From positions 16,802,001 through 16,866,000 of the forward strand of contig NC_135259.1 of NCBI RefSeq assembly GCF_964204865.1: a stretch of 64,000 nucleotides of DNA, read 5' to 3'. The position numbers and the translations under genes are program-made. The notes under the pieces are model-generated. The model did no database searches, was not told the DNA's origin, and saw nothing but the letters and a program-made list of their open reading frames with translations. How positions within the stretch are numbered: position 1 is the stretch's first letter; each line of letters starts with the position of its first letter. Shown piece by piece: positions 1 to 64,000 of this stretch. This stretch comes from Styela clava. Its lineage: Eukaryota.

Positions 1-74
1 TGTAAAAATCCTATTGCTTCAGCTCCGAAAATGTGATTTGTTACCTAATACAATGTTTTTGAATAAACTTTCAG

Positions 75-1423
75 CTTCTACGAGTATAAAATATGAGTTG
101 GAAATTATGAAAACTAAAGTGAGCCAACTTGACTCCAAAATATTGATTGGAGATAAAAAATTGGTGAGATTAAGTAAAAGCAACCAAATATATATTTTTT
201 TATCTATCATTTTTTATTATCAATTTTCACAAATTATATGATAATTATTTTTGTACATTAAACATTAAAAAACGAAATTTTTGTTGTTTATGTTGCATCT
301 AGTTATACAGTGACATGCAAGCACACAATAATTTAGTTTTATTGTAAATTTAGTTTGCTTTACAGAAAGCAAATCTGACTGAAGCGAGTTCGAATATTGA
401 CAAATTATTGTCCATTATCGGGTGGTTCAGAGCAAGCAATAATCTCATTTATAAACGTTTCACTGATTCTGTCAACTATACAACTGCAAAGGCTATATGT
501 GAAGGAATGGGGGCTCGCTTGGTTTCAACTGGAATTAGGAACAACCAAGTGAAAAAGTATGTCTGTTGATTGCAAAAAAATATGTAATTTGTAAAAAAGC
601 TAGATTTGTTTGTTTTGGGGAGTTATGTGTAGTATTAGGGCAAAAAAGTTTTTTCTCAAATACTGAAAAATTTATTTGGAGTTTATAATAGCTCAAATTG
701 TAACTACTTTCAGAAAGCTAGTATTTGACTTTGAAATTTGTTGCGTTGGAAACATCTTCTTGGCGTGTAGTTTCAGTTATTTATCATTATTTATAGGTTA
801 TTTTTTACAGCACAAATGAAATGTATTGTTAAGTGAAAACCAAACATGTACGTGGTACCTTGTACTTTGTTGATAATGACACAAAAACTATTCTTCACTA
901 TCACTTAACAAATGCTTTGAAATATTCAGCGTAAATAGAAAAAGTGTCAACTACAACCTCATTTTTTATTTTTTCACAATCTTTGTGGCACTTTGAGCTC
1001 GCTGTTTTAACACAAATTTTGCTAATTAATTGGTAAATTAATCTTTCATAAGAATAAAACGTACCACTAAATTTGTAACTTTATCTCTTGTACATGTGAA
1101 CTGTAATATAGGAATGAGGCTATAAATGAAGTTTTAACTCTCGGTAATTTATAATCCTGCATCTTCTCAGTGAAATATTTACGAAACATTACTTAACCGG
1201 AGCGTATGCATGGATAGGATTGGACGACATCAGCAATGAAGGAGTTTGGATTTGGTCGGATGGAGTAAATGATTCACCAAGCGCGATATGGGCACCGGGG
1301 GAACCAACAGGAGGTTTTAACGAAGACTGCGCAATCATGCTATTTTGGAATTCCAAACTTGTTGTTTATGATGGTGGCTGTACTGATTCCTATCGATTTG
1401 TTTGCGAAAAAGACTTTGCATGA
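75..1423 (+). CDS. G1: type II TM C-type lectin receptor, 3' part only (5' exons lie outside the window)
   Basis: Exons 75-163 (neck), 366-556 (CTLD-A: ...IIGWFRASNNLIYKRF...AICEGMGARLVS) and 1171-1423 (CTLD-B: AWIGLDD...WIWSDG...EPT...EDC...VYDGGC...FVCE*). GT-AG boundaries and phases are compatible. Confidence 0.85.
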
Positions 1424-2936
1424 TATTCCTAATATTTTATTTTTTTTAGTTCGAGTTTTTAGATAATCTAATAAATCAGTTCAAATAAGAAATAATAATC
1501 AAGAAATGTAAGCGCATTTCACTTTCTCATCGTTAAGTTGTTTCATGAAAATATATTGTTCGATTTTATTTCGAAAATATTGTTTCATATTGTAATCTAC
1601 CTTAATTTATGTTTATTAGCAAAAAAAATATTGTAGTATTTGTTATATTAATTTCATGTTTATTAAATGCTTTCAAGTTTATTATTTTCAATTCGAAGAC
1701 CCCGAAGTTTTATTCTTGCCATTTAACGCACGAAAACGCAGAAGAAAAATTGAAATTACATATTAAAAGTCCAAGAAAGATTTAAATTTGTATATGTATT
1801 TGTCCATCGGATTAATTGAAATTGTGCTCAATTAATTCAGAGACATTATAAAAAATTTATTTCTGAATTAGGTTAGATATTTTAATATATTTTCTCACTT
1901 TATGAATTTCATTGTTTCAAATTCAATCATGAAAATTGCGATTGCGCTACAAACGCGTTGCGCTACAAACTGGTTATTTTGTAATCTCTATTACATATTA
2001 TTATGTTTATTATGTGATAAACGCTATGGTGATATTTATTTGAAATGTAAATGATAACCAAATCGTGTCCATCTACACAATGTTTTTCACAACGTTCCTT
2101 GTATATTTACCTATAAAATTTTTTTATTTATGCAACAAAGTCGATCCAAATTCTGTGTGACATGTTTAAAGTTATGACTATTCTTCTGTAATAAACTTGT
2201 TAATATATTTAAAGTATACTTCCGTATTGGTGTTTTCTGCAAATTGATTTTGACACACTAAATTTTTATGGAATTTTTTAGGCTTAATATGTGGTTGTGA
2301 ATTGTGATGAAAATTATGTAAACTTGTTTCTGTTTTTATTTACGTTTATAATATTATCTACTTTCACATCTTATCAATTCATGTTCTGCTTTTTGTATTA
2401 AAAGAAATGTAAAAACAATTCAAGAAAAAATTTGATCAATAATATTCAAATTTTAATTAGTGTGATGAGTCTTTTGCGAACACTTTATTTTGGATCATCA
2501 AAACGTTGAAAAAATTTGTAGTCATTTCAATATTTGTGAAATCCATTCATATTTAAAATTTTACCTTATTCTGTTATGGCTAGTGCAAATGTGCAGCATG
2601 GGGGAGCAATGGGCATGTGAAATAAATTGAATGCGATTTGCGACGAAATGGCATTGTGTCAAGATGTACCGGGGTTTCAGCAAGTGCGACCTTCCCTGCT
2701 TGAAGATTAATCTGAACTGTTACTTATTCATGAATATTATTTTACAGGACATAAGTCATAATATATATATCATTCATAATACACACAGATAAGCGGCGCA
2801 CAAGCTTAGATGAAAGATAAGTAGTTGGTCCTACAGAAGCCAAATCATCAACGAAAGTACTAATTCATAAATTGTTAAATATTAATGTATGAAAATATGT
2901 AAATAAATCTGTACGATATTTTTACTACTAATTTAG

Positions 2937-3098
2937 TGAAATATTGTCGGTACGTTTCTTAATCGGAGAAAGTGCATGAATATGATTGGACGACATTAGC
3001 AATGAGAGAATTTAGGTATGGTCGGATGGAATGCATGATTTTCCAAGATATCATTGGGGATCAGCAGAACCGAACGGCAACAGAAGAGAAAACTGCGG
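2937..3098 (+). pseudogene. Orphan, decayed CTLD-B exon
   Basis: Starts ag|TGAAATA like CTLD-B. In-frame stops replace the W and G of WIGL, yet EPNGNRRENC is retained. Truncated at the 3' end. Confidence 0.8.
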
Positions 3099-5951
3099 AA
3101 AAAATTTTCAATTAAAATGTTTACTTTATTATTTTTTTTATTTTATATTCGTTTCTCAAATTTACTATCTCCAACTAATGACCATTAAATCAAACTTTAT
3201 CATATCAGAATCGAAATTCGATATTGATCTTGAAGAAACAGTCATCAGTAAAAAAATGTAATGGAGTTGCGCAAGGAATTGTCTATTTTGTATTATACAT
3301 TTCATGCTATGATGCTTTTGAAAATTGATGATTGTGACAAACTGCATGTGGATAGTCCCAAAAGGTTATGATTCAGGTGACCATTACGCATATTATTTTC
3401 AATTATTTAATCTAATTCAGGCACATCAAATGCTGTATGTCAAACAAAGTTTTGACAAAGCTACCAAAAAAAAATTCACTGCAATTGCTGATAATTTTTT
3501 TCATTATTAACATGTTTTAAATCTGAAAACTTTTATCCAAATATCAAATATTTGATGTCTAAACATATTTTCGTCAGCAGAAAACAAAAACAAAAGTACT
3601 ACGGCCAAACTGGCTCAGGGCCTGAAAAATTAAAAACATCTGTAGAGAGTAAATTTATATCAAATATATTTTAATTTTGACCTGTAACACTGCAAAGTCT
3701 GATTGGTAAAAAAGATAGATTCATAGCTAGATTGAAATGTTGTTTTAAACTTATAATGCACATAAACCAGCTTATTTCGAACATTCTGATCAAATATTTG
3801 TTAACTCAAAAGACTCTTTTATCTGATGAAATTTGTGGTTTTCTCTTTAGATTTAGAATTTAATTTTAGGATTTTGGTAATTTTACTTCATAAAGATGAA
3901 GATTTCACAGTTAATAAATAAACTTTATTGACATCGTCATGCTTCTAGCTTTCAAAAAGTCTCTATAATACTCAGCTAAATAATTTTTAAATATTTTCAA
4001 CATTTTTGGCATATTGATAATAGTATGGTTGACCAATTACGTATATGAGATGCGACTTTTCGACCAAATAACAATGCGCCAAGAGGTAGAAGTGTTTTTA
4101 TTTGTTTTAATAGGCATTGTTTCCGTAACAGGAAACGATTAATAATTGAAGGGGCATTATAGGAAAATCAATCCTAAAGCCCAACAAACGCAGTGACCTT
4201 TTTGGCGCAGTACACAAAAACAAAATGAACAATAATAGAAAATATTTGGATAGTGAGTGTTTGCTAATGAATTACTAACTCTTCCTGCTTTTTAACAGTC
4301 TTTTTGTTGTATTCAAACTCTGAAAGAAAATTAATAAGAATATTTAAACCTGCATGCACATTTTTGAATCCAGCCGTAGATTTTTGCAATAATTTTATCT
4401 ATTGGGCATTTGCACTCAATGCGTTTATATTTCCACGTAAATTTGCGACTGTGTATAACTGTGATAATGACTTTAAATCCATATTATCAATGCGTCAAAG
4501 GTGGGAGACAAAATATATATTTTACGAAAAGCAATGATAACTATAGTTACCGAATATGTGACACATTACTTCCTTGATACTTGAGCTAAGAAATGTTTTT
4601 ATATGGCCAATGCTCGCTCCAAGAATATCATGATATAAATAGGAATAGAAAAGATTCTCTTTCATTTTATATTTACACACGTGGATTTATTTACATTTAG
4701 ACGTGTGGGGCTTAACTACTTGACGTACTCGATATGAGAAATTAAATAACTTCAATATGAGCCAATCACATTTCAATAATACTGGTTAGGACACAGGGAA
4801 GAAAGAAGAATTTTTGCCAAGCTATACTGAGTTATTCAAGCTTACTAACAATATTGAAACCATCTTCTGGTAGATTGCTCTTTACTCCTACGCGACCTCG
4901 ACGGCCAGTTTCAATTAAAAATTGGTTGTCAACGCTTGGAAAATCCATAGTGGAAAATCCATCCAGTGGCGAAAAATGTCATTTTGGACACCTGAGACGT
5001 GAGTGGACCTATGGATCGTTTTAATATTATTTTTTTGTTCTTGTTAATTTTCGTCTTCATCATTATAAAATTGCCTTTCTCTTCAAATACTGAACCAATT
5101 GCTTTGAACTTTTCATTAGTTAAAGATTGATTTTTTTGCCAGAAGACTATTACTTTTGTTTATTCTCAAATTTTCTATGAATCTTATCAGATCTAGTATT
5201 TCATCCAAAATTGCGCTGTATAACTTTTTATTTATGGTTTTAATCCGCCAAGCGTGACGGCTGATTGGGAAAATTCTCGCGACTAGAAACTTGGAAGTTT
5301 TTGAGGGTACGGTACTGGTAACGTCTGGACTGCCAAGGTAAGGAAGGACTGCTTCGCTCTGGTCCACTTGTCCATATATATGAGCATTGCTCTCTTGTTA
5401 TTTATATATTATCATCATGTCTCTTCTATCAAATAATAATCTGATAGAAATACCATAAATAAGAATTTCCCAGTAACAGACAACCCTCATTCATACCATA
5501 TATATTGAAAGTATCAATAAATTTTGTTCGAGTAATTTTAAACAAATCAGAGGTGCAGACCAGATTGTATTTTTCCAAATGAAAATAGTTTGGAGAATAA
5601 TTTAATAATTTTGATTTAATGAGTCATAAATAACCGAATAAGACAAAACGTTTAACACATGATACCACATGATATGAAATTAGAAATATTCATTAATTGC
5701 TTGCAGTGACCCAAACCTGACCGGTGTGATTGAACTGTGATTGACGTGCATTGAAGCAATTGAGTGCGTCACATTGTCAACACAAACACAGCCTTGAAGA
5801 ATGATTGAATAAAATAATCATAAAATATAATGTGGATAATATATGCTAAACCGTTATGCGTTCATATTTGTAATTACGAGATTCATAACACATTGGTTAT
5901 TTTAAAACACGTATTCATTTAAATGTCGAGGAATTAGAATGTCACACATAC

Positions 5952-8052
5952 AAAAGGAATTTATCTTTCCCTGAAGAAATTAATTCTAAATGGAAATGGT
6001 TCCATTGTTAAAAATCCATTGGAAATAACCAATTGTTTCGACAACTATTTTGTGTCAATTGGAACTTTCGTCCAAGCTTCGTCGACCGAATTCTGATGTT
6101 TTCAAACGCTACGTGCAATGGGAAGTCAAAAGTACCGTTTATCTGGAACCAGTGGGTGAAAATAAACTATTAGCTGAACTAACCAAAATTAATATAAACA
6201 AGGCTAATGGGTCTGATAATATTCCACCAAAATTTATTAAGTTTACAGCTGATATTATATCTCCCTACTTAGCACTTCCTAGCTTCTCCCTACTTAGCTG
6301 TTTTTTTTTGTGTATGAAAAATGGGATTTTTCCATTAATTTTTAAAATTTCCAGAGTAACACCACTCCACAAAGCTGGAGATCGTAAAGTTTTTTCAAAT
6401 TATCGTCCCATTTCTGTACTCTCCTCAATTTCCAAAATTTTTGAACGTTTAATATACACACGCTTAAAACTATTTTTGACAAGCACAATGTTATAAGTGA
6501 CTATCAATTTGGTTTCCGTGAAAGCTGTAGTAGTGTAGTACCACCCATGGCGTTCTTGATATTATGAAATCTGCTATAGATGACTTAGAGAAAAATAAAA
6601 TTAATTTTAATGTTTTTCTTGACTTATCGAAAGCTTTCGATACTGTAAATCATTCTATATTGCTAATCAAACTGTCCATGTATGGTATTCGTGGTGTTGC
6701 TGGTTAATTACTGACAAGATACTTGTGTCAGCGTCAATATGTCAAATTGGATTCCACAACTTCACAATATCTCCCAATATCTTGCGGAGTTCCTCAGGGC
6801 TCAATTTTGGGGCCTTCACTATTTATAATCTATGTTAATGATCAAAATAATGATACCAATAGTGACACCAGAATGTTTGCTGATGACACATGTATTGCTA
6901 AAAGCCACCAATGCCCTCGTATTCTTCAAATTCTCATAAATGATGAAATAAGCAAAGTGGATGCCTGGATGAGAGCAAATAAATTGACTGTAAATTATTC
7001 TAAATCGACCTATATGCTTTCTCACCAAAAAAATATAAGTAAAGCTTTCCATGTATCTGTTGGTGATAAAATGTTAATTGAAGTGTCATGCATGAAATAT
7101 CTTGGGATAATTATTGACAACAAACTTAAATGGCATGCTCATACAGAATATATATATAGCAAGTTATCAAGAGTGACTGGAATTGTGTTCAAACTTAGAC
7201 ACTGTTTGACATTGCATACTTTGAAAATCATTTACTATTTATTATTTCATTCTTGTATTCTGTATGGTATTGTAACTTGGGGTTGTTGTGACAAAACCAG
7301 TCTTAACAAATTACAGCTAATCCAAAATAAAGCAATTTGAGCCATACGCGGGGTGCCACGCTGGGCAAATTTGAGTAGTTATTACAAAATCCTCGGTATT
7401 CTTAGAACAAAAGATCTATATTTTTATGAAATGGGAAGGCTCATGTATCAAGCGGTAAAAAGCACTGCCCCTCGCGTAATACAACAATATTTTGTTACAA
7501 CAAAAAATGCACATACATATGGTACTCGTTCATCTTGAAAGGGAGGATTATTTGTACCACGATTTTCATCCTCGCGGGCCGAAAATTTCATAAAGTACAA
7601 GGGTGTGAGAAATTTGAACGATATTAACGAAAACCTAAAAGAAATTTCCAGTTTAATGTTTTTTCCAAGAAGTATTTCCAGTCTTTTCTGAATAAGTACT
7701 GATTCATAACTTTTCAACTTATACGTTTTTATTTTGTGTCGTATAAAATTAAACGCCTTTTCTTGCCGCTTCTATTTCAAATTCGTCTCAATATGTGTCA
7801 CATTACTCTTGTTGCTTGATTGTTAGTTACAACAAGTTAAAATGTTTTATAATTGGTATAATATAAAATGTAATCTGTCAGCCTTTTTTATGCCAGGAAT
7901 GTTATTTCGATTTAGTGACCGTATGGTCCTTCCAACCTTCTATCAATTTCGTTGTTAGTCGATTTATTCTTCTTTTACTTATTGAATGTTGTTGTTTGTG
8001 TTTGATTTGTTGGCTAATGACTGGATGATGAATAAACTTTTATCTATCTATC
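5952..8052 (+). mobile_element. 5'-truncated, degenerate non-LTR retrotransposon (CR1/L2/Jockey-group RT)
   Basis: RT motifs [41 protein letters not shown] and FADDT are split by frameshifts and stops. 3' AATAAA is followed by an (ATCT)n tail. Ends are defined by the empty paralogous site gtcacatatactgtcac near 56391. Confidence 0.9.
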
Positions 8053-8386
8053 TACTGTCACATGTTCTGTTCTTTTCAGAACCACCTTTGATGTTGTGTT
8101 ATTTCACTAGAATTTACATAATCGAGAATACATCTAGAGCTATAAATTGAAACAGATAATGTGGTATGACGTATGCACTGTCACATAACCGAGTGTATGT
8201 TGTTTTTTGCCATAAGGGTTTTGCCGCCCACTGATAATAATAATATCGGAATTACGTTGATATTGATTTCATTTGACGTGAAATGTTAGCTGATTAATCA
8301 ATGTTAGCTGCTAATTCTCTATGAAACGGTTATCGGCACTAAGACTTCGCATTTGAGAGGCATAACATTTTATAAAGCTTGTGAAG

Positions 8387-10739
8387 ATGGAATATTATGT
8401 AAATTGTCAAAGTGAAAATGAATATGAAACCCCTCAAACTGCTTCAGGGCCGCCTGTGATTCCTAAACAAGGTTTGTGTTTTATTTGATTTGCAAAAAAT
8501 TTAATTTGTGAAATTTCAATAGAAAAAATAGATATAGTATGTAAACAAAAATGGGAATACATTATGTGCCCCGCTTTGCATTTCAGGAGAAATGGATGTG
8601 GTAACACTTCATTTCGGGTAAAAATATGAATTTTGTTTACATGAGTCGTTCAAGGTATGAATTTCCAAGCTCGTATTCTTTAGCGGCTGCAGACACGGTA
8701 ACATGGGTCAACTGCTTTGGCTTGCCTGCTAAAACCACATGTTCAACTTGAGCAAGATTTCCAACCAGTGCGACCATCCATTCACGCTCCGTAGCTTGCC
8801 CCGCCTCATCTACAAAATATTCCTATTTTTTGTAGTAATATTTGAGAAAAACCTTAAAAAAATATAATTAATTCATACATAAGTATGACAAGAGTAATAT
8901 TCTATGTGATCTCATATACGACAAGTCTATTATTGACGTTTCACATATATTTTTTTCATAGACAACAATAAAGCTACGAATACGAAAACTTTGTTTGTCC
9001 TGGGGATATTTCTGGGAATCTGCACGTTAGTGTCTGTTGCTGCATTTATTTTGATTATACAAGTTAGTATAGTTATCGTGTATTTTCGATATTTATCCAA
9101 TTTTGAATTTAAATTAACTTTATGTACTACTTTATTAAACCGATTATTTATATGATACGATTTGCTTTAAATTTTTTTCAAGCTTCAGGACGAAATGAAA
9201 CTTATGAGAGAAAAACTGGACACGTTAAAAACGACTCTCAAAAACGTAAGATATATCAATTTATAATCGAATTGTGTCATTTAAATTACCAACAAATTTT
9301 TATCATTTATTTTTTTCTGTTAAAACTTTGAATAAAAGGACAACGGAATTAAATTCCAATCTTGCAAAAATTTGAAATGGAATACAAAAAAGTAAATTAA
9401 AGTAAGCAACGCTTTCAAAAAAAGAAGTAAAAACGACGTCTAAAATCAAAATCTATCTATTCTAGATTGACAAATTTTCACATTTTATTTTACTTTCAGA
9501 ACAAATTGAAATAGTACAGAAGCTAGCAATAAAATTCAATTCTTCCTGTACAAAGATCTTAAACAAAAATTAGGTTGTTATTATCAATATTTCAAATAAT
9601 GAATGAATCCCTTGAGAAAGAATAAAAACAAGAAAGATACTTTTAAATAAAATCTACTATAAATTTCAATTAAAACGCGCCAATTCTGAATATAGAAAAT
9701 TTATTGTTGTATTCAATAAACATTTAACCGAGAATATCAGTCGGAGACCGAAGACTTATCGATCGGAGGTTAGGAGATCCCCCAAAACAGCGCTCTTACT
9801 CCATAGTGACACCGTGTGTCCCATCACTAATTAGTTAATAACTCGCTAATTATACGACATAATTCATCGAAAATTTAATTGTTTTCGTGAGATATCACAT
9901 GTATCTAACAAACAAACAAAGAAACAGACAAATACCTATCAACCTATATCTTAAGATCGATAAGTAATAACCTCATTAGAAATAGAAGTCGAAAAAATAT
10001 TGCTGCTGATATTGCTTTTATGGTTGGAAAATTTAGATCAAAATATTTTAAAATTCTATTCAAGATTTGAATCCTATTTTAAAATCCTAGTTTAACTTTA
10101 TTTCACAGAACACAAACCTGACTGATGCAAATTCTTGGATGAACGAAATGTTTTCCCTATCCGGATGGTTCAGAGCAAGCAATAATCTCATTTATAAACG
10201 TTTCACTGATTCTGTCAACTACGCAACTGCAAAGGCTCAATGTGAAGAAATGGGAGCTCGTTTAGTATCGACTGGAATAAGGGACAACAAAGTGAAAATG
10301 TATGTTAGTGGTGGGTTACATTACGAAATAACGTGAATTTGTAGTCATCGATTGTAGTTCGATGAAGCAGGTGGAAGATTCATATGAACTGTTATTTTTA
10401 AGGGAATTATGTCTTGATAATAATCGTTATTGTAGTTTTACTACAAAAAATCTGAAACTGACCGTAATTATTATTATTCCATTTAGTGAAATATTCCCGA
10501 AACATTACTTAGCCGGAGTTAGTGCATGGATAGGATTGGACGACATCAGAAATGAAGGAATTTGGGTTTGGTCGGATGGCGTAAATGAATCACCAAATTC
10601 TCTTTGGGATGCGCCAGAACCAAACGGCGGTAGAACCGAAAACTGCGTAGAAGTAGTATTCTATAATTCGACATTTGTTGGCAATGATGCTCCTTGCACT
10701 CTTTTCCGTCGTTTTGTTTGCGAAAGGGAGGTCAATTAA
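8387..10739 (+). CDS. G2: type II TM C-type lectin receptor, short neck, about 230 aa, EPN/GND
   Basis: Exons 8387-8471 (MEYYVNCQSENEYETPQ...), 8962-9062 (TM LFVLGIFLGICTLVSVAAFILII), 9183-9245, 10109-10299 and 10487-10739; total 693 nt, open frame. Confidence 0.8.
8637..8822 (-). pseudogene. MOV10/UPF1-like SF1 RNA helicase fragment, antisense in G2 intron 1
   Basis: Minus strand reads YFVDEAGQATEREWMVALVGNLAQVEHVVLAGKPKQLTHVTVSAAAKEYELGNSYLERLM*, matching the DEAGQ, LAGDPxQL and SxLERL motifs. Confidence 0.8.
9732..9967 (-). mobile_element. Non-autonomous Helentron-like (HINE/DINE-1-type) element in a G2 intron
   Basis: 11-bp sub-terminal inverted repeats ACTTATCGATC (9754-9764) and GATCGATAAGT (9955-9965), an adjacent hairpin TCGG-AGA-CCGA and an (ACAA)n microsatellite. 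Absent from the paralogous G12 intron. Confidence 0.6.
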
Positions 10740-11533
10740 TGTTCTCCTGAATGAATTTCCCTTTCACAAAACATTGCTTGATTTGAATTCAAAAATATTT
10801 TATGATTTTGCGATTTAATTTACTGTTAGTTTAACCTTGAAAAAAGTGAACTTATTTAAACAAATATGAAGTTTTTTTTTAATTCAATTATTTACGTTAT
10901 TATTTTTTATTTTAGAGTTGTTTCTCAAATTTACTATCTTTGACTAATGACCATAATATCATACTTTTATTTTGTCTGAATCGAACGACCAAAAAAATTG
11001 CAAATAGGTCTTTCATTTTGGAAGCGTTTATTTTTAATTATTGAAAACATTTTAACAATTTGATATTAATTTAAATCTTGATCAAACAGTTATCAAGAAA
11101 AAGTGAAATTAAGTTGCTGAACGATTTTTCTATTTTGCATTCTACAATTGAATCATTTTGTTTAATCACAAAATTCACTTTAAATGCTGAACGTCTAACC
11201 TAAAGTTTTAATAAAGCCACCGCAAAATAGGTATATACATATATTCGGATACCTATTTGCGAAAAAAAAAGCCCAAGTTGAATGAATGAGATTTACGATC
11301 CTACCGAACTAAGTAAGGCCAGACTGGCTGAGCAAACATTCTGAGCAAAATTTTTGTTAAACACATAAGAGGTATCTCTTTTCTTTATGTTTTTCGCTTT
11401 AAATTAGGATTCCTGTTTCAGTGCTTCGTTAATTTTATTTGATGAATTTACTTCAGAAAGATGAAGATTGCACAGATAATAAATAAATGTCATTGACATC
11501 GTTATGCCTCTTGCTGTTATAGATACTCTAGAC

Positions 11534-13321
11534 CAGGGCTTCCCAAAAATTTGAGCTCGCGGCCCCTTTTATTATATTAAAATTTTTCGCGGCCCTTGTT
11601 CGCGTTAATAATGCTAAACAGCACGAAATATGCATTTTTGATGTTTTATTGACACAGCTAATTCTCAAATTTTAGTAGGCCTACTCAATTACAAAAACAA
11701 GCACATATTTATTCCGATTAACGTTACTCAATTATTCAGTGTAATGGGTGCGAATACTTTTTGCTGCATAGAAAGTCCAGCCTTGGCTCAATGTTTGTTT
11801 ATGCAGGCCTAAATGATGAATTACGATGTCTGGCCACCGACGGCATGGTCCCTTTTCGGAATTGTTCACTCTTATTGATCAAACTTAGCATAAGACAGCG
11901 GTTTGTGTGGCGCCAAATTATCAAGGAAAAAACTCATGGCGCACCTACACGAAAAATATGCTGCCTGAAAGTAAAACACAATTTTGTCATCGTTAATATG
12001 TACTTATCTTATCTCTGCCTGGTTTTTCTTCAAAATGCTAAAAAAATCACTCATGTTCAGCAAATGAATAAACTGCAGCCTACGGAATTGCAGCATGTAG
12101 GATACCCGACGTAACAGAGCATACACAACATAGAATATTGAAATGAAATTGATTCGTATACACATCATTTGCAACAATGAGAAACAATAAAACATTTAGA
12201 ATAAATAAAATATGTAACATATTTCGAGGCGCACTTAGCAAATCGCCCCCAGGAACCGCTAGCTTAACGATTATTAAAGCCGGCATTGTTATGCAAGCAC
12301 ACGCAAATCGGGTCTTACGATCAGAATATGCATTGTTATGCAAGCGCGATGATTCTACTGTGTTTCCCCGAAAGGAAAACTAAGCCTGAATTTTAGAAAT
12401 TATTTTTATTAAAAACGCTCTCCTTTAAAAAAGACTTAGTCGATAGCGCAAATTCTTTTGACCTAATCCCGTGGAAGTGCGTCGTTTCAATTTTGCTAGG
12501 ACGTCGCAAAATTTCGTGATTCGTGAACCTTTCAAACAACCCATATATATCTTTTACTTTTACAAAAAAAGGGAAGATTATATCGATCTTACCTGTGATG
12601 GTGTTACAATAAAAAAGTTTAATTCTGAAAATTCGTTTTTTTGTAGATAAAGATTATTTTTCTTGATTCAATAAGCGTTGCGGACTCCTATCCCCTTTTG
12701 CGAATTCGTTTTTATATAAACCAGACTTTTCTACCAAGGTCCATTAAACGTGATTTCACTGACTGTTGTTATGTTTTGTTTGTTCTATTATATGAAATTC
12801 ATTGCAAAAAAAGTCTTATGGAAAGGTATCCCATACGTATTTTCACGGGAAGTCGTAACTTGAGCATATTTTTGGAGGGCGTCATAATACAATGTTCGAG
12901 AACCACTGAGTCCCAGTCGATAGCAAGAAATTTCTACTCTTTCTACTTTTAAATGGTTGATAATCTATATGTAGCAGTTATTTTAAATAAATACGTGCTA
13001 TTTATAAGTAATGGAAATCGGTATTCATATTTGGCATAATAAAACATCTCGTTATTCTCTACATCCCCCCAAAATAAGCCCTAGTGTTATTTTCAAAATA
13101 AAATTGAAGACACTGTTTTATTTACACAGTATGATAATGTGTTCATTAGGAATCGTGAAATTTTTGTTTCACATTATTTTTAGTAATTGTATTTCGAATC
13201 AAGAGTCTGGAAAAGTACAATAAATATAGTACTTTGTGTAAAACTGGTGCTCTCTTTGGGCCCCCCAAAATTCGTTTCGCGGCCCCTTCCAGGGCCGCGG
13301 CCTCTAATTTGGAAAGCACTG
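11534..13321 (-). mobile_element. Non-autonomous hAT (Charlie/Buster-like) DNA transposon
   Basis: Termini CAGGGCTTCCCAAA and TTTGGAAAGCACTG, GCGGCCC subterminal repeats, and an 8-bp TSD CTCTAGAC/CTCTAGAA. A transposase C-terminal remnant TNIEPRLDFLCSKKYSHPLH* lies at about 11736-11798 (-). Confidence 0.85.
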
Positions 13322-15769
13322 CTCTAGAATATTCAGCTAGAAGATTTGTAAAGATTTTGTGCATAGTGATAATACTATGGTACACCGATTACGTATATTA
13401 AATGAGACTTTTCGTCCAAATAACAATGCGCCAGGAGGGAAAAAAAATTAATAGGCATTGTTCTCGTCGCAGGAAATGATTATTAATTGAATCAAACTCA
13501 TAAATTAATAAATCCTGAAACTTAACAGTAGCAGATATTAAACTTTTTGGCGCAGTACCTATCAAAAAATAAACAACAATTGAAAATATTTGGATAGTGA
13601 GTGTTTACTATTTAATTAATATCTCCTAGACACCAATGCTTCCTTTAACTGGCATTTTTTTTTATCTTCAGTCTCTGAAAAGAAATTGATTTGAATATTT
13701 CAATGTTTACTGCTATTTATATTGTTATGTTAGTAACCAAATCCAAAATACGCCAGGCATCAATAATATTTAATCTTGCATGCAAATTTTTGAATCCAGC
13801 CGTAGATTTTAGCATTAAGTTTATCTTTTGCGCATTTGCACTCATTTTTGTTCTTGTATAAATTTGCGACTGTGTACTATGTGTACATCCACAAAATATC
13901 TGCGTTTCAGACTAAATTTCATTTATTCATTTTAATCATACTTGATTTGGGATTACTTTTCACATACTACAATTTTATGCAATACCCTATAAAGTAAAGA
14001 AGCCGTCAAAGACGAATAAATTATAAATATAGCTCTAAAATGACCTAGTGATAACAAATGTTTCTGAGTGCTCAATAAATGTCAATACCTTCGTTTTACA
14101 AGTTGATTGGCTTTTTTTACCTCAATTACAAGTAATTTCCGGCTGCAAAAACACTGTTTGTTATTGAGAAAATCGACAATTTGCCGCCTTGGTGCAATGA
14201 TAGTTGAAATTGCTTCCGATTAGTAAGATTTTCAATTATTACATTGCATATTTTTTATATAGAAAGAGTGAATCATAGGAAAGCAATATATTCTGTAAGT
14301 ATTGTCATTCATTGCATATATACGCATATGCATGATAGTGTGCATTATTGGATTAGTACCATAAACCATATCCAACGCGTAGTCAGGTAAAATACATGTT
14401 TTTTAGTGCATGAATGCTTCCATCTAGAGTTGCGTGAGTGTGAAAAAAGACTATACCTAACCAAATTATTTAAATTTTGTGTTTCCAGTTTTATAAGTCT
14501 CGAGAATCTTTTATTATAAATATTAATTTGTCGCAATTAATTGTACAATTAGCACGATTGATTTTGATTGTACCGCGGCAATTTTGAGCCCATTTCTTGT
14601 ACCCAAAGCAACAATCGCCCATTACCATCAAAAACAATAGGAAATTACATCAAATATTTCAATAAAATTTTATTTGAATCAAAGGCATCATCCAATGTTT
14701 TCTTTTTAACTTTATCAATATCAATCACCAAAACTGCCCCAAAAAACCAACCATACCAAAAATGAGTATAATTCATTAAATATATTTTGACTAAATGACA
14801 AAATTCCAAATGTAAACGACAAACTGATGAATTATTGAGAGCGTCATCCTCGTTTCCAAAAAATTCTCAAAATTAATAATAACATTAGAGATGTGTGCCT
14901 TTAAAAGTTAAAACAGAATAGAAATACATTCATAAAAATATTTTCTTTAGCAGACTTCACAATATCACACAACGCGTCAAGTCAAGTTAATTCAAAAAAT
15001 AAATATCAGTTTCCTTTTTGCACTGGTGTGTTAACATGCTCATATGAAGGAGATCAGTATCTATTCCATCTGCATAAATTGTAACGATCTTGAATATCGT
15101 CTTTTCCAGTTTGGATTTTTATTGGAAGAAAAAAAACTGCTACCAAAATATTCAGTTTTAAAACTTGTCAAAAATAGAAAAATTATAAACAATTGCATTA
15201 AAAAGTATATACAAATATTTATATATATATTACAAGTGATTTTTCTACAAGAATTGTCAAAGTTTTCTGTTTGTCTTGTAGGGTCTGAAGCACGCGATTG
15301 TATCTTTGATGCAAGTTTAAAGTGATTCAGTTAAAATCAATAAAACTTTTGATTATCTGAATGTTAATATTATTTAGACCACAATGTGTTTGTCACATCG
15401 AAAAGTATTCCTCAGAAAGAGGTTCTGAATACCAAACAGACAGTTCGTTTGTCAAATTATTTGATATTGAAATATTTTTTAAAACGTTAAGACATCTTAG
15501 ATCACAATATGAAACAATGGTTTAGGAATAAAATCGAACAATATTTTCATATAACGAATGTTCATGAACATTATGCATTACGTGGTATTATAAATGATGA
15601 AATGAAATAATAACGTGAATTGTCAATTTCATTAGAAAAACTATTTTTTTCAATGCCTTCACATTTCCCTATCGTCATAGTGTTAATCAATGAAATCTCA
15701 GTAATAAACAATACTTGAAAATACAATCAAGAAAAGTTTTGTGAAACGAAATTTTGATTAAAAAATATA

Positions 15770-17916
15770 TTATTCAAATTCCCTTTCGCAAACAAAACGA
15801 TTGACAGCTGAACAGGCTACATCATTACCAACAATCTTTGTATTATAGAATATTATTACGCAGTTTTCGGATGAACCCCCGTTAGGTTCCCCCGATGCCC
15901 ATATTGCACTTGGCGATCCATTAACATCATCCGACCAAACCCAAATTCCTTCGTGGCTGATGTCGTCCAATCCAATCCATGATCCTCTGGTTAAGTAATG
16001 TTTCGGAAATATTTCACTGGATGGAAAACAAAATATTACACATCGAGTTATTGTTTGTAGTGAAATTACCATATCAATTGATTGCGTTTAGAAATACCAG
16101 TTCTTGAGTATCTTCAACTGGCGATATCCAGAGAGGTTAATCTTGGAGTCAAAATTGATGACCAAAAAATTCCAGTAATTGTTTCAAATTATGTTAACGT
16201 CTCACATAATACGCTAACTTACTTTTTTACTTGGTTGTTCCTCATCCCAGTTGATACCAAACGAGCTCCCAATCTTTCACATTGAGCCTTTGCAGTAGCG
16301 TAGTTGACAGAATAAGTGAAACGTTTGTAAATGAGATTATTGCTTGCTCTGAACCATCCGGATATCGAAAACATTTTGTTCATCCTCGAATTTGCTTCAG
16401 TCAGGTTTGCGTTCTGTAAAGCAAACTGAGTTATAAATATAACTAAATTTGTTTTCATGTTACCGATGCAACTATAACTAGATGCAACATAAACAATAAT
16501 AGATTTTTTATGCGTATTGTACAAAAATAATATTCATATTTATATAAAAAATTATAGAAAGCAAATCTATTTGATCCCTGTTTCTTAAACTCACCAATTT
16601 GGTATCTCCAATCAATATTTTGGAGTCGAGTTGGCTCACTTCATTCTTCATATTTTTCAACTCATCTTTTATACTTGAAGATGCTGAAAATTTATCAAAA
16701 ACATAAAATTATGCAACTAATCACATTTTTTAGATCTAACGCAGTAATATTTTTACACAGAATCTTAACATAATATACTTTGATACTGAAGCGTTAGAGA
16801 AATCAGGTGACCAACTTACCTTATCAATTAAATTTTGTTTTTATATTTTATGTTTCGTTTTTACTCCGATAAACTAAGTTAAACTTGATAAAACAAAGAT
16901 TCGATGAAAAGTTGAAATAAAATATAAAATATGAACTTACTTTATTGTGGTTTCTAGGGAACTTTTATAAAGAAAGTATTGAAATGTGTTGCCGGTTTTT
17001 CAAATGATTCGACTCAGTTATAAGTTTAATAATATAAACTTAACATTTTGTGTTTCATTCGAAATCTTCGCAAGGGACGAATTGAACTGAGTTGTCAATT
17101 TTTCCAAAGTTTTCACTTGTTTTTAAATTTGAAAAAACTAAATCATGCTTATATATAATTGGCATTTTTTGACTAAAATCAATATATCATACTTTTTTGA
17201 GTGTCGTTTATTTTGATGGCGAGAGATGAATCAATCTCACTAAATTTGTCCAATTTTTCTTTCATTCCATTCATCTCGTTCTGGAGCTTATAATAAATTT
17301 TAACATTTCAGATGAACGAATTATTACAAAAATAGGAAAAAATATATTTTTGTACAATGCGCATATTTTTCTTTGATTTTATTATATAGAACACTAGAGT
17401 AAGTTTAATTTTCACTAAGTTTACTAATTAACTTCATTAAGTTTACTAATTAACCTGCATAAACAGGATAAATGCAGCAACCGACACTAGGACGCAGATT
17501 CCTAATGATATCGCTAGAACAATCAGAGTTTTCTTGTTTGTAGCTTTATTGTTGTCTGTGGAAAAAAAACGTCTATAAAAGGAATTTCAAAACAGAGATT
17601 TCCTAAGATAAAAAAAATATTTTCTGTTCTATTCTATGTCAAAATAAGGCAAACACAAATTGTTGCGACATTGATGTAAAATAGCTGATTTCATATGGAT
17701 AAAATAGGTTATTTTCATTTTTAAAAGCCTGAGAGGTTTCACCATGCCTGTTTACTCTTGTATTATATTTTTTAATTTTTCTTGTTATAGTACAAATTAG
17801 AATTTGAGTTTAATCAAACACAAACCTTGTTTAGGATCTGCAGGTGGCCTTGAAACAGTCGAGGAGATTTCATATACATTTTCACTTTGACCATTTACAT
17901 AACATCCCATCTCCAT
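15770..17916 (-). CDS. G3: type II TM C-type lectin receptor, about 270 aa, EPN/GND
   Basis: Exons 17916-17826 (MEMGCYVNGQSENVYEISS...), 17555-17455 (TM), 17286-17193, 16683-16595, 16413-16223 and 16016-15770; total 813 nt, open frame. Confidence 0.82.
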
Positions 17917-19508
17917 GTTACCACTTTATGAAATGATCTTCTTCTCAACTGAACGTAGTGTTGCTATCGATAGCCCTTTTATAGACTACAACATGGCAAT
18001 AAAATTAGTCAACTTTTACACGCAAACAATTAGGCAAATCGTGTGGAAATAATGAAATAATAATGACATAGAACATATATGTATATACAGTTTATGGCCG
18101 TGCATATTTCAAACTAACTGAAAACTTTATTTGTTTTAATATTAATGATTCTGTAAATCAATATTATCAATGCATTAAAGGTGGGAGACGAAACCTCTAT
18201 TTTGCGGTAAGCCATAAGAATTAGTTACAGAATATTTGACACATTACTTCCTTGATACTCAAGCTAATACATGTTTTTGAATGGCCAATGCTTGTATTAA
18301 GTATATCATGATATAAATAAGATTTTTTAATTCACATTTCACATTTTAATATATTTACATTGAGACGTATGCGGATTGACTAAGTGACGTACATGATATG
18401 AAAATCTCAATTGATTCACTATACATCAATCATATTTCAAACATACTAATTAGGTCACAGCGAGGAAATATTTTGAATTTCACTCTCCTGCTAGTAAAAT
18501 TATTGAATGGTTCTGAATTGAAGATTATTAAAATTAAAATGCACATAGCATATGTTATCTTACGTGCCATTTGATGGTTATATCATAAAGATCATAGTTC
18601 AATAGTGATATGTTTAAAATATGATTTAAAGTATGATTTAGCTTCAACACAAGCAATATTTTTTGAGCTCTCGATAGATTGTTTAACCTCGATACACAAC
18701 GGTTGGTTTTTCACTTTTTCTAACTTGCCGACAAGATTGTTTTCGCCTAAATAGCAATAGATCTGGGGATTAATTCAATATGTTCAACAATCCAAACCTA
18801 ATAAAACGAACAATTTCAAAATGTTTGACGCAGTATACCACGCATGGAGAATGAAATGAAAAATATTCAATATTTGATTGCTCTGACCCTACTAATCTAA
18901 TCTATGTGATTGAACTGATTGTGATGTGATTGACGTGTATTGTAGCATGTGAGGTTTGTGAAAAAGGAAAGAGGTCCGTCACATTGTCATTCTGAAGATG
19001 TCTATATCTAATTATGTTGTATAAAATGATAATCATGAAATATAATAGGAAAATATATGCAGTTAAATATGTAAATGTAAACAGTTATTCATTCATATTT
19101 GCAGTCACAATATACATAAGGCATTGGGTATTTTAAACGAGTATTGATTTAAATATCGAGGAAGTAATGCGTCACATATACTGTAACTGGTTGTGTTCTT
19201 TCATGGCCAACCATTGATGGTGTATTAGTTATCTGGAATTTACATACTCCGAAAATATACCTTATTAAGGTATAATTTATAACAGATATTGAAATTTGTC
19301 ATTTGCACTGTCATATAACCAAGGGTATATATTGCTTTGTGTCATTACGGTTTTGCCACCTACTGATGATAATAATGATAACAATTTTATTTGACTTGAA
19401 ATGTTAGCTGATTAATTAATTTTAGCTGCTAATGCTCTTTAAAAGGGTTATCGGCACCAAGACTTCGCATTTGAAAAGCAGAACATTTTAAAGCGCGTTA
19501 CTATTGAG

Positions 19509-19593
19509 ATGGAATGTTATGCAAATTTTCAGAGTCAAAATATATATGAAACCGCTCAGACTGCTTCAGAGTCACAAACGATTCCTAAACAAG
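19509..19593 (+). pseudogene. Exon-1-only relic of a lectin gene (head-to-head partner of G3)
   Basis: MECYANFQSQNIYETAQTASESQTIPKQ with intact donor and the start of intron 1. Sequence then jumps to 3'-flank-type DNA at about 19760. Confidence 0.8.
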
Positions 19594-20205
19594 GTTTGTG
19601 TTTTATTTTATTTACTCAACATTTAAATTGTTAAACTACAATAGAAAAACTAGATATAATATGTAAACACGAATCGTAACACAGTATGTTCCATGCTTTG
19701 CATTTAAGGGGAAATCAATGTTGTAACCCTTTCCTAATCATTATTATTATTAATTTTATAATAAATATATTCTGAGTTTGATCTGTAACACTGTAATTTT
19801 TTATTGAAATTTCACTATTAGATTACAATGCGATTTTAAAGTTATCAATGCTCCTAAACCAACCTATTTCAAACATTCTGATCAAATTTTCTTAAACTCA
19901 AAAGAGTTGTCTCGCTTTTTGATGAGTTTTGTGTTTTCTCTTTATATTTAGTATTTCATTTCAGTACTTTTTAAATTTCAGATTAAAATTTAGAAGACTT
20001 CACAGTGAATAAATAAATTTTATTGATATCGTCATGCTTCTAGCTTAAAAGAGAATCCAGAATACTCATCTAAAAGATTTTTATAAATTTTTTGGCATAG
20101 TGAATAGTCCTTTTTTGAACATTTTTCCGTTTTTGGTGTGGTTAAATATATATAAATATTGGATGACACTTTAATTTTACAATATTTCTATACTGAGTTA
20201 ATAAT

Positions 20206-20260
20206 GAGGGGTTTCATATACCTTTTGACTTTGAACATTCGCTCAGCATTCCATCTCCAT
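20206..20260 (-). pseudogene. Truncated exon-1 relic (head-to-head partner of G4)
   Basis: Reverse complement is ATGGAGATGGAATGCTGAGCGAAT...GTATATGAAACCCC, with a stop at the first Tyr codon. Confidence 0.7.
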
Positions 20261-21213
20261 ATTATCGCTTTAATGAAATGTTTTGCCGTCTAAATGCACG
20301 TCTCAGTGCCGATAACTATTTTTATAAAGAATCAGCAGAAACTCAATAATTTTAGTTAGCTAAACAGGCCAACATTGAAATAAACACGCGCATAATAATT
20401 TTTGTTGCTAATCTTCCAATAAAAGTGGGTTGCTAAACCAACATGACGATATAAAACAATATACAGTATATTATCAGTTAAGTGAATATGATAAACTAAC
20501 GGATAACTTTATCCGATTTGTAAATTCATACAATTAATGATAAAAGGTTGGCTCCGAAATGAGTGTTTTGCGGTAAGCCGAATGAACTAGTGATGAAATA
20601 TATGACGTATTACTTCCTTGATGTTTAAATTACTTTGAATACAAATCTGAACGAAGTGACTTAACTGTGTTTGATGAGTATTGAAGCAATTGAGGTTTGC
20701 ATAATACGTACGTAAGTTCGTCACTTATTCAACAGGAACACAGTCTATATCTAAGTACTTTATATTGTATAAAATGATATTCATAAAAATATAATATGAA
20801 AAATATATGCCTAACTGTTATGCATTCAAATTTTTTAAATACAAAATTCACGAAGTTTCGTTTTTGAAAACACCTATTCATTTAAATATCAAGGAAGTAA
20901 TGCGTCACATTTCTGCCACTATGTCTGTTCTTTCCTGGCCCACCTTCGTTGTTGTATTTTTTATCTGGAATTCACATAATCGAGAATAAATCTTCTTGAG
21001 GCATAGGCTAATTCAAACCAAAAAATGTTGTTTGACGTACACGGTCCACATAATCAAGGGTATACATTGTTTTGTGTCGTTATTGTTTTGCCATCCAATG
21101 ATAATAATAATGAAAATAATTTCATTCGCCTTCAGACGATCACTGCATAATTAATGTTAGCTGCTAATTCTCTATAAAACGAATATCGGCACCAAGACTG
21201 CGCGTTTTAGAAT

Positions 21214-23570
21214 ATGGATATGGAATGTTATGCAAATTTTCATAGTCAAAATATATATGAAACCCCTCAAACTGTTTCAGGGCCACCTGCGTTTCTTAAA
21301 CATGGTTTGTGTTTGATTAAACTTAAATATGAATTTGTAATATAACAAGGAAAAATAAAAAAATAGGATACAAGGGTAAACATGCATGGTAAACCTTCTT
21401 CGGCTTTCAAACATGCAAATATCATTACTTTTCTCCATATGAAATCAGCTATTTTACAGGAATGTTGTAACAAATTTTAATTGCCCTATTTTTACGTAGA
21501 ATAAAAAAATGAGTAATTCCTCATGAAATCACTTTTTCAAATGCCTTTCATCCACGTTTTTATTTTCCACAGACAACAAGGAGGCTACGAACAAGAAAAC
21601 TCTGTTTGTTTTCGCGATATCTTTTGGAATATGCTTCATTGTGTCTGTTGCTGCATTTATTCTGATCATCCAAGTTAGTTAGTAGTGGGAATTAAATTAA
21701 GCCTAATGTTCCATATATTAAAATCAAATAAAAAAATTCGTATCGTACGAAAAGTTGTTAATTCTGTTCAATTTCGTTTTTTGAAATATTCAAATTTATT
21801 TTAAGCTCCATAACAAGATGAATCGTATGAGAGATAAATTGGACAAAATGAGTGAGATCGATTCATCCCTCGCCAGCAATATAAACGACACTCAAAAAAG
21901 TACGATATATTGATTTTAGTCAAAACATGCCAATTGTATATTAGCCTGATCTATTTTATCGAAAATAAAAACAAATGAAAACTTTTGCAATATTGACAAA
22001 GCAAAGATTTCAAATAAAACACAAAAGAGTAGGTTTATATATGTTATTAATGACAAGGCATCGCATTTCAAAAGCTTGGAAACGACATTCAAAAACGAAA
22101 ATTATTTTGAATTTCAATGAAAATTTGCCAATGGCATGCCAATTAAGTTTAACATTTGTTTTACAACTTATAAATAGTCCAGACATTTGAACAATTGGCA
22201 ACGCTTTTTAATTTCTTCATAACAAAATTTCCAAGAAAACACAGAAAAGTAAGTTCATATTTCAGATATTTGAATTTTTGATCAAGTTTTTGCTTCAGAA
22301 GGCTTAACATGGTTTATCGAAGTAAAAACAAAACATGAAATTAAAAAATATATATTAATGAAAAAGTAAGCTTGTCACCTGCCTTCTCTGATGCTTCAGA
22401 ATCAGAATAAATTATATTGGAATCATTCGTAAAAACTTACTGCGTGCGATCTAAACCTGTGATTAGTCAACATTTTTTATGTTTTCAAATAAATTAATAA
22501 ATTTTCAGTTACTTCAAGTATAAAACATGAGTTGAAAAATATGAAGAATGGATTGAGCCAACTTGACTCCAAAATATTGATTGGAGATAACAATTTGGTG
22601 AGTTTGAGCAACAAGGAACTATTTCCTTTGTCTATCTATAATTTTCTTTAGTATGAATTATAAAAGTATATGAATATTATTTTTGCACAATAAACGTAAA
22701 AAACGAACATATTGTTGTTTATGTTGCATCTAGTTATACAGAAACATGTAAAAACACAATGTTTCAGGGTTATTTTAAACTTAGTTTGCTTTACAGAAAG
22801 CAAACGTGACTGAAGCAAATTTGAGGATGAACAAAATGTTTTCGATATCCGGATGGTTCAGAGCAAGCAATAATCTCATTTACAAGCGTTTCACTGATTT
22901 TGTCAACTACGCTACTGCAAAGGCTCAATGTGAAGAAATGGGAGCTCGTTTGGTTTCAACTGGAATTAGGAACAACCAAGTGAAAAAGTAAGTTAGTGAC
23001 TTGTGTTAGAAACGTTAACACTCTTCTTTTACTTTCAGTACTTTCAGTTAGATCCAGCAGTATCTATAGGTTTCTACAGTACAAATGAAATGTATTTTTA
23101 AATGTTGTTGTTATTGACGTAAAAGCCACTATTTACCTCACTCACTACTAGTTAATATATCTTGTCAGTATGGAAATTAATTACCAAAAACTCATTTCAA
23201 ATTTGTTCACAATATTTTTTGGCACTTTGTAACATGTTTTCATTTCTTGCACATGTGAGCTGTAATATGTAAATATGGCTATAAATGAAGCTTTAACTTT
23301 CAGTAAATAATAATTCTGCATCTTCTTAGTGAAATATTCCCGAAACATTACCTAACTGGAGCGTATGCATGGATAGGATTGGACGACATAAGCAAGGAAG
23401 GAATTTGGGTTTGGTCGGATGGAGGAAATGAATCAACAAGCGCAATATGGGAATCGTCACAACCAAACGGGGGCAGAAGCGAAAACTGTGCAGTAATCAT
23501 ATTGCCTGGTGCTCTTGATATTGCGTGCTCTGTAGTCCAAAGATTTGTTTGCGAAAGGGAATTTGCATGA
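21214..23570 (+). CDS. G4: type II TM C-type lectin receptor, about 268 aa, QPN/ALD
   Basis: Exons 21214-21304 (MDMECYANFHSQNIYETPQ...), 21573-21673, 21806-21899, 22509-22597, 22797-22987 and 23330-23570; total 807 nt, open frame. Confidence 0.82.
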
Positions 23571-25062
23571 CGTTTTTCGTATCACTGAATGATATTTTTA
23601 AATTTAATTCTAAATTAATTTCTGATATTGCAATTTAATTTCCTGTCTGTTTATGAGTGAAGAAAAATAAACCCTATAGAATTGTCTGACTTATAGTTTA
23701 AAACATTCTGCCCAATATAATATTTATTTTTGTCTTTATAAATGCTTTTCTAATTTATTGTTTCTGATTTGAGACCACAAAATTATACTTTTGCCGTCAA
23801 CAGTATTGAAACGTACAGTGAAAATTAAAATTGAAAGCATAGGGAATCTTTTCAAATTTGAATTTTCCAATAGCATTGGTTAAAATTGAGTTAATTCAAT
23901 CTAAAAAATGTAGAAATTATTTTTCGGAATTAGGTTAGGTATTTTAACATTTTAACAATGTGAGGCTCCTTACTTCAAATTGAATTTTACACAAACAGTC
24001 ATATATGGAAATTAGCTATACGTTGTGCTACGAACTGGTTTATTGTGCAATCTACATTTTATTTGATGATGCTTTTTATGTGATAAACGCTATGATGACA
24101 TTCATTTAAAATGCCAATGAAAATCAAATTGTGTCCACCTACAAGGAATACTTGTCATAACTTTTATGGAGTGTCGAACTTTTGAACATTTATATTTATG
24201 CATCAAAGTCGATCCAAATTCTATGTGACGGGGTGAAATGATGTTAACTCTACTGAAATAAACCTATAAATATAATCTATGTATAATTTTGTATTACTGT
24301 TTTCTGCAAATTTATGTGGGAGTTTTTATATTAACACCTCGAATATTTTTATAAAAGTTTTTAACCTTCGTATGTGGTTATGAAATGTGATGAAAATCCC
24401 CGAAAGCTAATAGAATGTAGATGATAAGTTTTACGTTAAGAATTTCATCTACGTTCACATGCAATCAATAAATTATCATGGAAATGTTTCTTCATTTTGC
24501 ATTTTGAAATATACTGATGATTCGAAAAATAATTTGATCAATCATCCAGTTTTAATTAGTGTGATAAGTCTTTTTCGAACACTTTAATTTTGGGTTATTC
24601 AAACTATGAATAAATTTTGCAGTCATATTTACATTTGTGAAATTCTTTCATAATTAAAAATTAAAGTTTTTTTTGTCAAGACCAGGGCGAATGTGTAGCA
24701 TGGAGGAATCATGTGCATGTGATATAAAAATTTAATACTGCTTTACCACAAAATGTAATTGAGCCAAGATGGCCCAGGATTTTCACATGTGCGACCTTCC
24801 CTGCTTAAAGATTAATGTGAACTGTTACTTATAATCGGAATTCCTAAATTTATGAATAACATCAATAACATTATGACATACGTCATAATACATATATCAT
24901 ACATAATACACACAGTTCCACCGACACAAAATCTTAAAGGATAGATAAGCAAAAACGAAATCAATAGCGAAAGTAAAATTTCATGAATTGCTATTTAATA
25001 ACCTGATAAATTTGCTACGAAAGAAATTTTAAGAGTTTCTTACAATTTTTTTTTTCATTAAG

Positions 25063-25135
25063 TGAAATATTTTCGGTACATTCCCTAGCCGGAACTAGTG
25101 CAAGGATAGGATTGGATGATATACATTAGCAATAA
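25063..25135 (+). pseudogene. Orphan CTLD-B exon fragment
   Basis: ag|TGAAATATTTTCGGTACATTCC...GGATAGGATTGGATGA. Occupies the same position relative to G4 as the 2937 relic does to G1. Confidence 0.7.
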
Positions 25136-27347
25136 AAGTTCATAAATCCCAGGAAATAAGCGAGTCAAAGTTATACGGGACTTTTATTAACCTAGTGAAA
25201 CAGTAAGGTCTGTGTGCATTAATACGTTCGTAACAGCATCGTAATATATTAGGATAAAAAATTATTAATTGAACTTCGCAGTTTATCACACCGCGTTGGC
25301 CAAACTAAAAATATATATATTTAGTTTAATTTGAATTATTACTTTCCACTCAGAGATGTTTCCAATTTTGCAGGACAGAAGTCAGTTTAGTCTCATATAT
25401 TCAACTTGGGCTTCTATACTCGCGTTGAAAAAATATATTCAGAAGCATCAATGATCCTGTAATTGAATTTTCGATGCATGAATGACTAATGCAGTGGTGA
25501 AGTATGAAATACCATTGTATAATATGTAAATAAATCGCGGTTTTCCGTCGATATGCCATTGCTCCAAGGGGGCAAAGTGATGTTCTTTTTTTATAGACAA
25601 CGTGAAGCTGATATTTGATATATAACTGTTTAACTAAACACAAAACTGAAAAAACGCAATGATCGATCTTTCTTGCGCGATACACAAATCAAATAGAAAG
25701 TAATATAAAATAGCGGAATATTAACAGTCTACTGATGAATTAATTTATCTTCCACATGCATATTCTCATATATGCAAACTGACATCATATATGCAAAAAT
25801 ATTTATATGTCAGAGTACCCAATGTTATAGAACAGGTTGGTCTTTTTTAGTTTTTTTTAAATGAATAATACAAAAGCCTTCACCGTGTTGCTTTTTATTA
25901 TACTTTTGGTTGCCTTTAGTATAAAAGATGGTATATTTAAATATAAATAAATTGGTCATCTATGACATTTGAAGCCAGTCGTAGAATTTGACATTGATTT
26001 CCTCCAATGGGTATGTGTACTCATTATCACCTGCAAATGTTTGCGTTTCAGACAAAAATCCATTTCTTTATTTTAATTATATTTTAACTTGGGGTTGGTA
26101 CTTATGATCTTGTTTGTGCACACGTCTCCGAAGTAAACAAATCTTCAATGTTATTTACCGTAGTATGTTGGATCACTATTTGAAGATTTCAAAAATTAAA
26201 TTGCCAAATTTTATTTAAAATGAACTGATTTACGTCTCTGCGGGTGCGTGTTAAGTTTGATAGCAATGATCAAAAATATATGTTTATTTATTTAAGCTTC
26301 AAATCAAGATTGCAAATTGCCAACCCCTGAGCTATCACGTTGGTATAGTTGAACTGAATCACTGGCTTTTTCAGCTGGTGTAATGAAATGTCGCCTATTA
26401 GCATAATATTGGTACAACTAACATATTTTAGTTAAATATCGGGTCTCGTAGGACTATGTGGAAATTTGGGAAATATTGCATAAATCAGCTTTCGAGTGAA
26501 ACCAAGCGCATTTATGTACTGAAAATGTAAAATAGATCAGTGTATTAATCGTGGCAAAAAGATTTTTATTCCTCAAAACATCAATCTCACTTCACCATAA
26601 CAAGACAAACAAAAACAACAGAAACAGCGACGACGACTAGAATTCAACAAATTGATCGATCGGCACAGATCCGACTAAGCTGTGGAGTGTACAGGAATGA
26701 ATGAATCCACGAAAAATAAAATTGAGAATAATAAATAGTTGCAGGATGTATGCTATACTCAACAATGTAAATTGAGCTGTATTCAAATATTTGGCAATGT
26801 ACTGCATAATGAAATGCTGTTCGGAATCTAAATATAGATTTAGATTGTATAAACCAAATAGACATTCATTTAAATATTGAGTCACTATTTATTTTTCACT
26901 GCTACGCTAGGTTCATCGGAATTACCAATGCAATAGTTGACTTTTGAATATTGCGTCATATCATTTGTCACTTTCTCTCATATTACACTGTTATTATAAA
27001 CCAGTGATATTGCTTCCCACTCCTTATGTATATCTGATTAGGCTTGTTGGAGATATGAAGTAATAATTTAAATTGAATGGCGTAGTTCACCATATAGACT
27101 ACCTGGTCCACCTACATATTTTCCTTATTAACCAAGAAACTTTTTCATAATATTTATTGTGTCTGCGGTTATATTGTTTTATTATATGTGGTTTCGGTAT
27201 AGGTATAGGTGACGAATGTGTATTTGCCTCCCTTTTTTCGTGTAGAGCTGACTTATTCTTCAGAGTTGCTTCTAATTCTCTGTAAAATGGTGATCGGCAC
27301 CATGTCTTTGTGTATTTGAGAAGCAGAACATTCCATAAAGCTAAAAG

Positions 27348-29912
27348 ATGGAAATTGAATGTTATGCAAATGTTGAAAATATTTATGAAACCGCTCAGAC
27401 TGCTTCGAGACCACCTTCAATTCCAGAACAAGGTTTGTGTTTCGTTTTGGTAACTTAAATTCTAATTTGTAATATAATGAGAGAAAATGAAAAATATTCA
27501 AATGTCATTTTCCTTATGAAATAAGGTATTTCACAGCAATGCCGTGACAAATTTTAATTGCCCTATTTTTACGTATAATAAAAAATGAGTAATTTTTTTT
27601 ACCTCATGAAATATATATTTTTTTAAAACCCTTTCGTCCACGTTTTCTTTTCCACAGACAACAATAAAGCTACGAACAAGAAAACTATCTTTGTTGTCAC
27701 AGTATCTTTTGAAATATACTTCATTGTGTCTGTTGCTGCTTTTGTCCTCCTGATTACGCAAGTTCGTTAGTACTGGGAATTTAATTAAGTCTTATGTTTT
27801 ATATAATGAAATCAAATAAAAATATGCGTATTGTACAAAAGTTTGTTTGTTTTCTACTTCAGTAATAATCGCTTCATTTGAAATAGTCAAATTTATTTTA
27901 AGCTCCAGAACAAGATGGAACATATAACAGAAAAATTGAACAAAATGAGTGAGATTGATTCATCTCTCGCCAGCAATATAAACGACACCCAGAAACGTAT
28001 GATATATATATATTTCAGTCGAAACATGCCGATTGTATATTAAAATAAATTATTTATATAAAAACAAGTGGAAACTTTTGAACAATTGACAACGCAGTTT
28101 AATTCTTCCCTCGCAAAGATTTCAAATAAAACACAAAAAAGTAACTCAATATTATTAGTATGTTAATAACTATGCATCGCTTTTGGAAATATTGAAAACG
28201 ACAATCGAAAATCTAATTTATTTTCCGCATGCATTACTTGTATTTTAGGTTGTCAAAAACTTTCATATTCTGGGGACTGTTTCAGTTTAGTTCCGACAAA
28301 TTTTTGTTAACGTCTTCATAACGCTCTCTCAATGTTATTTTTTGTTCATAGCCTACAAATTATTGCTACGTAATTTAGTCTATCCCTTCCCCATGGTTTC
28401 TGATAATCTGTTGTTGCATCCATTTTCTGCAACCTAATCCGTGAAGATTGATAACTAAATTACTGGAGACTTATTTTTGTTCCCATGAGTGCACCAAGAA
28501 AGTTAGCTAGAGCAGAGCCTTTAAAAAGAAAAGGATTGTCAACTATTTTTTATTGAAGTTGGATCAACCGCTGTGTGTCTTGAATGCCGAAAAAGCGTTG
28601 CCGTTTAAAAATAATAAAATATAATTTAAATCTTAGTGCGTGAGATCAAAAATTTGATTAGTCACTTGATTTTATGTTTTCTAAAAAATTTCCAGCTTCT
28701 CCAAGTATAAAAATTAAGAATGAAGTGAGACAACTTGACTCCAAAATACTCACTGGAGATAACGAATTGGTGAGGTTAAGCAACAGGGACCAAATAAGTG
28801 CCTATAATTCTTTTTTCATCAATTCCAAATGCATATGAATATTATTTTTGTAATATAAACTTAAATAAAAAGAAATATTGTTGTTTATGTTGCATCTTGT
28901 TATACAGTAACAGGTACACAAAACAATATTTCAGGTTTATTTATAATTTAGTTTGATTCACAGAAAGCAAACTTGACTGAAGCAAATTTGAGGATAAACA
29001 AAATGTTTTCGATATCAGGATGGTTCAGAGCAAGCAATAATCTCATTTACAAACGATTCACTGATTCTGTCAACTACGCGACTGCAAAGGCTCAATGTGA
29101 AGGAATGGGAGCTCGTTTGGTTTCGACTGGAATTAGGAACAACAAAGTGAAAAGGTAGGTTAGTAATTTGTGTTAGGTAAGTCTAAACTCTATTTGTCGT
29201 GTACTTTTATTTAAATTTATCAGTATCTATAGGTTATTACAGTACAAAATAAATATATTTTTAGATGTTGCTGTTATTGTCGTAAAAGCCACTACGTACT
29301 TACTTTCTCTATTACTTAATAAATATTTCAAAATATTTCTCGTCAATATAGAAAGTATTTACCAGAAACTCATTTTAAATTTGTTCACAATTTTTTTGAA
29401 ATTTGATAGCTCGTTGTCTCACTACAAATTTCGCACATATTGAAACGAAACAGCGTAAGTATCCTCTTATTAACTTTGGCGAGATGAAAAAACGCTTACG
29501 TTGACACAAGTCAAAAATAATCATTCATGAATTAAAGATAAAACGTACCAATAAATTTTAACCTTTTTCATTTCTACATGTGAACTCTAATATACGAACA
29601 GAATTTGGATACAAAAATAGCTCTAAGTGTCCGTAATTAACAATTCTGCATTATCTTAGTGAAATATTCACGAAACATTACCTAACCGGAGCGTATGCAT
29701 GGATAGGACTGAACGACATCAGCAATGAAGGAATTTGGGTTTGGTCGGACGTAGTAAATGTATCGCCAAGCAAGATATGGGCACCGGCGGAACCAACCGG
29801 AGGCTTAAACGAAGACTGCGCACATATGATATTATTGAATTCCAAACTTGATGTTTACGATGGTGGCTGTACTGGTCCCCATCGATTTGTTTGCGAAAGT
29901 GACTCTGCATGA
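27348..29912 (+). CDS. G5: type II TM C-type lectin receptor, about 266 aa, EPT/VYD, Glu in TM
   Basis: Exons 27348-27432 (MEIECYANVENIYETAQ...), 27658-27761, 27903-27996, 28696-28769, 28964-29154 and 29660-29912; total 801 nt, open frame. Confidence 0.8.
28230..28620 (+). mobile_element. Degenerate hAT (Charlie/SPIN-like) 5' fragment in a G5 intron
   Basis: Sequence absent from paralogous introns. About 28540-28610 reads, with a frameshift, YFFIEVGSTAVCLECRKSVAV, resembling the N-terminal zinc-finger region of these transposases. Confidence 0.5.
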
Positions 29913-30839
29913 TTCCGCTATTCTAAGATATTGTTTGATTTAATTTTAAGATATTGTTCAATATTTCTATTCAAATTATTGTCTGTTTAAGAATATGGAA
30001 AACTTAACGCAAAAGATTGGATGTGAATTTTGGTTTAATTTTTCTAATGCTCTTTCTATTTTTTATTTATTTTATATTTGTTCTTCAAAGCTTTTCATTT
30101 CCGATTTTTTGACCATTTTATCTTACTTTCATTCTTTTCAATATCGATAGTCAAAATCCAAATTTTTCATTGCATTCTGGAAGAATTTAGTTTTAGTACA
30201 GTGCAACTATGAGTGAAATGAACCTCCAACCTATTTTTCTGAAGTATCTCGTATGTTTTAACATTCTAGAAAATATTTCAATATTGGCGAATGGTTATAA
30301 AGTTTTGCTCCTGATAATCAAAAATGATTGTATGTATTTAGCATACACGTTCAACCTGCATTTAGGTGCCTGCAACTTTTTCAACCTGCATTAATGCGCT
30401 TCAAAAAGTGGCAGACGAACCTGAAATTTCTACAATGCTACTTGAATATCCTATTTATCAAATAAAGAGATATTATTTATCATTGCTATAAAATTTATTT
30501 TCAAGACTGTAAATCACGGGTAATTTAACAATTTATCAGTTGGAAATCTTTGATCAGAGATTAAAGAAACTATGATAAATTACATTGAAGATATGTTTAC
30601 TTCAAAGACTTAATATATAAGATCCAACCCCAGGTTAGGTGCTGAAACAAATGTTTAAGGTCATTGATACACAATTGGCGCGTTTTAATTGGAATTGCAA
30701 TAGGTTGAGTTTTCGAGGGACATGTTTATTTTTTACAAGCGATGCATCGTTTAAAGTTGGTTGCGTTTTTGAGTGACATGTTTATTTTTATTTTTTACAA
30801 GCGATACATCGTTTGAAGTTGAACAATTATTGAGAAAAG

Positions 30840-32072
30840 TTCTTATTGTTTGAAATTTATGAAAAGAAGGAATTAAATTTCGTTGTTGTAGCATTTCTAT
30901 TTTTTCGATTTGTTCTTAAATTGAGAAAACATTAATTGGTATTAATCTGCAATTTATAGAATTTGATTTGGATGTCTTTTTTGCAAGCATTGCTCAGTTT
31001 AATTTACTTCATTGTTTCATTTAAAATCTTTGCAAAACGAAAATATAATTCTGTTGTCAGTTTCTCAATGATTTTACCAAAAAAAAAAAAAGTGTGAATG
31101 TTATATCACACGATTGATTTTTCCACAATTTTTATCGTCGTTTATAATGCTGGCAAGAGCTGATTTAATATTTTTTACTTTTCCCAGTTTTTCTCTCATA
31201 AGTTTTATCTCGTTCTGAAACCTAAAATAATTTTGAAAATTGCAAATACCGTAAATGAATAACAATAATTGAAAACAAACAGCCTATTATATCATATAAA
31301 AGATTGGGCAATATAGTGCATAAGGTTAATTTAATCGCAGAAAAGATAAATATATAAAATAAACGATATTAATACTAACTTTTATAATCAGAATAAATGC
31401 AGGTACAGACACTAAGAAGCAGATTTTCATTGATATCGCGAGAACAAACAAAGTTTTCATGTTTAGCTTTATTTGTTGTCTATGAAAAGAGAATATTTGT
31501 AAGACGTCAATAAACATGTCGTACAAGAAATTACATAGAATATTACTCGTGTCATACTTGGCGTGTATGAAGTATTTCAATTTTTTTGGGGTTTTGCTCA
31601 AAAATTACTCAAAAAAATATGAATTTTTTTGGGGGTGAGGCGGAGCCTAAATGCATGGTCGTACTGGCTAGAAATCTTACTCAAGTAAAACAGGTGGTTT
31701 TAGCTGGCGAACCAAAGCAGTTGAGACCTGTTATCATGTCTGCTGCTGCTTGGGAATACGAGCTTGGAAATTCATACCTTGAACGACTCATGGAATCATA
31801 ATCCATATTTTTACCCGAACAGAAGTCTTACCACTTTGATTTCTTTTTAAATACAATGTAGGACAAATGCTGTGTGCCCATTTGTGTTTACATGTCATAT
31901 CTAGATTTTCCTTTGCAATTTATCAAATGAAATTTTGCGTAAATCAAAGAAATCACAAACTTTGTTTAGGAATCGTATATATCCTAAAGCAGTCTGAGTG
32001 GTTTCATATCTATTTTGACTTTGACAGTGGTTTCATTCTGTTTTGATTTTGAAAATTTGCATGAGATTCCAT
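30840..32072 (-). pseudogene. G6: lectin pseudogene lacking both CTLD exons
   Basis: Exon 1 (ATG at 32072) has an internal duplication and a stop. TM exon 31479-31380 is frameshifted. Neck exons are present at about 31220-31127 and 30915-30850, but no CTLD exon occurs before the G5 3' flank. Confidence 0.75.
31620..31801 (+). pseudogene. MOV10/UPF1-like helicase fragment, antisense in G6 intron 1
   Basis: EAEPKCMVVLARNLTQVKQVVLAGEPKQLRPVIMSAAAWEYELGNSYLERLMES; paralogous to 8637-8822. Confidence 0.8.
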
Positions 32073-32991
32073 CTCAATAGTAAAGCTTTATAAAATGTCC
32101 TACTCCTCAAATGCGAAGTCTTGGTGCCAATAACCGTTTTATAGAGACTTAGCAGCTAACATTAAATAATCAGCTAACAGTTCACGTCGTATTATATTTC
32201 TCAACGTAATATTCCGTTTTAATATTATCAGTGGGTGGCAAAACCCTAATGGCACAAAAGAATATTTGCCCTTGGTTATATAGCCATGCAAATGTCAACT
32301 TACACCATCTATTTTTAATTTATACCTTCAGATGAATTCTCTCTCGATTATGTAAATACCAGATAAATAACACAACATCGAAGGTGGGCCTGAAAAGAAC
32401 AGAACCAGTGACAGAATATGTGACGTATTATTTCCTTAATGTTTAAATGAATACGGGTTTTAAAATAACATTGCCTTATTAATTTTGTGATTACAACTAC
32501 GAATGCATAGCGGTTTAGCATATATTTTTCACATCATATTTTTATGATTATTTTATGCAATCATTATTAAAGACTGTATGTGGGTTGACAATGTGACGCA
32601 CTTGTTATGCGAACCTCGATTGCTTCAATATACGCCAATCACCGTTCAATCACGTCGGTCATATTTTGGTCACTTCTTCTACTAGAGTCAGAGCAAGCAA
32701 ATAATGAATATTTTTTATTCTATTCTCTCCATGAGTGGTATACTGCTATACTATACTATACTTTTGATTTACATGGTTATTTAGGATCATCGAATCTATT
32801 GAAATAACCTCAAGATCCATTGCTATTTAGATCAATACAATCTCGTAGGCAAGTTGAAAATACAAAAAACTACTCGACGCTTTCCCTTTTATGACTTTGT
32901 GAGAGAGAGTCTATTACTCCTACACTCCAGTTCATGGTATTTCTATGAAATATATTAGTAGACCTGTAAACTGCCTGTAGTCAGTAAAACA

Positions 32992-33418
32992 CAGGCTTGT
33001 CTATGGGACCTATTTTTATGTCTCATTCCCATCCCATCCCATGGGATTCCCATTGGAATACAATTCAATAAAAATTGTTGAATTTAGTTTTAGCGTCTAC
33101 TAAATAGAACTACATGTACGAAGAGACATGCAAAACAACAAAAATTACGGCCTTATGTAACTTTATATTCATAACTATTATACATGTGTCCATCAGCCCC
33201 TTTCACGAAGTATATTGTTGATGCCCCATTTATTCTGCTCTTTTTACCTAACAAGAGAGCTATGCTCAAATATTAAGACACGAAGTTTATAACGAAATGT
33301 TCTACCTTCATTTCCATGAAATTCATACGGTTTTCGTGTCCCACGTGTTGCATGGAAAATACAAATGTGTTCTGTCCCATCCCATCCCATGGGAATCCCA
33401 TTCCCATGAACAAGCCTG
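32992..33418. mobile_element. Non-autonomous hAT-type MITE
   Basis: TIRs CAGGCTTGTCTATGGGA and TCCCATGAACAAGCCTG, (CCCAT)n subterminal repeats, and a perfect 8-bp TSD GTAAAACA. Empty paralogous site near 43190. Confidence 0.88.
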
Positions 33419-33949
33419 GTAAAACATGTTGTTATAAACTATAACAAATACAATCTTCCAAAATTTTTTAGCTAAAAAAATTATGCTTGTGTTGTGGCGA
33501 AATTATACCTAAATTATGAATACATTACTATCACACTATGGTCTTTATGACATAATCATTAATTAGGTTGTAAAATATCATATTCCACGAACATTTTATT
33601 TACATGGAAGTACGGCTTTGATATAATTTATTTGGAGGAAAAGACAAAATGAAAATAATTAAAGATATCAAACTGTTTGCCACTTCGTCTGAAAACATCG
33701 GGAATGGGTATATCAAGAATTGATAACTAATTATTAATTTGAATTAACAGTCGGAGTTGTATAGGACTAAATAGCAATCTGGCAGAAGTTGATTTTAATA
33801 ATTTTAATAATCTTAAATAACTTGGTATCTCGGAAATTTTCAATGATCTTACTAGCAGGAGAGTGAAATTCAAAAAATATTTTCTTGCTGTGACCTAACC
33901 AATATGATTGACGTGTATTGAAGTAATTAGGTTTTTCAAATCAAGTACG

Positions 33950-34705
33950 TCACGTAGTAAATTCGTACAGGTCTAAATATAGATATATTTTAATGTTAGA
34001 TATAAATTTAAAAAAATATTCTATACTTATTTATATTATGATATTCTTAAGGCAAGCCTTTCGAGTATCAAGGAAGTAATGTGTCACATATTCGGTAACT
34101 AGTTTTTATGGCTTACGCAAAATAGTTGTTTCGTCTCCCATGCACTTTTGACGCATTGATAACATGGATTTACAGAATCATTAATGTACCTTAAGCTATA
34201 ACTCAAAACAGTTAAAGGTTTCAGTTAGTCTGACATAGGCACAACCAAATAAATAAGACTATATATTGTTTCAAGTCATTATTATGGTTTTGTCTCCCAC
34301 TGATAATAATACCAAATCACTCAGTCAATCCGTATAGGTCTAAATGTAAATATATTATGATGCGGAATATAATGTAAGAAATCCCATTTTTTTTCTCATT
34401 TTTATCATGATATTATTAAAGCAAGCATTGGCCATTTAAAACATGTGTTAGCTTGAGTATCAAGAATGTAATGTGTCACATATTCGATAACTAGTTTTCA
34501 TGGCTTATCGCAAAATAGTTGTTTCGTCTCCCACCTTTGACGCATTTGATAATATGGTTGCACAGAATTATTATTGTACCTTGAGCCATAATTTAAAAAC
34601 AATTAAAGGTTGCAGGTAGTTTGACATATGCACGGCCCTACAACAAAAAATATTGTACAATGTCATTATAATGGTTTCGTCTCCCACTGATAATAAAACC
34701 AAATA
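33950..34705 (+). repeat. Tandem duplication (about 370-390 bp units) in the G7 upstream region
   Basis: About 33950-34316 and 34317-34705 share blocks such as GTCTAAAT, GTAATGTGTCACATATTCG, CGCAAAATAGTTGTTTCGTCTCCCA and GTCTCCCACTGATAATAA. Confidence 0.8.
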
Positions 34706-34843
34706 CCATTTTGTCGCGTGATTCGTCTTAATGTTTCTGTGTTCAGCTGACTAATTCTAATGTGATGTTGTACCCCTATAAAATGGTTATCAGAAGCAAG
34801 ACTTTGATCAGATAGGAGGAAGATCACAACATATAGCGTTGAC

Positions 34844-37686
34844 ATGGAGATGAAATATTATGCGAATGGTCAAAGTGAAAATACATATGAAACTCCTCAG
34901 ACTGCTTCAGGGCCAGTTGTGGTTCCTAAACAAGGTTTGTGTTTTATTCAATTAACTTAACCTCTATTTTGTAATATACCAATAGAAAAAGAAAAATAGA
35001 CAAGGGCATACAGGCTTGGTGAAACTTTTTCGACTGTTGGGCCATAATTTTATTCCAATTTGCCCTATTTCATTTATTTCAAGTTCGTGTAGAGTAACTC
35101 CCGTAGTATTTGTACCTGAAATTAAAGCCTAACGCTAACCTAGTGCACATACTACGTTCCGGTGCCCGCCATCTTTTTTCACATATTTCGGGAATATCAT
35201 TTTTTTACCTCATGACATCTCTTTTTTTGAAATTCGCTTTTATCCACGTTTTCTTTTTCACAGACAACAATAACACTACGAACAAGAAAACTGTATTTGT
35301 TGTCGCAATATCTTTTGGAATATGCTTTATTGTGTCTGTTGCTGCACTTATCCTGATTATGCAAGTTAGTTAGTACTGAGAATTAAATCGAGCTTATATT
35401 CTATAAAATAAAATAAAAATATGCGTATTGTACGAAATTTTTTTTTGCTTTGTATATTTGTGATAATCCAGTTTATTTGGAATATTCAAATTTATTTCAA
35501 GTTCCAGAACGAGATGAAACATATGAGAGAAAAATTGGACAAAATGAGTGAGATTGATTCATCTCTCGTCAGCAATATAAGCGACACTCAAAAGCGTAAG
35601 ATATTTTGACCTCAAGCAAAACATGCAATTGTATATTAGTATATTAGCAGTAATTAGTTTTTTTTTTCAATTTAAGAACAAATGGAAACGTTTGAAAAAT
35701 TGACAACACAGTTCAATTATTCCCTTGCGAAGATTTCGAATGAAACACAAAAGAGTAAGTTTATATTATTAATATCTTAATAACTAGGCATCGCATTTCA
35801 ATAGCTTAGAAACGACACTCAAAACGCAAGTTATTTTTGATTTCTATGGAAATTTGCTAATGGTAGGTCAATGAAGTTTCACATTTTTTTAATAACTTGA
35901 GATAGTCGAGAAGTTTGAAAAACTTAGCTACGCATTTAAATTTCTTCCTCACAAAAATTTCCAAGAAAACACTACAAAAAGAGTAAGTTCATATTTTAGA
36001 TATATAAACTTCGTATCAAGTTTTTGCTTTATCAAGTTCAACATACCGTAGTTTATCGAAGTAAAAACTATACATAATATATAAAAAAGATAAAAATGAT
36101 AAAGTAAGCTGCTAACTTGACTTCTTTAACGCCTTATAATCGAAGTAAGTTATATTAAATGTCACTAGATCCGAAAATGTGATTAGTTGCCTAATTTAAT
36201 GTTTTTGAATAAATTTTCAGCTTCTTCAAGTATAAAACATGAGTTAAAAAATATGAAGAATGGATTGAGCCAACTTGACTCCAAAATATTGATTGGAGAT
36301 AACAATTTGGTGAGTTTGATCAACAGGGACCTATTTACTTTGTCTATCTATAATTTTCTTTAGTATGAAATATAAAAGTATATGAATATTATTTTTGCAC
36401 AATAAACGTAAAAAACGAAAATATTGTTGTTTATGTTGCATCAAGTTTTACAGAAACATGTTAAAACACAATATTTCAGGATTATTTTAAACGGTGCTCC
36501 CGAAGTATGCGAACCAAGATGGCGAACATCGGAACGTAACATGGGTAACAACAGGTTAGGGTTAGGCCATAATTTTTTTCCAATTTTCCTTATTTTAGTC
36601 CTATTATCAGTTCGAAGACTAGCCAAGAGCCTCCCGTAGTATTTATACCTAAAATTATGGTCTAACCCTAACCTAGTACACATATTACATTCCGATGTCC
36701 GTCATCTTGGTTCGCATACTTCGGGAGCTCCTTTTAAGCTTAGTTTGCTTTACAGAAAGCAAACCTGAGTGAAACAAATTTGAGGATGAACAAAATGTTT
36801 TCGATATCCGGTTGGTTCAGAGCAAGCAATAATCTCATTTACAAGCGTTTCACTGATTTTGTCAACTACGCAACTGCAAAGGCTCAATGTGAAGAAATGG
36901 GAGCTCGTTTGGTTTCAACTGGAATTAGGAACAACCAAGTGAAAAAGTAAGTTAGTGACATGTGTTAGAAACGTTAACACTCTTCTTTTACTTTCAGTAC
37001 TTCCAGTTAGATCTAGCAGTATCTATAGGTTTTTACAGTAGAAATTTAATGTATTTTTAGATGTTGTTGTTAATGGCGTAAAAGCCACTATTTACCTCAC
37101 TTACTACTAGTTAACAAATATTTCTTGTCAATATGGAAATTACTTACCAAAAACTCATTTCAAATTTGTTCACTACATTTTTCCGCACTTTGTAACTTGT
37201 TTTTTTTTACCACAAATGTTGCCAATACTCAAACAAAACAGCGTGAGTTTCCACTTATTAGTTTTGGCGAGATGAAGAAACGCGTACATTGACACAATTC
37301 GAAATTAATCTTTCATGAGGATAAAACCTACGTAAAACGAAATATATTTGTTACTTTATCTCTTGCACATGTAAGCTGTAATATGTAAATATGGCTACAA
37401 ATGAAGCTTAAACTCTCAATAATTAATAAATCTGCACCTTCTTAGTGAAATATTCCCGAATCATTACCTAACTGGAGCGTATGCATGGATAGGATTGGAC
37501 GACATAAGCAAGGAAGGAATTTGGGTTTGGTCGGATGGAGGAAATGAATCAACAAGCGCAATATGGCAATCGTCACAACCAAACGGGGGCAGAAAAGAAA
37601 ACTGTGCAGTAATCGTATTGCATGGTGCTCTTGATATTGCGTGCTCTGGAGTCCAAAGATTTGTTTGCGAAAGGGAATTTGCATGA
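34844..37686 (+). CDS. G7: type II TM C-type lectin receptor, long neck, about 294 aa, QPN/ALD
   Basis: Exons 34844-34934 (MEMKYYANGQSENTYETPQ...), 35264-35364, 35502-35595, 35677-35754, 36221-36309, 36756-36946 and 37446-37686; total 885 nt, open frame. Confidence 0.83.
35040..35195. mobile_element. Partial, older copy of the MITE at 36493, in G7 intron 1
   Basis: Shares GGCCATAATTTT, CTCCCGTAGTATTT, CTAACCTAGT and CGCCATCTT-type blocks with 36493-36731. Confidence 0.65.
36493..36731. mobile_element. MITE with long TIRs (GG...CC ends, 8-bp TSD; possibly Merlin-type)
   Basis: TIRs GGTGCTCCCGAAGTATGCGAACCAAGATGGCG and CGTCATCTTGGTTCGCATACTTCGGGAGCTCC; TSD TTTTAAAC/TTTTAAGC. Empty site in G4 at about 22773-22780. 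Confidence 0.88.
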
Positions 37687-39735
37687 CGTTTTTCGTATCA
37701 TGGAATGATATTTTTAAATTTAATTCTAAATTAATTTCTGATATTGCAATTTATTTCCTGTCTGTTTATTAGTAAAGAAAAATAAACCCTTTAGATTTGA
37801 CTGACTTATAGTTTGAACATTCTACTGTTTATAATATTAATTGGTTTATAAATGCTTTTCAAATTTACTAATATTTTACAGGAGATAAATCATAATACAT
37901 ATTCGTTCATAATACAAACAGACAAGCGGCGCACAAGCTTAGATGAAAGATAAGTAGTTGGTTCTACAGAAGTCAAATCAATAACAAAAGTAATAATTCA
38001 TAAATTTCTAAATATTCATGTATGAAAATATGTAAATAATCTGTATGATAATAAATATTTACGTTATTATTTTTTTTATTTTATAGTTGTTTCTCAAAAT
38101 TACTATCTCCGACTAATGACCACGATATCATACTTTATCATATCAGAATCGACCGACAAACAGAATGGAAGCCTTTTATTGCATGTTTCACGCGTTAATT
38201 TAAACTTTTAAAGACAGAACAGAATCAAGATTCAATATTGATTTCAATCTTGAACAAACGGTTATCTGTAAAAAAATGTAATGGAGCTGCGCAACGAGTT
38301 GTCTATTTTGCATTCTACATTTCATGCTATGATGCTTTCGAAAATTGATAATTATGACTTCATGTGGTTAGTTACAAAAGGTTATGCCTCAGATGGCCAT
38401 TACGCTTACTATTTTTAATTGATTAATCTAATTCAGGCACAAAATGCACATCAAATGATATAAATATGTATATGATATATACATATATTTGTTACTTTTT
38501 TGTTCACTGCCACTGCTGATATTTTTTTTCATTTATTAACAAGTTTTAAACCTGAAAACTTTGATTAAAATTTTAGGATATTTATTGTGTAAATGTATTT
38601 TCTTCAGCAGTATAAAACCATAGCCCAAGTTGAATAAATGAGATTCAATATCTTTCCCAACTACCGCCAAACTGGCCTCTGGTCTAAAAAATTGAAAACA
38701 TCTGTAAGGATTGAATTTATAATAAATATATTCTGAGGTTGACCTGTAACACTGTAAAGTCTAATTGGTAAAACAAACTTTACTATCAGATCAAAGCTGT
38801 TTGAAATTTATCATTGCACTTAAACCAACCTTTTTCAAACATTCTGATCAAATTTTCGTAGAGTCAAAAGAGTTGATTCTTTTATTTGATGGAATTTGTA
38901 TTTTTCTCTTTGGATTTACAATTCCATCTTAGTGTTTTGTTAATTTTCGGAAGAAAGTTAAAAATTTCACAGTTATTAAATAAATTTTATTGACATCGTC
39001 TTGCTTCTAGCTTTTAAAGAGACACTAGAATACTCAGCTAAAAGATTTTCTGCTATTTCTGCATAGAGATTCCTTTTTTAACAATTTTTATTTCTGGTGT
39101 TGGATGATAATACAAAAATATTGGATGATGCTTCAAATTGAGGTAATATTTCTATTATTGGTTGAATAATAAAATTTTTGATTGTTGTTATTGCAAGGGT
39201 GTAGCATGGAGGACCAATTAAATATATTGAACGCGGCTTTTCGTCTTAAGATCATTGCCTCAAGACGGCGAAGTGTCGTTTATTTTTAATAGGCAGTGTT
39301 TCATTGGCAGGAAATGATTAATAATTAAAGTGAAATCATAGGTTTATCAATCCCATTAAAGCTGAAAAAACTGGCCAGCCACTTCCATTGCGAAGTACCT
39401 GAACATGATAATCAATAATAAAAAATCGTTAAATAGTGAGTGTTTACTAATAATTACTTACTAACTCTTCGACAAGCATTTTGTGAAGGTGGCTGATACA
39501 AAAGCCCTACCGTGCTTTTTAACAGACTTTTCGTTGTCTTAAGTCTAAGAAGGGAAATGAAAGCGAATATTTCATTGTCTACTACAATTTATATTGTTGT
39601 TGGGTTAGTAAACAATTCCGAAATACGCCAGTCATCAAGAATATTTCAACCAGCGCACTTTTGAATCCAGTCGTAGATTGTAGCATTACTTATATCTAAT
39701 CGGCATTTGCACCCATGGGTATTTGCAATCTAGGA

Positions 39736-41095
39736 CAGTGGTTCTTAAACTTTTTGAGCCGCGCCACCCTTTGAAAAATTTTACAAACTTCGCGCCTCCC
39801 CCTCTTTTTGCTTTAAAAAAAATGCTTTTGTGATGGGCAGGTTGCTATATATTAAGATGGCGCTATAAGAGTGTTGGTCTCATAGCGTCATTGCTCAGAT
39901 TGTTTAGGCATAAAACGATTCGGAGTACAACTTCGCCATTCACTGTCGTATGTATAAAGCCACATAATGGTTGGTCATCATATATTCCCGTTTTTGCAAT
40001 GCCTGGTAAACTCAAACTAATTTGCAAGTAAAACTAAACACGCAATAAACCTATGCTTTAATGTATTTTCTGCTTAAACGTTTAAATAAGACACGTAAAA
40101 TTTCAATCAATTGTTTACTTCATCACTATTGAGCGATGCCAAAATTATTTACTGTGTGTTAAAACTAAGCAACAATTACAGACTTCTTGGCTTGCCTAAC
40201 GTTTCAAACAAAATGGAGAAGTACAAATGAATTTATGTAAATTTAAAAGCAGTTCATTTTTTAATAGTAATTATGCATGTGGACGTTTCCCCGGCCCTTG
40301 ACCGTTGAAAAATAAAGTCGCTAAGGCGTTTGCGACATTTTGTTTAAATCTCGATTGTTTTCGTAAGCGTGGCGTGCTATTTGGGCCGTAAAAATCTTGA
40401 TTTCCGTGTTTATTCTCCTTAATTTTTTTTGTTCTCGAATTATTATACCACGAAAAAGCCGGTATTTCTAACGAACGCCGAGACCGTTTCAGGAGCCGTT
40501 ACATGTAAATTTCCGATTCCATCTGGTGACAATATGAATTGTGATAAACAATGTAATAATCTTTTTCATCTACATTGTGTTACTGAGGAACACAAAGGTT
40601 TGTTAAAAATCATGATGAAGATGTTGTATCAGCTACCTTCACAATCATTGAAAACGATTAACCTGTTCCATAACATCGGGTACTTTGGTATATAAATTTA
40701 TTTTCATGTAAAAGTATTTTTATTTTTCAAATACAAAAACACAAAGAGATGATAAAAATAACTCCAGAGACTACCATTTTGAAAGTTTCGAATCGTTCTT
40801 GAGTTTTTAACACAAAAGCTAAACTTCGTTGCTGCTTTCGATTGAAGTTAAAAAAAAAATTTTACCTGCCGAAAATTTGGTCAAAGATGAATAATGCACA
40901 ATGGAAGTTCAGTGATTACGTTTGTTGACCTTCAAGTTCGGTTTTAACCAACAATTTATTTTCAAATATTATGTATCTCACGCAAACACTGCCTATTCAT
41001 AGGAACGAAAATTTGCGCCTTAGCGCAAAAGCGACTCGGCGGAAACCCGCGATCGATTTACATAATAATTATGAGTGTCGTTTATATTGCTGGTT
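39736..41095 (+). mobile_element. One-ended hAT (Charlie-like) element or composite foreign DNA abutting truncated G8
   Basis: Starts CAGTGGTTCTTAAACTTTTTGAGCCGCGCCACCC where homology with the paralogous flank at about 51010-51030 stops. No matching right TIR found. Confidence 0.55.
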
Positions 41096-41388
41096 AATCT
41101 CTTTCACCTTGTCAAATTCTTCTCTCATATGTTTCATCTCGTTCTGGAGCTTTAAATAAATTTGAATATTTCAAATAAACGGATTATTATAAATATAGAA
41201 AAACAAAAAACTTTTTATTCAACTTGCGCTGATTATTTGGTTTCTGCGAGACTAACTACTTATCCTTCTTCTATGTTTTTGTGCCGGTGGATCCGTATGC
41301 ATATATTGCAAGGATGCTGTAGCAAGAGTAGAGATAACAATCCTAAGTGATTCAAGAGTCTTGCTGCACACTAACACAAATATATTTC

Positions 41389-41428
41389 TGTAACGTTTCG
41401 TCTGACCAAGGTCAGACTTCTTCAGACA
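41389..41428 (-). ncRNA. Minimal type I hammerhead ribozyme (minus-strand copy)
   Basis: Exact reverse complement of 41506-41545. Confidence 0.72.
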
Positions 41429-41505
41429 TACATAATTCAACCATCAGACATACCATCATACCATCAGACAACCAACCAGACATACATAATTCCTTGAATT
41501 ATGTA

Positions 41506-41545
41506 TGTCTGAAGAAGTCTGACCTTGGTCAGACGAAACGTTACA
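41506..41545 (+). ncRNA. Minimal type I hammerhead ribozyme
   Basis: UGU-CUGAAGA-A-[GUCUGACC uu GGUCAGAC]-GAAAC-GUU-ACA: conserved core boxes, perfect stem II, palindromic loop-less stem III and 3-bp stem I. Confidence 0.72.
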
Positions 41546-44114
41546 GAAATATATTTGTGTTAGTGTGCAGCAAGACTCTTGAATCACTTAGGATTTTTAT
41601 TCAATACGCATATTTTTTATTTGATTTTATTATATAGTACATTAGGCTCAATTTAATTCGCAGTACTAACTTACATAATCAGGATAAATGCAGCAACAAA
41701 CAATAAACAGGAAATTCCAAAAGAAATCGCGACAACGAACAAGTTTTTCTTGTTTGTAGCTTTATTGGTCATCTGTAAAAAGAAAAAGTCAATGAAAAGC
41801 ATTTCGAAAGCGATTCCATGCTGTAAAAGAATTACTCATTTTTTTTATTCCTTGAAAAAAAGAACGATTAAAATTTGATATGGCATTGCTGTAAAATGGA
41901 TGATTTCATGTGGAAAATGTGATATTTGAATTTTTAGCTGCTGGAGAAGTTTCACCATGCCTGTTTACCATTGTATCCTATTTTTCATTTTCTCTCGTTA
42001 TATTACAAATTAGAATTTAGGTTAATCAAATAAACTACAAACCTTGTTTAGGAACCGCAGGTGACCCTGAAGCAGTCTGGAGTGTTTCGCACGCATTTTC
42101 ACCTTGACCATTCACATAACATTCCATCTTCAAATCAACGCTATATGGTGTGATCTGCTTTCAACTAAACAAAGTCGTGATTCCCATTACCATTTTATAG
42201 AGGATTACAACATCTCATTAGAATTAGATAGCTGTACACGCAAACATTGACGTAACTCAAAAAATATATTTGGTAATATTATCAGTGGGAGTCCGAAACC
42301 ATAATAATGACATTAAACAATATATACTCTTAGTTATATGGTCGTACATATGTCAAGCTAACTGAAGACTTAAATTGTTTTAAATTATAGCTTAAGGTGC
42401 AATGATGATTCTGTAGTTCCATATTATCATTGCGTCAAAGGTGGGAGACGAAACAACTATTTTGCGATAAGCCATAAGAACTAGTTACCGAATATGTTAC
42501 ACATTCTTACTAGAGCTAGGAAATGTTTTCAAACGGCCACTGCTTGCCTTAAGAATATCATGAAATAAATAAGAATAGATCAAATGTTTATATCATATTC
42601 CACATTATAATATATTTACATTTAGACGTGTGCGGATTGACTAAGTGAGGTACTTGATATGAAACCCTTAATTTGCTTCAATATACGTCCATCATATTTC
42701 AATAATATTGTTAGGTCACAGCAGGGAAATAAATATTTTGAATTTCATTCTCCTGCTAGTAAAATCATTAATTCATTCTGAGCTTTACTGAGTTATTCAA
42801 GCTTACTAACATTATTAAAAGCATCTTCTGCTAGATTGATTTTCAGTCCTACACGACCTCAACTGTCAGTTCGAAACGATAATTGGTTGTCAATGCTTGG
42901 TAAATCAATTTCCGATATTTTCCGGCTAAGCGGCGAAGAATTTCATTTTTTTCATTTGTTATCATTATGTCTTTTTTGTCAATGAAATAAAATTCATCAA
43001 AGCCGAAATGCAATGTACATAAAATGCTCTTATCATATGTTATCTTACACAACCTAATTAATGATTATGTCATAAAGACCATATTGTGATAATAATATAC
43101 TTACAATATAAGTATGATTTTGCCACAAGCACAATTTTTTGGGCTCAAAAATTCGATAGATTGTATTTGTTATAGTTTATTAACAACATGTATTACAGAC
43201 TACAGGCAGTTTACAGGCTCACTGATATATTTTATATATCTGGAGTGTCGGAGTAATAAACAACTCTCTCTCACGGAGTCATAAAATGGAAAGCATCAAT
43301 CAAAATTTGTTCAACCTCGGGACACGTCCGGTAGTTTTTAACATTTTCAACTTGCCGACGGGATTGTATTGGTCTAAATAGCAATAGATATTAAGGTTAT
43401 TTCAATAGGATCGATTATCCTAATCAACCGAGAAATACAAAATGTAACACATGATACCACGCACGGAGAATGAAATAATAAATATTCAATAATTGCATGC
43501 TGTAACCCAAACCTGACCGGTGTTTTTGAACTGTAATTGACGTGTATTGAAGCAATTGAGATTTGCATAACAAGCACGTCACATTGCCAACCCATATGCA
43601 GTTCTAAATAATATATGTAATATATGTCTAAATGTATAAAATAATCATAAAAATAGAATGGAAAAAATGTATGCTAAATCGATATTCATTCATATTTGTA
43701 ATCACAATATACATAGGACATTGGCTAGTTTAAAATACGTATTCATTCAAATATCAAAGAAGTAATGCGTCACATATACTGCCACTGGTTCTGTTTTTTC
43801 CTGGCCCACATTTGATGTTGTGTTATTTATCTAAAATTTACATAATTGAGAATACACCTCAAGGTATGATTCAAAACAAATAATGTAATTTGACGTATGT
43901 ACTGTTACATAACCGAGGGTATGTTGTTTTGTGTCATCAGGGTTTTGCCACCCTCTGATAATAATAGCATCGGAATTACGTTGATATGTATTTCATTTGA
44001 CGTGAAATGTTAGCTGATTAATTAAGGTTAGCTGCTAATTCTCTATAAAACGGCTATCGGCACCAAGACTTCGCATTTTAAAAGCAGAACATTTTAGAAC
44101 ACGTTACTATAAAG

Positions 44115-46516
44115 ATGGAATGCTATGAAAATTTTCATAGACAAAAAATAGATGAAGCCCCCCAGTCTGCTTCTGGGCCACCTGCGATACCTAAACAAGG
44201 TTTGTGTTTTATTTGACTCACCCAAGATTTATTTTTCAAATTACATAGTAAAACTAGATAGAATATGTAAACACATAAAATATAACTATTTTTGAGCAAT
44301 GCTGTAAAAAAATTGAATTGATTCATTCGGGTCAAGTATGACACGAGTATTATTCTATATTGTGTTTTCTCTTACGAAATTCCACGTTTGAAATCTTACA
44401 TATATTCGTTTTTTTATAGAGAACAATGAAGGCACAAAAAAGAAAACTTTGATTGTTTCTGCAATATCTTTGGGAATCTCCTTCTTAGTGTCTGTTGCTG
44501 CATTTATCCTGATTATGCAAGTTAGTATAGACATCGTGTATTTTCGATGTTTATTTGTCACTGAAATTAAATTAAGCTCACTACAGCGCGATAAATTAAT
44601 AAAAACTTATAGTATTGAAGAAGCTATTTGTTCTCCACTTTTGAATCTCCATTTATTTGCATTTCTAAATTTATTTTAAGCTTCAAAACGAGATAAAATA
44701 TACGAAGGAAAGATTAGAGAAAATGAGTGAGACTGATTCATCTCTGGCCAACAATATCAACGACACTCAAAAACGTAAGATTTTCAAAAAATTTTCAAAG
44801 CGCCAAGTAAATCATCGATGTTGGAGTTTTATTTAAAAACTTAGGAACGAGTCGAAGCTCTTGAAAAGCTGGAAATGGATGTCAAGTCGTCCCTTGTGAA
44901 GATTTCAAATGAAAGACAACAAAATGAGTCGATATAAATATTATAAATATTATGATTTATTATAATATGAATATAATTAAAATTTAATTAAATATGAATT
45001 TTTAAAATTGCGCATCATTTATTCGCCTCAAGTGCTTGAACACAGTAAAGCGAAAAATATAATCAAATGAGCAAATGAATTAAGCATGGTAATTTGTTTC
45101 AAGAATTTCGCAAACGCTCGCAGCAACAGACGCAAAAGAATACAATATGGTATGTTGAAAAATTTCGTAGAATATCCTATTTCATGAAGTCAGATCGAGA
45201 AATTCTATGCTTTTGCTATTTTTTAGATATTTGAATTAAAATTTCAGGTTCTTTGAAAACAAAAAGTGAGTTGGAAACTTCAATTAAAACAGAAGTGAGT
45301 GAGCTGAACTCCAAAATACACAACGGAGATAATAAATTGGTGAGTTTGTGACTCATAACATGACGTGTTTTATTAGGAAAATAAAATGACTTATAATCAC
45401 GTGGCAACATTAATTCAACTCAATTTATATGTGCTACGTTTTATGAATATCTACTTTTATTACTGAGGAGTTATAAAATTTATTGTTGTACTCAAGAACG
45501 GCTTAAATAACCACATTCCAAATAGAACTTAATTAAACAAAATGCTTGCTTATAATTTTTTTACATTTTATAGTTGGAAAATTTAGTTCATAATATCCCA
45601 GTATTATTTATGCGTAATTTCATTTTATAGAATAAAAGCCTATCTGATACAAATTCGAGAATTACTGAAATGTTTTCGATATCCGGATGGTTCAGAGCGA
45701 GCAATAATCTCATTTACAAACGCTTCACTGATTCTGTCAACTACGCGACTGCAAAGGCTCACTGTGAAGGAATGGGAGCTCGTTTGGTATCGACCGGAAT
45801 TAGGAACAGCCAAAATAAAAGGTCGGTAGGTGGTTTGTGTGAGAAACTTGAGCATATTTCGTTGGGATTTTCCAAAACCTTGCTTTTTATGAAAAATAGT
45901 GTGGATTTAAGTTATCTGTGAATACATTATAAAATGTTACACCACCAATGACATATATGTTTTTAAAAAAGGAAAGCACGCAGATTTACTGGACCTACAA
46001 TGCTTTTTCCAGTAAGGAAAATATATATTTTATACTCCTTTCTAGTGTTCCAAATCAAAGTTTGCTAATTTGAATGTACATTAGTTTTCCGAAGATATAT
46101 TTTGACAAGCTGAAGAGACACGTGCATTGAAATAAGTTGAAATTAATATTCCACATGCATACATTGTGCATTTGCATTTGTACGGTGCTCCTTTCTTCCA
46201 GTAAACTGGTATTTTCAATGGGCATCGAATTATAATAAAAAAACGTCTGTAAATATTAATTTGTTTTCCATTCAGTGAAATATTTCCGAATCAGTATTTA
46301 ACTGGGGCGTATGCATGGATAGGATTGGACGACATCAGCAGTGAAGGAACTTGGGTTTGGTCAGATGGAGCAAATGGTTCACCAAGTGCAATATGGGAAT
46401 CGTTAGAACCAAACGGCGGCAGAAAAGAAAACTGCGCAGTAATCAGATTATCTGGTGTTATTGATGTTGCGTGCTCTGAAATCCATCGACTTGTTTGCGA
46501 AAAGGAATTTGCATGA
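44115..46516 (+). CDS. G9: type II TM C-type lectin receptor, about 267 aa, EPN/VID, single cytoplasmic Tyr
   Basis: Exons 44115-44199 (MECYENFHRQKIDEAPQ...), 44420-44520, 44681-44774, 45248-45339, 45631-45821 and 46276-46516; total 804 nt, open frame. Confidence 0.8.
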
Positions 46517-48946
46517 CGTTTTTCGTATCACGAAATTATTTTTTGTGTTTATTACGAAATTAATTTCTGATATATATTGCAATTTTATTTTTTTGTCTGT
46601 TTATGGGTAAGAAAAATAAACCATATTTATACTTTCAACATTCTAGTGTTTATGATATATATTTTTCATTTCATAAATGTTTTTTAAATTTATTATTTCG
46701 GATTGGAGACCACAAAATTATTCTTTTCCCACTTTCACCGTAAAAGCGCAAAACTAAAATTCAAAATACACATCAAGTAAAAGGATGCTTCAAGTTTAAA
46801 TATGTATTTACCACTCGCATTGATTGAAATTGTGCTAATTGAAGGCAATATGGGGACTTTTTTTCGAATTAGATTAGGTGTTTTAACATTTTATCAATAT
46901 GAACTTTATTTTGTTTAATCAATCATGGAAATTGGCCGTTAGTTACGCTAGAACTGGTTATTTTAAAATCTACATTTCATATTATGATGCTTTTAGGCGA
47001 TAAACGCCATGATGATATTTACCTAAAGTGTTAATGAAAACCATATTGTGTCCATTTACATTAAATTCCCTTCACAAAATGATTGTCATATTGTTTATTG
47101 AGTTATATTAATTTTTGAACTTTTAAAAGTGTATCATCAAACGCTCTTCAAGGTCTGCACGATAAACTTAAACTTCTGACAATGCTACTAGAATAACCTT
47201 ATAAATATATTTCATCTATACTTTTGTATTATTGTTTTCTGCAAATATCTATATCTTTTATCATTTTTAAACGCTTTGAAACTGAATATTTTTGAGAAAC
47301 TTTTTACATAAATTGATTTTCAATATTTGAAAAAGCTGTAACAATTTCATAATTTCTCTTTGAACATGAAACCAAAACACTAGCATAGTATTATGATAAA
47401 TTGTGATAAAAAATTATTAACGTCAGAACGATGAGAGCTTTTGTTTGATAAGTTTTTCTCTTTAGATTTACATTTAGAATTTTACCTTACAGTGATTTGT
47501 TAATTTTACTTCAAAAAGTAAAATCTTTCACATCTAAGCGATAAATTTTCATGGAATATTTTTGCTTCTAGCACTTAGAAATGTACGGAGGACTCAAAAA
47601 ATTGATTTAATCTATATTGTATAATTAATTTTTCATTGGTGTGATGAGTCCTTTTTGGACAGTTCAGTTTTGGAAAATTTATGCAAACATTGAATGAATT
47701 TTGTAGTCAGATAATCTATGTGAAATATTTTCATAATGGAATTTTCAACTTGTTCTGTCATGACTAGAGCAAATGTGTAGCATGGGGGAGCAATGTGCTT
47801 GTGATATGAATCGAATGCGGCTTTGCGGCGTAATCTCATTGCGCCAAGATGAGCCAGGGTTTTTTAGTAAATTTACTAATTTTGGTTGCAGTTTTCCGAT
47901 ATTTCATTACGTTGAATAATTTCACACGAATAATCATGAGCTAGAGAAATTGAAAAACTGATCGTTTCATCCTAAAGAGAAGCAATAAACCTTGACCCTT
48001 CCCTGGAAATTAAAAAATATCTGATAAAAAGAGTAAATCCCGATAAAAAAATGTAATCCTATTTGAATCAGGAATGATAGTCTTTGTGGAACACTCGGCA
48101 TTGAGTATTTTTATCAAACGCATCATTCCATATTTTTTTACCTCCAACAATATAAATAAATCAAAAACCTGTTTGACTATTCCAAAACGTTTGAAATCTA
48201 TTAAAATCTTTCAACTGCGTATTCCAGAGTCTTATTGAAAGCCAGAAGCAAAACGATGTCAATAAAATTCATTTTTATCAACTGTTAAACTTTTAACCGC
48301 ATGGAGTAAAATAATAAAAAAAAAAACGCTAGAAGAATTAAAAAGTAAAGCTAAAGATGAAAACCTAAGTCCCATCAATTGAAAGTGTCAACATTTTTAG
48401 ATTTACAGCACTTTTATTATCCCAGTGTTTAAAATAGGTAGGTATGTGTGCAATAATAGGTTTGTAACAGCTTCGTAATATATTAGTAAATAAATTTTAT
48501 TAACAAAACTTATTTAAACATCACGATGGCGTTTGTCACAAGCATCATGTGTCGAAGGCATTATTGAATGAAATGTAGAATGCGAAATAGACAGTTCGTT
48601 GCGGAACTTCATTTAAATTTTCATCGGTAATTGTTCATTTTAGATTCGAATCTTCATTGGAAAGTTAAAACATCTTTTAACAATTTAACTAAACTCTTTT
48701 AAAATGACAAAAGTATGATTTAATAGCATTAGTCGGATATAATAATGTAGAAAAAAAAAATAATAAAAAAAAATAAAATAATAACGTGAATAACATTCAA
48801 ATAAAAGAAAACAACTTCACATGTTTGATGACTTCAATTTTCCCTATCTTCACAGAGATAATAAATCAAATCTCAGTATTGAATAATACTTGAAAATACA
48901 ATCAAGCAATGTTTTGTGAAAAGAAATTTCATGGAAAAAGTCAACA

Positions 48947-50470
48947 TCATTCAAGTTCCCTTTTGCAAACGAATCGGTGGACATTTAAACAACGGGCATC
49001 ATTAGCAACAATTATTGAATTATTGGTTACTCCTGCGCAGTTTTCAGTTCTACCGCCGTTTGGTTGCCCCGGTGCCCATATTACACTTGGCGTTTCATTT
49101 ACGCCATCCGACCAAACCCAAATTCCTTCATTGCTGATGTCTTCCAATCCAATCCATGAAGAAGCTCCGGTTAGGTAATGTTTCGGAAATATTTCACTGA
49201 AAAGAAAATAATATATTACGAATTAATAGAGTTTTTTGTGTTGAAATTACCATACCGTTTATTTTTTATAAGTAAGTTTTTCTTTTAGACCAACTATAAA
49301 TACCAGTTGATAGGAATATTTAATTTCAGAGAGAGAGGTTGATCATCGAGCCAAAATCGATGACCAAATAATTTGCGTAGTTGTTTCGTATTATCTTAAC
49401 GTCTCACATAATCCGATAACTTACTTTTTCACTTTGCTGCACCTCATCCCAGTCGATATCAAACGAGCTCCCATTCCTTCACATTGAGCATTTGCAGTTG
49501 CATAGTTAACAGAATCAGGGAAACGTTTGTAAAAGAGATTATTGCTTGCTCTGAACATTCGGATATCGAAAACATTTTGGGTAATTCTCGAATTTATATC
49601 AGATAGGCTTTTATTCTTAAAAATGAAATTACACATGAATAATACTTGGAGTTTATGACCTAAATTTTTCAACTATAGAATAAAAGCAATTATAAACAAC
49701 AAATTGTTCTAAGTTCTCTTTAGAATGTGGTTATTCGAATGTTTTTTTGAGTACAAAAATAAAAACCAGTGATCTTGAGTAATAAACGTAGATATTAATA
49801 AAACGTAACACATTTAAAACGAGTACAATTCATGTCGCCCCGTGATAATAAATCATTTTATTTTTATAACAAAACATGCCATATTATGAGTCAATAATAA
49901 ACTCACCAATTTGGTATCCTTGTTGTGTATTTTGGAGTTCAGTTCACTCACTTCTTTTATGATTAAAGTTTTTAATTTTCTTTTTGTTTTCAAAGAAGCT
50001 GAAATTTTAATTCAAAAAGTTGTGCAACCAATAGCAAAAACATAGATATCTGATCTGATCTCATGCAAAAAGATTTTGTGCAAAGATTTTTTAGCATAAC
50101 ATACTATATTATTTTGCGTCTGTTGCTACGAGCGCCTGTGAAATTATTGAAATAATATACCCGTTGAATTCATTTGTTCATTTAATTATATTTTCTGCTT
50201 CACTTTTGGAAAATGTGTTCAATCGGTTGAACGTGATAAATGATGCAAAGTTGAAAATATGTATAACACCAACTCACTTTGTTGTGTTCCACTTGAAATC
50301 TTTGTGAGGGACGTCTCGACATCCGTTTTCACCTTTTCAAATGTTTCGACTCGTTCTTAAGTTTTTGAATAGAAGTTTAACTCTACAATTGATACGTTTC
50401 AAATTAAATTTAAAAGATCTTACGTTTTTAAGTATCGTTGATAATGTTGACAAGAGATGAATCAGTCTCA
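48947..50470 (-). pseudogene. G10: 5'-truncated lectin gene (no tail or TM exons), QPN/AND
   Basis: CTLD-B 49196-48947, CTLD-A 49615-49425 and neck exon 49998-49907 are open. Exon 3 is cut at about 50470 and joined to 3'-flank-type DNA. Confidence 0.75.
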
Positions 50471-51334
50471 ATCAGTATTGCTCTATATTTACGCAACTCT
50501 GTATGTGAGCGTTCATGCACCACAAGATATGTGTTTTATTTGACTATAGTATACCCGGGTATACGGGTAGTATAGCGGGTATACCAGCTAGATCTGGTAT
50601 ATTGGACTAATCCAATAATATTGATTATATTTACAAATGATTTATATATTATATTGCTTTTCTAGGCTACACTTTTGCTATATTATAGATGAACAATGTA
50701 TCTGAGATATATATACAATCGTTAATTTTGATAAAAAAAAACGCAGTTATTAGCGTTCTTGAGCAGAACATAATCAATCGTTATAACTAAGTAATTTTAG
50801 AGCTATAATTAGTATGTATTTGTGTTTTTTTCTTCAAATTTTTTCTGAAGGCTTCTTTACTTCAGAGACTATTGCGTAAAATTTTAGTATGTGTAAAGTT
50901 AGCTCAAGTCAAATATGATTAGAATAAAAAAAATGAAATTATGTTCGAAACTAAAATATTTGCGGGGGTAAATAGTACACATTTGCGAATGTATGTGAAA
51001 ATTAAAATGTCCTAGATTGCAAATACCCATGGGTGCAAATGCCTATTAGATAAAATTAATGCTAGAATCTACGACTGGATTCAAAAGTGTGCAGGTTGAA
51101 TATTCTTGATGCCTGTCTTATTTTGGATTTATTTAATAACCCGACAACAATATGATATAGTAAACAATAAAACATTTCATTTTTCTTCGTAAACTGAGGA
51201 CAACGAAAAGTCTGTTAAAAAGCACGGTGGGGTTTGTATTAGCCACCTTCAAAAAATGCTTGTCGAATAGTTCAAGTAATTCATTAGTAAACACTCATTA
51301 TTCAACTATTTCCTATTATTGTTCATTCTATTCA

Positions 51335-52905
51335 ATTCAAGAGTCTTGCTGCACACGAACAGAAATATATTTCTGTAACGTTTCGTCTGACCGAGATCAG
51401 ACTTCTTCAGACAAGCATTTTACATCTATAACAAGAAACGCAATTGCATGCACATAACTATTGGTTTCAAATGTTGGGTCTGTTTGCGATAGGGAGATAT
51501 AAATAAAATTGGGACAGTGCCAGAACAATAGGAAACTAAATTTGATTTAAAATCAATAGATACCCCACAGTGTAGAGAGTGACAATTAAAAAGAAAATAA
51601 ACAATTTCATGCTGTTATCCCGTAACTCCGACTATGGTATCGCCTAAGTTCATTTAAGGGTCATGGCTGCAATGTAAGGAAATGACTTCAAGAGAATAGA
51701 AATAGAAATCAAGTGTAAGTGACAATGAAATGTAATGTTCAAATTAGCATAAATTGTGAATTTATCCATCTCTTAAATTCATCCCTAGAGGTTCTAATGT
51801 TTTGAATTTGGTAATAAAATAGTTTTTTTTTGTTGCCGGTATACTTGATCTCGATATAGTTTTTCTATTCCAATAGCCTGATTGATTGAAATGTTCGCCA
51901 ACTGCAAGTTCTTTGTTTTTTTGATTGATGCTTCTAATGTGTTCTGTAATTCTGTATTTTAAATGTCTGCCTGTTTCGTACTGCATGCCACACTTTCTAC
52001 GGGTTATCAGGTATATGAAATTTTCTGAATTGCACGTTAGTCTTTGATTGATATTCATTTCAAGTCTTGTGATGCTGCTAGTGCTTGTTTTAGTTTCCTC
52101 TGAATATTTGCAGGTTGAGCATGATTTCCTGTTGCATTTATAGAAACCTGATTTTACTTCTCTTGATGATTCCGGTTTCAACTTGGCCCGAACTAGTCTG
52201 TCCCGTAATGTTGGGCACTTTCTGTATCCAATATTGGGGAGTGCCGGGAAGATGTTTTTCAGTCTTTCGTTGTTGTCTATTATGTATTGATATTTAGAGA
52301 AAAATTTTCCGAGGTTTAGTTGATTAGGATGTTAATTAGTAACGAATGGCAATAGTTGTTGATCATTGTGTTTTCTTTTTGGTGTTAACAGTGAATCTCT
52401 AGTTATTTCTTTTACCATGCCTATTGTTTTGTCAATCGAGGTTTGTTTGTAATTTCTTTCTATCAGGTAGCTTTTCATAATTTCTGCATGCTTGGTGAAG
52501 AATTCTTCCGTTGAACATGTTCTTCTTATGCGTATAAATAGTCCTTTGGGAATGTTTGCAGTAACGTGCTTAGGGTGGCACGAGGAGGGTAGAAGGTATT
52601 GGTGAGAGTCCGTTTCTTTGGTGAAAATTTCAGTTTCTAAATTGTTGTCTATTATATGAACTTTCATGTCTAGAAAGGCGATGTTTTTCGTTGAATAATC
52701 CAAAGTAAATTTAATGTTGAGGTGATTTAGAGAAAAATTTTCCGAGGTTCGGTTGATTAGGATGATAATTAGTAACGAATGGCAATAGTTGTTGATCATT
52801 GTGTTTTCTTTGTGGTGTTCACAGTGAATCTCTAGTTATTTCTTTCACCATGTCTATTGTTTGTCAATCAAGGTTTGTTTGTAATTTCTTTTCATCAGGT
52901 AGCTT
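51335..52905 (-). mobile_element. 5'-truncated Penelope-like element (RT C-terminus, Cys-rich linker, GIY-YIG endonuclease; Neptune-like)
   Basis: IKFT..FLD..KETDSHQYLLPSSCHPKH..IPKGLFIRIRRTCS (52332-52799) and CNRKSCSTC..TCNSENFIYLI..ETGRHLKYRITEH..VGEHF..TLEPLGMN (51762-52181). Internal duplication of about 180 bp (52293-52473 and 52726-52905). Terminal hammerhead present. Confidence 0.9.
51374..51413 (-). ncRNA. Minimal hammerhead ribozyme at the PLE 3' end
   Basis: Reverse complement: UGU-CUGAAGA-A-GUCUGAUCUCGGUCAGAC-GAAAC-GUU-ACA. Confidence 0.72.
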
Positions 52906-53565
52906 CAAAATTGCTTACCCTATGACTTCGCCGTCTTGAGGCAATGATATTTAGACGAAAATCCGTGTTCAATATATATAATTGGTATTCCATGCCACAC
53001 CCTTGCAATAACAACAATTGAAAATTTTAATATTTAACCAATTATAGAAATATAACATAAATTTGAAACAGAATCCAATATTTTTACACATTTAACAATA
53101 CCAAAAATAAAAAAAATTTAAAAGGAATTTCTATGCTAAAAAAGTTGAAAATCTTCTAGCTGAGTATTCTAGTGACTCTTCAAAAGCTAGAAGCAAGACA
53201 GTGTCAATAAAATTCATTTATTAACTGTGAAAAAACCAAATTTCTGGAATAAAATTAACATAGCAATAAAATGGAATTGTGAATCCAAGGAGGAAAACAC
53301 AAATTTCATGAAATAAAAGAGTAAACTCCTTTGAGTTTATAAATATTTGATGAGAATGTTTAAATAGGTTGGTCTTTGTGCATTATTAACTTTAAAACGG
53401 CATTGTAATGTAAGCGGAAAATATCTTAAATCTCATTTTATTCAACTTGATTGTTTGTTTTCTTTTTTAGTACTAAACAATACTTAAAAATAAAATCAAG
53501 CAACAATACAACAACAATAAAACAATAAAATACAACAATAAAAATTTTTTATTTAGAAAAATATA

Positions 53566-55462
53566 TTATTCAAATTCCCTTTTGCAAAGAAAAGGATTGA
53601 AATTTGAACAAGGTGCATCATATCACCAACAATCTTCAAGTTATAGAATAATACTACGCATTTTTCGAATCTGTGCAATTTGGATCCATATTGCATCTGT
53701 CGATCCATGAACACCGATCAAACCCAAATTCCTTTGTGGCTTATGTTGTCCAAACCAATCCATGAAAAAGCTTCGGTCAAGTAAGGTTTCGGAAATATTT
53801 CGCTGGGTGAAAAAGAAAATATTACACATCGTGTTATTTTTTGCAGTGAAATTACCATATCAATTATTATTTATGGGTTAGTTTCCTATTGCGTTTAGAA
53901 ATACTAGTTTATAAGAACCGTCAACTGGCGATATCCAGAGAGGTTGATCATGGAGTCAAAATCGATTATCAAAAAATTCCCGTAATTGTTTCATATTATG
54001 TTAACTTCTCACATAATTCGTTTACTTTTTTACCTTGTTGTTACTCATTCTAGTTGATACCAAACGAGCTCCCGATCCTCCACATTGAGCTTTTGCAGTA
54101 GCGTGATTGACATGACAAAATCAGTGAAACGTTTGTAAATGAGATTATTGCTCGCTCTGAACCATCCGGCTATCGAAAACATTTTGTTCATACTCCAATT
54201 TTCGCGTGTTTTCATGTTGGCTCACTTTATTCCTCATACTTGAAGAAGCTGAAAGTTTATTCAAAAACATTAAACTAGGCAACTAATCACATTTTCGTAT
54301 CTAGAGACTTTTAATATAACTAACTTTGATTCTAAGTCGTCAAAGAAGTCAGGTGACCAGCCTACTTTATCAATTATATCGTTTTTAGATTTTATGTATG
54401 GTTTTTATTTTGATAAACTATGTCTAACCTGATAAAGCAAAGCTGATAAAACAAATACTCGATGCAAAGTTCAAATATCTAAAATATGCACATACTCTTT
54501 TATGTTTTCTTGCAAATTTTTGGGAGGAAGGAATTGAATTGCGTAGCTATTTTTTTTTTAATTTCTCGACTATCTATAAGTTTTAAATCAAATGTTAAAC
54601 TTCATTGACCTACCATGGAAATTTTAAATAACATACGTTTTTGAGTGTCGTTTCCCAGCTTTTGAAGTGCGATGCTTAGTTATTAACATATTATTAATAT
54701 AAATTACACGTTTGTGTTTCATTCGAAATCTTTGCGAAGGACAAATTGAACTGTGTTGTCTATTTTTCAAAAGTTCCCACTTGTTCTCAAATTAAGAAAA
54801 AAATAATTTATGCTGATACAATTCTGAATTCAATATATCTTACGTTTTTGAGTGTTGTTATATTGTATCAATATTTCACATAAACGGATTAGAACAAATT
54901 TAGAAAACAAAAAACTTTTTGTACAATATGCATAATTTCATTTAATTTTGCTATATAGAACATTAGACTTAGTTTAATTTCCTGTACTAACTAACTTGCA
55001 TAATCAGGATAAATGCAGCAATGGACAATAAGAAGCAGATTCCGAAAGATATCACCACAACAAACAATGTTTTCTTGTTCGTAGCTTTATTGATGTTTGT
55101 TAAAAGAAAACGTGGATAAAAGGCATTTCAAAAAAGAAATTTCATGATGTAAAAAAAATGATTCATATTTATTGTTCGTAAAAATAGGGGAATTAAATTT
55201 TGTTACGGCATTGGTGTAAAATAGATAATTTCATATGGAATATATGATATTCGCATTTTTGAAAGCCGGAGACGTTTCACCATGCCTGTTTACCCTTGTA
55301 TCCCATTTTTTAATTTCTATTGTTTTAGTATAAATTAGATTTTAAATTATTTAATCAAATAAAACACAAACCTTGTTTAGGAACCGCAGGTGGACCTGAA
55401 GCATTCTGAGGGATTTCATATGCATTTTCACTTTGACCATTTACATTACATTCCATCTCCAT
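53566..55462 (-). pseudogene. G11: lectin pseudogene
   Basis: Exon 1 55462-55372 (MEMECNVNGQSENAYEIPQ...). TM-exon acceptor lost; deletions in neck exons; frameshifting insertion in CTLD-A; stop (WV*) and deletions in CTLD-B 53802-53566. Confidence 0.82.
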
Positions 55463-56731
55463 GTTACTGCTTTATAAAATGATCTGCTTTCTACCTGAAC
55501 GAAGTATTGCTTCCGACAACCAATTTATAGAGGATTACAACATCTCATTAGAATTAGTCAGCTGTACACACAAGCATTAAGGAAAATAACCATAATAATG
55601 ACATTAAACAACATATACTTTTAGTTATATGGCCGTGCATGTGTCAAACTAACTGAAAACTTCATTTGGTTTGAATTATAGCTTAAGGTGCATTAATGAT
55701 TCTGTAAATTCATAAAAATCCGTCAAAGGTGGGATACGAAACAACTATTTTGCGGTAAGTCATTAAAACTAGTTGCCGAATATGTGACACATTACTTCCT
55801 TGATAATCTATACTTCCTTGATTTTTCAATTTATATTTCACTTTATAATATATTTACATTTAGATGTGTGCGGATTGACTATGTGACATACTTGATATAA
55901 ATATGCAGTAATAGAGAAGCCTCATGCATAACATGGAAAGCATCAGATAAATTTTGCTCAAGTAATTTATAACAAATCGAACGTGTAGAGGAGATCTATT
56001 GGTATAAATAGCAATAGATCCGAAGATGAATTTAATAAGATTGATAATCGTAAATACCGGAAAACGTTTAGATCAAAACGTTTGACGCATGATACCACGC
56101 ACAAAGAATGAAATTAGAAATATTCAATAATTGCATGCAGTGACCCAAACCTGACCGGTGGGATTGAACTGTGATTGACGTGTATTGAAGCAATTGAGGT
56201 TTGCATAACAAACACGTCACATTGTCAACCCACATACAGTCTTAAATATTGATTGAATAAAATAATCATAGAAAATATATGGTAAAAAATATTTGCTAAA
56301 CCGCTATGCATTCGTATTTGTAATTACGAAATTCATAAGGCATTGGGTGTTTTAAAACACGTATTTATATAAATATCAAGGAAATAAAATGTCACATATA
56401 CTGTCACTGGTTCTGTTCTTTTCTGAACCATCTTTGATGTTGTGTTATTTATCCAGAATTCACCTATTTGAGAATACATCTTGAGTTGAGTATAATTCAA
56501 AACAGATAATGTAGTATGACGTATGCAACTGTCACAAAACCGATGGTATGTTGTTTTGTGTCACTAGGGTTTTTCCACCCACTGATAATAATGAGATCGG
56601 AATTACGTTGATAATGAGTTCATTTGACGTGACATGTTAGCTGATTAATAAATGTTAGCCACTAATTCTCTATAAAACGATTATCGGTACCGAAACTTCA
56701 CATTTGAGAAGCATAGCATTTTATAAAGCGT
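55463..56731. promoter_or_regulatory. Conserved divergent (bidirectional) promoter block, shortest full example
   Basis: Homologous blocks lie between each head-to-head pair. Contains TATAAA at 56671 about 60 nt before the ATG, AAGGAAGTAATGTGTCAC on the minus strand at about 55784-55801, and several TGACGT half-sites. Confidence 0.6.
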
Positions 56732-58708
56732 ATGGAGATGGAATATTATGTAAATTGTCAAAGTGAAAATGAATATGAAACCCCTCAAACTGCTTCAGGG
56801 CCACCTGTGGTTTCTAAACAAGGTTTGTGTTTTATTTGATTTCCAAAAAATTTAATTTGTTAATTTACATTAGAAAAACTAGATATAGTATGTAAACACA
56901 AATGGGAACAGAGCATGTGCCCTGCTTCGCATATAAATCAATGAGATAACACTTTTATTCGGGTAAAAGCATCTGTTCTATTTAAGCACTATTTCCAGAC
57001 AGTGCGACCGTGCATTCAGGCTCCGTAGCTTGTCCCGACACATCCACTCGAATATTCATATTTTTTGTTCTTGTAATATTTGAGCAAAACTCTGAAAAAG
57101 TAGAATTTTGTCATACACGCCAATTATGACACGAGTAATATTCCATATAATCAATATACAAAATGTCTATTATTGACATTTTATATATTTATTTTTTCAT
57201 AGACAGCAATAAAGCTAAGAATAAGAAAACTTTGTTCGTTCTCGCGATATCTCTAGGAATCTGCTTATTAGGGTCTGTTGCTGCATTCATCCTGATAATA
57301 CAAGTTAGTATAATTATCGTGTATTTTTGATATTTATTCGATTATGGAATCAAATTATCTTCATGTACTACTTTATAAAACCAATTATTTATATGATACT
57401 ATTTGCTGATTGTTTTCCACTTTTGTCTTTCTCTATTTATCTGCAATGTTTAAATTTATTTTAAGCTTCAAAACGAGATGAATCTTATGAGGGAAAAACT
57501 GGACACATTAAAAGCGACACTCAAAAACGTAAGATAGACGTTTTTAATCAAATCATGTCATTTAATTACCGAAAGAAAAATTTTATTTTTTTTGTTAAAA
57601 TAATTGAATTAAAGGTTAGGAACTAAATTCCTATCTCGCGAAAATTAATGAAACACACACAAAAAAAGGTTTAAGTAAGCACTTTCAATAAATTGTATAA
57701 ACGACATCTAAAATCAAAATCTATCAATTCTAAATTACCACTTTCATATTTTATTTTAGTTTCAGAACAAATCAAAATAGTAGAAAAGCTAGCAACAAAA
57801 TTCAACTCATCCTGTACAAAGATTTTGAACAAAAATTAACTTTTTATTGTTAATGGCTCAAACTAAGATAATTCAAACAATGAGCCAATCCTGAATAAAG
57901 AAAATTTGGCATTGTAATCAATAAACGTTTTCCTAACAACATTAGAAATAAGAGTTGAAAAAATATTGCTGTCTATATTGCTTTTATCTTTTAAAAGTTT
58001 TTAAAAGTCAATCTTACATTTATTTTACAGAACACAGTTCTGAATAATACAAGTTCTAGGATGAACAAAATGTTTTCGATATCCGGATGGTTCAGAGCAA
58101 GTAATAACCTTATTTACAAACGTTTCACTGATTTTGTCAACTACGAAACTGCAAAGGATCAATGTGACGGAATGGGAGCTCGTTTGGTATCGACTGGAAT
58201 AAGGAACAACACACTTAAAAAGTATGTTAGTGGTGGCTTATATTACGAAACAACGTGAACTTTTAGTCATCGATTTTAGCTCGATGAATAAGTTGAGGAT
58301 TCATAGGCACTGTTTTTTCTAAACGGATCGTGATTTGAAAAAAACTAATCCATACATAATAATCGTTATGGTAATTTTACTTTAAAAATATCTCAAACTG
58401 TATAGTAATTTTCTTGCAGAAACCCTGAACTATTCATAATTATTTATATTGCTTTTAGTGAAATATTTCCGAAACATTACTTAACTGGAGTTAGTGCATG
58501 GATAGGATTGGACGACATCATCACTGAAGGAATTTGGGTTTGGTCGGATGGCGTAAATGAATCACCAAACTCTCTTTGGAATGCGGCAGAACCAAACGGC
58601 GGTAGAACTGAAAACTGCGTAGAAGTATTCAATAATTCGACTATTGTTGGCAATGATGCTCCGTGTACTCTTTTTCGTCGTTTTGTTTGCGAAAGGGAAT
58701 TTGATTAG
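56732..58708 (+). CDS. G12: type II TM C-type lectin receptor, short neck, about 231 aa, EPN/GND
   Basis: Exons 56732-56822 (MEMEYYVNCQSENEYETPQ...), 57203-57303, 57466-57528, 58031-58221 and 58459-58708; total 696 nt, open frame. Closest paralog of G2. Confidence 0.8.
56990..57055 (-). pseudogene. Internally deleted MOV10-like fragment in G12 intron 1
   Basis: Reverse complement GTGGATGTGTCGGGACAAGCTACGGAGCCTGAATGCACGGTCGCACTG = VDVSGQATEPECTVAL. Confidence 0.7.
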
Positions 58709-61393
58709 TGTTGATTTTCCGACTGAACTTACCTTCTATGAAACATTGCTTGATTTTAATTCGTAAATATCTTATGAAATTGCAATTTATTTTATGGTGG
58801 GTTTAAAGATGACAAAAAGTTTTAAGTTTTTAAGTTTTAAGTTCAAGTTTTTCTTTACTTTGAATATTTTATTTTATAGTATTTCCTCCAATTCACTATC
58901 TTCAACTAACGACTACACTGTAGTAGAGAATAAAATCATACTAAGTATTTTCTGTGTTTGTCCAGTAACACTGTATAGTCTGATTGGTAAAAAAAAACAC
59001 TATTACATAACAATGCTGTTTTAACCTTATCAGTGATCATAGACCAATCTATTTCAAACATTCTGATCAAATTTTCGTAAATTCAAAATAGTTGACTCTC
59101 TTATTTAATGGGAATTTTTTTTTTCTCCGTAGATTTAAAATTCTATTTTAAGTGCTTTTCTAATTTTACTTCAAAAAGTTAATGGTTCCACAATTAATAA
59201 ATAAATTTTATTGACATCGTCTTGATCCTGGTTTTCACAGAGACTCTAGTCTAGAATACTTTTTTGTCATAGATTTTCAACTTGTTTGTCATGGTGATAG
59301 TAGTATGGTAGACCAATTATGTATATTACGCGGCTTTTCGTTTAAATATCATTGCGTCAAAACGATGTTTTTCATTATTACTAGACATTGTTTCCGTGTC
59401 AGGAAAGGTTTAATAGTTGAAGAGAAATCATAGGATAATCAATCTTAAAACCTAACAAACGCAATCGCAGACCTTCTTTGCACAGTATTTCGAACAAAAA
59501 AAATAATAATAGAAAATAGTTGAATAGTGAGTGTTCACTAAAGAACTACTAACCTTTTGACAAGCAATTTGTGGAGGTGGCTTATACAAAAGCCCGACTG
59601 TGCTTTTTAACTTAATTTCTGTTGTCTTAAGTCTCAGAAAGGATATAGAAGAAAATATTTCACTGTTTACTACAATTTATATTGTTGTATGGTTATCGAC
59701 TAAATCCAAAATGCCAAGCATCAAGAATATTTGAACTAGCACACTTTTGATTCAAGCCCTAGATTTTAGCATTAATTTTATCTAATGTGCATTTGCAGTC
59801 AAGACATTTTTATCCACACATACATTTGGAACTGTGTAGATCCGAAACTATTTGCGTTTCATCTCTTCATATTTTTCATACTTGACTTGGGATATTTGTA
59901 CACATACTACAATTCTATAAATTGAAAAAAAAAATAAATAAAATAAATATAGCTCTAAAATGGCCTAGTTATAACATTTTTTTATGTACTGCTCAAAATA
60001 TGTCAATAATTGCGTTTTCCAACTTTACGGTTGATTGCCTTATATATATCTAATAAATAGTAAAGTCTTTCTGCAAAAACAGTGATTGTTATTGAGAAAA
60101 TCAACACATTGCTGCCCTGGCGCAATGATTGTCAAAATATCTTTTGATTAGCAAGATTAACGATTGTGTATGTCTCAGATACATTACACATCTTTAATAT
60201 AACTAGCACAAGAAAGCAATATATAATTTGAATCGTCTGTAATATCAATCAAGTATTATCAATCGTCGTGTGCATTGTTGGATTAGTACCTATCTAGCTG
60301 GTAGTCAGCTAAAACACACATCGTTTGTGAAGGAAATCTTTCATACAGAGTTGCATTGATGTAGAGGCTATAACTAGCAAAAGTCTTTGAAGTTTTTGTT
60401 CTGAGTTTTATAGGTTTCTTATGATAATTAAGTTCTCGTAATTAATCACAAATAGTAACTGTACAATCAATGTACAGCGGAAAACTTTTAATATTCATTA
60501 ATCGTCCTTTTCCAGCTATAACAATAGGAAATTACATCAATCAAACACATTTTTATGTGGATTCAATGCATCATCCAATGATTTCCTATCTTTATCAATA
60601 TCATAACTGTCCCAAATAACTCGCAATACCAAAATTCAATACATATGTTTTGACCAAGTACAAAATTTCAAATTTAAATGAAGAAAATAATTTAATAAAA
60701 AAGTCATCCTCCTTTCTAGAAATTTTACCTAATTAATTTGTTGAAAAAATTAGTGCTGTGTGCATTTAGAAGTTCAAAATGGAAATACCTGGATGAAAAA
60801 TATTTTATTAATGTGACTTCAGAATATATCATTAAAAGCAATTAAAAGCATTTAGTATCTAAACCAAGTTAAAAATGCATGTTTCAATTCAGATCAATGA
60901 ACGTTGTGATTATCTGAAGCATATTCTTATTTCAACCACAATGCGTTTTCCTATAAAAAAGTGAGAGCATAAAATTCTGTAATTTTATTTCAATTTTACT
61001 GGGTTAATATTTGTCTATATTGAAAGACTTTTTAAAATGTGAAAACATGTTTTCTGATTCAAAAACAAAAAAGGGTCATTTCACTTTGCTTTTGTACTAA
61101 ATAATCACATTTTTGATAAATGCTTTCAACATGCAATGAAGAATTTCGATTTTGAATATTAATACTGAAAATGACACAAGTAGCATACAATGATCACAGA
61201 ATTAAGAAGCATTGGACAATTATAACAATCATGAAATAAATGAAAAAATAACTCAGAAAAAGGAAAAGAAAATACACGTTTATTCTATTGCGTTTACTTA
61301 ATCTTAATCAGACAATAAGTCAGATTACAATATAAAACAATCATTAAAAAATAAAATCAAACAATATTATTGTGAAACAATTGTTTATAAACA

Positions 61394-63580
61394 TCATGCA
61401 AATTCCATCTCGCAAACAAATCGGTTGTTGTAGGAACATAACAGATCAGCAACGCCAATTTTTGAATTGAAAAATAGTATGGCTGCACAGTTTTTGCTTC
61501 TACCACCGTTGGGTTCTCCCGTTCCCCACATTGTGCTTGTCGAATCATTTGTTCCATCCGACCAAACCCAAATTTCTTCATTGCTGATATCGTCTAATCT
61601 TATCCATGCATAAGCTCCGGTTAGGAAATGTCCCGGAAATATTTCACTAAAAAGATGCAATATCATTAATTACTTACAATTAGAGCTTCATAGCTTCATA
61701 GTTTCGTTTGGTAAGTTTTATCATCGTGAAAGTTTAATTGCGGCTTGTCTCAAAATAGGCGTTCCATCATCTTGCAAAAACTAATCAGCGCTACCATCGC
61801 TACAAAAAAAGATTGTGAACAAATTTAAAATGATTTAGTGAGTACTTTTTAGTAGTTACATTTTGAGCTATTAATAATTTTTGAACTAATTCTTTAGTAT
61901 TCAAAGAAAACTATTTTTGTTTTGACACTACAATTATGGGTCTACAAAACAAACATTAAAAATAAATATTCTTCACGGAACTAACTAACTTACTTTTTGA
62001 CTTGGATGTTCCTAATTCTAGTCGATACTGAACGAGCTCCCATTCCTTCACATCGAGCCTTTGCAGTTGCTCAGTTGGCAGAATCAGTGAAACGTTTGTA
62101 AAAGAGATTATTGCTGGCTCCGAACCATCCGATAATGGAAAATAATTTGTCAATTTTCGAGTTTGCCTCAGTCAGGTTTTCTGTCTGTAAAGCAAACTAA
62201 GTTTGAAATTAACCTTAAATATTATGTGTTTTCATGTTACTGTATAACTAGATGCAACATGAACAACATTTTTTTTCACGATCATATATATACCTTTAGA
62301 ATTCGTGGTAAATTATAGATATGTAAATATATTTGATCCCTGTTGCTTAAACTCACCAATTTGTTGTTTTCGATGAATATTTTGGAGTCGAGTTGACTCA
62401 CTTCATTCTTCAATATTTTCAACTCATGTTTTATACTCGACGATGCTAAAAATTTATTTGAAAGCGTAAAATTTGGTGACTAATCATATTCTAGAAACCA
62501 ATCAGTAAGTTTTTTTACAGCGACTTTGAATATAAATTTCTTTGAGTCTAAAGCGCCAATCGTCAGAGGGGTCAAGTGACTAACTTTTCTCATCATTTAT
62601 ATGTGTTTTTAAATTTTAAGTTTTGTTTTTGCTTTGGTGAATCTCAAAAGAAATTCAAACTAACTCGCGTTTTTGAATTTTGTTTCTAAGATTTTTAAAT
62701 GCAATGCATAGGTATTAGCATATTAGTATTATAAACTTGCTTTTCTGTGAATCATTTGAAATCTTCGCGAGGGACGAACTGAACAGTATTGACAATTTTT
62801 CAAAAATTTCAACTTGTTCTAAAATTTAAAAATAGTATTTATGTTCATGTACAACTGGCACGATCCGACTGTGATCAATGTATCTTACGTTTTTGAGTGT
62901 CGTTTATAATGATGGACAGAGATGAATCAATCTCACCCATTTTTTCCACTTTTTCCCTCATATGATTCATCTCGTTCTGGAGCCCAAAATAAATTTGAAT
63001 ATTGAAGAAAAATTACAATGGTAGTTTTTGTATATAAATTTAATTATATCATTTAGTTCATTAAACTTCAATTAATTCACAGTTACAGAAAGATAAAACA
63101 CGGAATATCTGAACTAACTTGCATAATCAGAATAAATGCAGCAACAGACACTAAAAAGCAGATTCCCGAAGATACCGCGAAAGCGAACCAAGTTTTCTTG
63201 ATATCATGCTCATTGTACTCTATAAACTAGAATTATGTGGATAACGTATGTAATGAAAATTTCAAAAAAATAATTGGAAGGAATCAGAAAACATTGAATC
63301 CCGTCTCATTTGTTTTAAGTAATTTCACCTCGTTTTTCCATGACATTACTAAAATTTGTTGTTCACTATTGAAAGAAAGATGATAGTAAACTTTCCTCAT
63401 AAAAAAGTGTTCGTATTTGCGTTTCCTCGTTTTATCGTTTACTTGGTATTTCAATATTACAAATTACACTGGAAGTTATCAAATAAAACACTAACCTTGT
63501 TCAGAAATTGGATGTGGTCTCGAAGCAGCCTGAGCGGTTTCATATGCATTTTGCCTGTGATCATTTTCATAATATTCCAT
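61394..63580 (-). pseudogene. G13: complete lectin gene structure with a nonsense codon in CTLD-A
   Basis: Exons 63580-63496 (MEYYENDHRQNAYETAQ...), 63219-63119, 62982-62889, about 62817-62741 (GC donor), 62445-62357, 62184-61994 and 61646-61394. TGA replaces TAC at 62073-62071. Confidence 0.75.
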
Positions 63581-64000
63581 CTCTTTATGGACGTTTTGGG
63601 GAAGGTTTTGCTTCTAAAATGGCAAAATTTTGGTTTCATTTGGTTCCCATTTATAGAATATTAACAGCAACTGTGTGGAGGCTAACATACGAAAAGTTAT
63701 GTGAAATCACACTTATCATAATTGTATTATTATTATCATCAGTGGGTGTTGAAACCGTAATAAACAATATTTATTCCAGGAAATATATCCTTGCGTATAT
63801 CACGCTACCTTATTGGTTTAGATTTAAACCTTAAGGTGCGTCCAGATAATTAGGGCATCAAACTTGGGCTTCCGTTTTACAATAAGCCATACGAACTAAT
63901 GAAGGAATGGTATATTACTTCCTTTATGTTTAAATTGATACAAAGACATATCATAACTACAAATACGAATAGCATGAACTTTCAAAATTATATTTCCGTG

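What the first reader, a model, noticed from the sequence alone, without database searches (positions are those of the whole stretch)
1171..61646. CTLD split into a near-invariant exon and a hypervariable ligand-binding exon
Seen: exon A is 191 nt in all undisrupted copies with almost fixed GWFRASNNLIYKRFTD.VNY.TAKA.CE.MGARLVSTG. Exon B varies at the Ca2+/sugar site-2 positions and in loop length: G1/G5 EPT-ED-VYD; G2/G3/G12 EPN-EN-GND; G4/G7 QPN-EN-ALD; G9 EPN-EN-VID; G10 QPN-EN-AND; G13 EPN-KN-VAD. None has canonical WND. Known: EPN versus QPD plus WND determine mannose- versus galactose-type binding. Inference: diversifying selection on ligand specificity, and some copies may bind protein or be Ca-independent.
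Basis: partly seen in the sequence, partly recalled or inferred. Interest (0 to 1): 0.7.

Follow-up and report, generated by a model that had tools for sequence, protein, structure and literature searches.

The report
Sea squirt DC-SIGN-like lectin receptor array
A sea squirt carries a tandem array of about 35 copies of a membrane lectin gene in which most calcium-binding residues are kept while the predicted rim of the sugar pocket varies, likely giving each copy a different glycan preference; this is a familiar immune-receptor pattern and the selection signal is modest.

Summary
The sequence observations hold: exon A is 191 nt in 10 of 11 window copies and every listed exon B motif is present. 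The genes are Styela clava type II membrane C-type lectins, part of an array of 35 exon-A/B loci, 22 with both exons in frame. The reading needs three corrections. (1) Variation follows structure, not exons: the first 18 codons of exon A are as variable (50% identity) as the end of exon B (48%), and the start of exon B is conserved (79%). (2) Three of five Ca2+ site-2 ligand positions are nearly fixed; lack of Trp in WND is family-wide and known in Ca-dependent lectins. The most variable residues align to DC-SIGN's secondary pocket (p=0.007). (3) Positive selection is modest: both exons have dN/dS of 0.4-0.5; a class of about 10% of exon B codons at omega 2.2-2.6 survives a recombination-aware test (p 0.008-0.05) but not every control. 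Silent divergence also rises in the variable part, and copies are mosaics. The scan noted loop swapping in another lectin family of this genome. Ordinary in kind, well suited to testing.

The parts
77..1423 (+).
   Evidence: equals database protein P0001
2937..3110 (+). orphan, stop-ridden copy of exon B downstream of W1
8387..10739 (+). W2 (G2): cytoplasmic, membrane and one neck exon, exon A 10109-10299, exon B 10487-10739; EPN-EN-GND
15770..17910 (-). W3 (G3): full gene; exon A 16223-16413, exon B 15770-16016; EPN-EN-GND
21214..23570 (+). W4 (G4): full gene; exon A 22797-22987, exon B 23330-23570; QPN-EN-ALD; a spare first exon lies at 19509-19592
   Evidence: A-B joint 22987>23330 (GT..AG) in contigs of runs X9 and X10
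25063..25136 (+). orphan fragment of exon B
27348..29912 (+). W5 (G5): full gene; exon A 28964-29154 of W4 type, exon B 29660-29912 of W1 type (mosaic); EPT-ED-VYD
31013..32072 (-). gene remnant with degraded upstream exons and no lectin-domain exons
   Evidence: tblastn hits; no exon A or B hit
34844..37686 (+). W6 (G7): full gene; exon A 36756-36946, exon B 37446-37686; QPN-EN-ALD
   Evidence: joints 34932>35262 and 35364>35502 in run X9
41093..42127 (-). gene remnant (cytoplasmic, membrane, neck exons) without lectin-domain exons
   Evidence: no exon A or B hit
44115..46516 (+). W7 (G9): full gene; exon A 45631-45821, exon B 46276-46516; EPN-EN-VID
   Evidence: 195-nt contig of run X3 spans the A-B joint with 0 differences
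48947..50517 (-). W8 (G10): likely pseudogene; exon A 49425-49615 with compensated frameshift, exon B 48947-49196; QPN-EN-AND; no cytoplasmic or membrane exon found
53718..55462 (-). W9: pseudogene, frameshift in exon A and early stop in exon B
56732..58708 (+). W10 (G12): gene with short neck; exon A 58031-58221, exon B 58459-58708; EPN-EN-GND; domain used for the structure model
   Evidence: joints 56820>57201, 57303>57466, 57528>58031 in one contig of run X9
61394..63583 (-). W11 (G13): pseudogene; TGA in exon A (61994-62184) at 62071-62073; exon B 61394-61646; EPN-KN-VAD

Best explanation
This is a tandem array of sea-squirt type II membrane C-type lectin genes that duplicates, decays and exchanges segments between copies, and whose products likely bind sugars through a retained Ca2+ site while varied residues around the predicted secondary pocket likely tune which glycan each copy prefers. 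Shown: gene structure (tyrosine-bearing tail, membrane helix, variable-length neck, two-exon lectin domain), splicing of several copies, pseudogenes, discordant trees along the gene, conserved Ca ligand positions, and concentration of variation at positions aligning to DC-SIGN Phe313, Asn344, Glu358, Ser360, Asn365, Asp367, Leu371, Lys373. Inferred: gene conversion or unequal crossover keeps the scaffold alike and moves pocket variants onto new backgrounds; weak positive selection acts on about a tenth of exon B codons; the receptors oligomerise through the neck and act in microbial recognition or uptake. Untested: any binding, cell type and signalling.
For: Architecture and Lectin_C match. 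Model of the W10 domain, pLDDT 93.8, has the long-form CTLD fold; Foldseek's best rows are DC-SIGN and SIGN-R1 (E 5.8e-10), tied with many CTLDs by Z 18.3-19.4. Ca ligand counts. Ungapped alignment of W7 to DC-SIGNR from EPN to the last Cys fixes the numbering. The eight pocket residues listed in PMC6899773 have mean entropy 2.43 against 1.65 for variable columns of the same half (p about 1e-4); the six within Cys3-end give exact p 0.007 against variable columns there. Exon A and exon B trees reject each other (AU p<0.001 both ways); W5 switches from W4-like to W1-like near the exon junction (MaxChi p 0.0005, silent sites 0.005). Silent divergence is 0.18 in the core and 0.27 in the variable part (p 0.012); tree dS 1.7-2.0 versus 3.6-6.3. 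Partitioned codon test on exon B: LRT 6.1-9.7, 0 of 27 null replicates reach 6.1; exon A LRT 0. Spliced joints in contigs of three runs.
Against: No binding data. The selection signal is small and fragile: p 0.44 and 0.054 on Cys3-end alone, p 0.22 for M1a/M2a on the two last partitions, p 0.18 on the 8 window copies, p 0.69 when both exons share one omega distribution; pN/pS in 7 independent close pairs is 0.70 at most. Only 2 of 11 triplets keep a recombination signal on silent sites, and I chose the triplets after seeing nearest neighbours. The pocket match was noticed before the paper's list was fetched, and variable columns are only a proxy for surface exposure. 15 of 22 copies lack the Asn ligand and one (L7) also lacks the Asp. 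Closely related TC14 lectins act as growth factors, so an immune role is not given.
Confidence: 0.62

Rival explanations
1. No adaptive diversification: exposed loop residues drift near neutrality, purifying selection holds the fold, and gene conversion homogenises only the stretches that are still alike, which deepens the contrast and inflates omega tests.
For: Whole-exon omega 0.41 and 0.49; silent divergence rises with amino-acid divergence; single-tree LRTs reached by 4 of 36 and 8 of 36 mosaic null replicates; the neck end, not a ligand site, is equally variable with omega 0.77; 13 of 35 loci have a broken or missing exon A or B.
Against: Partitioned test exceeds 27 of 27 null replicates and strengthens when doubtful copies are dropped; variation is enriched at pocket-equivalent positions over other variable columns of the same segment; Ca ligand positions stay conserved, so the site is under selection.
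Confidence: 0.25
2. One reading: an exon-level module in which exon B is under strong diversifying selection at the Ca2+ ligands, making some copies Ca-independent or protein-binding, like NK-type receptors.
For: Signal of omega above 1 only in exon B; 15 of 22 copies lack the Asn of WND; tunicate CD94-like type II lectins exist and CiCD94-1 is described as lacking carbohydrate binding (PMC5465252); W5's break lies near the exon junction.
Against: Variation does not respect the exon border; most break points fall inside exons; none of the five Ca ligand positions is among the sites with posterior above 0.5 in the partitioned test; the same two-exon split and Trp-less xND occur in an unlinked cluster and other S. 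clava proteins; Trp-less and Asn-less motifs are Ca-dependent in bivalve lectins.
Confidence: 0.1

Closest known systems
DC-SIGN / DC-SIGNR / mouse SIGN-R (group II type II membrane C-type lectins)
   Same: Tail, membrane helix, repeat-built neck of variable length, one long-form CTLD with EPN and Glu at +7; 12-residue Cys3-Cys4 forms align without gaps to DC-SIGNR; top Foldseek rows.
   Different: About 27% identity; no Trp in WND; lacks the N-terminal disulfide seen in many group II domains (recalled); domain on two exons; array of 35 loci; orthology not shown.
TC14 lectins of Polyandrocarpa misakiensis (PDB 1byf)
   Same: Ascidian CTLD, best single-domain sequence match in the PDB (E 1.6e-12); no Trp in the WND position (LDD), EPS motif, yet Ca2+-dependent galactose binding (PMC3293724); TC14-3 shares WAPGEP with W1.
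   Different: TC14s are small secreted dimers with cytostatic activity; these are membrane-anchored with a neck and keep Glu at +7.
BsCD94-1 and CiCD94-1 (tunicate CD94-like receptors)
   Same: Type II membrane proteins with one CTLD in tunicate blood cells (review passage, PMC5465252).
   Different: CiCD94-1 is described as lacking carbohydrate binding; this array keeps most Ca ligands. No direct sequence comparison was made.
Mammalian NK complex arrays (Ly49, NKG2, NKR-P1)
   Same: Tandem type II CTLD genes with segment-limited homogenisation (abstract of PMC3210942).
   Different: There the ligand-binding domains are homogenised between paired receptors; here the scaffold is more alike and the pocket segment stays distinct. 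NK receptors lack the Ca site (recalled).

Membership tests
C-type lectin-like domain superfamily | Lectin_C profile match above the curated cut-off | tested here: met
   6 of 6 proteins, 49-57 bits against cut-off 22.6
C-type lectin-like domain superfamily | CTLD fold with four conserved cysteines and WIGL strand | tested here: met
   Model pLDDT 93.8; Z 18.3-19.4 to solved CTLDs; four Cys invariant in 16 of 16
Ca2+-dependent carbohydrate-recognition domain | Five site-2 ligand residues (E/Q, N/D, E, N, D) | tested here: inconclusive
   All five present in 7 of 22 copies (one with Asp for the second Glu, one with Gln); the Asn of WND is replaced in 15 of 22; Asp kept in 21 of 22
Ca2+-dependent carbohydrate-recognition domain | Measured Ca2+-dependent sugar binding | not testable with these tools
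   needs recombinant protein
Group II-like type II membrane lectin receptors | N-terminal tail, one membrane helix, neck, C-terminal CTLD | tested here: met
   Exon maps and translations; splicing of tail-membrane-neck-domain exons
Group II-like type II membrane lectin receptors | Neck-driven oligomerisation and endocytosis | not tested
   neck is a long helix in a low-confidence model; no complex prediction run
CD209 (DC-SIGN) orthologues | Common descent shown by phylogeny or synteny | not tested
   structural scores are tied across many CTLD families
NK-type (group V) CTLD receptors | Loss of the Ca2+ site-2 ligands (recalled definition) | tested here: not met
   E/Q-P, second Glu and Asp kept in at least 21 of 22 copies

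The most novel reading that the evidence does not exclude
The array is an independently built tunicate glycan-receptor repertoire in which conversion between copies is still active within the species, so individuals carry different mosaics of scaffold and pocket segments, and selection tunes the same secondary pocket that DC-SIGN uses; with paired tyrosines in the tail it could serve as a polymorphic self/non-self sensor on blood cells, a sugar-reading counterpart of the NK complex.
Probability: 0.15. Interest if true: 0.7.

Novelty: new member of a known kind. Interest (0 to 1): 0.38.

Why it matters
It offers about 20 naturally varied copies of one lectin scaffold with the Ca2+ site mostly held fixed, a ready series for testing how rim residues, not the EPN/QPD rule, set glycan specificity, and a concrete candidate locus for variable pattern recognition in the closest invertebrate relatives of vertebrates. 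The evolutionary pattern itself (tandem birth and death, conversion, loop variation) is familiar.

Tried and rejected
Alternative terminal exons: 11 of 11 orphan exon-B copies examined carry stops or frameshifts or lack a splice acceptor, so no sign of exon choice. First structure job (13 close sequences) failed in the lectin loops, pLDDT 58.6; not used. Single-tree site tests were set aside as proof because mosaic nulls reach them. No listed run is on record as RNA; the runs laid are contigs guessed to be RNA, so only spliced joints were used, and cover gives no ranking; no joint was listed for W8, W9 or W11, which shows nothing. A joint can come from a close paralogue at the 90-94% likeness used. 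Searches for close relatives returned only S. clava proteins above 45% identity among those whose names were seen; most of the 150 rows are unnamed multi-domain proteins and were not traced. Ten paper searches listed nothing that by title or abstract start describes this array; subscription journals are not covered. The one supplement file held for PMC7540406 names only collectin among lectins; tables held as other files could bear on this. PMC141046 was not held. Look-ups of earlier findings by place and by sequence were empty. Whether the 41-kb block duplicate is real or a second haplotype could not be decided.
Full report
Identity and extent. The window lies at G000:C13:16802001-16866000. 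Exon B of the first gene is 100% identical to a protein named as Styela clava. I fetched 240 kb of flanks and found 35 loci with exon A, exon B or both between about C13 16.62 and 16.87 Mb, plus 11 orphan exon-B and 2 orphan exon-A pieces. 22 of 35 have both exons in frame (21; W7 added after correcting its donor). The window holds 11 pairs, W1-W11, of which 9 are in frame. Upstream exons encode a tail with two tyrosines, a membrane helix and one to several neck exons: type II membrane C-type lectins (Pfam Lectin_C in 6 of 6 tested). Contigs of runs guessed to be RNA bridge the A-B intron of W4-type and W7 genes and the upstream introns of W6- and W10-type genes at GT..AG ends.

Observation. 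Exon A is 191 nt, phase 0 to phase 2, in 10 of 11 window copies and 20 of 22 in-frame copies. Two entries rest on broken copies: W11 has a TGA in exon A, and W8 has a compensated frameshift and no tail or membrane exon nearby.

The contrast is structural, not exonic. Over 16 non-redundant copies (22 minus five near-duplicates and W8), amino-acid identity is 50% in exon A codons 1-18 (neck end), 87% in the rest of exon A, 79% in the first 31 columns of exon B, 60% in the long loop and 48% from Cys3 to the end. The same two-exon split appears in a cluster on contig C14, whose exon-B hits read LND or VND where visible; four other S. clava proteins have VND, AND, LND, VND. So the split and the missing Trp are family traits.

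Ca2+ site. Of 22 copies: E or Q 22, Pro 22, N 17 (T 3, D 1, K 1), second Glu 21, Asn of WND 7, Asp 21. The best single-domain PDB sequence match is the ascidian lectin TC14, with EPS and LDD; PMC3293724 (abstract, outline and passages seen) gives its Ca ligands as Glu106, Asn109, Asp127, Asp128 and calls it Ca2+-dependent and galactose-binding. A bivalve review (PMC12842671, passages and part of Table 4) lists QPN, FLD, MLD, WVD, WID and others, many marked Ca-dependent, and also cases where motif and Ca dependence disagree. The motifs therefore neither show Ca independence nor predict the sugar.

Where the variation sits. A model of the W10 domain from a 47-row alignment has pLDDT 93.8 and matches DC-SIGN, SIGN-R1, mincle and other long-form CTLDs about equally. 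W7 aligns without gaps to DC-SIGNR from EPN to the last cysteine, which with Glu347/Asn349/Glu354/Asn365 from PMC13325526 (passages) fixes the numbering. PMC6899773 (passages) names eight residues enclosing a pocket beside the Ca site: Asn344, Glu358, Ser360, Asn365, Asp367, Phe313, Leu371, Lys373; PMC13325526 ties Phe313, Ser360, Asp367 and Leu371 to secondary glycan contacts. Seven of the eight equivalents are among the 11 most variable of 126 columns; mean entropy 2.43 against 1.65 for variable columns of the same half (p about 1e-4) and 1.12 for the five Ca ligands. Restricted to the Cys3-end segment, exact p is 0.007, and 0.017 without the Asn column. I noticed the match from recall before fetching the list, used the list unedited, and had no solvent-exposure control.

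Selection. I wrote a codon-model program (GY94, F3x4, naive empirical Bayes, branch lengths partly optimised); it is not PAML. It used 20 of 22 copies (L14, identical to W3, and W8 dropped). One-ratio omega is 0.405 for exon A and 0.485 for exon B. On one tree per exon, exon B gives M1a/M2a LRT 12.4 (p 0.002) and M8a/M8 10.0 (p 0.0008); exon A gives 0. But tree dS climbs from 1.97 (A core) and 1.67 (start of B) to 3.60 and 6.25, and with narrower segments the tests fall to p 0.045/0.010 and 0.44/0.054. Simulated nulls with no omega above 1 but segment-specific trees reach the single-tree LRT in 4 of 36 (exon B) and 8 of 36 (second half) replicates. A partitioned test with one tree and rate per segment is better calibrated: observed 6.1, reached by 0 of 27 nulls, maximum 5.9. 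With two starts it gives 7.4 (p 0.024), 8.6 without R1, 9.7 (p 0.008) on 15 copies without block duplicates, 3.5 (p 0.18) on 8 window copies, 0 for exon A, and 0.75 when both exons share one distribution. Recurrent sites are columns 76, 115, 122, 124, 137, 138; none is a Ca ligand. With optimised branch lengths the partitioned fit gave omega about 1.5-1.6 on about a quarter of sites (p 0.22 to 0.0015 by test). Seven independent close pairs give pN/pS of 0.39-0.70 by segment, never above 1. Verdict: modest, site-limited evidence.

Recombination. Trees of exon A and exon B reject each other (AU p<0.001) and the A-core tree has short, weakly supported inner branches. Across 18 copies the A core is 89% identical in DNA while flanking intron ends average 57-62%, near the shuffled baseline of 53%. 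Nearest neighbours change along genes. Nine of 11 hand-picked triplets give MaxChi p<0.05 on all sites, 2 of 11 on silent sites; W5 is the clearest, W4-like then W1-like. Silent divergence at conserved codons is 0.18 in the core and 0.27 in the variable part (p 0.012). Database protein P0003, absent from this genome's copies, equals W5 in the A core and in all 31 columns from Cys3 on but is nearer W4/L13 than W5 at the start of exon B; if it is an allele from another animal, which is inferred, exchange is ongoing. PMC3210942 (abstract and outline) describes segment-limited homogenisation in mammalian NK lectin families.

Mechanism. Most likely the copies are Ca2+-dependent glycan receptors whose neck clusters the domains (inferred), whose rim residues shift specificity (inferred from DC-SIGN), and whose tails couple to uptake or signalling (inferred). 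Duplication and loss renew the set; conversion among similar stretches keeps the scaffold alike. A purely neutral account of the loops remains open at about one in four.

Comparison and novelty. It works like DC-SIGN/SIGN-R-type receptors but is not shown to be orthologous; it fails the NK-type test of lost Ca ligands. Tunicate CD94-like type II lectins are known (PMC5465252, passages). The S. clava genome paper (PMC7540406, passages and one supplement file) reports collectin, MBL and ficolin expansions and 1.72% heterozygosity, and no passage seen describes this array. PMC3269628 (passages) only lists TC14 as galactose-binding. Ten searches listed no description of the array. It is a new member of a known kind; interest 0.38.

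Noticed in passing
window 1-23240 and G000:C13 about 16689000-16730000 (L009-L013): A block of about 41 kb is repeated 95-96.5 kb upstream at 95-98% identity, so W1-W4 have near twins. Real segmental duplication or a second haplotype placed in tandem; undecided.
   Followed up: partly
first exons, e.g. window 27348-27431, 34844-34933, 56732-56821: Tails carry two tyrosines in a Y-x-N...x-Y-E-[T/I] pattern; some copies have lost one or both (W7, L6, R1). YxN and YE resemble SH2-binding and YxxF/V endocytosis motifs (recalled); not a canonical ITAM or ITIM.
   Followed up: partly
neck exons across the array, e.g. window 57466-58031; L006; L017: Neck length varies by exon gain and loss: W2 and W10 lack two neck exons, L22 has three copies of the last neck exon, L7, L6 and R1 triple another. 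Parallels DC-SIGNR neck-repeat variation.
   Followed up: partly
window about 6000-7700, + strand: Decayed reverse-transcriptase-like sequence of a non-LTR retroelement between W1 and W2, seen by eye; not searched.
   Followed up: no
window about 35040-35150 and 36490-36735: Short repeats inside W6 introns that draw very deep cover from many contigs in all four runs laid, probably a high-copy SINE or MITE.
   Followed up: no
window 48947-55462, - strand: Database model P0166 joins the first exon of pseudogene W9 and an unrelated stretch to W8's lectin exons and has no membrane helix; likely an annotation chimera. Several other models of the array also omit the tail and membrane exons.
   Followed up: partly
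L016 (G000:C13:16753205-16753426, -): One copy (L8) has a QPD motif with LHD, the only galactose-type motif in the array.
   Followed up: no
L030-L031 (G000:C13 about 10.84-10.85 Mb): Two related lectin domains here lie in one uninterrupted frame, one behind a short collagen-like stretch, with EPN and LDD: collectin-like, intronless in the domain.
   Followed up: no

Follow-up and report, generated by a model that had tools for sequence, protein, structure and literature searches.

We analyzed a 64,000-nucleotide stretch of the Styela clava genome (C13:16,802,001-16,866,000, referred to as the window), which is probably part of an S. clava-specific tandem and inverted array of genes encoding oligomeric membrane C-type lectins of type II topology. 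With the window's own exon peptides as queries, tblastn was run against the window plus 296 kb of surrounding sequence, and the hits were chained. The search revealed 17 loci in the window: 13 multi-exon paralogs (g1, g3, g4, g5, g7, o31, g8, o41, g9, g10, g11, g12, and g13) and four single-exon relics, the same numbers as in a preliminary description of this DNA. Spliced frames were open in eight of the 13 paralogs and broken in the other five (o31, o41, g10, g11, and g13). All four relics are fragments, including one with which the RefSeq model of g5 starts, and the earlier estimate that about half of the copies are dead is thus roughly right. The whole cluster extended over 225 kb, with 57 loci distributed on the two strands, and the window makes up a quarter of this length; about 20 of the 57 look intact, and the others are broken or fragmentary.

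Each gene consists of a tail exon, a TM exon, one to three neck exons, and two CTLD exons, five to seven in total. The tail exon E1 (85-91 nt) is preceded by a conserved TATAAAA box and ATG, and the TM exon E2 is 101 nt long. Exons E3, E4, and E6 encode the neck, E5 is a degenerate copy of E4, and E7 and E8 encode the CTLD. All exon boundaries are AG/GT with compatible phases, and phase-verified open spliced frames of 230-294 codons were obtained for g3, g4, g5, g7, g8, g9, and g12, as well as for the 3' part of g1. The proposed layout of tail, TM, neck, and short-form four-Cys CTLD over five to seven exons was thus confirmed, as was the remark that open reading frames miss these genes, since the ORF list on its own shows only fragments of the paralogs. 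The loci of the window are as follows.

75..1423, plus strand: g1, 3' part of an intact gene, beginning with E6 at the first listed position (E6 75-163, E7 366-556, E8 1171-1423), frame open to the stop codon; ligand-site class EPT...YD; 5' exons outside the window, about 2.1 kb upstream; corresponds to RefSeq P0156, 297 aa
2932..3096, plus strand: g2, relic of CTLD exon E8 with three stops
8387..10739, plus strand: g3, intact 5-exon short-neck gene (8387-8471, 8962-9062, 9183-9245, 10109-10299, 10487-10739), 230 codons, frame open over all junctions; EPN...ND; 31-nt deletion in E3; Pfam Lectin_C E 2e-9
15770..17916, minus strand: g4, intact 6-exon gene (E1 17826-17916, E2 17455-17555, E3 17193-17286, E6 16595-16683, E7 16223-16413, E8 15770-16016), 270 codons; EPN...ND; same exon set as RefSeq P0177, 270 aa; E4 unusable owing to a 1-nt donor shift
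19503..19593, plus strand: tail exon E1 standing alone, GT donor intact, first exon of g5 in RefSeq P0171
20204..20260, minus strand: broken E1 relic with an in-frame stop (locus 45)
21214..23570, plus strand: g5, intact 6-exon gene (21214-21304, 21573-21673, 21806-21899, 22509-22597, 22797-22987, 23330-23570), 268 codons; QPN...LD; E4 dead because of a lost acceptor and a 19-nt deletion
25022..25132, plus strand: g6, short E8 relic
27348..29912, plus strand: g7, open 7-exon frame (27348-27432, 27658-27761, 27903-27996, 28069-28140, 28696-28769, 28964-29154, 29660-29912), 290 codons; EPT...YD; Glu inside the TM; RefSeq P0057 (210 aa) splices E1-E2-E7-E8 only
31007..32078, minus strand: o31, dead 5' relic covering E1-E4, disrupted by stops and frameshifts, CTLD exons absent
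34844..37686, plus strand: g8, intact 7-exon gene (34844-34934, 35264-35364, 35502-35595, 35677-35754, 36221-36309, 36756-36946, 37446-37686), 294 codons; QPN...LD; exon set identical to RefSeq P0180, 294 aa; E5 (35906-35982) skipped because its phase is wrong
41069..42133, minus strand: o41, dead 5' relic E1-E3, TM exon frameshifted
44115..46516, plus strand: g9, intact 6-exon gene (44115-44199, 44420-44520, 44681-44774, 45248-45339, 45631-45821, 46276-46516), 267 codons; EPN...ID; Asp in place of the second tail Tyr; RefSeq P0061 and P0152
48947..50516, minus strand: g10, 5'-truncated copy, E3 with a stop followed by E4, E6, E7, and E8, own E1 and E2 absent; QPN...ND; joined in RefSeq P0160 to E1 of g11 and an exon within a repeat element
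53566..55462, minus strand: g11, dead copy: E2 without its acceptor, E4 and E7 interrupted by stops, E7 and E8 frameshifted
56732..58708, plus strand: g12, intact 5-exon short-neck gene (56732-56822, 57203-57303, 57466-57528, 58031-58221, 58459-58708), 231 codons; EPN...ND; E7-E8 only in RefSeq P0009
61394..63583, minus strand: g13, dead copy, stop in E7 and E3 acceptor lost; EPN...AD

Within the 377-Mb genome, exons E1 and E2 are restricted to the cluster, and the tail and TM exons had no other match in the genome or in protein databases. Transposon fragments are interspersed among the gene copies. The first 25 kb of the window has a copy about 95 kb away that is 96.4-98.4% identical and differs in its set of broken genes. 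The sequence data support the view of the array as a lineage-restricted birth-and-death cluster with pseudogenes, encoding type II membrane CTLD proteins, and the lineage-specific family suggested earlier was borne out by searches with the tail, TM, and neck, which returned S. clava proteins only.

A type II single-pass topology is predicted for the products. No N-terminal hydrophobic signal sequence was found; one uncharged helix at about residues 40-66, preceded by an N-K-K flank, represents the TM, and all four CTLD cysteines and almost all N-x-S/T sequons lie C-terminal to it. The short acidic N-terminal tail of about 30 aa would be cytoplasmic, with the Lys-rich flank probably acting as a stop-transfer signal. 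Of 13 full-length RefSeq models, all have Y6 of the tail and 12 have Y15, in the consensus contexts Y-x-N and N-x-Y-E-T/I; some genes that otherwise look intact (g9, loci 34 and 57) have lost tail tyrosines. The pattern Y-x-x-hydrophobic is matched by only about half of the tails. Searches of the tail for ITAM, ITIM, and hemITAM gave none, the consensus having neither (I/V/L/S)xYxx(L/V/I) nor YxxL/I, and no K or R for adaptor pairing was found in the TM. Of the cytoplasmic Tyr motifs proposed previously, the two well-kept tyrosines stand, while calling them signalling motifs is an interpretation; they would most plausibly serve internalization or SH2 docking.

The neck is probably an extracellular alpha-helix built from one to three heptad cassette exons in the window and up to five elsewhere in the cluster. 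Its length differs through these cassettes (short E3, zero to three E4 copies, and zero to three E6 hits per locus). In every neck exon, the a/d heptad pattern was matched by at most 0.7% of shuffles, and the AF2 model contained a helix at residues 86-166 (pLDDT about 75-83). A three-copy model of P0180 residues 64-170 scored 0.55, against 0.01 for the best of three controls, with the runs agreeing in at least 92% of contacts and a partner pLDDT of at least 82. The score mark was reached by 21 of 30 same-chain pair structures and none of 23 single-chain structures, counts that apply only roughly to the three-copy model since the calibration used two copies; the pass may also reflect resemblance to solved coiled coils. 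From this modeling, a parallel trimer is the most likely state of the neck. Ligand site, neck, and tail all vary, as had been proposed, but the variation of the first two is only partly independent; short necks occur in a single subclade.

The CTLD contains exactly four cysteines and is therefore of the short form. It matched Pfam Lectin_C (E 4e-14), and its best PDB sequence match was the Polyandrocarpa lectin TC14 (E 9.3e-15), followed by Endo180, langerin, DEC-205, DC-SIGNR, and CD23; the AF2 model of this domain was poor (pLDDT 25-60). The four cysteines, WIGL, and the hydrophobic-core residues are invariant. Seven ligand-site classes were distinguished, tracking well-supported clades. All intact copies retain EPN, QPN, EPT, or QPD together with E-N/D-C, a motif of Ca2+-site-2 type, and most have E/Q-P-N plus E-N-C. 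The N-D pair is complete only in one clade (g3, g4, g10, and g12), and the full canonical set E-P-N, E, N-D is kept by only one clade. In the other classes, H, V/I, L/F, A, or Y occupies the position of the "WND" Asn, and the WND Trp is present in no copy. Sugar binding is predicted from these motifs, but since the Asn is replaced, many copies may bind sugar differently or not at all.

The dN/dS values indicated purifying selection in the TM (0.36), neck (0.35-0.45), and CTLD scaffold (0.14-0.33). In the tail exon, values of 0.75-1.2 were taken as near neutrality, which lessens the support for the tail as a conserved signalling module, and no region was counted as having dN/dS above 1. The variable loops (0.76-0.89) are below 1, and diversifying selection is therefore not demonstrated. 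Taken as cell-surface receptors, the proteins could present three CRDs on a trimeric neck and bind glycans multivalently in a Ca2+-dependent manner, while duplication and loss of whole genes, gain and loss of exon cassettes, and substitutions beside EPN...ND would yield subfamilies differing in specificity and reach.

Sequence comparison suggests that vertebrate group II receptors (ASGPR/hepatic lectins, DC-SIGN/DC-SIGNR, CD23, and langerin) are a better analogue of the cluster than the NK complex, since architecture, PDB ranking, and language-model look-alikes agree. RefSeq names likewise point to group II, and the look-alikes were chordate asialoglycoprotein-receptor clusters with scores of 0.91-0.92. 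Shared properties are the predicted type II topology, a heptad neck that would oligomerize and whose length is set by repeat number, a C-terminal CRD with a putative Ca2+ site of EPN/QP type, and lineage-specific tandem expansion, as in the DC-SIGN-like genes of Fugu (PMC514892). In contrast to group II, the short Styela CTLD has only four cysteines and lacks the additional disulfide hairpin at its N-terminal end, x-N-D or x-x-D stands in place of WND, the neck repeats are separate cassette exons, and the tail is unrelated. No ortholog among vertebrate members was found: full-length and tail/TM/neck searches returned only S. clava proteins, with vertebrate CTLDs at E 1e-7 to 1e-11. TC14 of Polyandrocarpa misakiensis (PDB 1BYF, 1TLG), from the same family Styelidae, has four cysteines that align with those of the Styela CTLD, but it is a 125-aa chain without tail, TM, and neck, and its motif is EPS...DD instead of EPN, QPN, EPT, or QPD.

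The analogy with the NK complex and dectin-1 (group V: Ly49, NKR-P1, CD94/NKG2, and CLEC7A) drawn in the preliminary description breaks down over the features that define that group. The two systems have in common type II CTLD proteins, tandem birth-and-death clusters with pseudogenes, and tail tyrosines. In group V, the CTLDs have no Ca2+/sugar residues, and signalling proceeds by way of ITIM, hemITAM, or a charged residue in the TM, whereas the Styela CTLDs retain EPN/QPN-type residues and none of these signalling features, nor an ITAM or a basic TM residue, is present. A self/non-self or allorecognition system of polymorphic type II CTLD receptors that bind protein ligands and signal through tail tyrosines is accordingly very unlikely, although the numerous pseudogenes and the two mostly conserved tyrosines fit it, and the copy about 95 kb away, if haplotypic, would represent presence/absence polymorphism. 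The type II one-CTLD receptors BsCD94-1 of Botryllus and CiCD94-1 of Ciona, both described as single genes and expressed on tunicate blood cells, also speak for it (PMC5465252). CiCD94-1 is described as lacking carbohydrate-binding capability, and no CD94-like protein was among the homologs found. TC14 and group II/VI CTLDs outranked NKG2D by sequence, and the near-neutral tail and loop values below 1 also argue against such a system. We give little credence to a polymorphic recognition system in which the distant copy would be the other haplotype with different working and broken receptors, and in which the tail, with Y-x-N and N-x-Y-E, would act as a phosphotyrosine docking site peculiar to tunicates; if true, such a system would match Ly49/KIR-type variable receptor complexes in function and would have arisen independently, from a sugar-binding lectin.

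Any immune role of the putative receptors would have to be weighed against non-immune functions, either in development, metamorphosis, tissue remodeling, or cell adhesion, like those ascribed to TC14, or in hepatic-lectin-like glycoprotein clearance. Such functions appear unlikely, but less so than an NK-like system. TC14 is the closest solved relative, the look-alikes and a sub-threshold Pfam Lectin_N match point to ASGPR-type endocytic receptors, and the Tyr six residues from the N-terminus resembles the endocytic Tyr of the ASGPR H1 subunit in position. Besides, CTLD genes of this kind may be among the 25 metamorphosis-expressed "MBL" genes that the S. clava genome paper lists (PMC7540406). 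Against these functions, about 20 intact, diversified, and rapidly turning over copies are not obviously needed for development, and Y-x-x-hydrophobic occurs in only some half of the tails. It is also highly improbable that the array is largely decaying after a recent neutral burst of segmental duplication, with few or no working receptors and some artefactual gene models. The five broken paralogs and four relics with transposon fragments among them, the chimeric or TM-less RefSeq models of several copies, and the tail dN/dS of about 1 would agree with decay, but intact splice sites and frames open through five to seven exons are found in eight of the window's copies and about 20 of the cluster's, dN/dS is 0.14-0.45 across TM, neck, and CTLD scaffold, and the four cysteines, WIGL, and core residues are invariant. 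Overall, the genes of the cluster are genuine and mostly intact.

Among living animals, tunicates are the group most closely related to vertebrates, and they depend on innate recognition; to our knowledge, no type II CTLD receptors other than single, CD94-like ones have so far been reported from them. Read as an array of oligomeric membrane lectins, the cluster, with its 57 or so loci, seven ligand-site classes, and modular neck, would be a convergent, lineage-specific expansion, in which the DC-SIGN/CD23/ASGPR body plan arose by assembly from a local short CRD of TC14 type and was then amplified. It is unsurprising in kind, lineage-specific CTLD expansions being common. It could provide a natural series for how changes of the "WND" Asn and the adjacent loops alter glycan specificity and how neck length sets reach.

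No paper describing this S. clava family was found. Most paralogs of the window are already in RefSeq as automatic models with inconsistent names (CD209-, CLEC4M-, FCER2-, and hepatic-lectin-like), and some may have been counted among the "MBL" genes, reported as expanded and highly expressed at metamorphosis (PMC7540406). The collectin/MBL features Gly-X-Y run and signal peptide were absent from the aligned full-length RefSeq models. Several models in the window are chimeric or have no TM exon (P0158, P0163, P0160, and P0009). The spliced exon sets agreed with models P0180, P0177, P0182, and P0156, and one locus is represented by five RefSeq isoforms.

The window consists of AT-rich eukaryotic DNA (G+C about 30%) free of N runs, and nothing resembling human sequence was encountered; it occupies C13:16,802,001-16,866,000 of a 377-Mb assembly. 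In protein searches, its exons matched RefSeq models from the ascidian Styela clava with complete or almost complete identity. The list of open reading frames contained C-type lectin domains (CTLDs) and transmembrane helices in pieces only, on both strands; the preliminary description had stated that the ORF track misses the gene layout. The gene plan was derived from tblastn searches with the window's own exon peptides and from nucleotide alignment of the paralogs:

E1, 85-91 nt: conserved TATAAAA box upstream, ATG and about 30 codons of the tail; GT donor in phase 1
E2, 101 nt: lysine-rich flank and transmembrane (TM) helix
E3, 94 nt: neck; a 63-nt form in paralogs g3 and g12
E4, 78 nt: neck cassette, entered and left in phase 1
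E5, 71-77 nt: degenerate copy of E4, with stops or in the wrong phase
E6, 74-92 nt: neck
E7, 191 nt: N-terminal half of the CTLD; donor in phase 2
E8, 241-253 nt: C-terminal half of the CTLD through the stop codon; acceptor AG plus one base completing the split codon

The 63-nt form of E3 results from a 31-nt deletion, after which the exon is left in phase 0 instead of phase 1. Chaining of exon hits yielded 17 loci in the window, namely 13 multi-exon paralogs and four single-exon relics, the same number as had been counted from the sequence alone. Frame continuity was assessed by codon phase with a local script, while full-length searches were run with RefSeq proteins. The frame was open across every junction in g3 (230 codons, 5 exons), g12 (231, 5), g9 (267, 6), g5 (268, 6), g4 (270, 6), g7 (290, 7) and g8 (294, 7), and likewise in the 3' part of g1. 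The 5' relics o31 and o41 are broken, g10 lacks its own E1 and E2, and stops, frameshifts and lost acceptors were found in g11 and g13.

The exon sets of RefSeq protein models agreed with this plan: P0180 corresponds to g8, P0177 to g4, P0156 to g1 including its upstream exons, and P0182 to the upstream twin of g3. RefSeq lists five isoforms for one locus; given NCBI pipeline practice, several isoforms at one locus presumably imply transcript support. Several models in the window are unusual. Model P0163 provides an alternative 5' exon for g3, and in P0171 the "orphan" E1 at 19503-19593 serves as the first exon of g5. In P0158, isoform X2 of g4, the TM exon is skipped, E1 (17826-17916) is read in a different frame, and E3 occupies 17193-17286. 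If real, this isoform would yield a product with neither an anchor nor a signal sequence.

Lectin_C was the sole Pfam domain (E 4e-14). By sequence, the best solved relative was TC14, a styelid lectin whose four cysteines align with those of the family (E 9.3e-15), followed in the PDB ranking by Endo180, langerin, DEC-205, DC-SIGNR and CD23, and the language-model look-alikes were chordate asialoglycoprotein-receptor clusters. The sequence indicates a type II membrane protein with the N-terminus inside, since the acidic N-terminus has no signal sequence, a single uncharged helix follows an N-K-K flank, and all CTLD cysteines and nearly all N-glycosylation sequons lie beyond the helix. A clear a/d heptad pattern is present in every neck exon; at most 0.7% of shuffles equal it, and the register breaks between exons. 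The AF2 model of P0180, built on a family alignment of 13 rows, was of poor quality (mean pLDDT 50.8; CTLD 25-60); residues 86-166 formed one helix in this same low-confidence model (pLDDT about 75-83). Three copies of the P0180 neck (residues 64-170) were predicted as a parallel in-register bundle scoring 0.55, vs 0.01 for the best of three controls; contacts agreed in at least 92% between runs, and partner pLDDT was at least 82. Of proteins with known structure, 21 of 30 solved as pairs of one chain attained the corresponding mark, compared with none of 23 solved as single chains, figures that hold only roughly for a trimer, the calibration having used two copies. The modeling supports, but does not prove, self-association of the neck; resemblance to coiled coils of known structure may account for the pass.

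Pairwise Nei-Gojobori dN/dS, computed per exon and sub-region, was 0.36 for the TM exon, 0.35-0.45 for the neck exons, 0.23 for the CTLD part of E7 and 0.14-0.33 for the E8 scaffold. The genes are under purifying selection and therefore are not junk. No region among the TM, neck and CTLD exons had dN/dS above 1; the maximum, 0.76-0.89, was found in two loops beside the ligand site, after E-N-C and after the third cysteine, where selection is relaxed or mixed; the values gave no evidence of positive selection. E7 and the E8 scaffold are strongly conserved, and variation, including a 4-residue indel, is concentrated on both sides of the E-P-N...E-N-C segment. The well-supported groups of the E8 tree coincide with seven ligand-site classes, named by the E-P-N motif and the residues at the "WND" position (EPN/ND, QPN/LD-FD, EPT/YD, EPN/VD-ID, EPN/HD, EPN-EPK/AD and QPD/HD), five of which occur in the window. 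In the same tree the short neck occurs in a single subclade only, and necks with triple E4 and triple E6 have separate origins.

The tail exon gave dN/dS of 0.75-1.2. Y6 and E16 do not vary among the 13 full-length RefSeq models, 12 of which also have Y15; when the 28 tail exons found in the cluster are all considered, the best-kept columns include N8, N13 and Y15. In the five best-kept columns dN and dS were both low (ratio about 1.15), and because these columns are equally low in synonymous divergence, protein-level constraint on the tyrosine motifs is not demonstrated. Some apparently intact genes have lost tyrosines, one in g9 and both in locus 34 of the wider cluster. The motif Y-x-N matches the Grb2-SH2 preference, and Y-x-x-hydrophobic fits about half of the tails. 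ITAM, ITIM and hemITAM were also compared with the tail, and none fits.

In the best-supported reading, the genes encode trimeric type II membrane lectins that form a lineage-specific family, with EPN-type CRDs at the cell surface. In this account the family diversified as whole genes were duplicated and lost, cassette exons of the neck changed, and residues around Ca2+ site 2 were substituted. By analogy, it probably works like the vertebrate group II receptors. It does not belong to that group by descent, and its CTLD is not of the long form. Of the features that define the NK-complex group V receptors, to which the preliminary description had likened the cluster, the family shares only the clustering.

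An immune role of the membrane lectins is plausible; they may instead serve in endocytosis, development or adhesion. The S. clava genome paper described 25 expanded "MBL" genes with high expression at metamorphosis (PMC7540406); that set may include loci of the cluster, despite their lack of a collagen stalk. In reviews on tunicates the only type II receptors listed are single CD94-like ones (PMC5465252), and in fish DC-SIGN-like genes are known to expand in tandem (PMC514892). Our literature search found no paper on this S. clava lectin family.

The 296 kb around the window were annotated by the same procedure. The family spans C13:16,647,167-16,871,941 (225 kb) and comprises 57 loci, about 32 of them multi-exon, of which about 20 have no visible defect. 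Genome-wide, the E8 peptide matches at least 145 CTLD exons, the close ones all at C13:16.62-16.87 Mb; the S. clava genome shows a massive expansion of C-type lectin domains. E1 and E2 had no match in the 377-Mb genome beyond the cluster, and full-length and tail/TM/neck queries against protein databases returned S. clava proteins only. The nearest relatives of the CTLD outside this species were generic EPN-type domains from many phyla; they came from a crinoid, amphioxus, a snail and a cichlid, but also from a haptophyte and a bacterium. Other clusters of E8-like CTLDs were observed, for example:

C16:6.43-6.50 Mb
C16:10.21-10.24 Mb
C8:14.74-14.78 Mb
C1:4.86-4.90 Mb

A diverged E7-E8 pair with an EPN-D-V motif (L001, C13:16,618,436-16,619,378) lies 28 kb outside the cluster; no tail or TM exon was found nearby, and the pair could represent either the ancestral type or a soluble relative. 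Window positions 1-25240 (g1-g5) have a copy about 95 kb upstream at C13:16,695,914-16,730,206 (loci L009-L013), with identity of 96.4-98.4%. The broken genes are not the same in the two copies: in the upstream one, E8 of g1 has an insertion and E1 of g5 a stop. This copy may have arisen by true segmental duplication, or it may be a retained haplotype, in which case the numbers of copies are too high. One gene also occurs in inverted copies at C13:16.684-16.696 and 16.788-16.792 Mb.

Nothing in the window reached an Rfam gathering score. The following elements lie between and inside the genes:

6050-7340 (+), between g2 and g3: part of a reverse transcriptase from a non-LTR retrotransposon (Pfam RVT_1, E 3e-13)
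41399-41533 (-), inside the o41 relic: hairpin-forming element
51762-52799 (-), in the expected place of the g10 5' exons: repeat element with two ORFs and a GIY-YIG-like stretch
36487-36737, intron before E7 of g8: 251-nt palindromic MITE-like insertion with 61-nt arms, 89% complementary

The hairpin-forming element resembled miRNA precursors in Rfam below threshold only (43 bits vs a gathering score of 89), and none of the hammerhead families matched it with E of 1 or less. The GIY-YIG-like stretch makes the element at g10 possibly Penelope-like; Pfam gave nothing for its ORFs at E 0.01. RefSeq model P0160 for g10 is a chimera, in which E1 of g11 is joined to 52149-52277 inside this repeat as a coding exon. 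A related copy of the MITE-like insertion is located at about 35036-35193, shortly before the TM exon of g8.

What the first reader, a model, noticed from the sequence alone, without database searches (positions are those of the whole stretch)
8387..63580. Non-canonical tandem tyrosine motif (Y-x-N ... Y-E-T-P) in the tail, varied per paralog
Seen exon-1 tails: G2/G12 YYVNCQSENEYETP; G7 YYANGQSENTYETP; G4 CYANFHSQNIYETP; G5 CYANVENIYETA; G3 CYVNGQSENVYEIS; G13 YYENDHRQNAYETA; G9 CYENFHRQKIDEAP (second Tyr lost); G8 second Tyr to Cys; G11 first Tyr to Asn. Known: pY-x-N binds Grb2-type SH2 domains, pY-x-x-P binds Crk/Nck/Abl-type SH2 domains, and acidic residues before Tyr favour kinase recognition. 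It is neither ITAM nor ITIM. Inference: a distinct adaptor-docking module whose output differs among paralogs; Y-x-N is kept in every complete open gene.
Basis: partly seen in the sequence, partly recalled or inferred. Interest (0 to 1): 0.75.

Follow-up and report, generated by a model that had tools for sequence, protein, structure and literature searches.

The report
Tyrosine boxes in sea-squirt lectin tails
A cluster of sea-squirt sugar-binding receptor genes starts with a short inner tail carrying two tyrosine boxes that resemble known docking and uptake signals of vertebrate immune lectins, so it is probably a new example of a known design.

Summary
All ten quoted tails are at the stated places. 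They are the first coding exon of small type II transmembrane C-type lectin genes of Styela clava. About 40 copies exist, all within one 225-kb cluster.

Exon 1 is transcribed and spliced in frame to the membrane exon, and 9 of 18 database proteins of the family show the same join.

Across 16 intact, non-redundant genes:
- Y6, N8, Y15 and E16 changed 1, 1, 2 and 1 times, against a mean of 3.2 per column.
- The Pro at Y+3 changed 7 times and is kept in only 8 of 16, so "Y-x-x-P" is not a family feature.

The statistics are weak. Column rates fit a Poisson scatter (p=0.14), and the tail's dN/dS is 0.76 (0.45–1.29). "Y-x-N in every open gene" fails outside the window.

Y-x-N is the known Grb2-SH2/ITT-like motif. 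A Tyr-5 "YENF" box is already known in human CLEC10A, and half the paralogs also fit Y-x-x-Φ. S. clava has Grb2 and Crk.

Verdict: a plausible, untested member of a known kind; modest interest.

The parts
8387..8471 (+). G2 exon 1 (tail MEYYVNCQSENEYETPQ...), ends in phase 1 at a GT donor
   Evidence: All exons are open, but the database model P0073 for this gene lacks exons 1 and 2.
17826..17916 (-). G3 exon 1 (MEMGCYVNGQSENVYEISS...)
   Evidence: An RNA contig covers 17826-17934 with 0 differences in X1. That contig runs on into exon 2b at 17259-17286, skipping the membrane exon.
19509..19593 (+). Distal exon 1 used by G4 (MECYANFQSQNIYETAQ...)
   Evidence: A GT..AG joint 19591->21571 (cut +2) is seen in 3 of 4 runs laid. 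Database protein P0064, from the duplicated copy, has the same join.
20207..20260 (-). Dead exon-1 fragment; the first Tyr codon is a stop
21214..21304 (+).
   Evidence: Only one low-depth, unspliced contig lies on it, in X2. Its counterpart in the duplicated copy has a stop at the first Tyr.
21573..23570 (+). Rest of G4: membrane exon 21573-21673, neck exons 21806-21899 and 22512-22596, lectin-domain exons about 22797-22987 and 23330-23570
   Evidence: RNA joints; tblastn hits. Pfam Lectin_C matches the equivalent exon of G2 (8e-10) and P0064 (1.3e-13).
27348..27432 (+). G5 exon 1 (MEIECYANVENIYETAQ...), the short form with a 2-residue gap between the boxes
   Evidence: database protein P0001
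31982..32075 (-). G6 exon-1 remnants in two frames (first Tyr is His)
34844..34934 (+). G7 exon 1 (MEMKYYANGQSENTYETPQ...)
42043..42127 (-). G8 exon 1 (second Tyr is Cys); the gene lacks its lectin exons
44115..44199 (+). G9 exon 1 (MECYENFHRQKIDEAPQ...); second Tyr is Asp, all exons open
   Evidence: the database model P0002 lacks exons 1 and 2
55372..55462 (-). G11 exon 1 (first Tyr is Asn); pseudogene
   Evidence: The exon-2 acceptor AG is changed to AA.
56732..56822 (+). G12 exon 1 (MEMEYYVNCQSENEYETPQ...)
63496..63580 (-). G13 exon 1 (MEYYENDHRQNAYETAQ...); the gene has a stop in lectin exon 3

Best explanation
Exon 1 encodes the 28-35-residue cytoplasmic N-terminus of oligomeric type II C-type lectin receptors of Styela clava. 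The layout is tail, one membrane helix, a coiled-coil neck of variable length, then a Ca-type lectin domain. The two tyrosine boxes are short linear motifs kept by selection in an otherwise fast-drifting tail. Box 1, [E]-x-Y-x-N at residues 4-8, most likely acts after tyrosine phosphorylation as a docking site for a Grb2-type SH2 domain (pY-x-N). In about half of the paralogs, those with F, V or L at +3, it also fits the Y-x-x-hydrophobic internalisation signal, as in CLEC10A 'YENF'. Box 2, N-x-Y-E-[T/I], is a second phosphotyrosine site whose reader is unresolved; the +3 Pro is not part of it. Paralogs that have lost one box (G9; #13/#34; #31) would be uncoupled from that output. Shown here: gene structure, splicing, in-frame continuity with the membrane exon, the pattern of conservation, and presence of Grb2 and Crk. 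Inferred: cytoplasmic topology, phosphorylation, which SH2 binds, and any downstream effect.
For: All ten quoted tails are present. Exon 1 is spliced GT..AG to the membrane exon in 3 of 4 RNA runs. 9 of 18 database proteins of the family start with this tail and continue into the membrane segment. The C-terminal domain matches Pfam Lectin_C, and the nearest solved chains are MRC2, DEC-205, collectin-11 and DC-SIGN(R). Lys-rich residues precede the single hydrophobic segment, and N-x-S/T sites lie after it. In 16 intact non-redundant genes, replacement events per column were Y6 1, N8 1, Y15 2 and E16 1, against a mean of 3.2; the flanking x positions had 4-7. dN of these four codons is 0.060 against 0.293 for the rest of the tail. 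Y6 is kept in 15 of 16 intact copies but 6 of 12 decayed copies (Fisher p=0.023). Three older-assembly variants (P0003, P0065, P0074) differ from the window genes at 11 tail positions, none of them at Y, N, Y or E. The genome encodes a Grb2 orthologue with SH3-SH2-SH3 order; 41 of 49 residues of the second SH2 half are identical to human GRB2, including the FLWVVKF stretch. It also encodes a Crk/CrkL orthologue (8e-59). Botryllus, a sea squirt (recalled, from no call: same family, Styelidae), expresses Grb2, Crk, Src, Syk and SHP-1 homologues (PMC12582321 passages). pY-x-N binds Grb2, and mutating the +2 Asn abolishes binding in DNAM-1 (PMC4647266 passages).
Against: The tail as a whole cannot be told from neutral drift: dN/dS is 0.76 with bootstrap range 0.45-1.29, and codon positions 1, 2 and 3 are equally conserved at 0.757, 0.763 and 0.786. 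Per-column change counts fit a Poisson scatter (p=0.14 over 30 columns, p=0.44 over the inner 25). So the low counts at Y, N, Y and E could be chance, and the columns were chosen after looking. Neither Tyr codon shows a synonymous change. The intact-versus-decayed test is partly circular, because Tyr-to-stop makes a copy 'decayed', and the copies are related. Apparently intact genes lack the Asn (#13/#34) or both Tyr (#31). No homologue with this tail was found outside S. clava, so cross-species conservation is untested. Database models of G2, G9 and G12 omit exons 1 and 2. For G3, the only RNA contig seen across the exon-1 donor skips the membrane exon. There is no evidence of phosphorylation or binding.
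Confidence: 0.48

Rival explanations
1. Box 1 is only a tyrosine-based internalisation signal (Y-x-x-hydrophobic, read by the AP-2 mu subunit), like Tyr-5 of the hepatic and macrophage lectins ASGR1 (YQDL) and CLEC10A (YENF). It is not an SH2 docking site.
For: It has the same protein type and the same position: a Tyr at residues 4-6 of a type II lectin with a coiled-coil neck. PMC7404283 passages give ASGR1 YQDL and CLEC10A YENF at Tyr-5 as endocytic motifs. 8 of 16 intact genes have F, V or L at +3 (YANF, YENF, YANV, YVNL). Two paralogs read exactly Y-E-N-F.
Against: The position that defines this signal, +3, changed 4 times and is Gly or Cys in 8 of 16. The +2 Asn, which this signal does not need, is kept in 15 of 16. 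It also leaves box 2 unexplained.
Confidence: 0.15
2. There is no specific function. The boxes are leftovers of a young, rapidly duplicating family, and the apparent conservation is Poisson scatter plus choosing the columns after the fact.
For: Tail dN/dS is 0.76 (0.45-1.29), and all three reading frames of exon 1 give overlapping values. The dispersion test is not significant. About 3 of the 25 inner columns would show 1 change or fewer by chance, and 4 do. Intact-looking genes lack a box. N8, Y15 and E16 are kept as often in decayed copies as in intact ones.
Against: Family-wide dS is 0.44, and the rest of the tail has dN 0.29, so there was time to lose these residues. The conserved columns are exactly the specificity positions of a known motif, and the variable ones are its x positions. 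Y6 is lost more often in decayed copies. The most divergent members (#1, #28, #30, #0) still keep Y-x-N and the second Y.
Confidence: 0.24
3. The conservation reflects the DNA or RNA, or a second reading frame. Exon 1 is also open in the +1 frame, which becomes in frame with the neck when the 2-mod-3 membrane exon is skipped. The conserved TAT-GAA (Y-E) contains that frame's ATG.
For: The +1 frame is open to the exon end, with an ATG and at least 15 codons, in 13 of 17 copies, while the +2 frame has 2-4 stops in every copy. Nominal dN/dS is lowest in the +1 frame: 0.63 (0.42-0.92). A membrane-exon-skipping contig exists for G3 in X1 and X2, and database isoform P0068 reads exon 1 in that frame. 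Third codon positions are no freer than first and second.
Against: The three frames' intervals overlap. Openness is inherited with the main-frame sequence, so 13 of 17 is not independent evidence. The main-frame ATG comes first and has A at -3 and G at +4, so scanning ribosomes should rarely reach the +1 ATG (inference). The product would have neither a signal peptide nor a membrane anchor for a disulphide-bonded lectin domain. This reading does not explain Y6 and N8.
Confidence: 0.07
4. The two tyrosines form a degenerate ITAM-like unit read by the tandem SH2 domains of a Syk-family kinase.
For: There are two tyrosines 9 residues apart in a receptor tail. CLEC10A YENF has been described as a hemITAM that triggers Src/Syk signalling (PMC7404283 passages). 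Syk homologues exist in ascidians (PMC12582321 passages).
Against: 0 of 16 genes have Leu or Ile at +3 of both tyrosines. Spacing is 9, or 7 in the short forms, against the 10-12 of ITAMs (that figure is recalled). Spacing varies within the family, and there is no acidic D-E-D run before the Tyr as in hemITAMs.
Confidence: 0.05

Closest known systems
CLEC10A (MGL/CD301) Tyr-5 'YENF' and ASGR1 Tyr-5 'YQDL' boxes
   Same: [quoted passage not shown] A single Tyr at about residue 5 carries the motif. CLEC10A's Y-E-N-F is letter for letter the box of G9 and #24. The review reports that phosphorylation of Tyr-5 is needed for internalisation and for signalling (PMC7404283 passages).
   Different: In the sea-squirt family the +2 Asn is the conserved position, not the +3 hydrophobic residue. 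There is also a second conserved Tyr box. The lectin domains are not specially close to ASGR or MGL: neither is among the 23 solved chains at E<=1e-8. Homology of the tails is not shown, so convergence is as likely.
ITT / ITT-like motifs (Y-x-N): DNAM-1 D/E-I-Y-V/M-N, DAP10 Y-x-N-M
   Same: A Tyr and a +2 Asn are conserved in an otherwise divergent tail, with an acidic residue upstream. pY-x-N-x binds the Grb2 SH2 domain, and N-to-Q abolishes binding (PMC4647266 passages). The DAP10 motif is named in PMC12582321 passages.
   Different: Those are type I or adaptor chains with the motif near the C-terminus. Here the motif sits at the extreme N-terminus of a type II lectin, and binding is untested.
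CD72
   Same: It is a type II C-type-lectin-like receptor whose tail carries two tyrosine motifs, one of which binds Grb2 (PMC7168817 passages).
   Different: CD72's other motif is a true ITIM that binds SHP-1. The sea-squirt tails have no ITIM.
Prolectin (CLEC17A)
   Same: It is a type II lectin that binds mannose and fucose. Its cytoplasmic domain has Y-X-N-X sites, is tyrosine-phosphorylated, co-purifies with Grb2, and does not mediate endocytosis (PMC2709368 passages).
   Different: Prolectin has an unusually long tail with at least three SH2 sites and eight SH3 sites. Here the tail is 28-35 residues with two Tyr.
Ascidian type II lectin receptors BsCD94-1 and CiCD94-1
   Same: They are type II membrane C-type lectin-like receptors of tunicate blood cells (PMC5465252 passages).
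   Different: Their tails were not compared, because the Botryllus paper (PMC141046) is not held. No sequence relation was tested.

Membership tests
pY-x-N (Grb2-SH2 / ITT-like) docking motif | Tyr with Asn at +2 | tested here: met
   Met in 15 of 16 intact non-redundant genes for Y and 15 of 16 for N. Exceptions are #13/#34 (Y-E-Y) and #31 (H-V-N).
pY-x-N (Grb2-SH2 / ITT-like) docking motif | The motif lies in the cytoplasm | tested here: inconclusive
   Inferred from type II layout. There is no signal peptide. A Lys-rich flank precedes the only hydrophobic segment, and the lectin domain and N-x-S/T sites follow it. No topology predictor was run.
pY-x-N (Grb2-SH2 / ITT-like) docking motif | A Grb2-type SH2 reader exists in the organism | tested here: met
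   SH3-SH2-SH3 exons lie at C1:7714498-7717739(-). The SH2 half is 41 of 49 identical to human GRB2 (8.6e-24).
pY-x-N (Grb2-SH2 / ITT-like) docking motif | The Tyr is phosphorylated and binding depends on pTyr and Asn | not testable with these tools
   Needs phosphoproteomics and peptide pull-downs.
pY-x-x-P (Crk/Nck/Abl-type) docking motif | Pro at +3 of the Tyr | tested here: not met
   Pro is present in 8 of 16 intact genes, and this is the most changed column at 7 events. It is Pro in 4 of the 9 database proteins that carry tail plus membrane segment. An RNA variant changes this residue from A to S at 19554. Crk itself is present. The SH2 class preferences are recalled, not taken from a call.
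ITAM / hemITAM / ITIM | Y-x-x-[L/I] twice at 6-8 residue spacing; or an acidic run plus Y-x-x-L; or [S/I/V/L]-x-Y-x-x-[I/V/L] | tested here: not met
   0 of 16 genes have L or I at +3 of both Tyr. The -2 residues are E/A/G/K for box 1 and N/K for box 2.
Y-x-x-hydrophobic (AP-2) internalisation signal | Bulky hydrophobic residue at +3 | tested here: inconclusive
   Box 1 has F, V or L in 8 of 16 and G or C in 8 of 16. Box 2 has I in 1 of 16.
Type II membrane C-type lectin receptor (DC-SIGN/CD23/ASGR-like architecture) | N-terminal tail, one membrane segment, coiled-coil neck, C-terminal C-type lectin domain | tested here: met
   Pfam Lectin_C at 1e-12 to 2e-14 on five database proteins. The hydrophobic exon 2 and the heptad-like neck exons are seen. 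The coiled coil is inferred from sequence only.
Type II membrane C-type lectin receptor (DC-SIGN/CD23/ASGR-like architecture) | Ca/sugar site E-P-N or Q-P-D plus W-N-D | tested here: inconclusive
   The tripeptide varies: EPN in G2, G3, G9, G12; QPN in G4, G7; EPT in G1, G5; QPD in #28. W-N-D is replaced by G-N-D, Y-D-G or L-D-I.

The most novel reading that the evidence does not exclude
This may be a sea-squirt-specific lectin receptor cluster, laid out like an NK gene complex, that signals without ITAM or ITIM. Each oligomeric receptor would carry its own N-terminal pair of phosphotyrosine boxes. Paralogs would be wired differently (both boxes, box 1 only, box 2 only, or neither), and exon 1 with its promoter would be shuffled between ectodomain lineages. 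Similar sugar-binding heads would then be coupled to different outputs. A bolder add-on is that exon 1 is read in two frames, giving a membrane receptor or, when the membrane exon is skipped, an anchor-less lectin.
Probability: 0.18. Interest if true: 0.6.

Novelty: new member of a known kind. Interest (0 to 1): 0.3.

Why it matters
If the boxes are real docking sites, a non-vertebrate chordate couples sugar recognition directly to the Grb2/Ras-type pathway. It would do so through a short tail much like human CLEC10A, prolectin or CD72. That would help to date, or show convergence of, tyrosine-based signalling by lectin receptors before adaptive immunity. Natural variants lacking one box offer ready-made controls for experiments. 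If the boxes are only drift, the cluster is simply one more lineage-specific lectin expansion.

Tried and rejected
Orthologues:
- The exon-3 profile search and the full-length search with database protein P0003 returned only S. clava proteins with this tail.
- The five 'ena' hits, P0075-P0079, are secreted lectins with unrelated N-termini.
- The more distant hits checked are all S. clava proteins with other tails.
- Cross-species conservation therefore could not be tested.

Tail exon elsewhere in the genome: no match with E<5 lies outside C13:16.647-16.870 Mb.

Pfam on the tail alone and on lectin exon 3 alone found no family.

Tree choice: counting exon-1 changes on a tree built from exons 2-4 gave inflated counts (ratio 1.11), because exon 1 and the rest give different trees. 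I recounted on an exon-1-region tree.

Finding Grb2: I did not recognise it among the 20 strongest SH2 exon hits I looked at. It was found only by looking for SH2 flanked by SH3 on one strand. L071, fetched, was not used.

Readings rejected:
- ITAM, ITIM, hemITAM and ITSM: the +3 and -2 residues do not fit.
- NPxY/PTB: the Asn before the second Tyr is at -2, not -3 (the PTB rule is recalled).
- Di-leucine or acidic-cluster sorting signals: none is seen in the tails.

Literature: searches for a paper on this S. clava family gave 12 listings, none about it by title or abstract start, and 0 papers. The Botryllus CD94 paper is not held. No supplementary files were opened; none seemed to bear on a claim here.

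Full report
WHAT IS THERE. The window holds 13 copies of this short exon. Ten are full length and belong to genes G2, G3, G4 (two copies), G5, G7, G9, G12 and the decayed G8, G11 and G13. Two are dead fragments. Each copy begins at an ATG that follows an in-frame stop. Each ends at a conserved AAACAAG|GT donor that leaves one base for the next exon.

THE GENES. Downstream of exon 1 lie four kinds of exon:
- a 2-mod-3 exon encoding a Lys-rich stretch and a hydrophobic segment of about 23 residues;
- one to several neck exons with heptad-like repeats;
- two exons encoding a C-type lectin domain.

Pfam Lectin_C matches the last exon of G2 at 8e-10, and five database proteins of the family at 1e-12 to 2e-14. 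The nearest solved chains are MRC2, DEC-205, collectin-11, DC-SIGN(R) and the Polyandrocarpa lectin. The layout is that of a type II receptor, so the tail should face the cytosol. This is inferred; no topology predictor was run.

The names on matching database proteins give the organism as Styela clava. An earlier scan note had said 'sea squirt'.

Exons were searched singly, and full-length comparisons used database proteins as returned.

EXPRESSION AND FRAME. Four runs that hold 5-17% of the words of window:15700-25600 were laid on window:17700-23600. They contain contigs with GT..AG joints, so they are RNA.

- The joint 19591->21571 (cut +2) appears in 3 of the 4 runs (X1, X2, X3). It links the upstream exon 1 at 19509-19593 to G4's membrane exon.
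- Further joints link the neck and lectin exons. They reveal a neck exon at 22512-22596 that my homology scan had missed.
Its counterpart in the duplicated copy has a stop codon.

Of the 18 database proteins of the family that I read:
- 9 begin with this tail and run on into the membrane segment;
- 1 has the tail without a membrane segment (P0070);
- 1 reads exon 1 in another frame (P0068);
- 7 lack exon 1, among them the models for G2, G9 and G12.

For G3, a contig identical to exon 1 continues directly into neck exon 2b, skipping the membrane exon.

So exon 1 is a real first coding exon, though not every gene has been shown to use it. Translation itself has not been shown.

THE WHOLE FAMILY. 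A profile of the tail finds 42 matches in the 377-Mb genome. Every match with E<5 lies in C13:16.647-16.870 Mb. I fetched that region and chained 55 genes or fragments. About 35 kb, including the first 23 kb of the window, is duplicated some 96 kb away at 96.4-98.4% identity. I therefore dropped near-identical copies.

That left 17 apparently intact genes. One of them (#54) turned out to have a frameshift in the membrane exon, leaving 16.

In these 16 genes:
- Y6 is kept in 15, N8 in 15, Y15 in 14 and E16 in 15.
- The Pro at +3 of the second Tyr is kept in 8.

Exceptions in intact-looking genes are #13/#34 (Y-E-Y; database protein P0063 is full length), #31 (H-V-N, with the second Tyr also lost) and G9 (second Tyr is Asp).

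HOW STRONG IS THE CONSERVATION?

For the motifs:
- On a tree of the exon-1 region, the four columns Y6, N8, Y15 and E16 changed 5 times in all, against 12.7 expected under an even rate. The x positions next to them changed 4-7 times each.
- dN of the four codons is 0.060, against 0.293 for the rest of the tail, with a family-wide dS of 0.44.
- Y6 is kept in 15 of 16 intact copies but 6 of 12 decayed copies (p=0.023).
- Three older-assembly variants differ from the window genes at 11 tail positions, and none of these is a motif position.

Against:
- The tail has the highest dN/dS of all exons: 0.76 (bootstrap 0.45-1.29), against 0.34-0.47 elsewhere.
- Its three codon positions are equally conserved.
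- Counts per column do not depart from a Poisson scatter (p=0.14; inner 25 columns p=0.44).
- The columns were picked after looking.
- N8, Y15 and E16 are kept just as often in decayed copies.
- The intact-versus-decayed contrast is partly circular, because Tyr-to-stop is itself what makes a copy 'decayed'.

The evidence is suggestive, not decisive. What is non-random is which columns are quiet: exactly the specificity positions of a known motif.

READING THE MOTIFS. Box 1 is [E]-x-Y-[A/V/E/T]-N-x. This is the Grb2 SH2 consensus pY-x-N-x. In DNAM-1 a similarly isolated D/E-I-Y-V/M-N stretch in a divergent tail binds Grb2, and N-to-Q abolishes the binding (PMC4647266, passages).

In 8 of 16 genes the +3 residue is F, V or L, so box 1 also fits the Y-x-x-hydrophobic uptake signal. 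Human CLEC10A has exactly Y-E-N-F at Tyr-5 of a type II lectin, and ASGR1 has Y-Q-D-L. The review says Tyr-5 phosphorylation is needed for internalisation and signalling (PMC7404283, passages). Because the +2 Asn is conserved and the +3 residue is not, I favour SH2 docking, with uptake as a second role in some paralogs.

Box 2 is N-x-Y-E-[T/I]-x. A Crk/Nck/Abl-type Y-x-x-P site is therefore not a property of the family. The SH2 class rules here are recalled, not taken from a call. I could not assign box 2 a reader.

ITAM, hemITAM and ITIM patterns are not met in any of the 16 genes.

READERS. The genome has at least 33 SH2-matching exons.
- A Crk/CrkL orthologue lies at C3:16710156-16710677 (8e-59 to human CrkL).
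- A Grb2 orthologue with SH3-SH2-SH3 order lies at C1:7714498-7717739. The second half of its SH2 domain is 41 of 49 identical to human GRB2.
- Botryllus, a sea squirt (recalled, from no call: family Styelidae), expresses Grb2, Crk, Src, Syk and SHP-1 homologues (PMC12582321, passages).

KNOWN RELATIVES OF THE IDEA. Type II lectin receptors with Grb2-binding tyrosine sites are already known:
- CD72 (PMC7168817, passages);
- prolectin/CLEC17A, which is tyrosine-phosphorylated and co-purifies with Grb2 (PMC2709368, passages);
- CLEC10A.

So the motif is not a new kind. What is new is its carrier: a lineage-specific tunicate cluster. I found no paper on this cluster (listings only), although its genes are in the public annotation under generic names.

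RIVALS.
- Uptake signal only: 0.15.
- Drift with no function: 0.24.
- Constraint from the +1 frame or from the RNA: 0.07. The +1 frame is open in 13 of 17 copies and has the lowest nominal dN/dS. However, the strong main-frame ATG comes first, and the product would lack any anchor or signal peptide.
- ITAM-like unit read by Syk: 0.05.

VERDICT. It is a plausible but untested new member of the pY-x-N / Tyr-5-box class of lectin receptor tails. Interest is modest.

LIMITS.
- No other tunicate genome or proteome with this family was reachable, so the decisive cross-species test is missing.
- RNA evidence comes from assembled contigs of 4 runs from 2 studies, and covers only G4 and the first exon of G3.
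- Phosphorylation and binding cannot be addressed here.

Noticed in passing
window 19509-19593 and 21214-21304: G4 has two exon-1 copies 1.7 kb apart. RNA contigs in 3 of 4 runs splice the distal one to the membrane exon. The proximal one shows only an unspliced low-depth contig, and in the duplicated copy it carries a stop.
   Followed up: partly
window 17826 joined to 17286 (minus strand); exon 1 of all paralogs: An RNA contig joins G3 exon 1 to neck exon 2b, skipping the 2-mod-3 membrane exon. Database isoform P0068 then reads exon 1 in the +1 frame. That frame is open with an ATG in 13 of 17 copies and has the lowest nominal dN/dS at 0.63 (0.42-0.92). The conserved TAT-GAA of box 2 contains its ATG.
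   Followed up: partly
window 1-23240 plus 12 kb upstream, versus G000:C13:16693491-16730206: A segment of about 35 kb carrying G1-G4 is present twice in direct orientation about 96 kb apart, at 96.4-98.4% identity. It is either a recent segmental duplication or an uncollapsed second haplotype.
   Followed up: partly
window 22512-22596; proteins P0006, P0063, P0066: The neck is built from a variable number of small exons. P0006 has three repeats of a unit of about 45 residues, while G2 and G12 have a short neck.
   Followed up: partly
last exon of each gene, e.g. window 10488-10737, 23331-23567, 29661-29909: The sugar/Ca site varies between paralogs. The tripeptide is EPN, QPN, EPT or QPD, and W-N-D is replaced by G-N-D, Y-D-G or L-D-I. 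This suggests diversified or lost sugar binding.
   Followed up: no
about 70-80 bases upstream of each exon-1 ATG, e.g. window 8311-8330, 56655-56675: A TATAAA-like box travels with each exon-1 copy, and in G2 it reads TATGAA. The RNA contigs for the distal G4 exon start further upstream, at 19365-19404.
   Followed up: no
cluster C13:16.647-16.870 Mb: Trees from the exon-1 region and from exons 2-4 group the genes differently (for example #31, #28, #54). This hints at exchange of exon 1 between ectodomain lineages or at gene conversion. Branch support was not assessed.
   Followed up: no
window 19554: RNA contigs of runs X1 and X2 read T for G. This changes the residue at +3 of the second Tyr from Ala to Ser, and could be an allele or a paralog.
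   Followed up: no
window 55372-55462 and 48953-49615 (minus strand): Database protein P0070 joins G11's exon 1 to the lectin exons of G10, with no membrane segment.
   Followed up: no
L070 (G000:C1:7713800-7718300, minus strand); L051 (G000:C3:16710000-16711000, minus strand): These loci hold the Grb2 and Crk/CrkL orthologues of S. clava. The L050 reading frame looks Csk-like, judged by eye only.
   Followed up: yes
protein P0012 (S. clava, another chromosome): A more distant type II lectin has a longer tail that also contains a Y-Q-N-P box and a P-P-L-P stretch.
   Followed up: no
window 41223-41593: An earlier scan note (s1-813403) flags a palindromic element with two hammerhead ribozymes inside the G8 remnant. 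I did not look at it.
   Followed up: no
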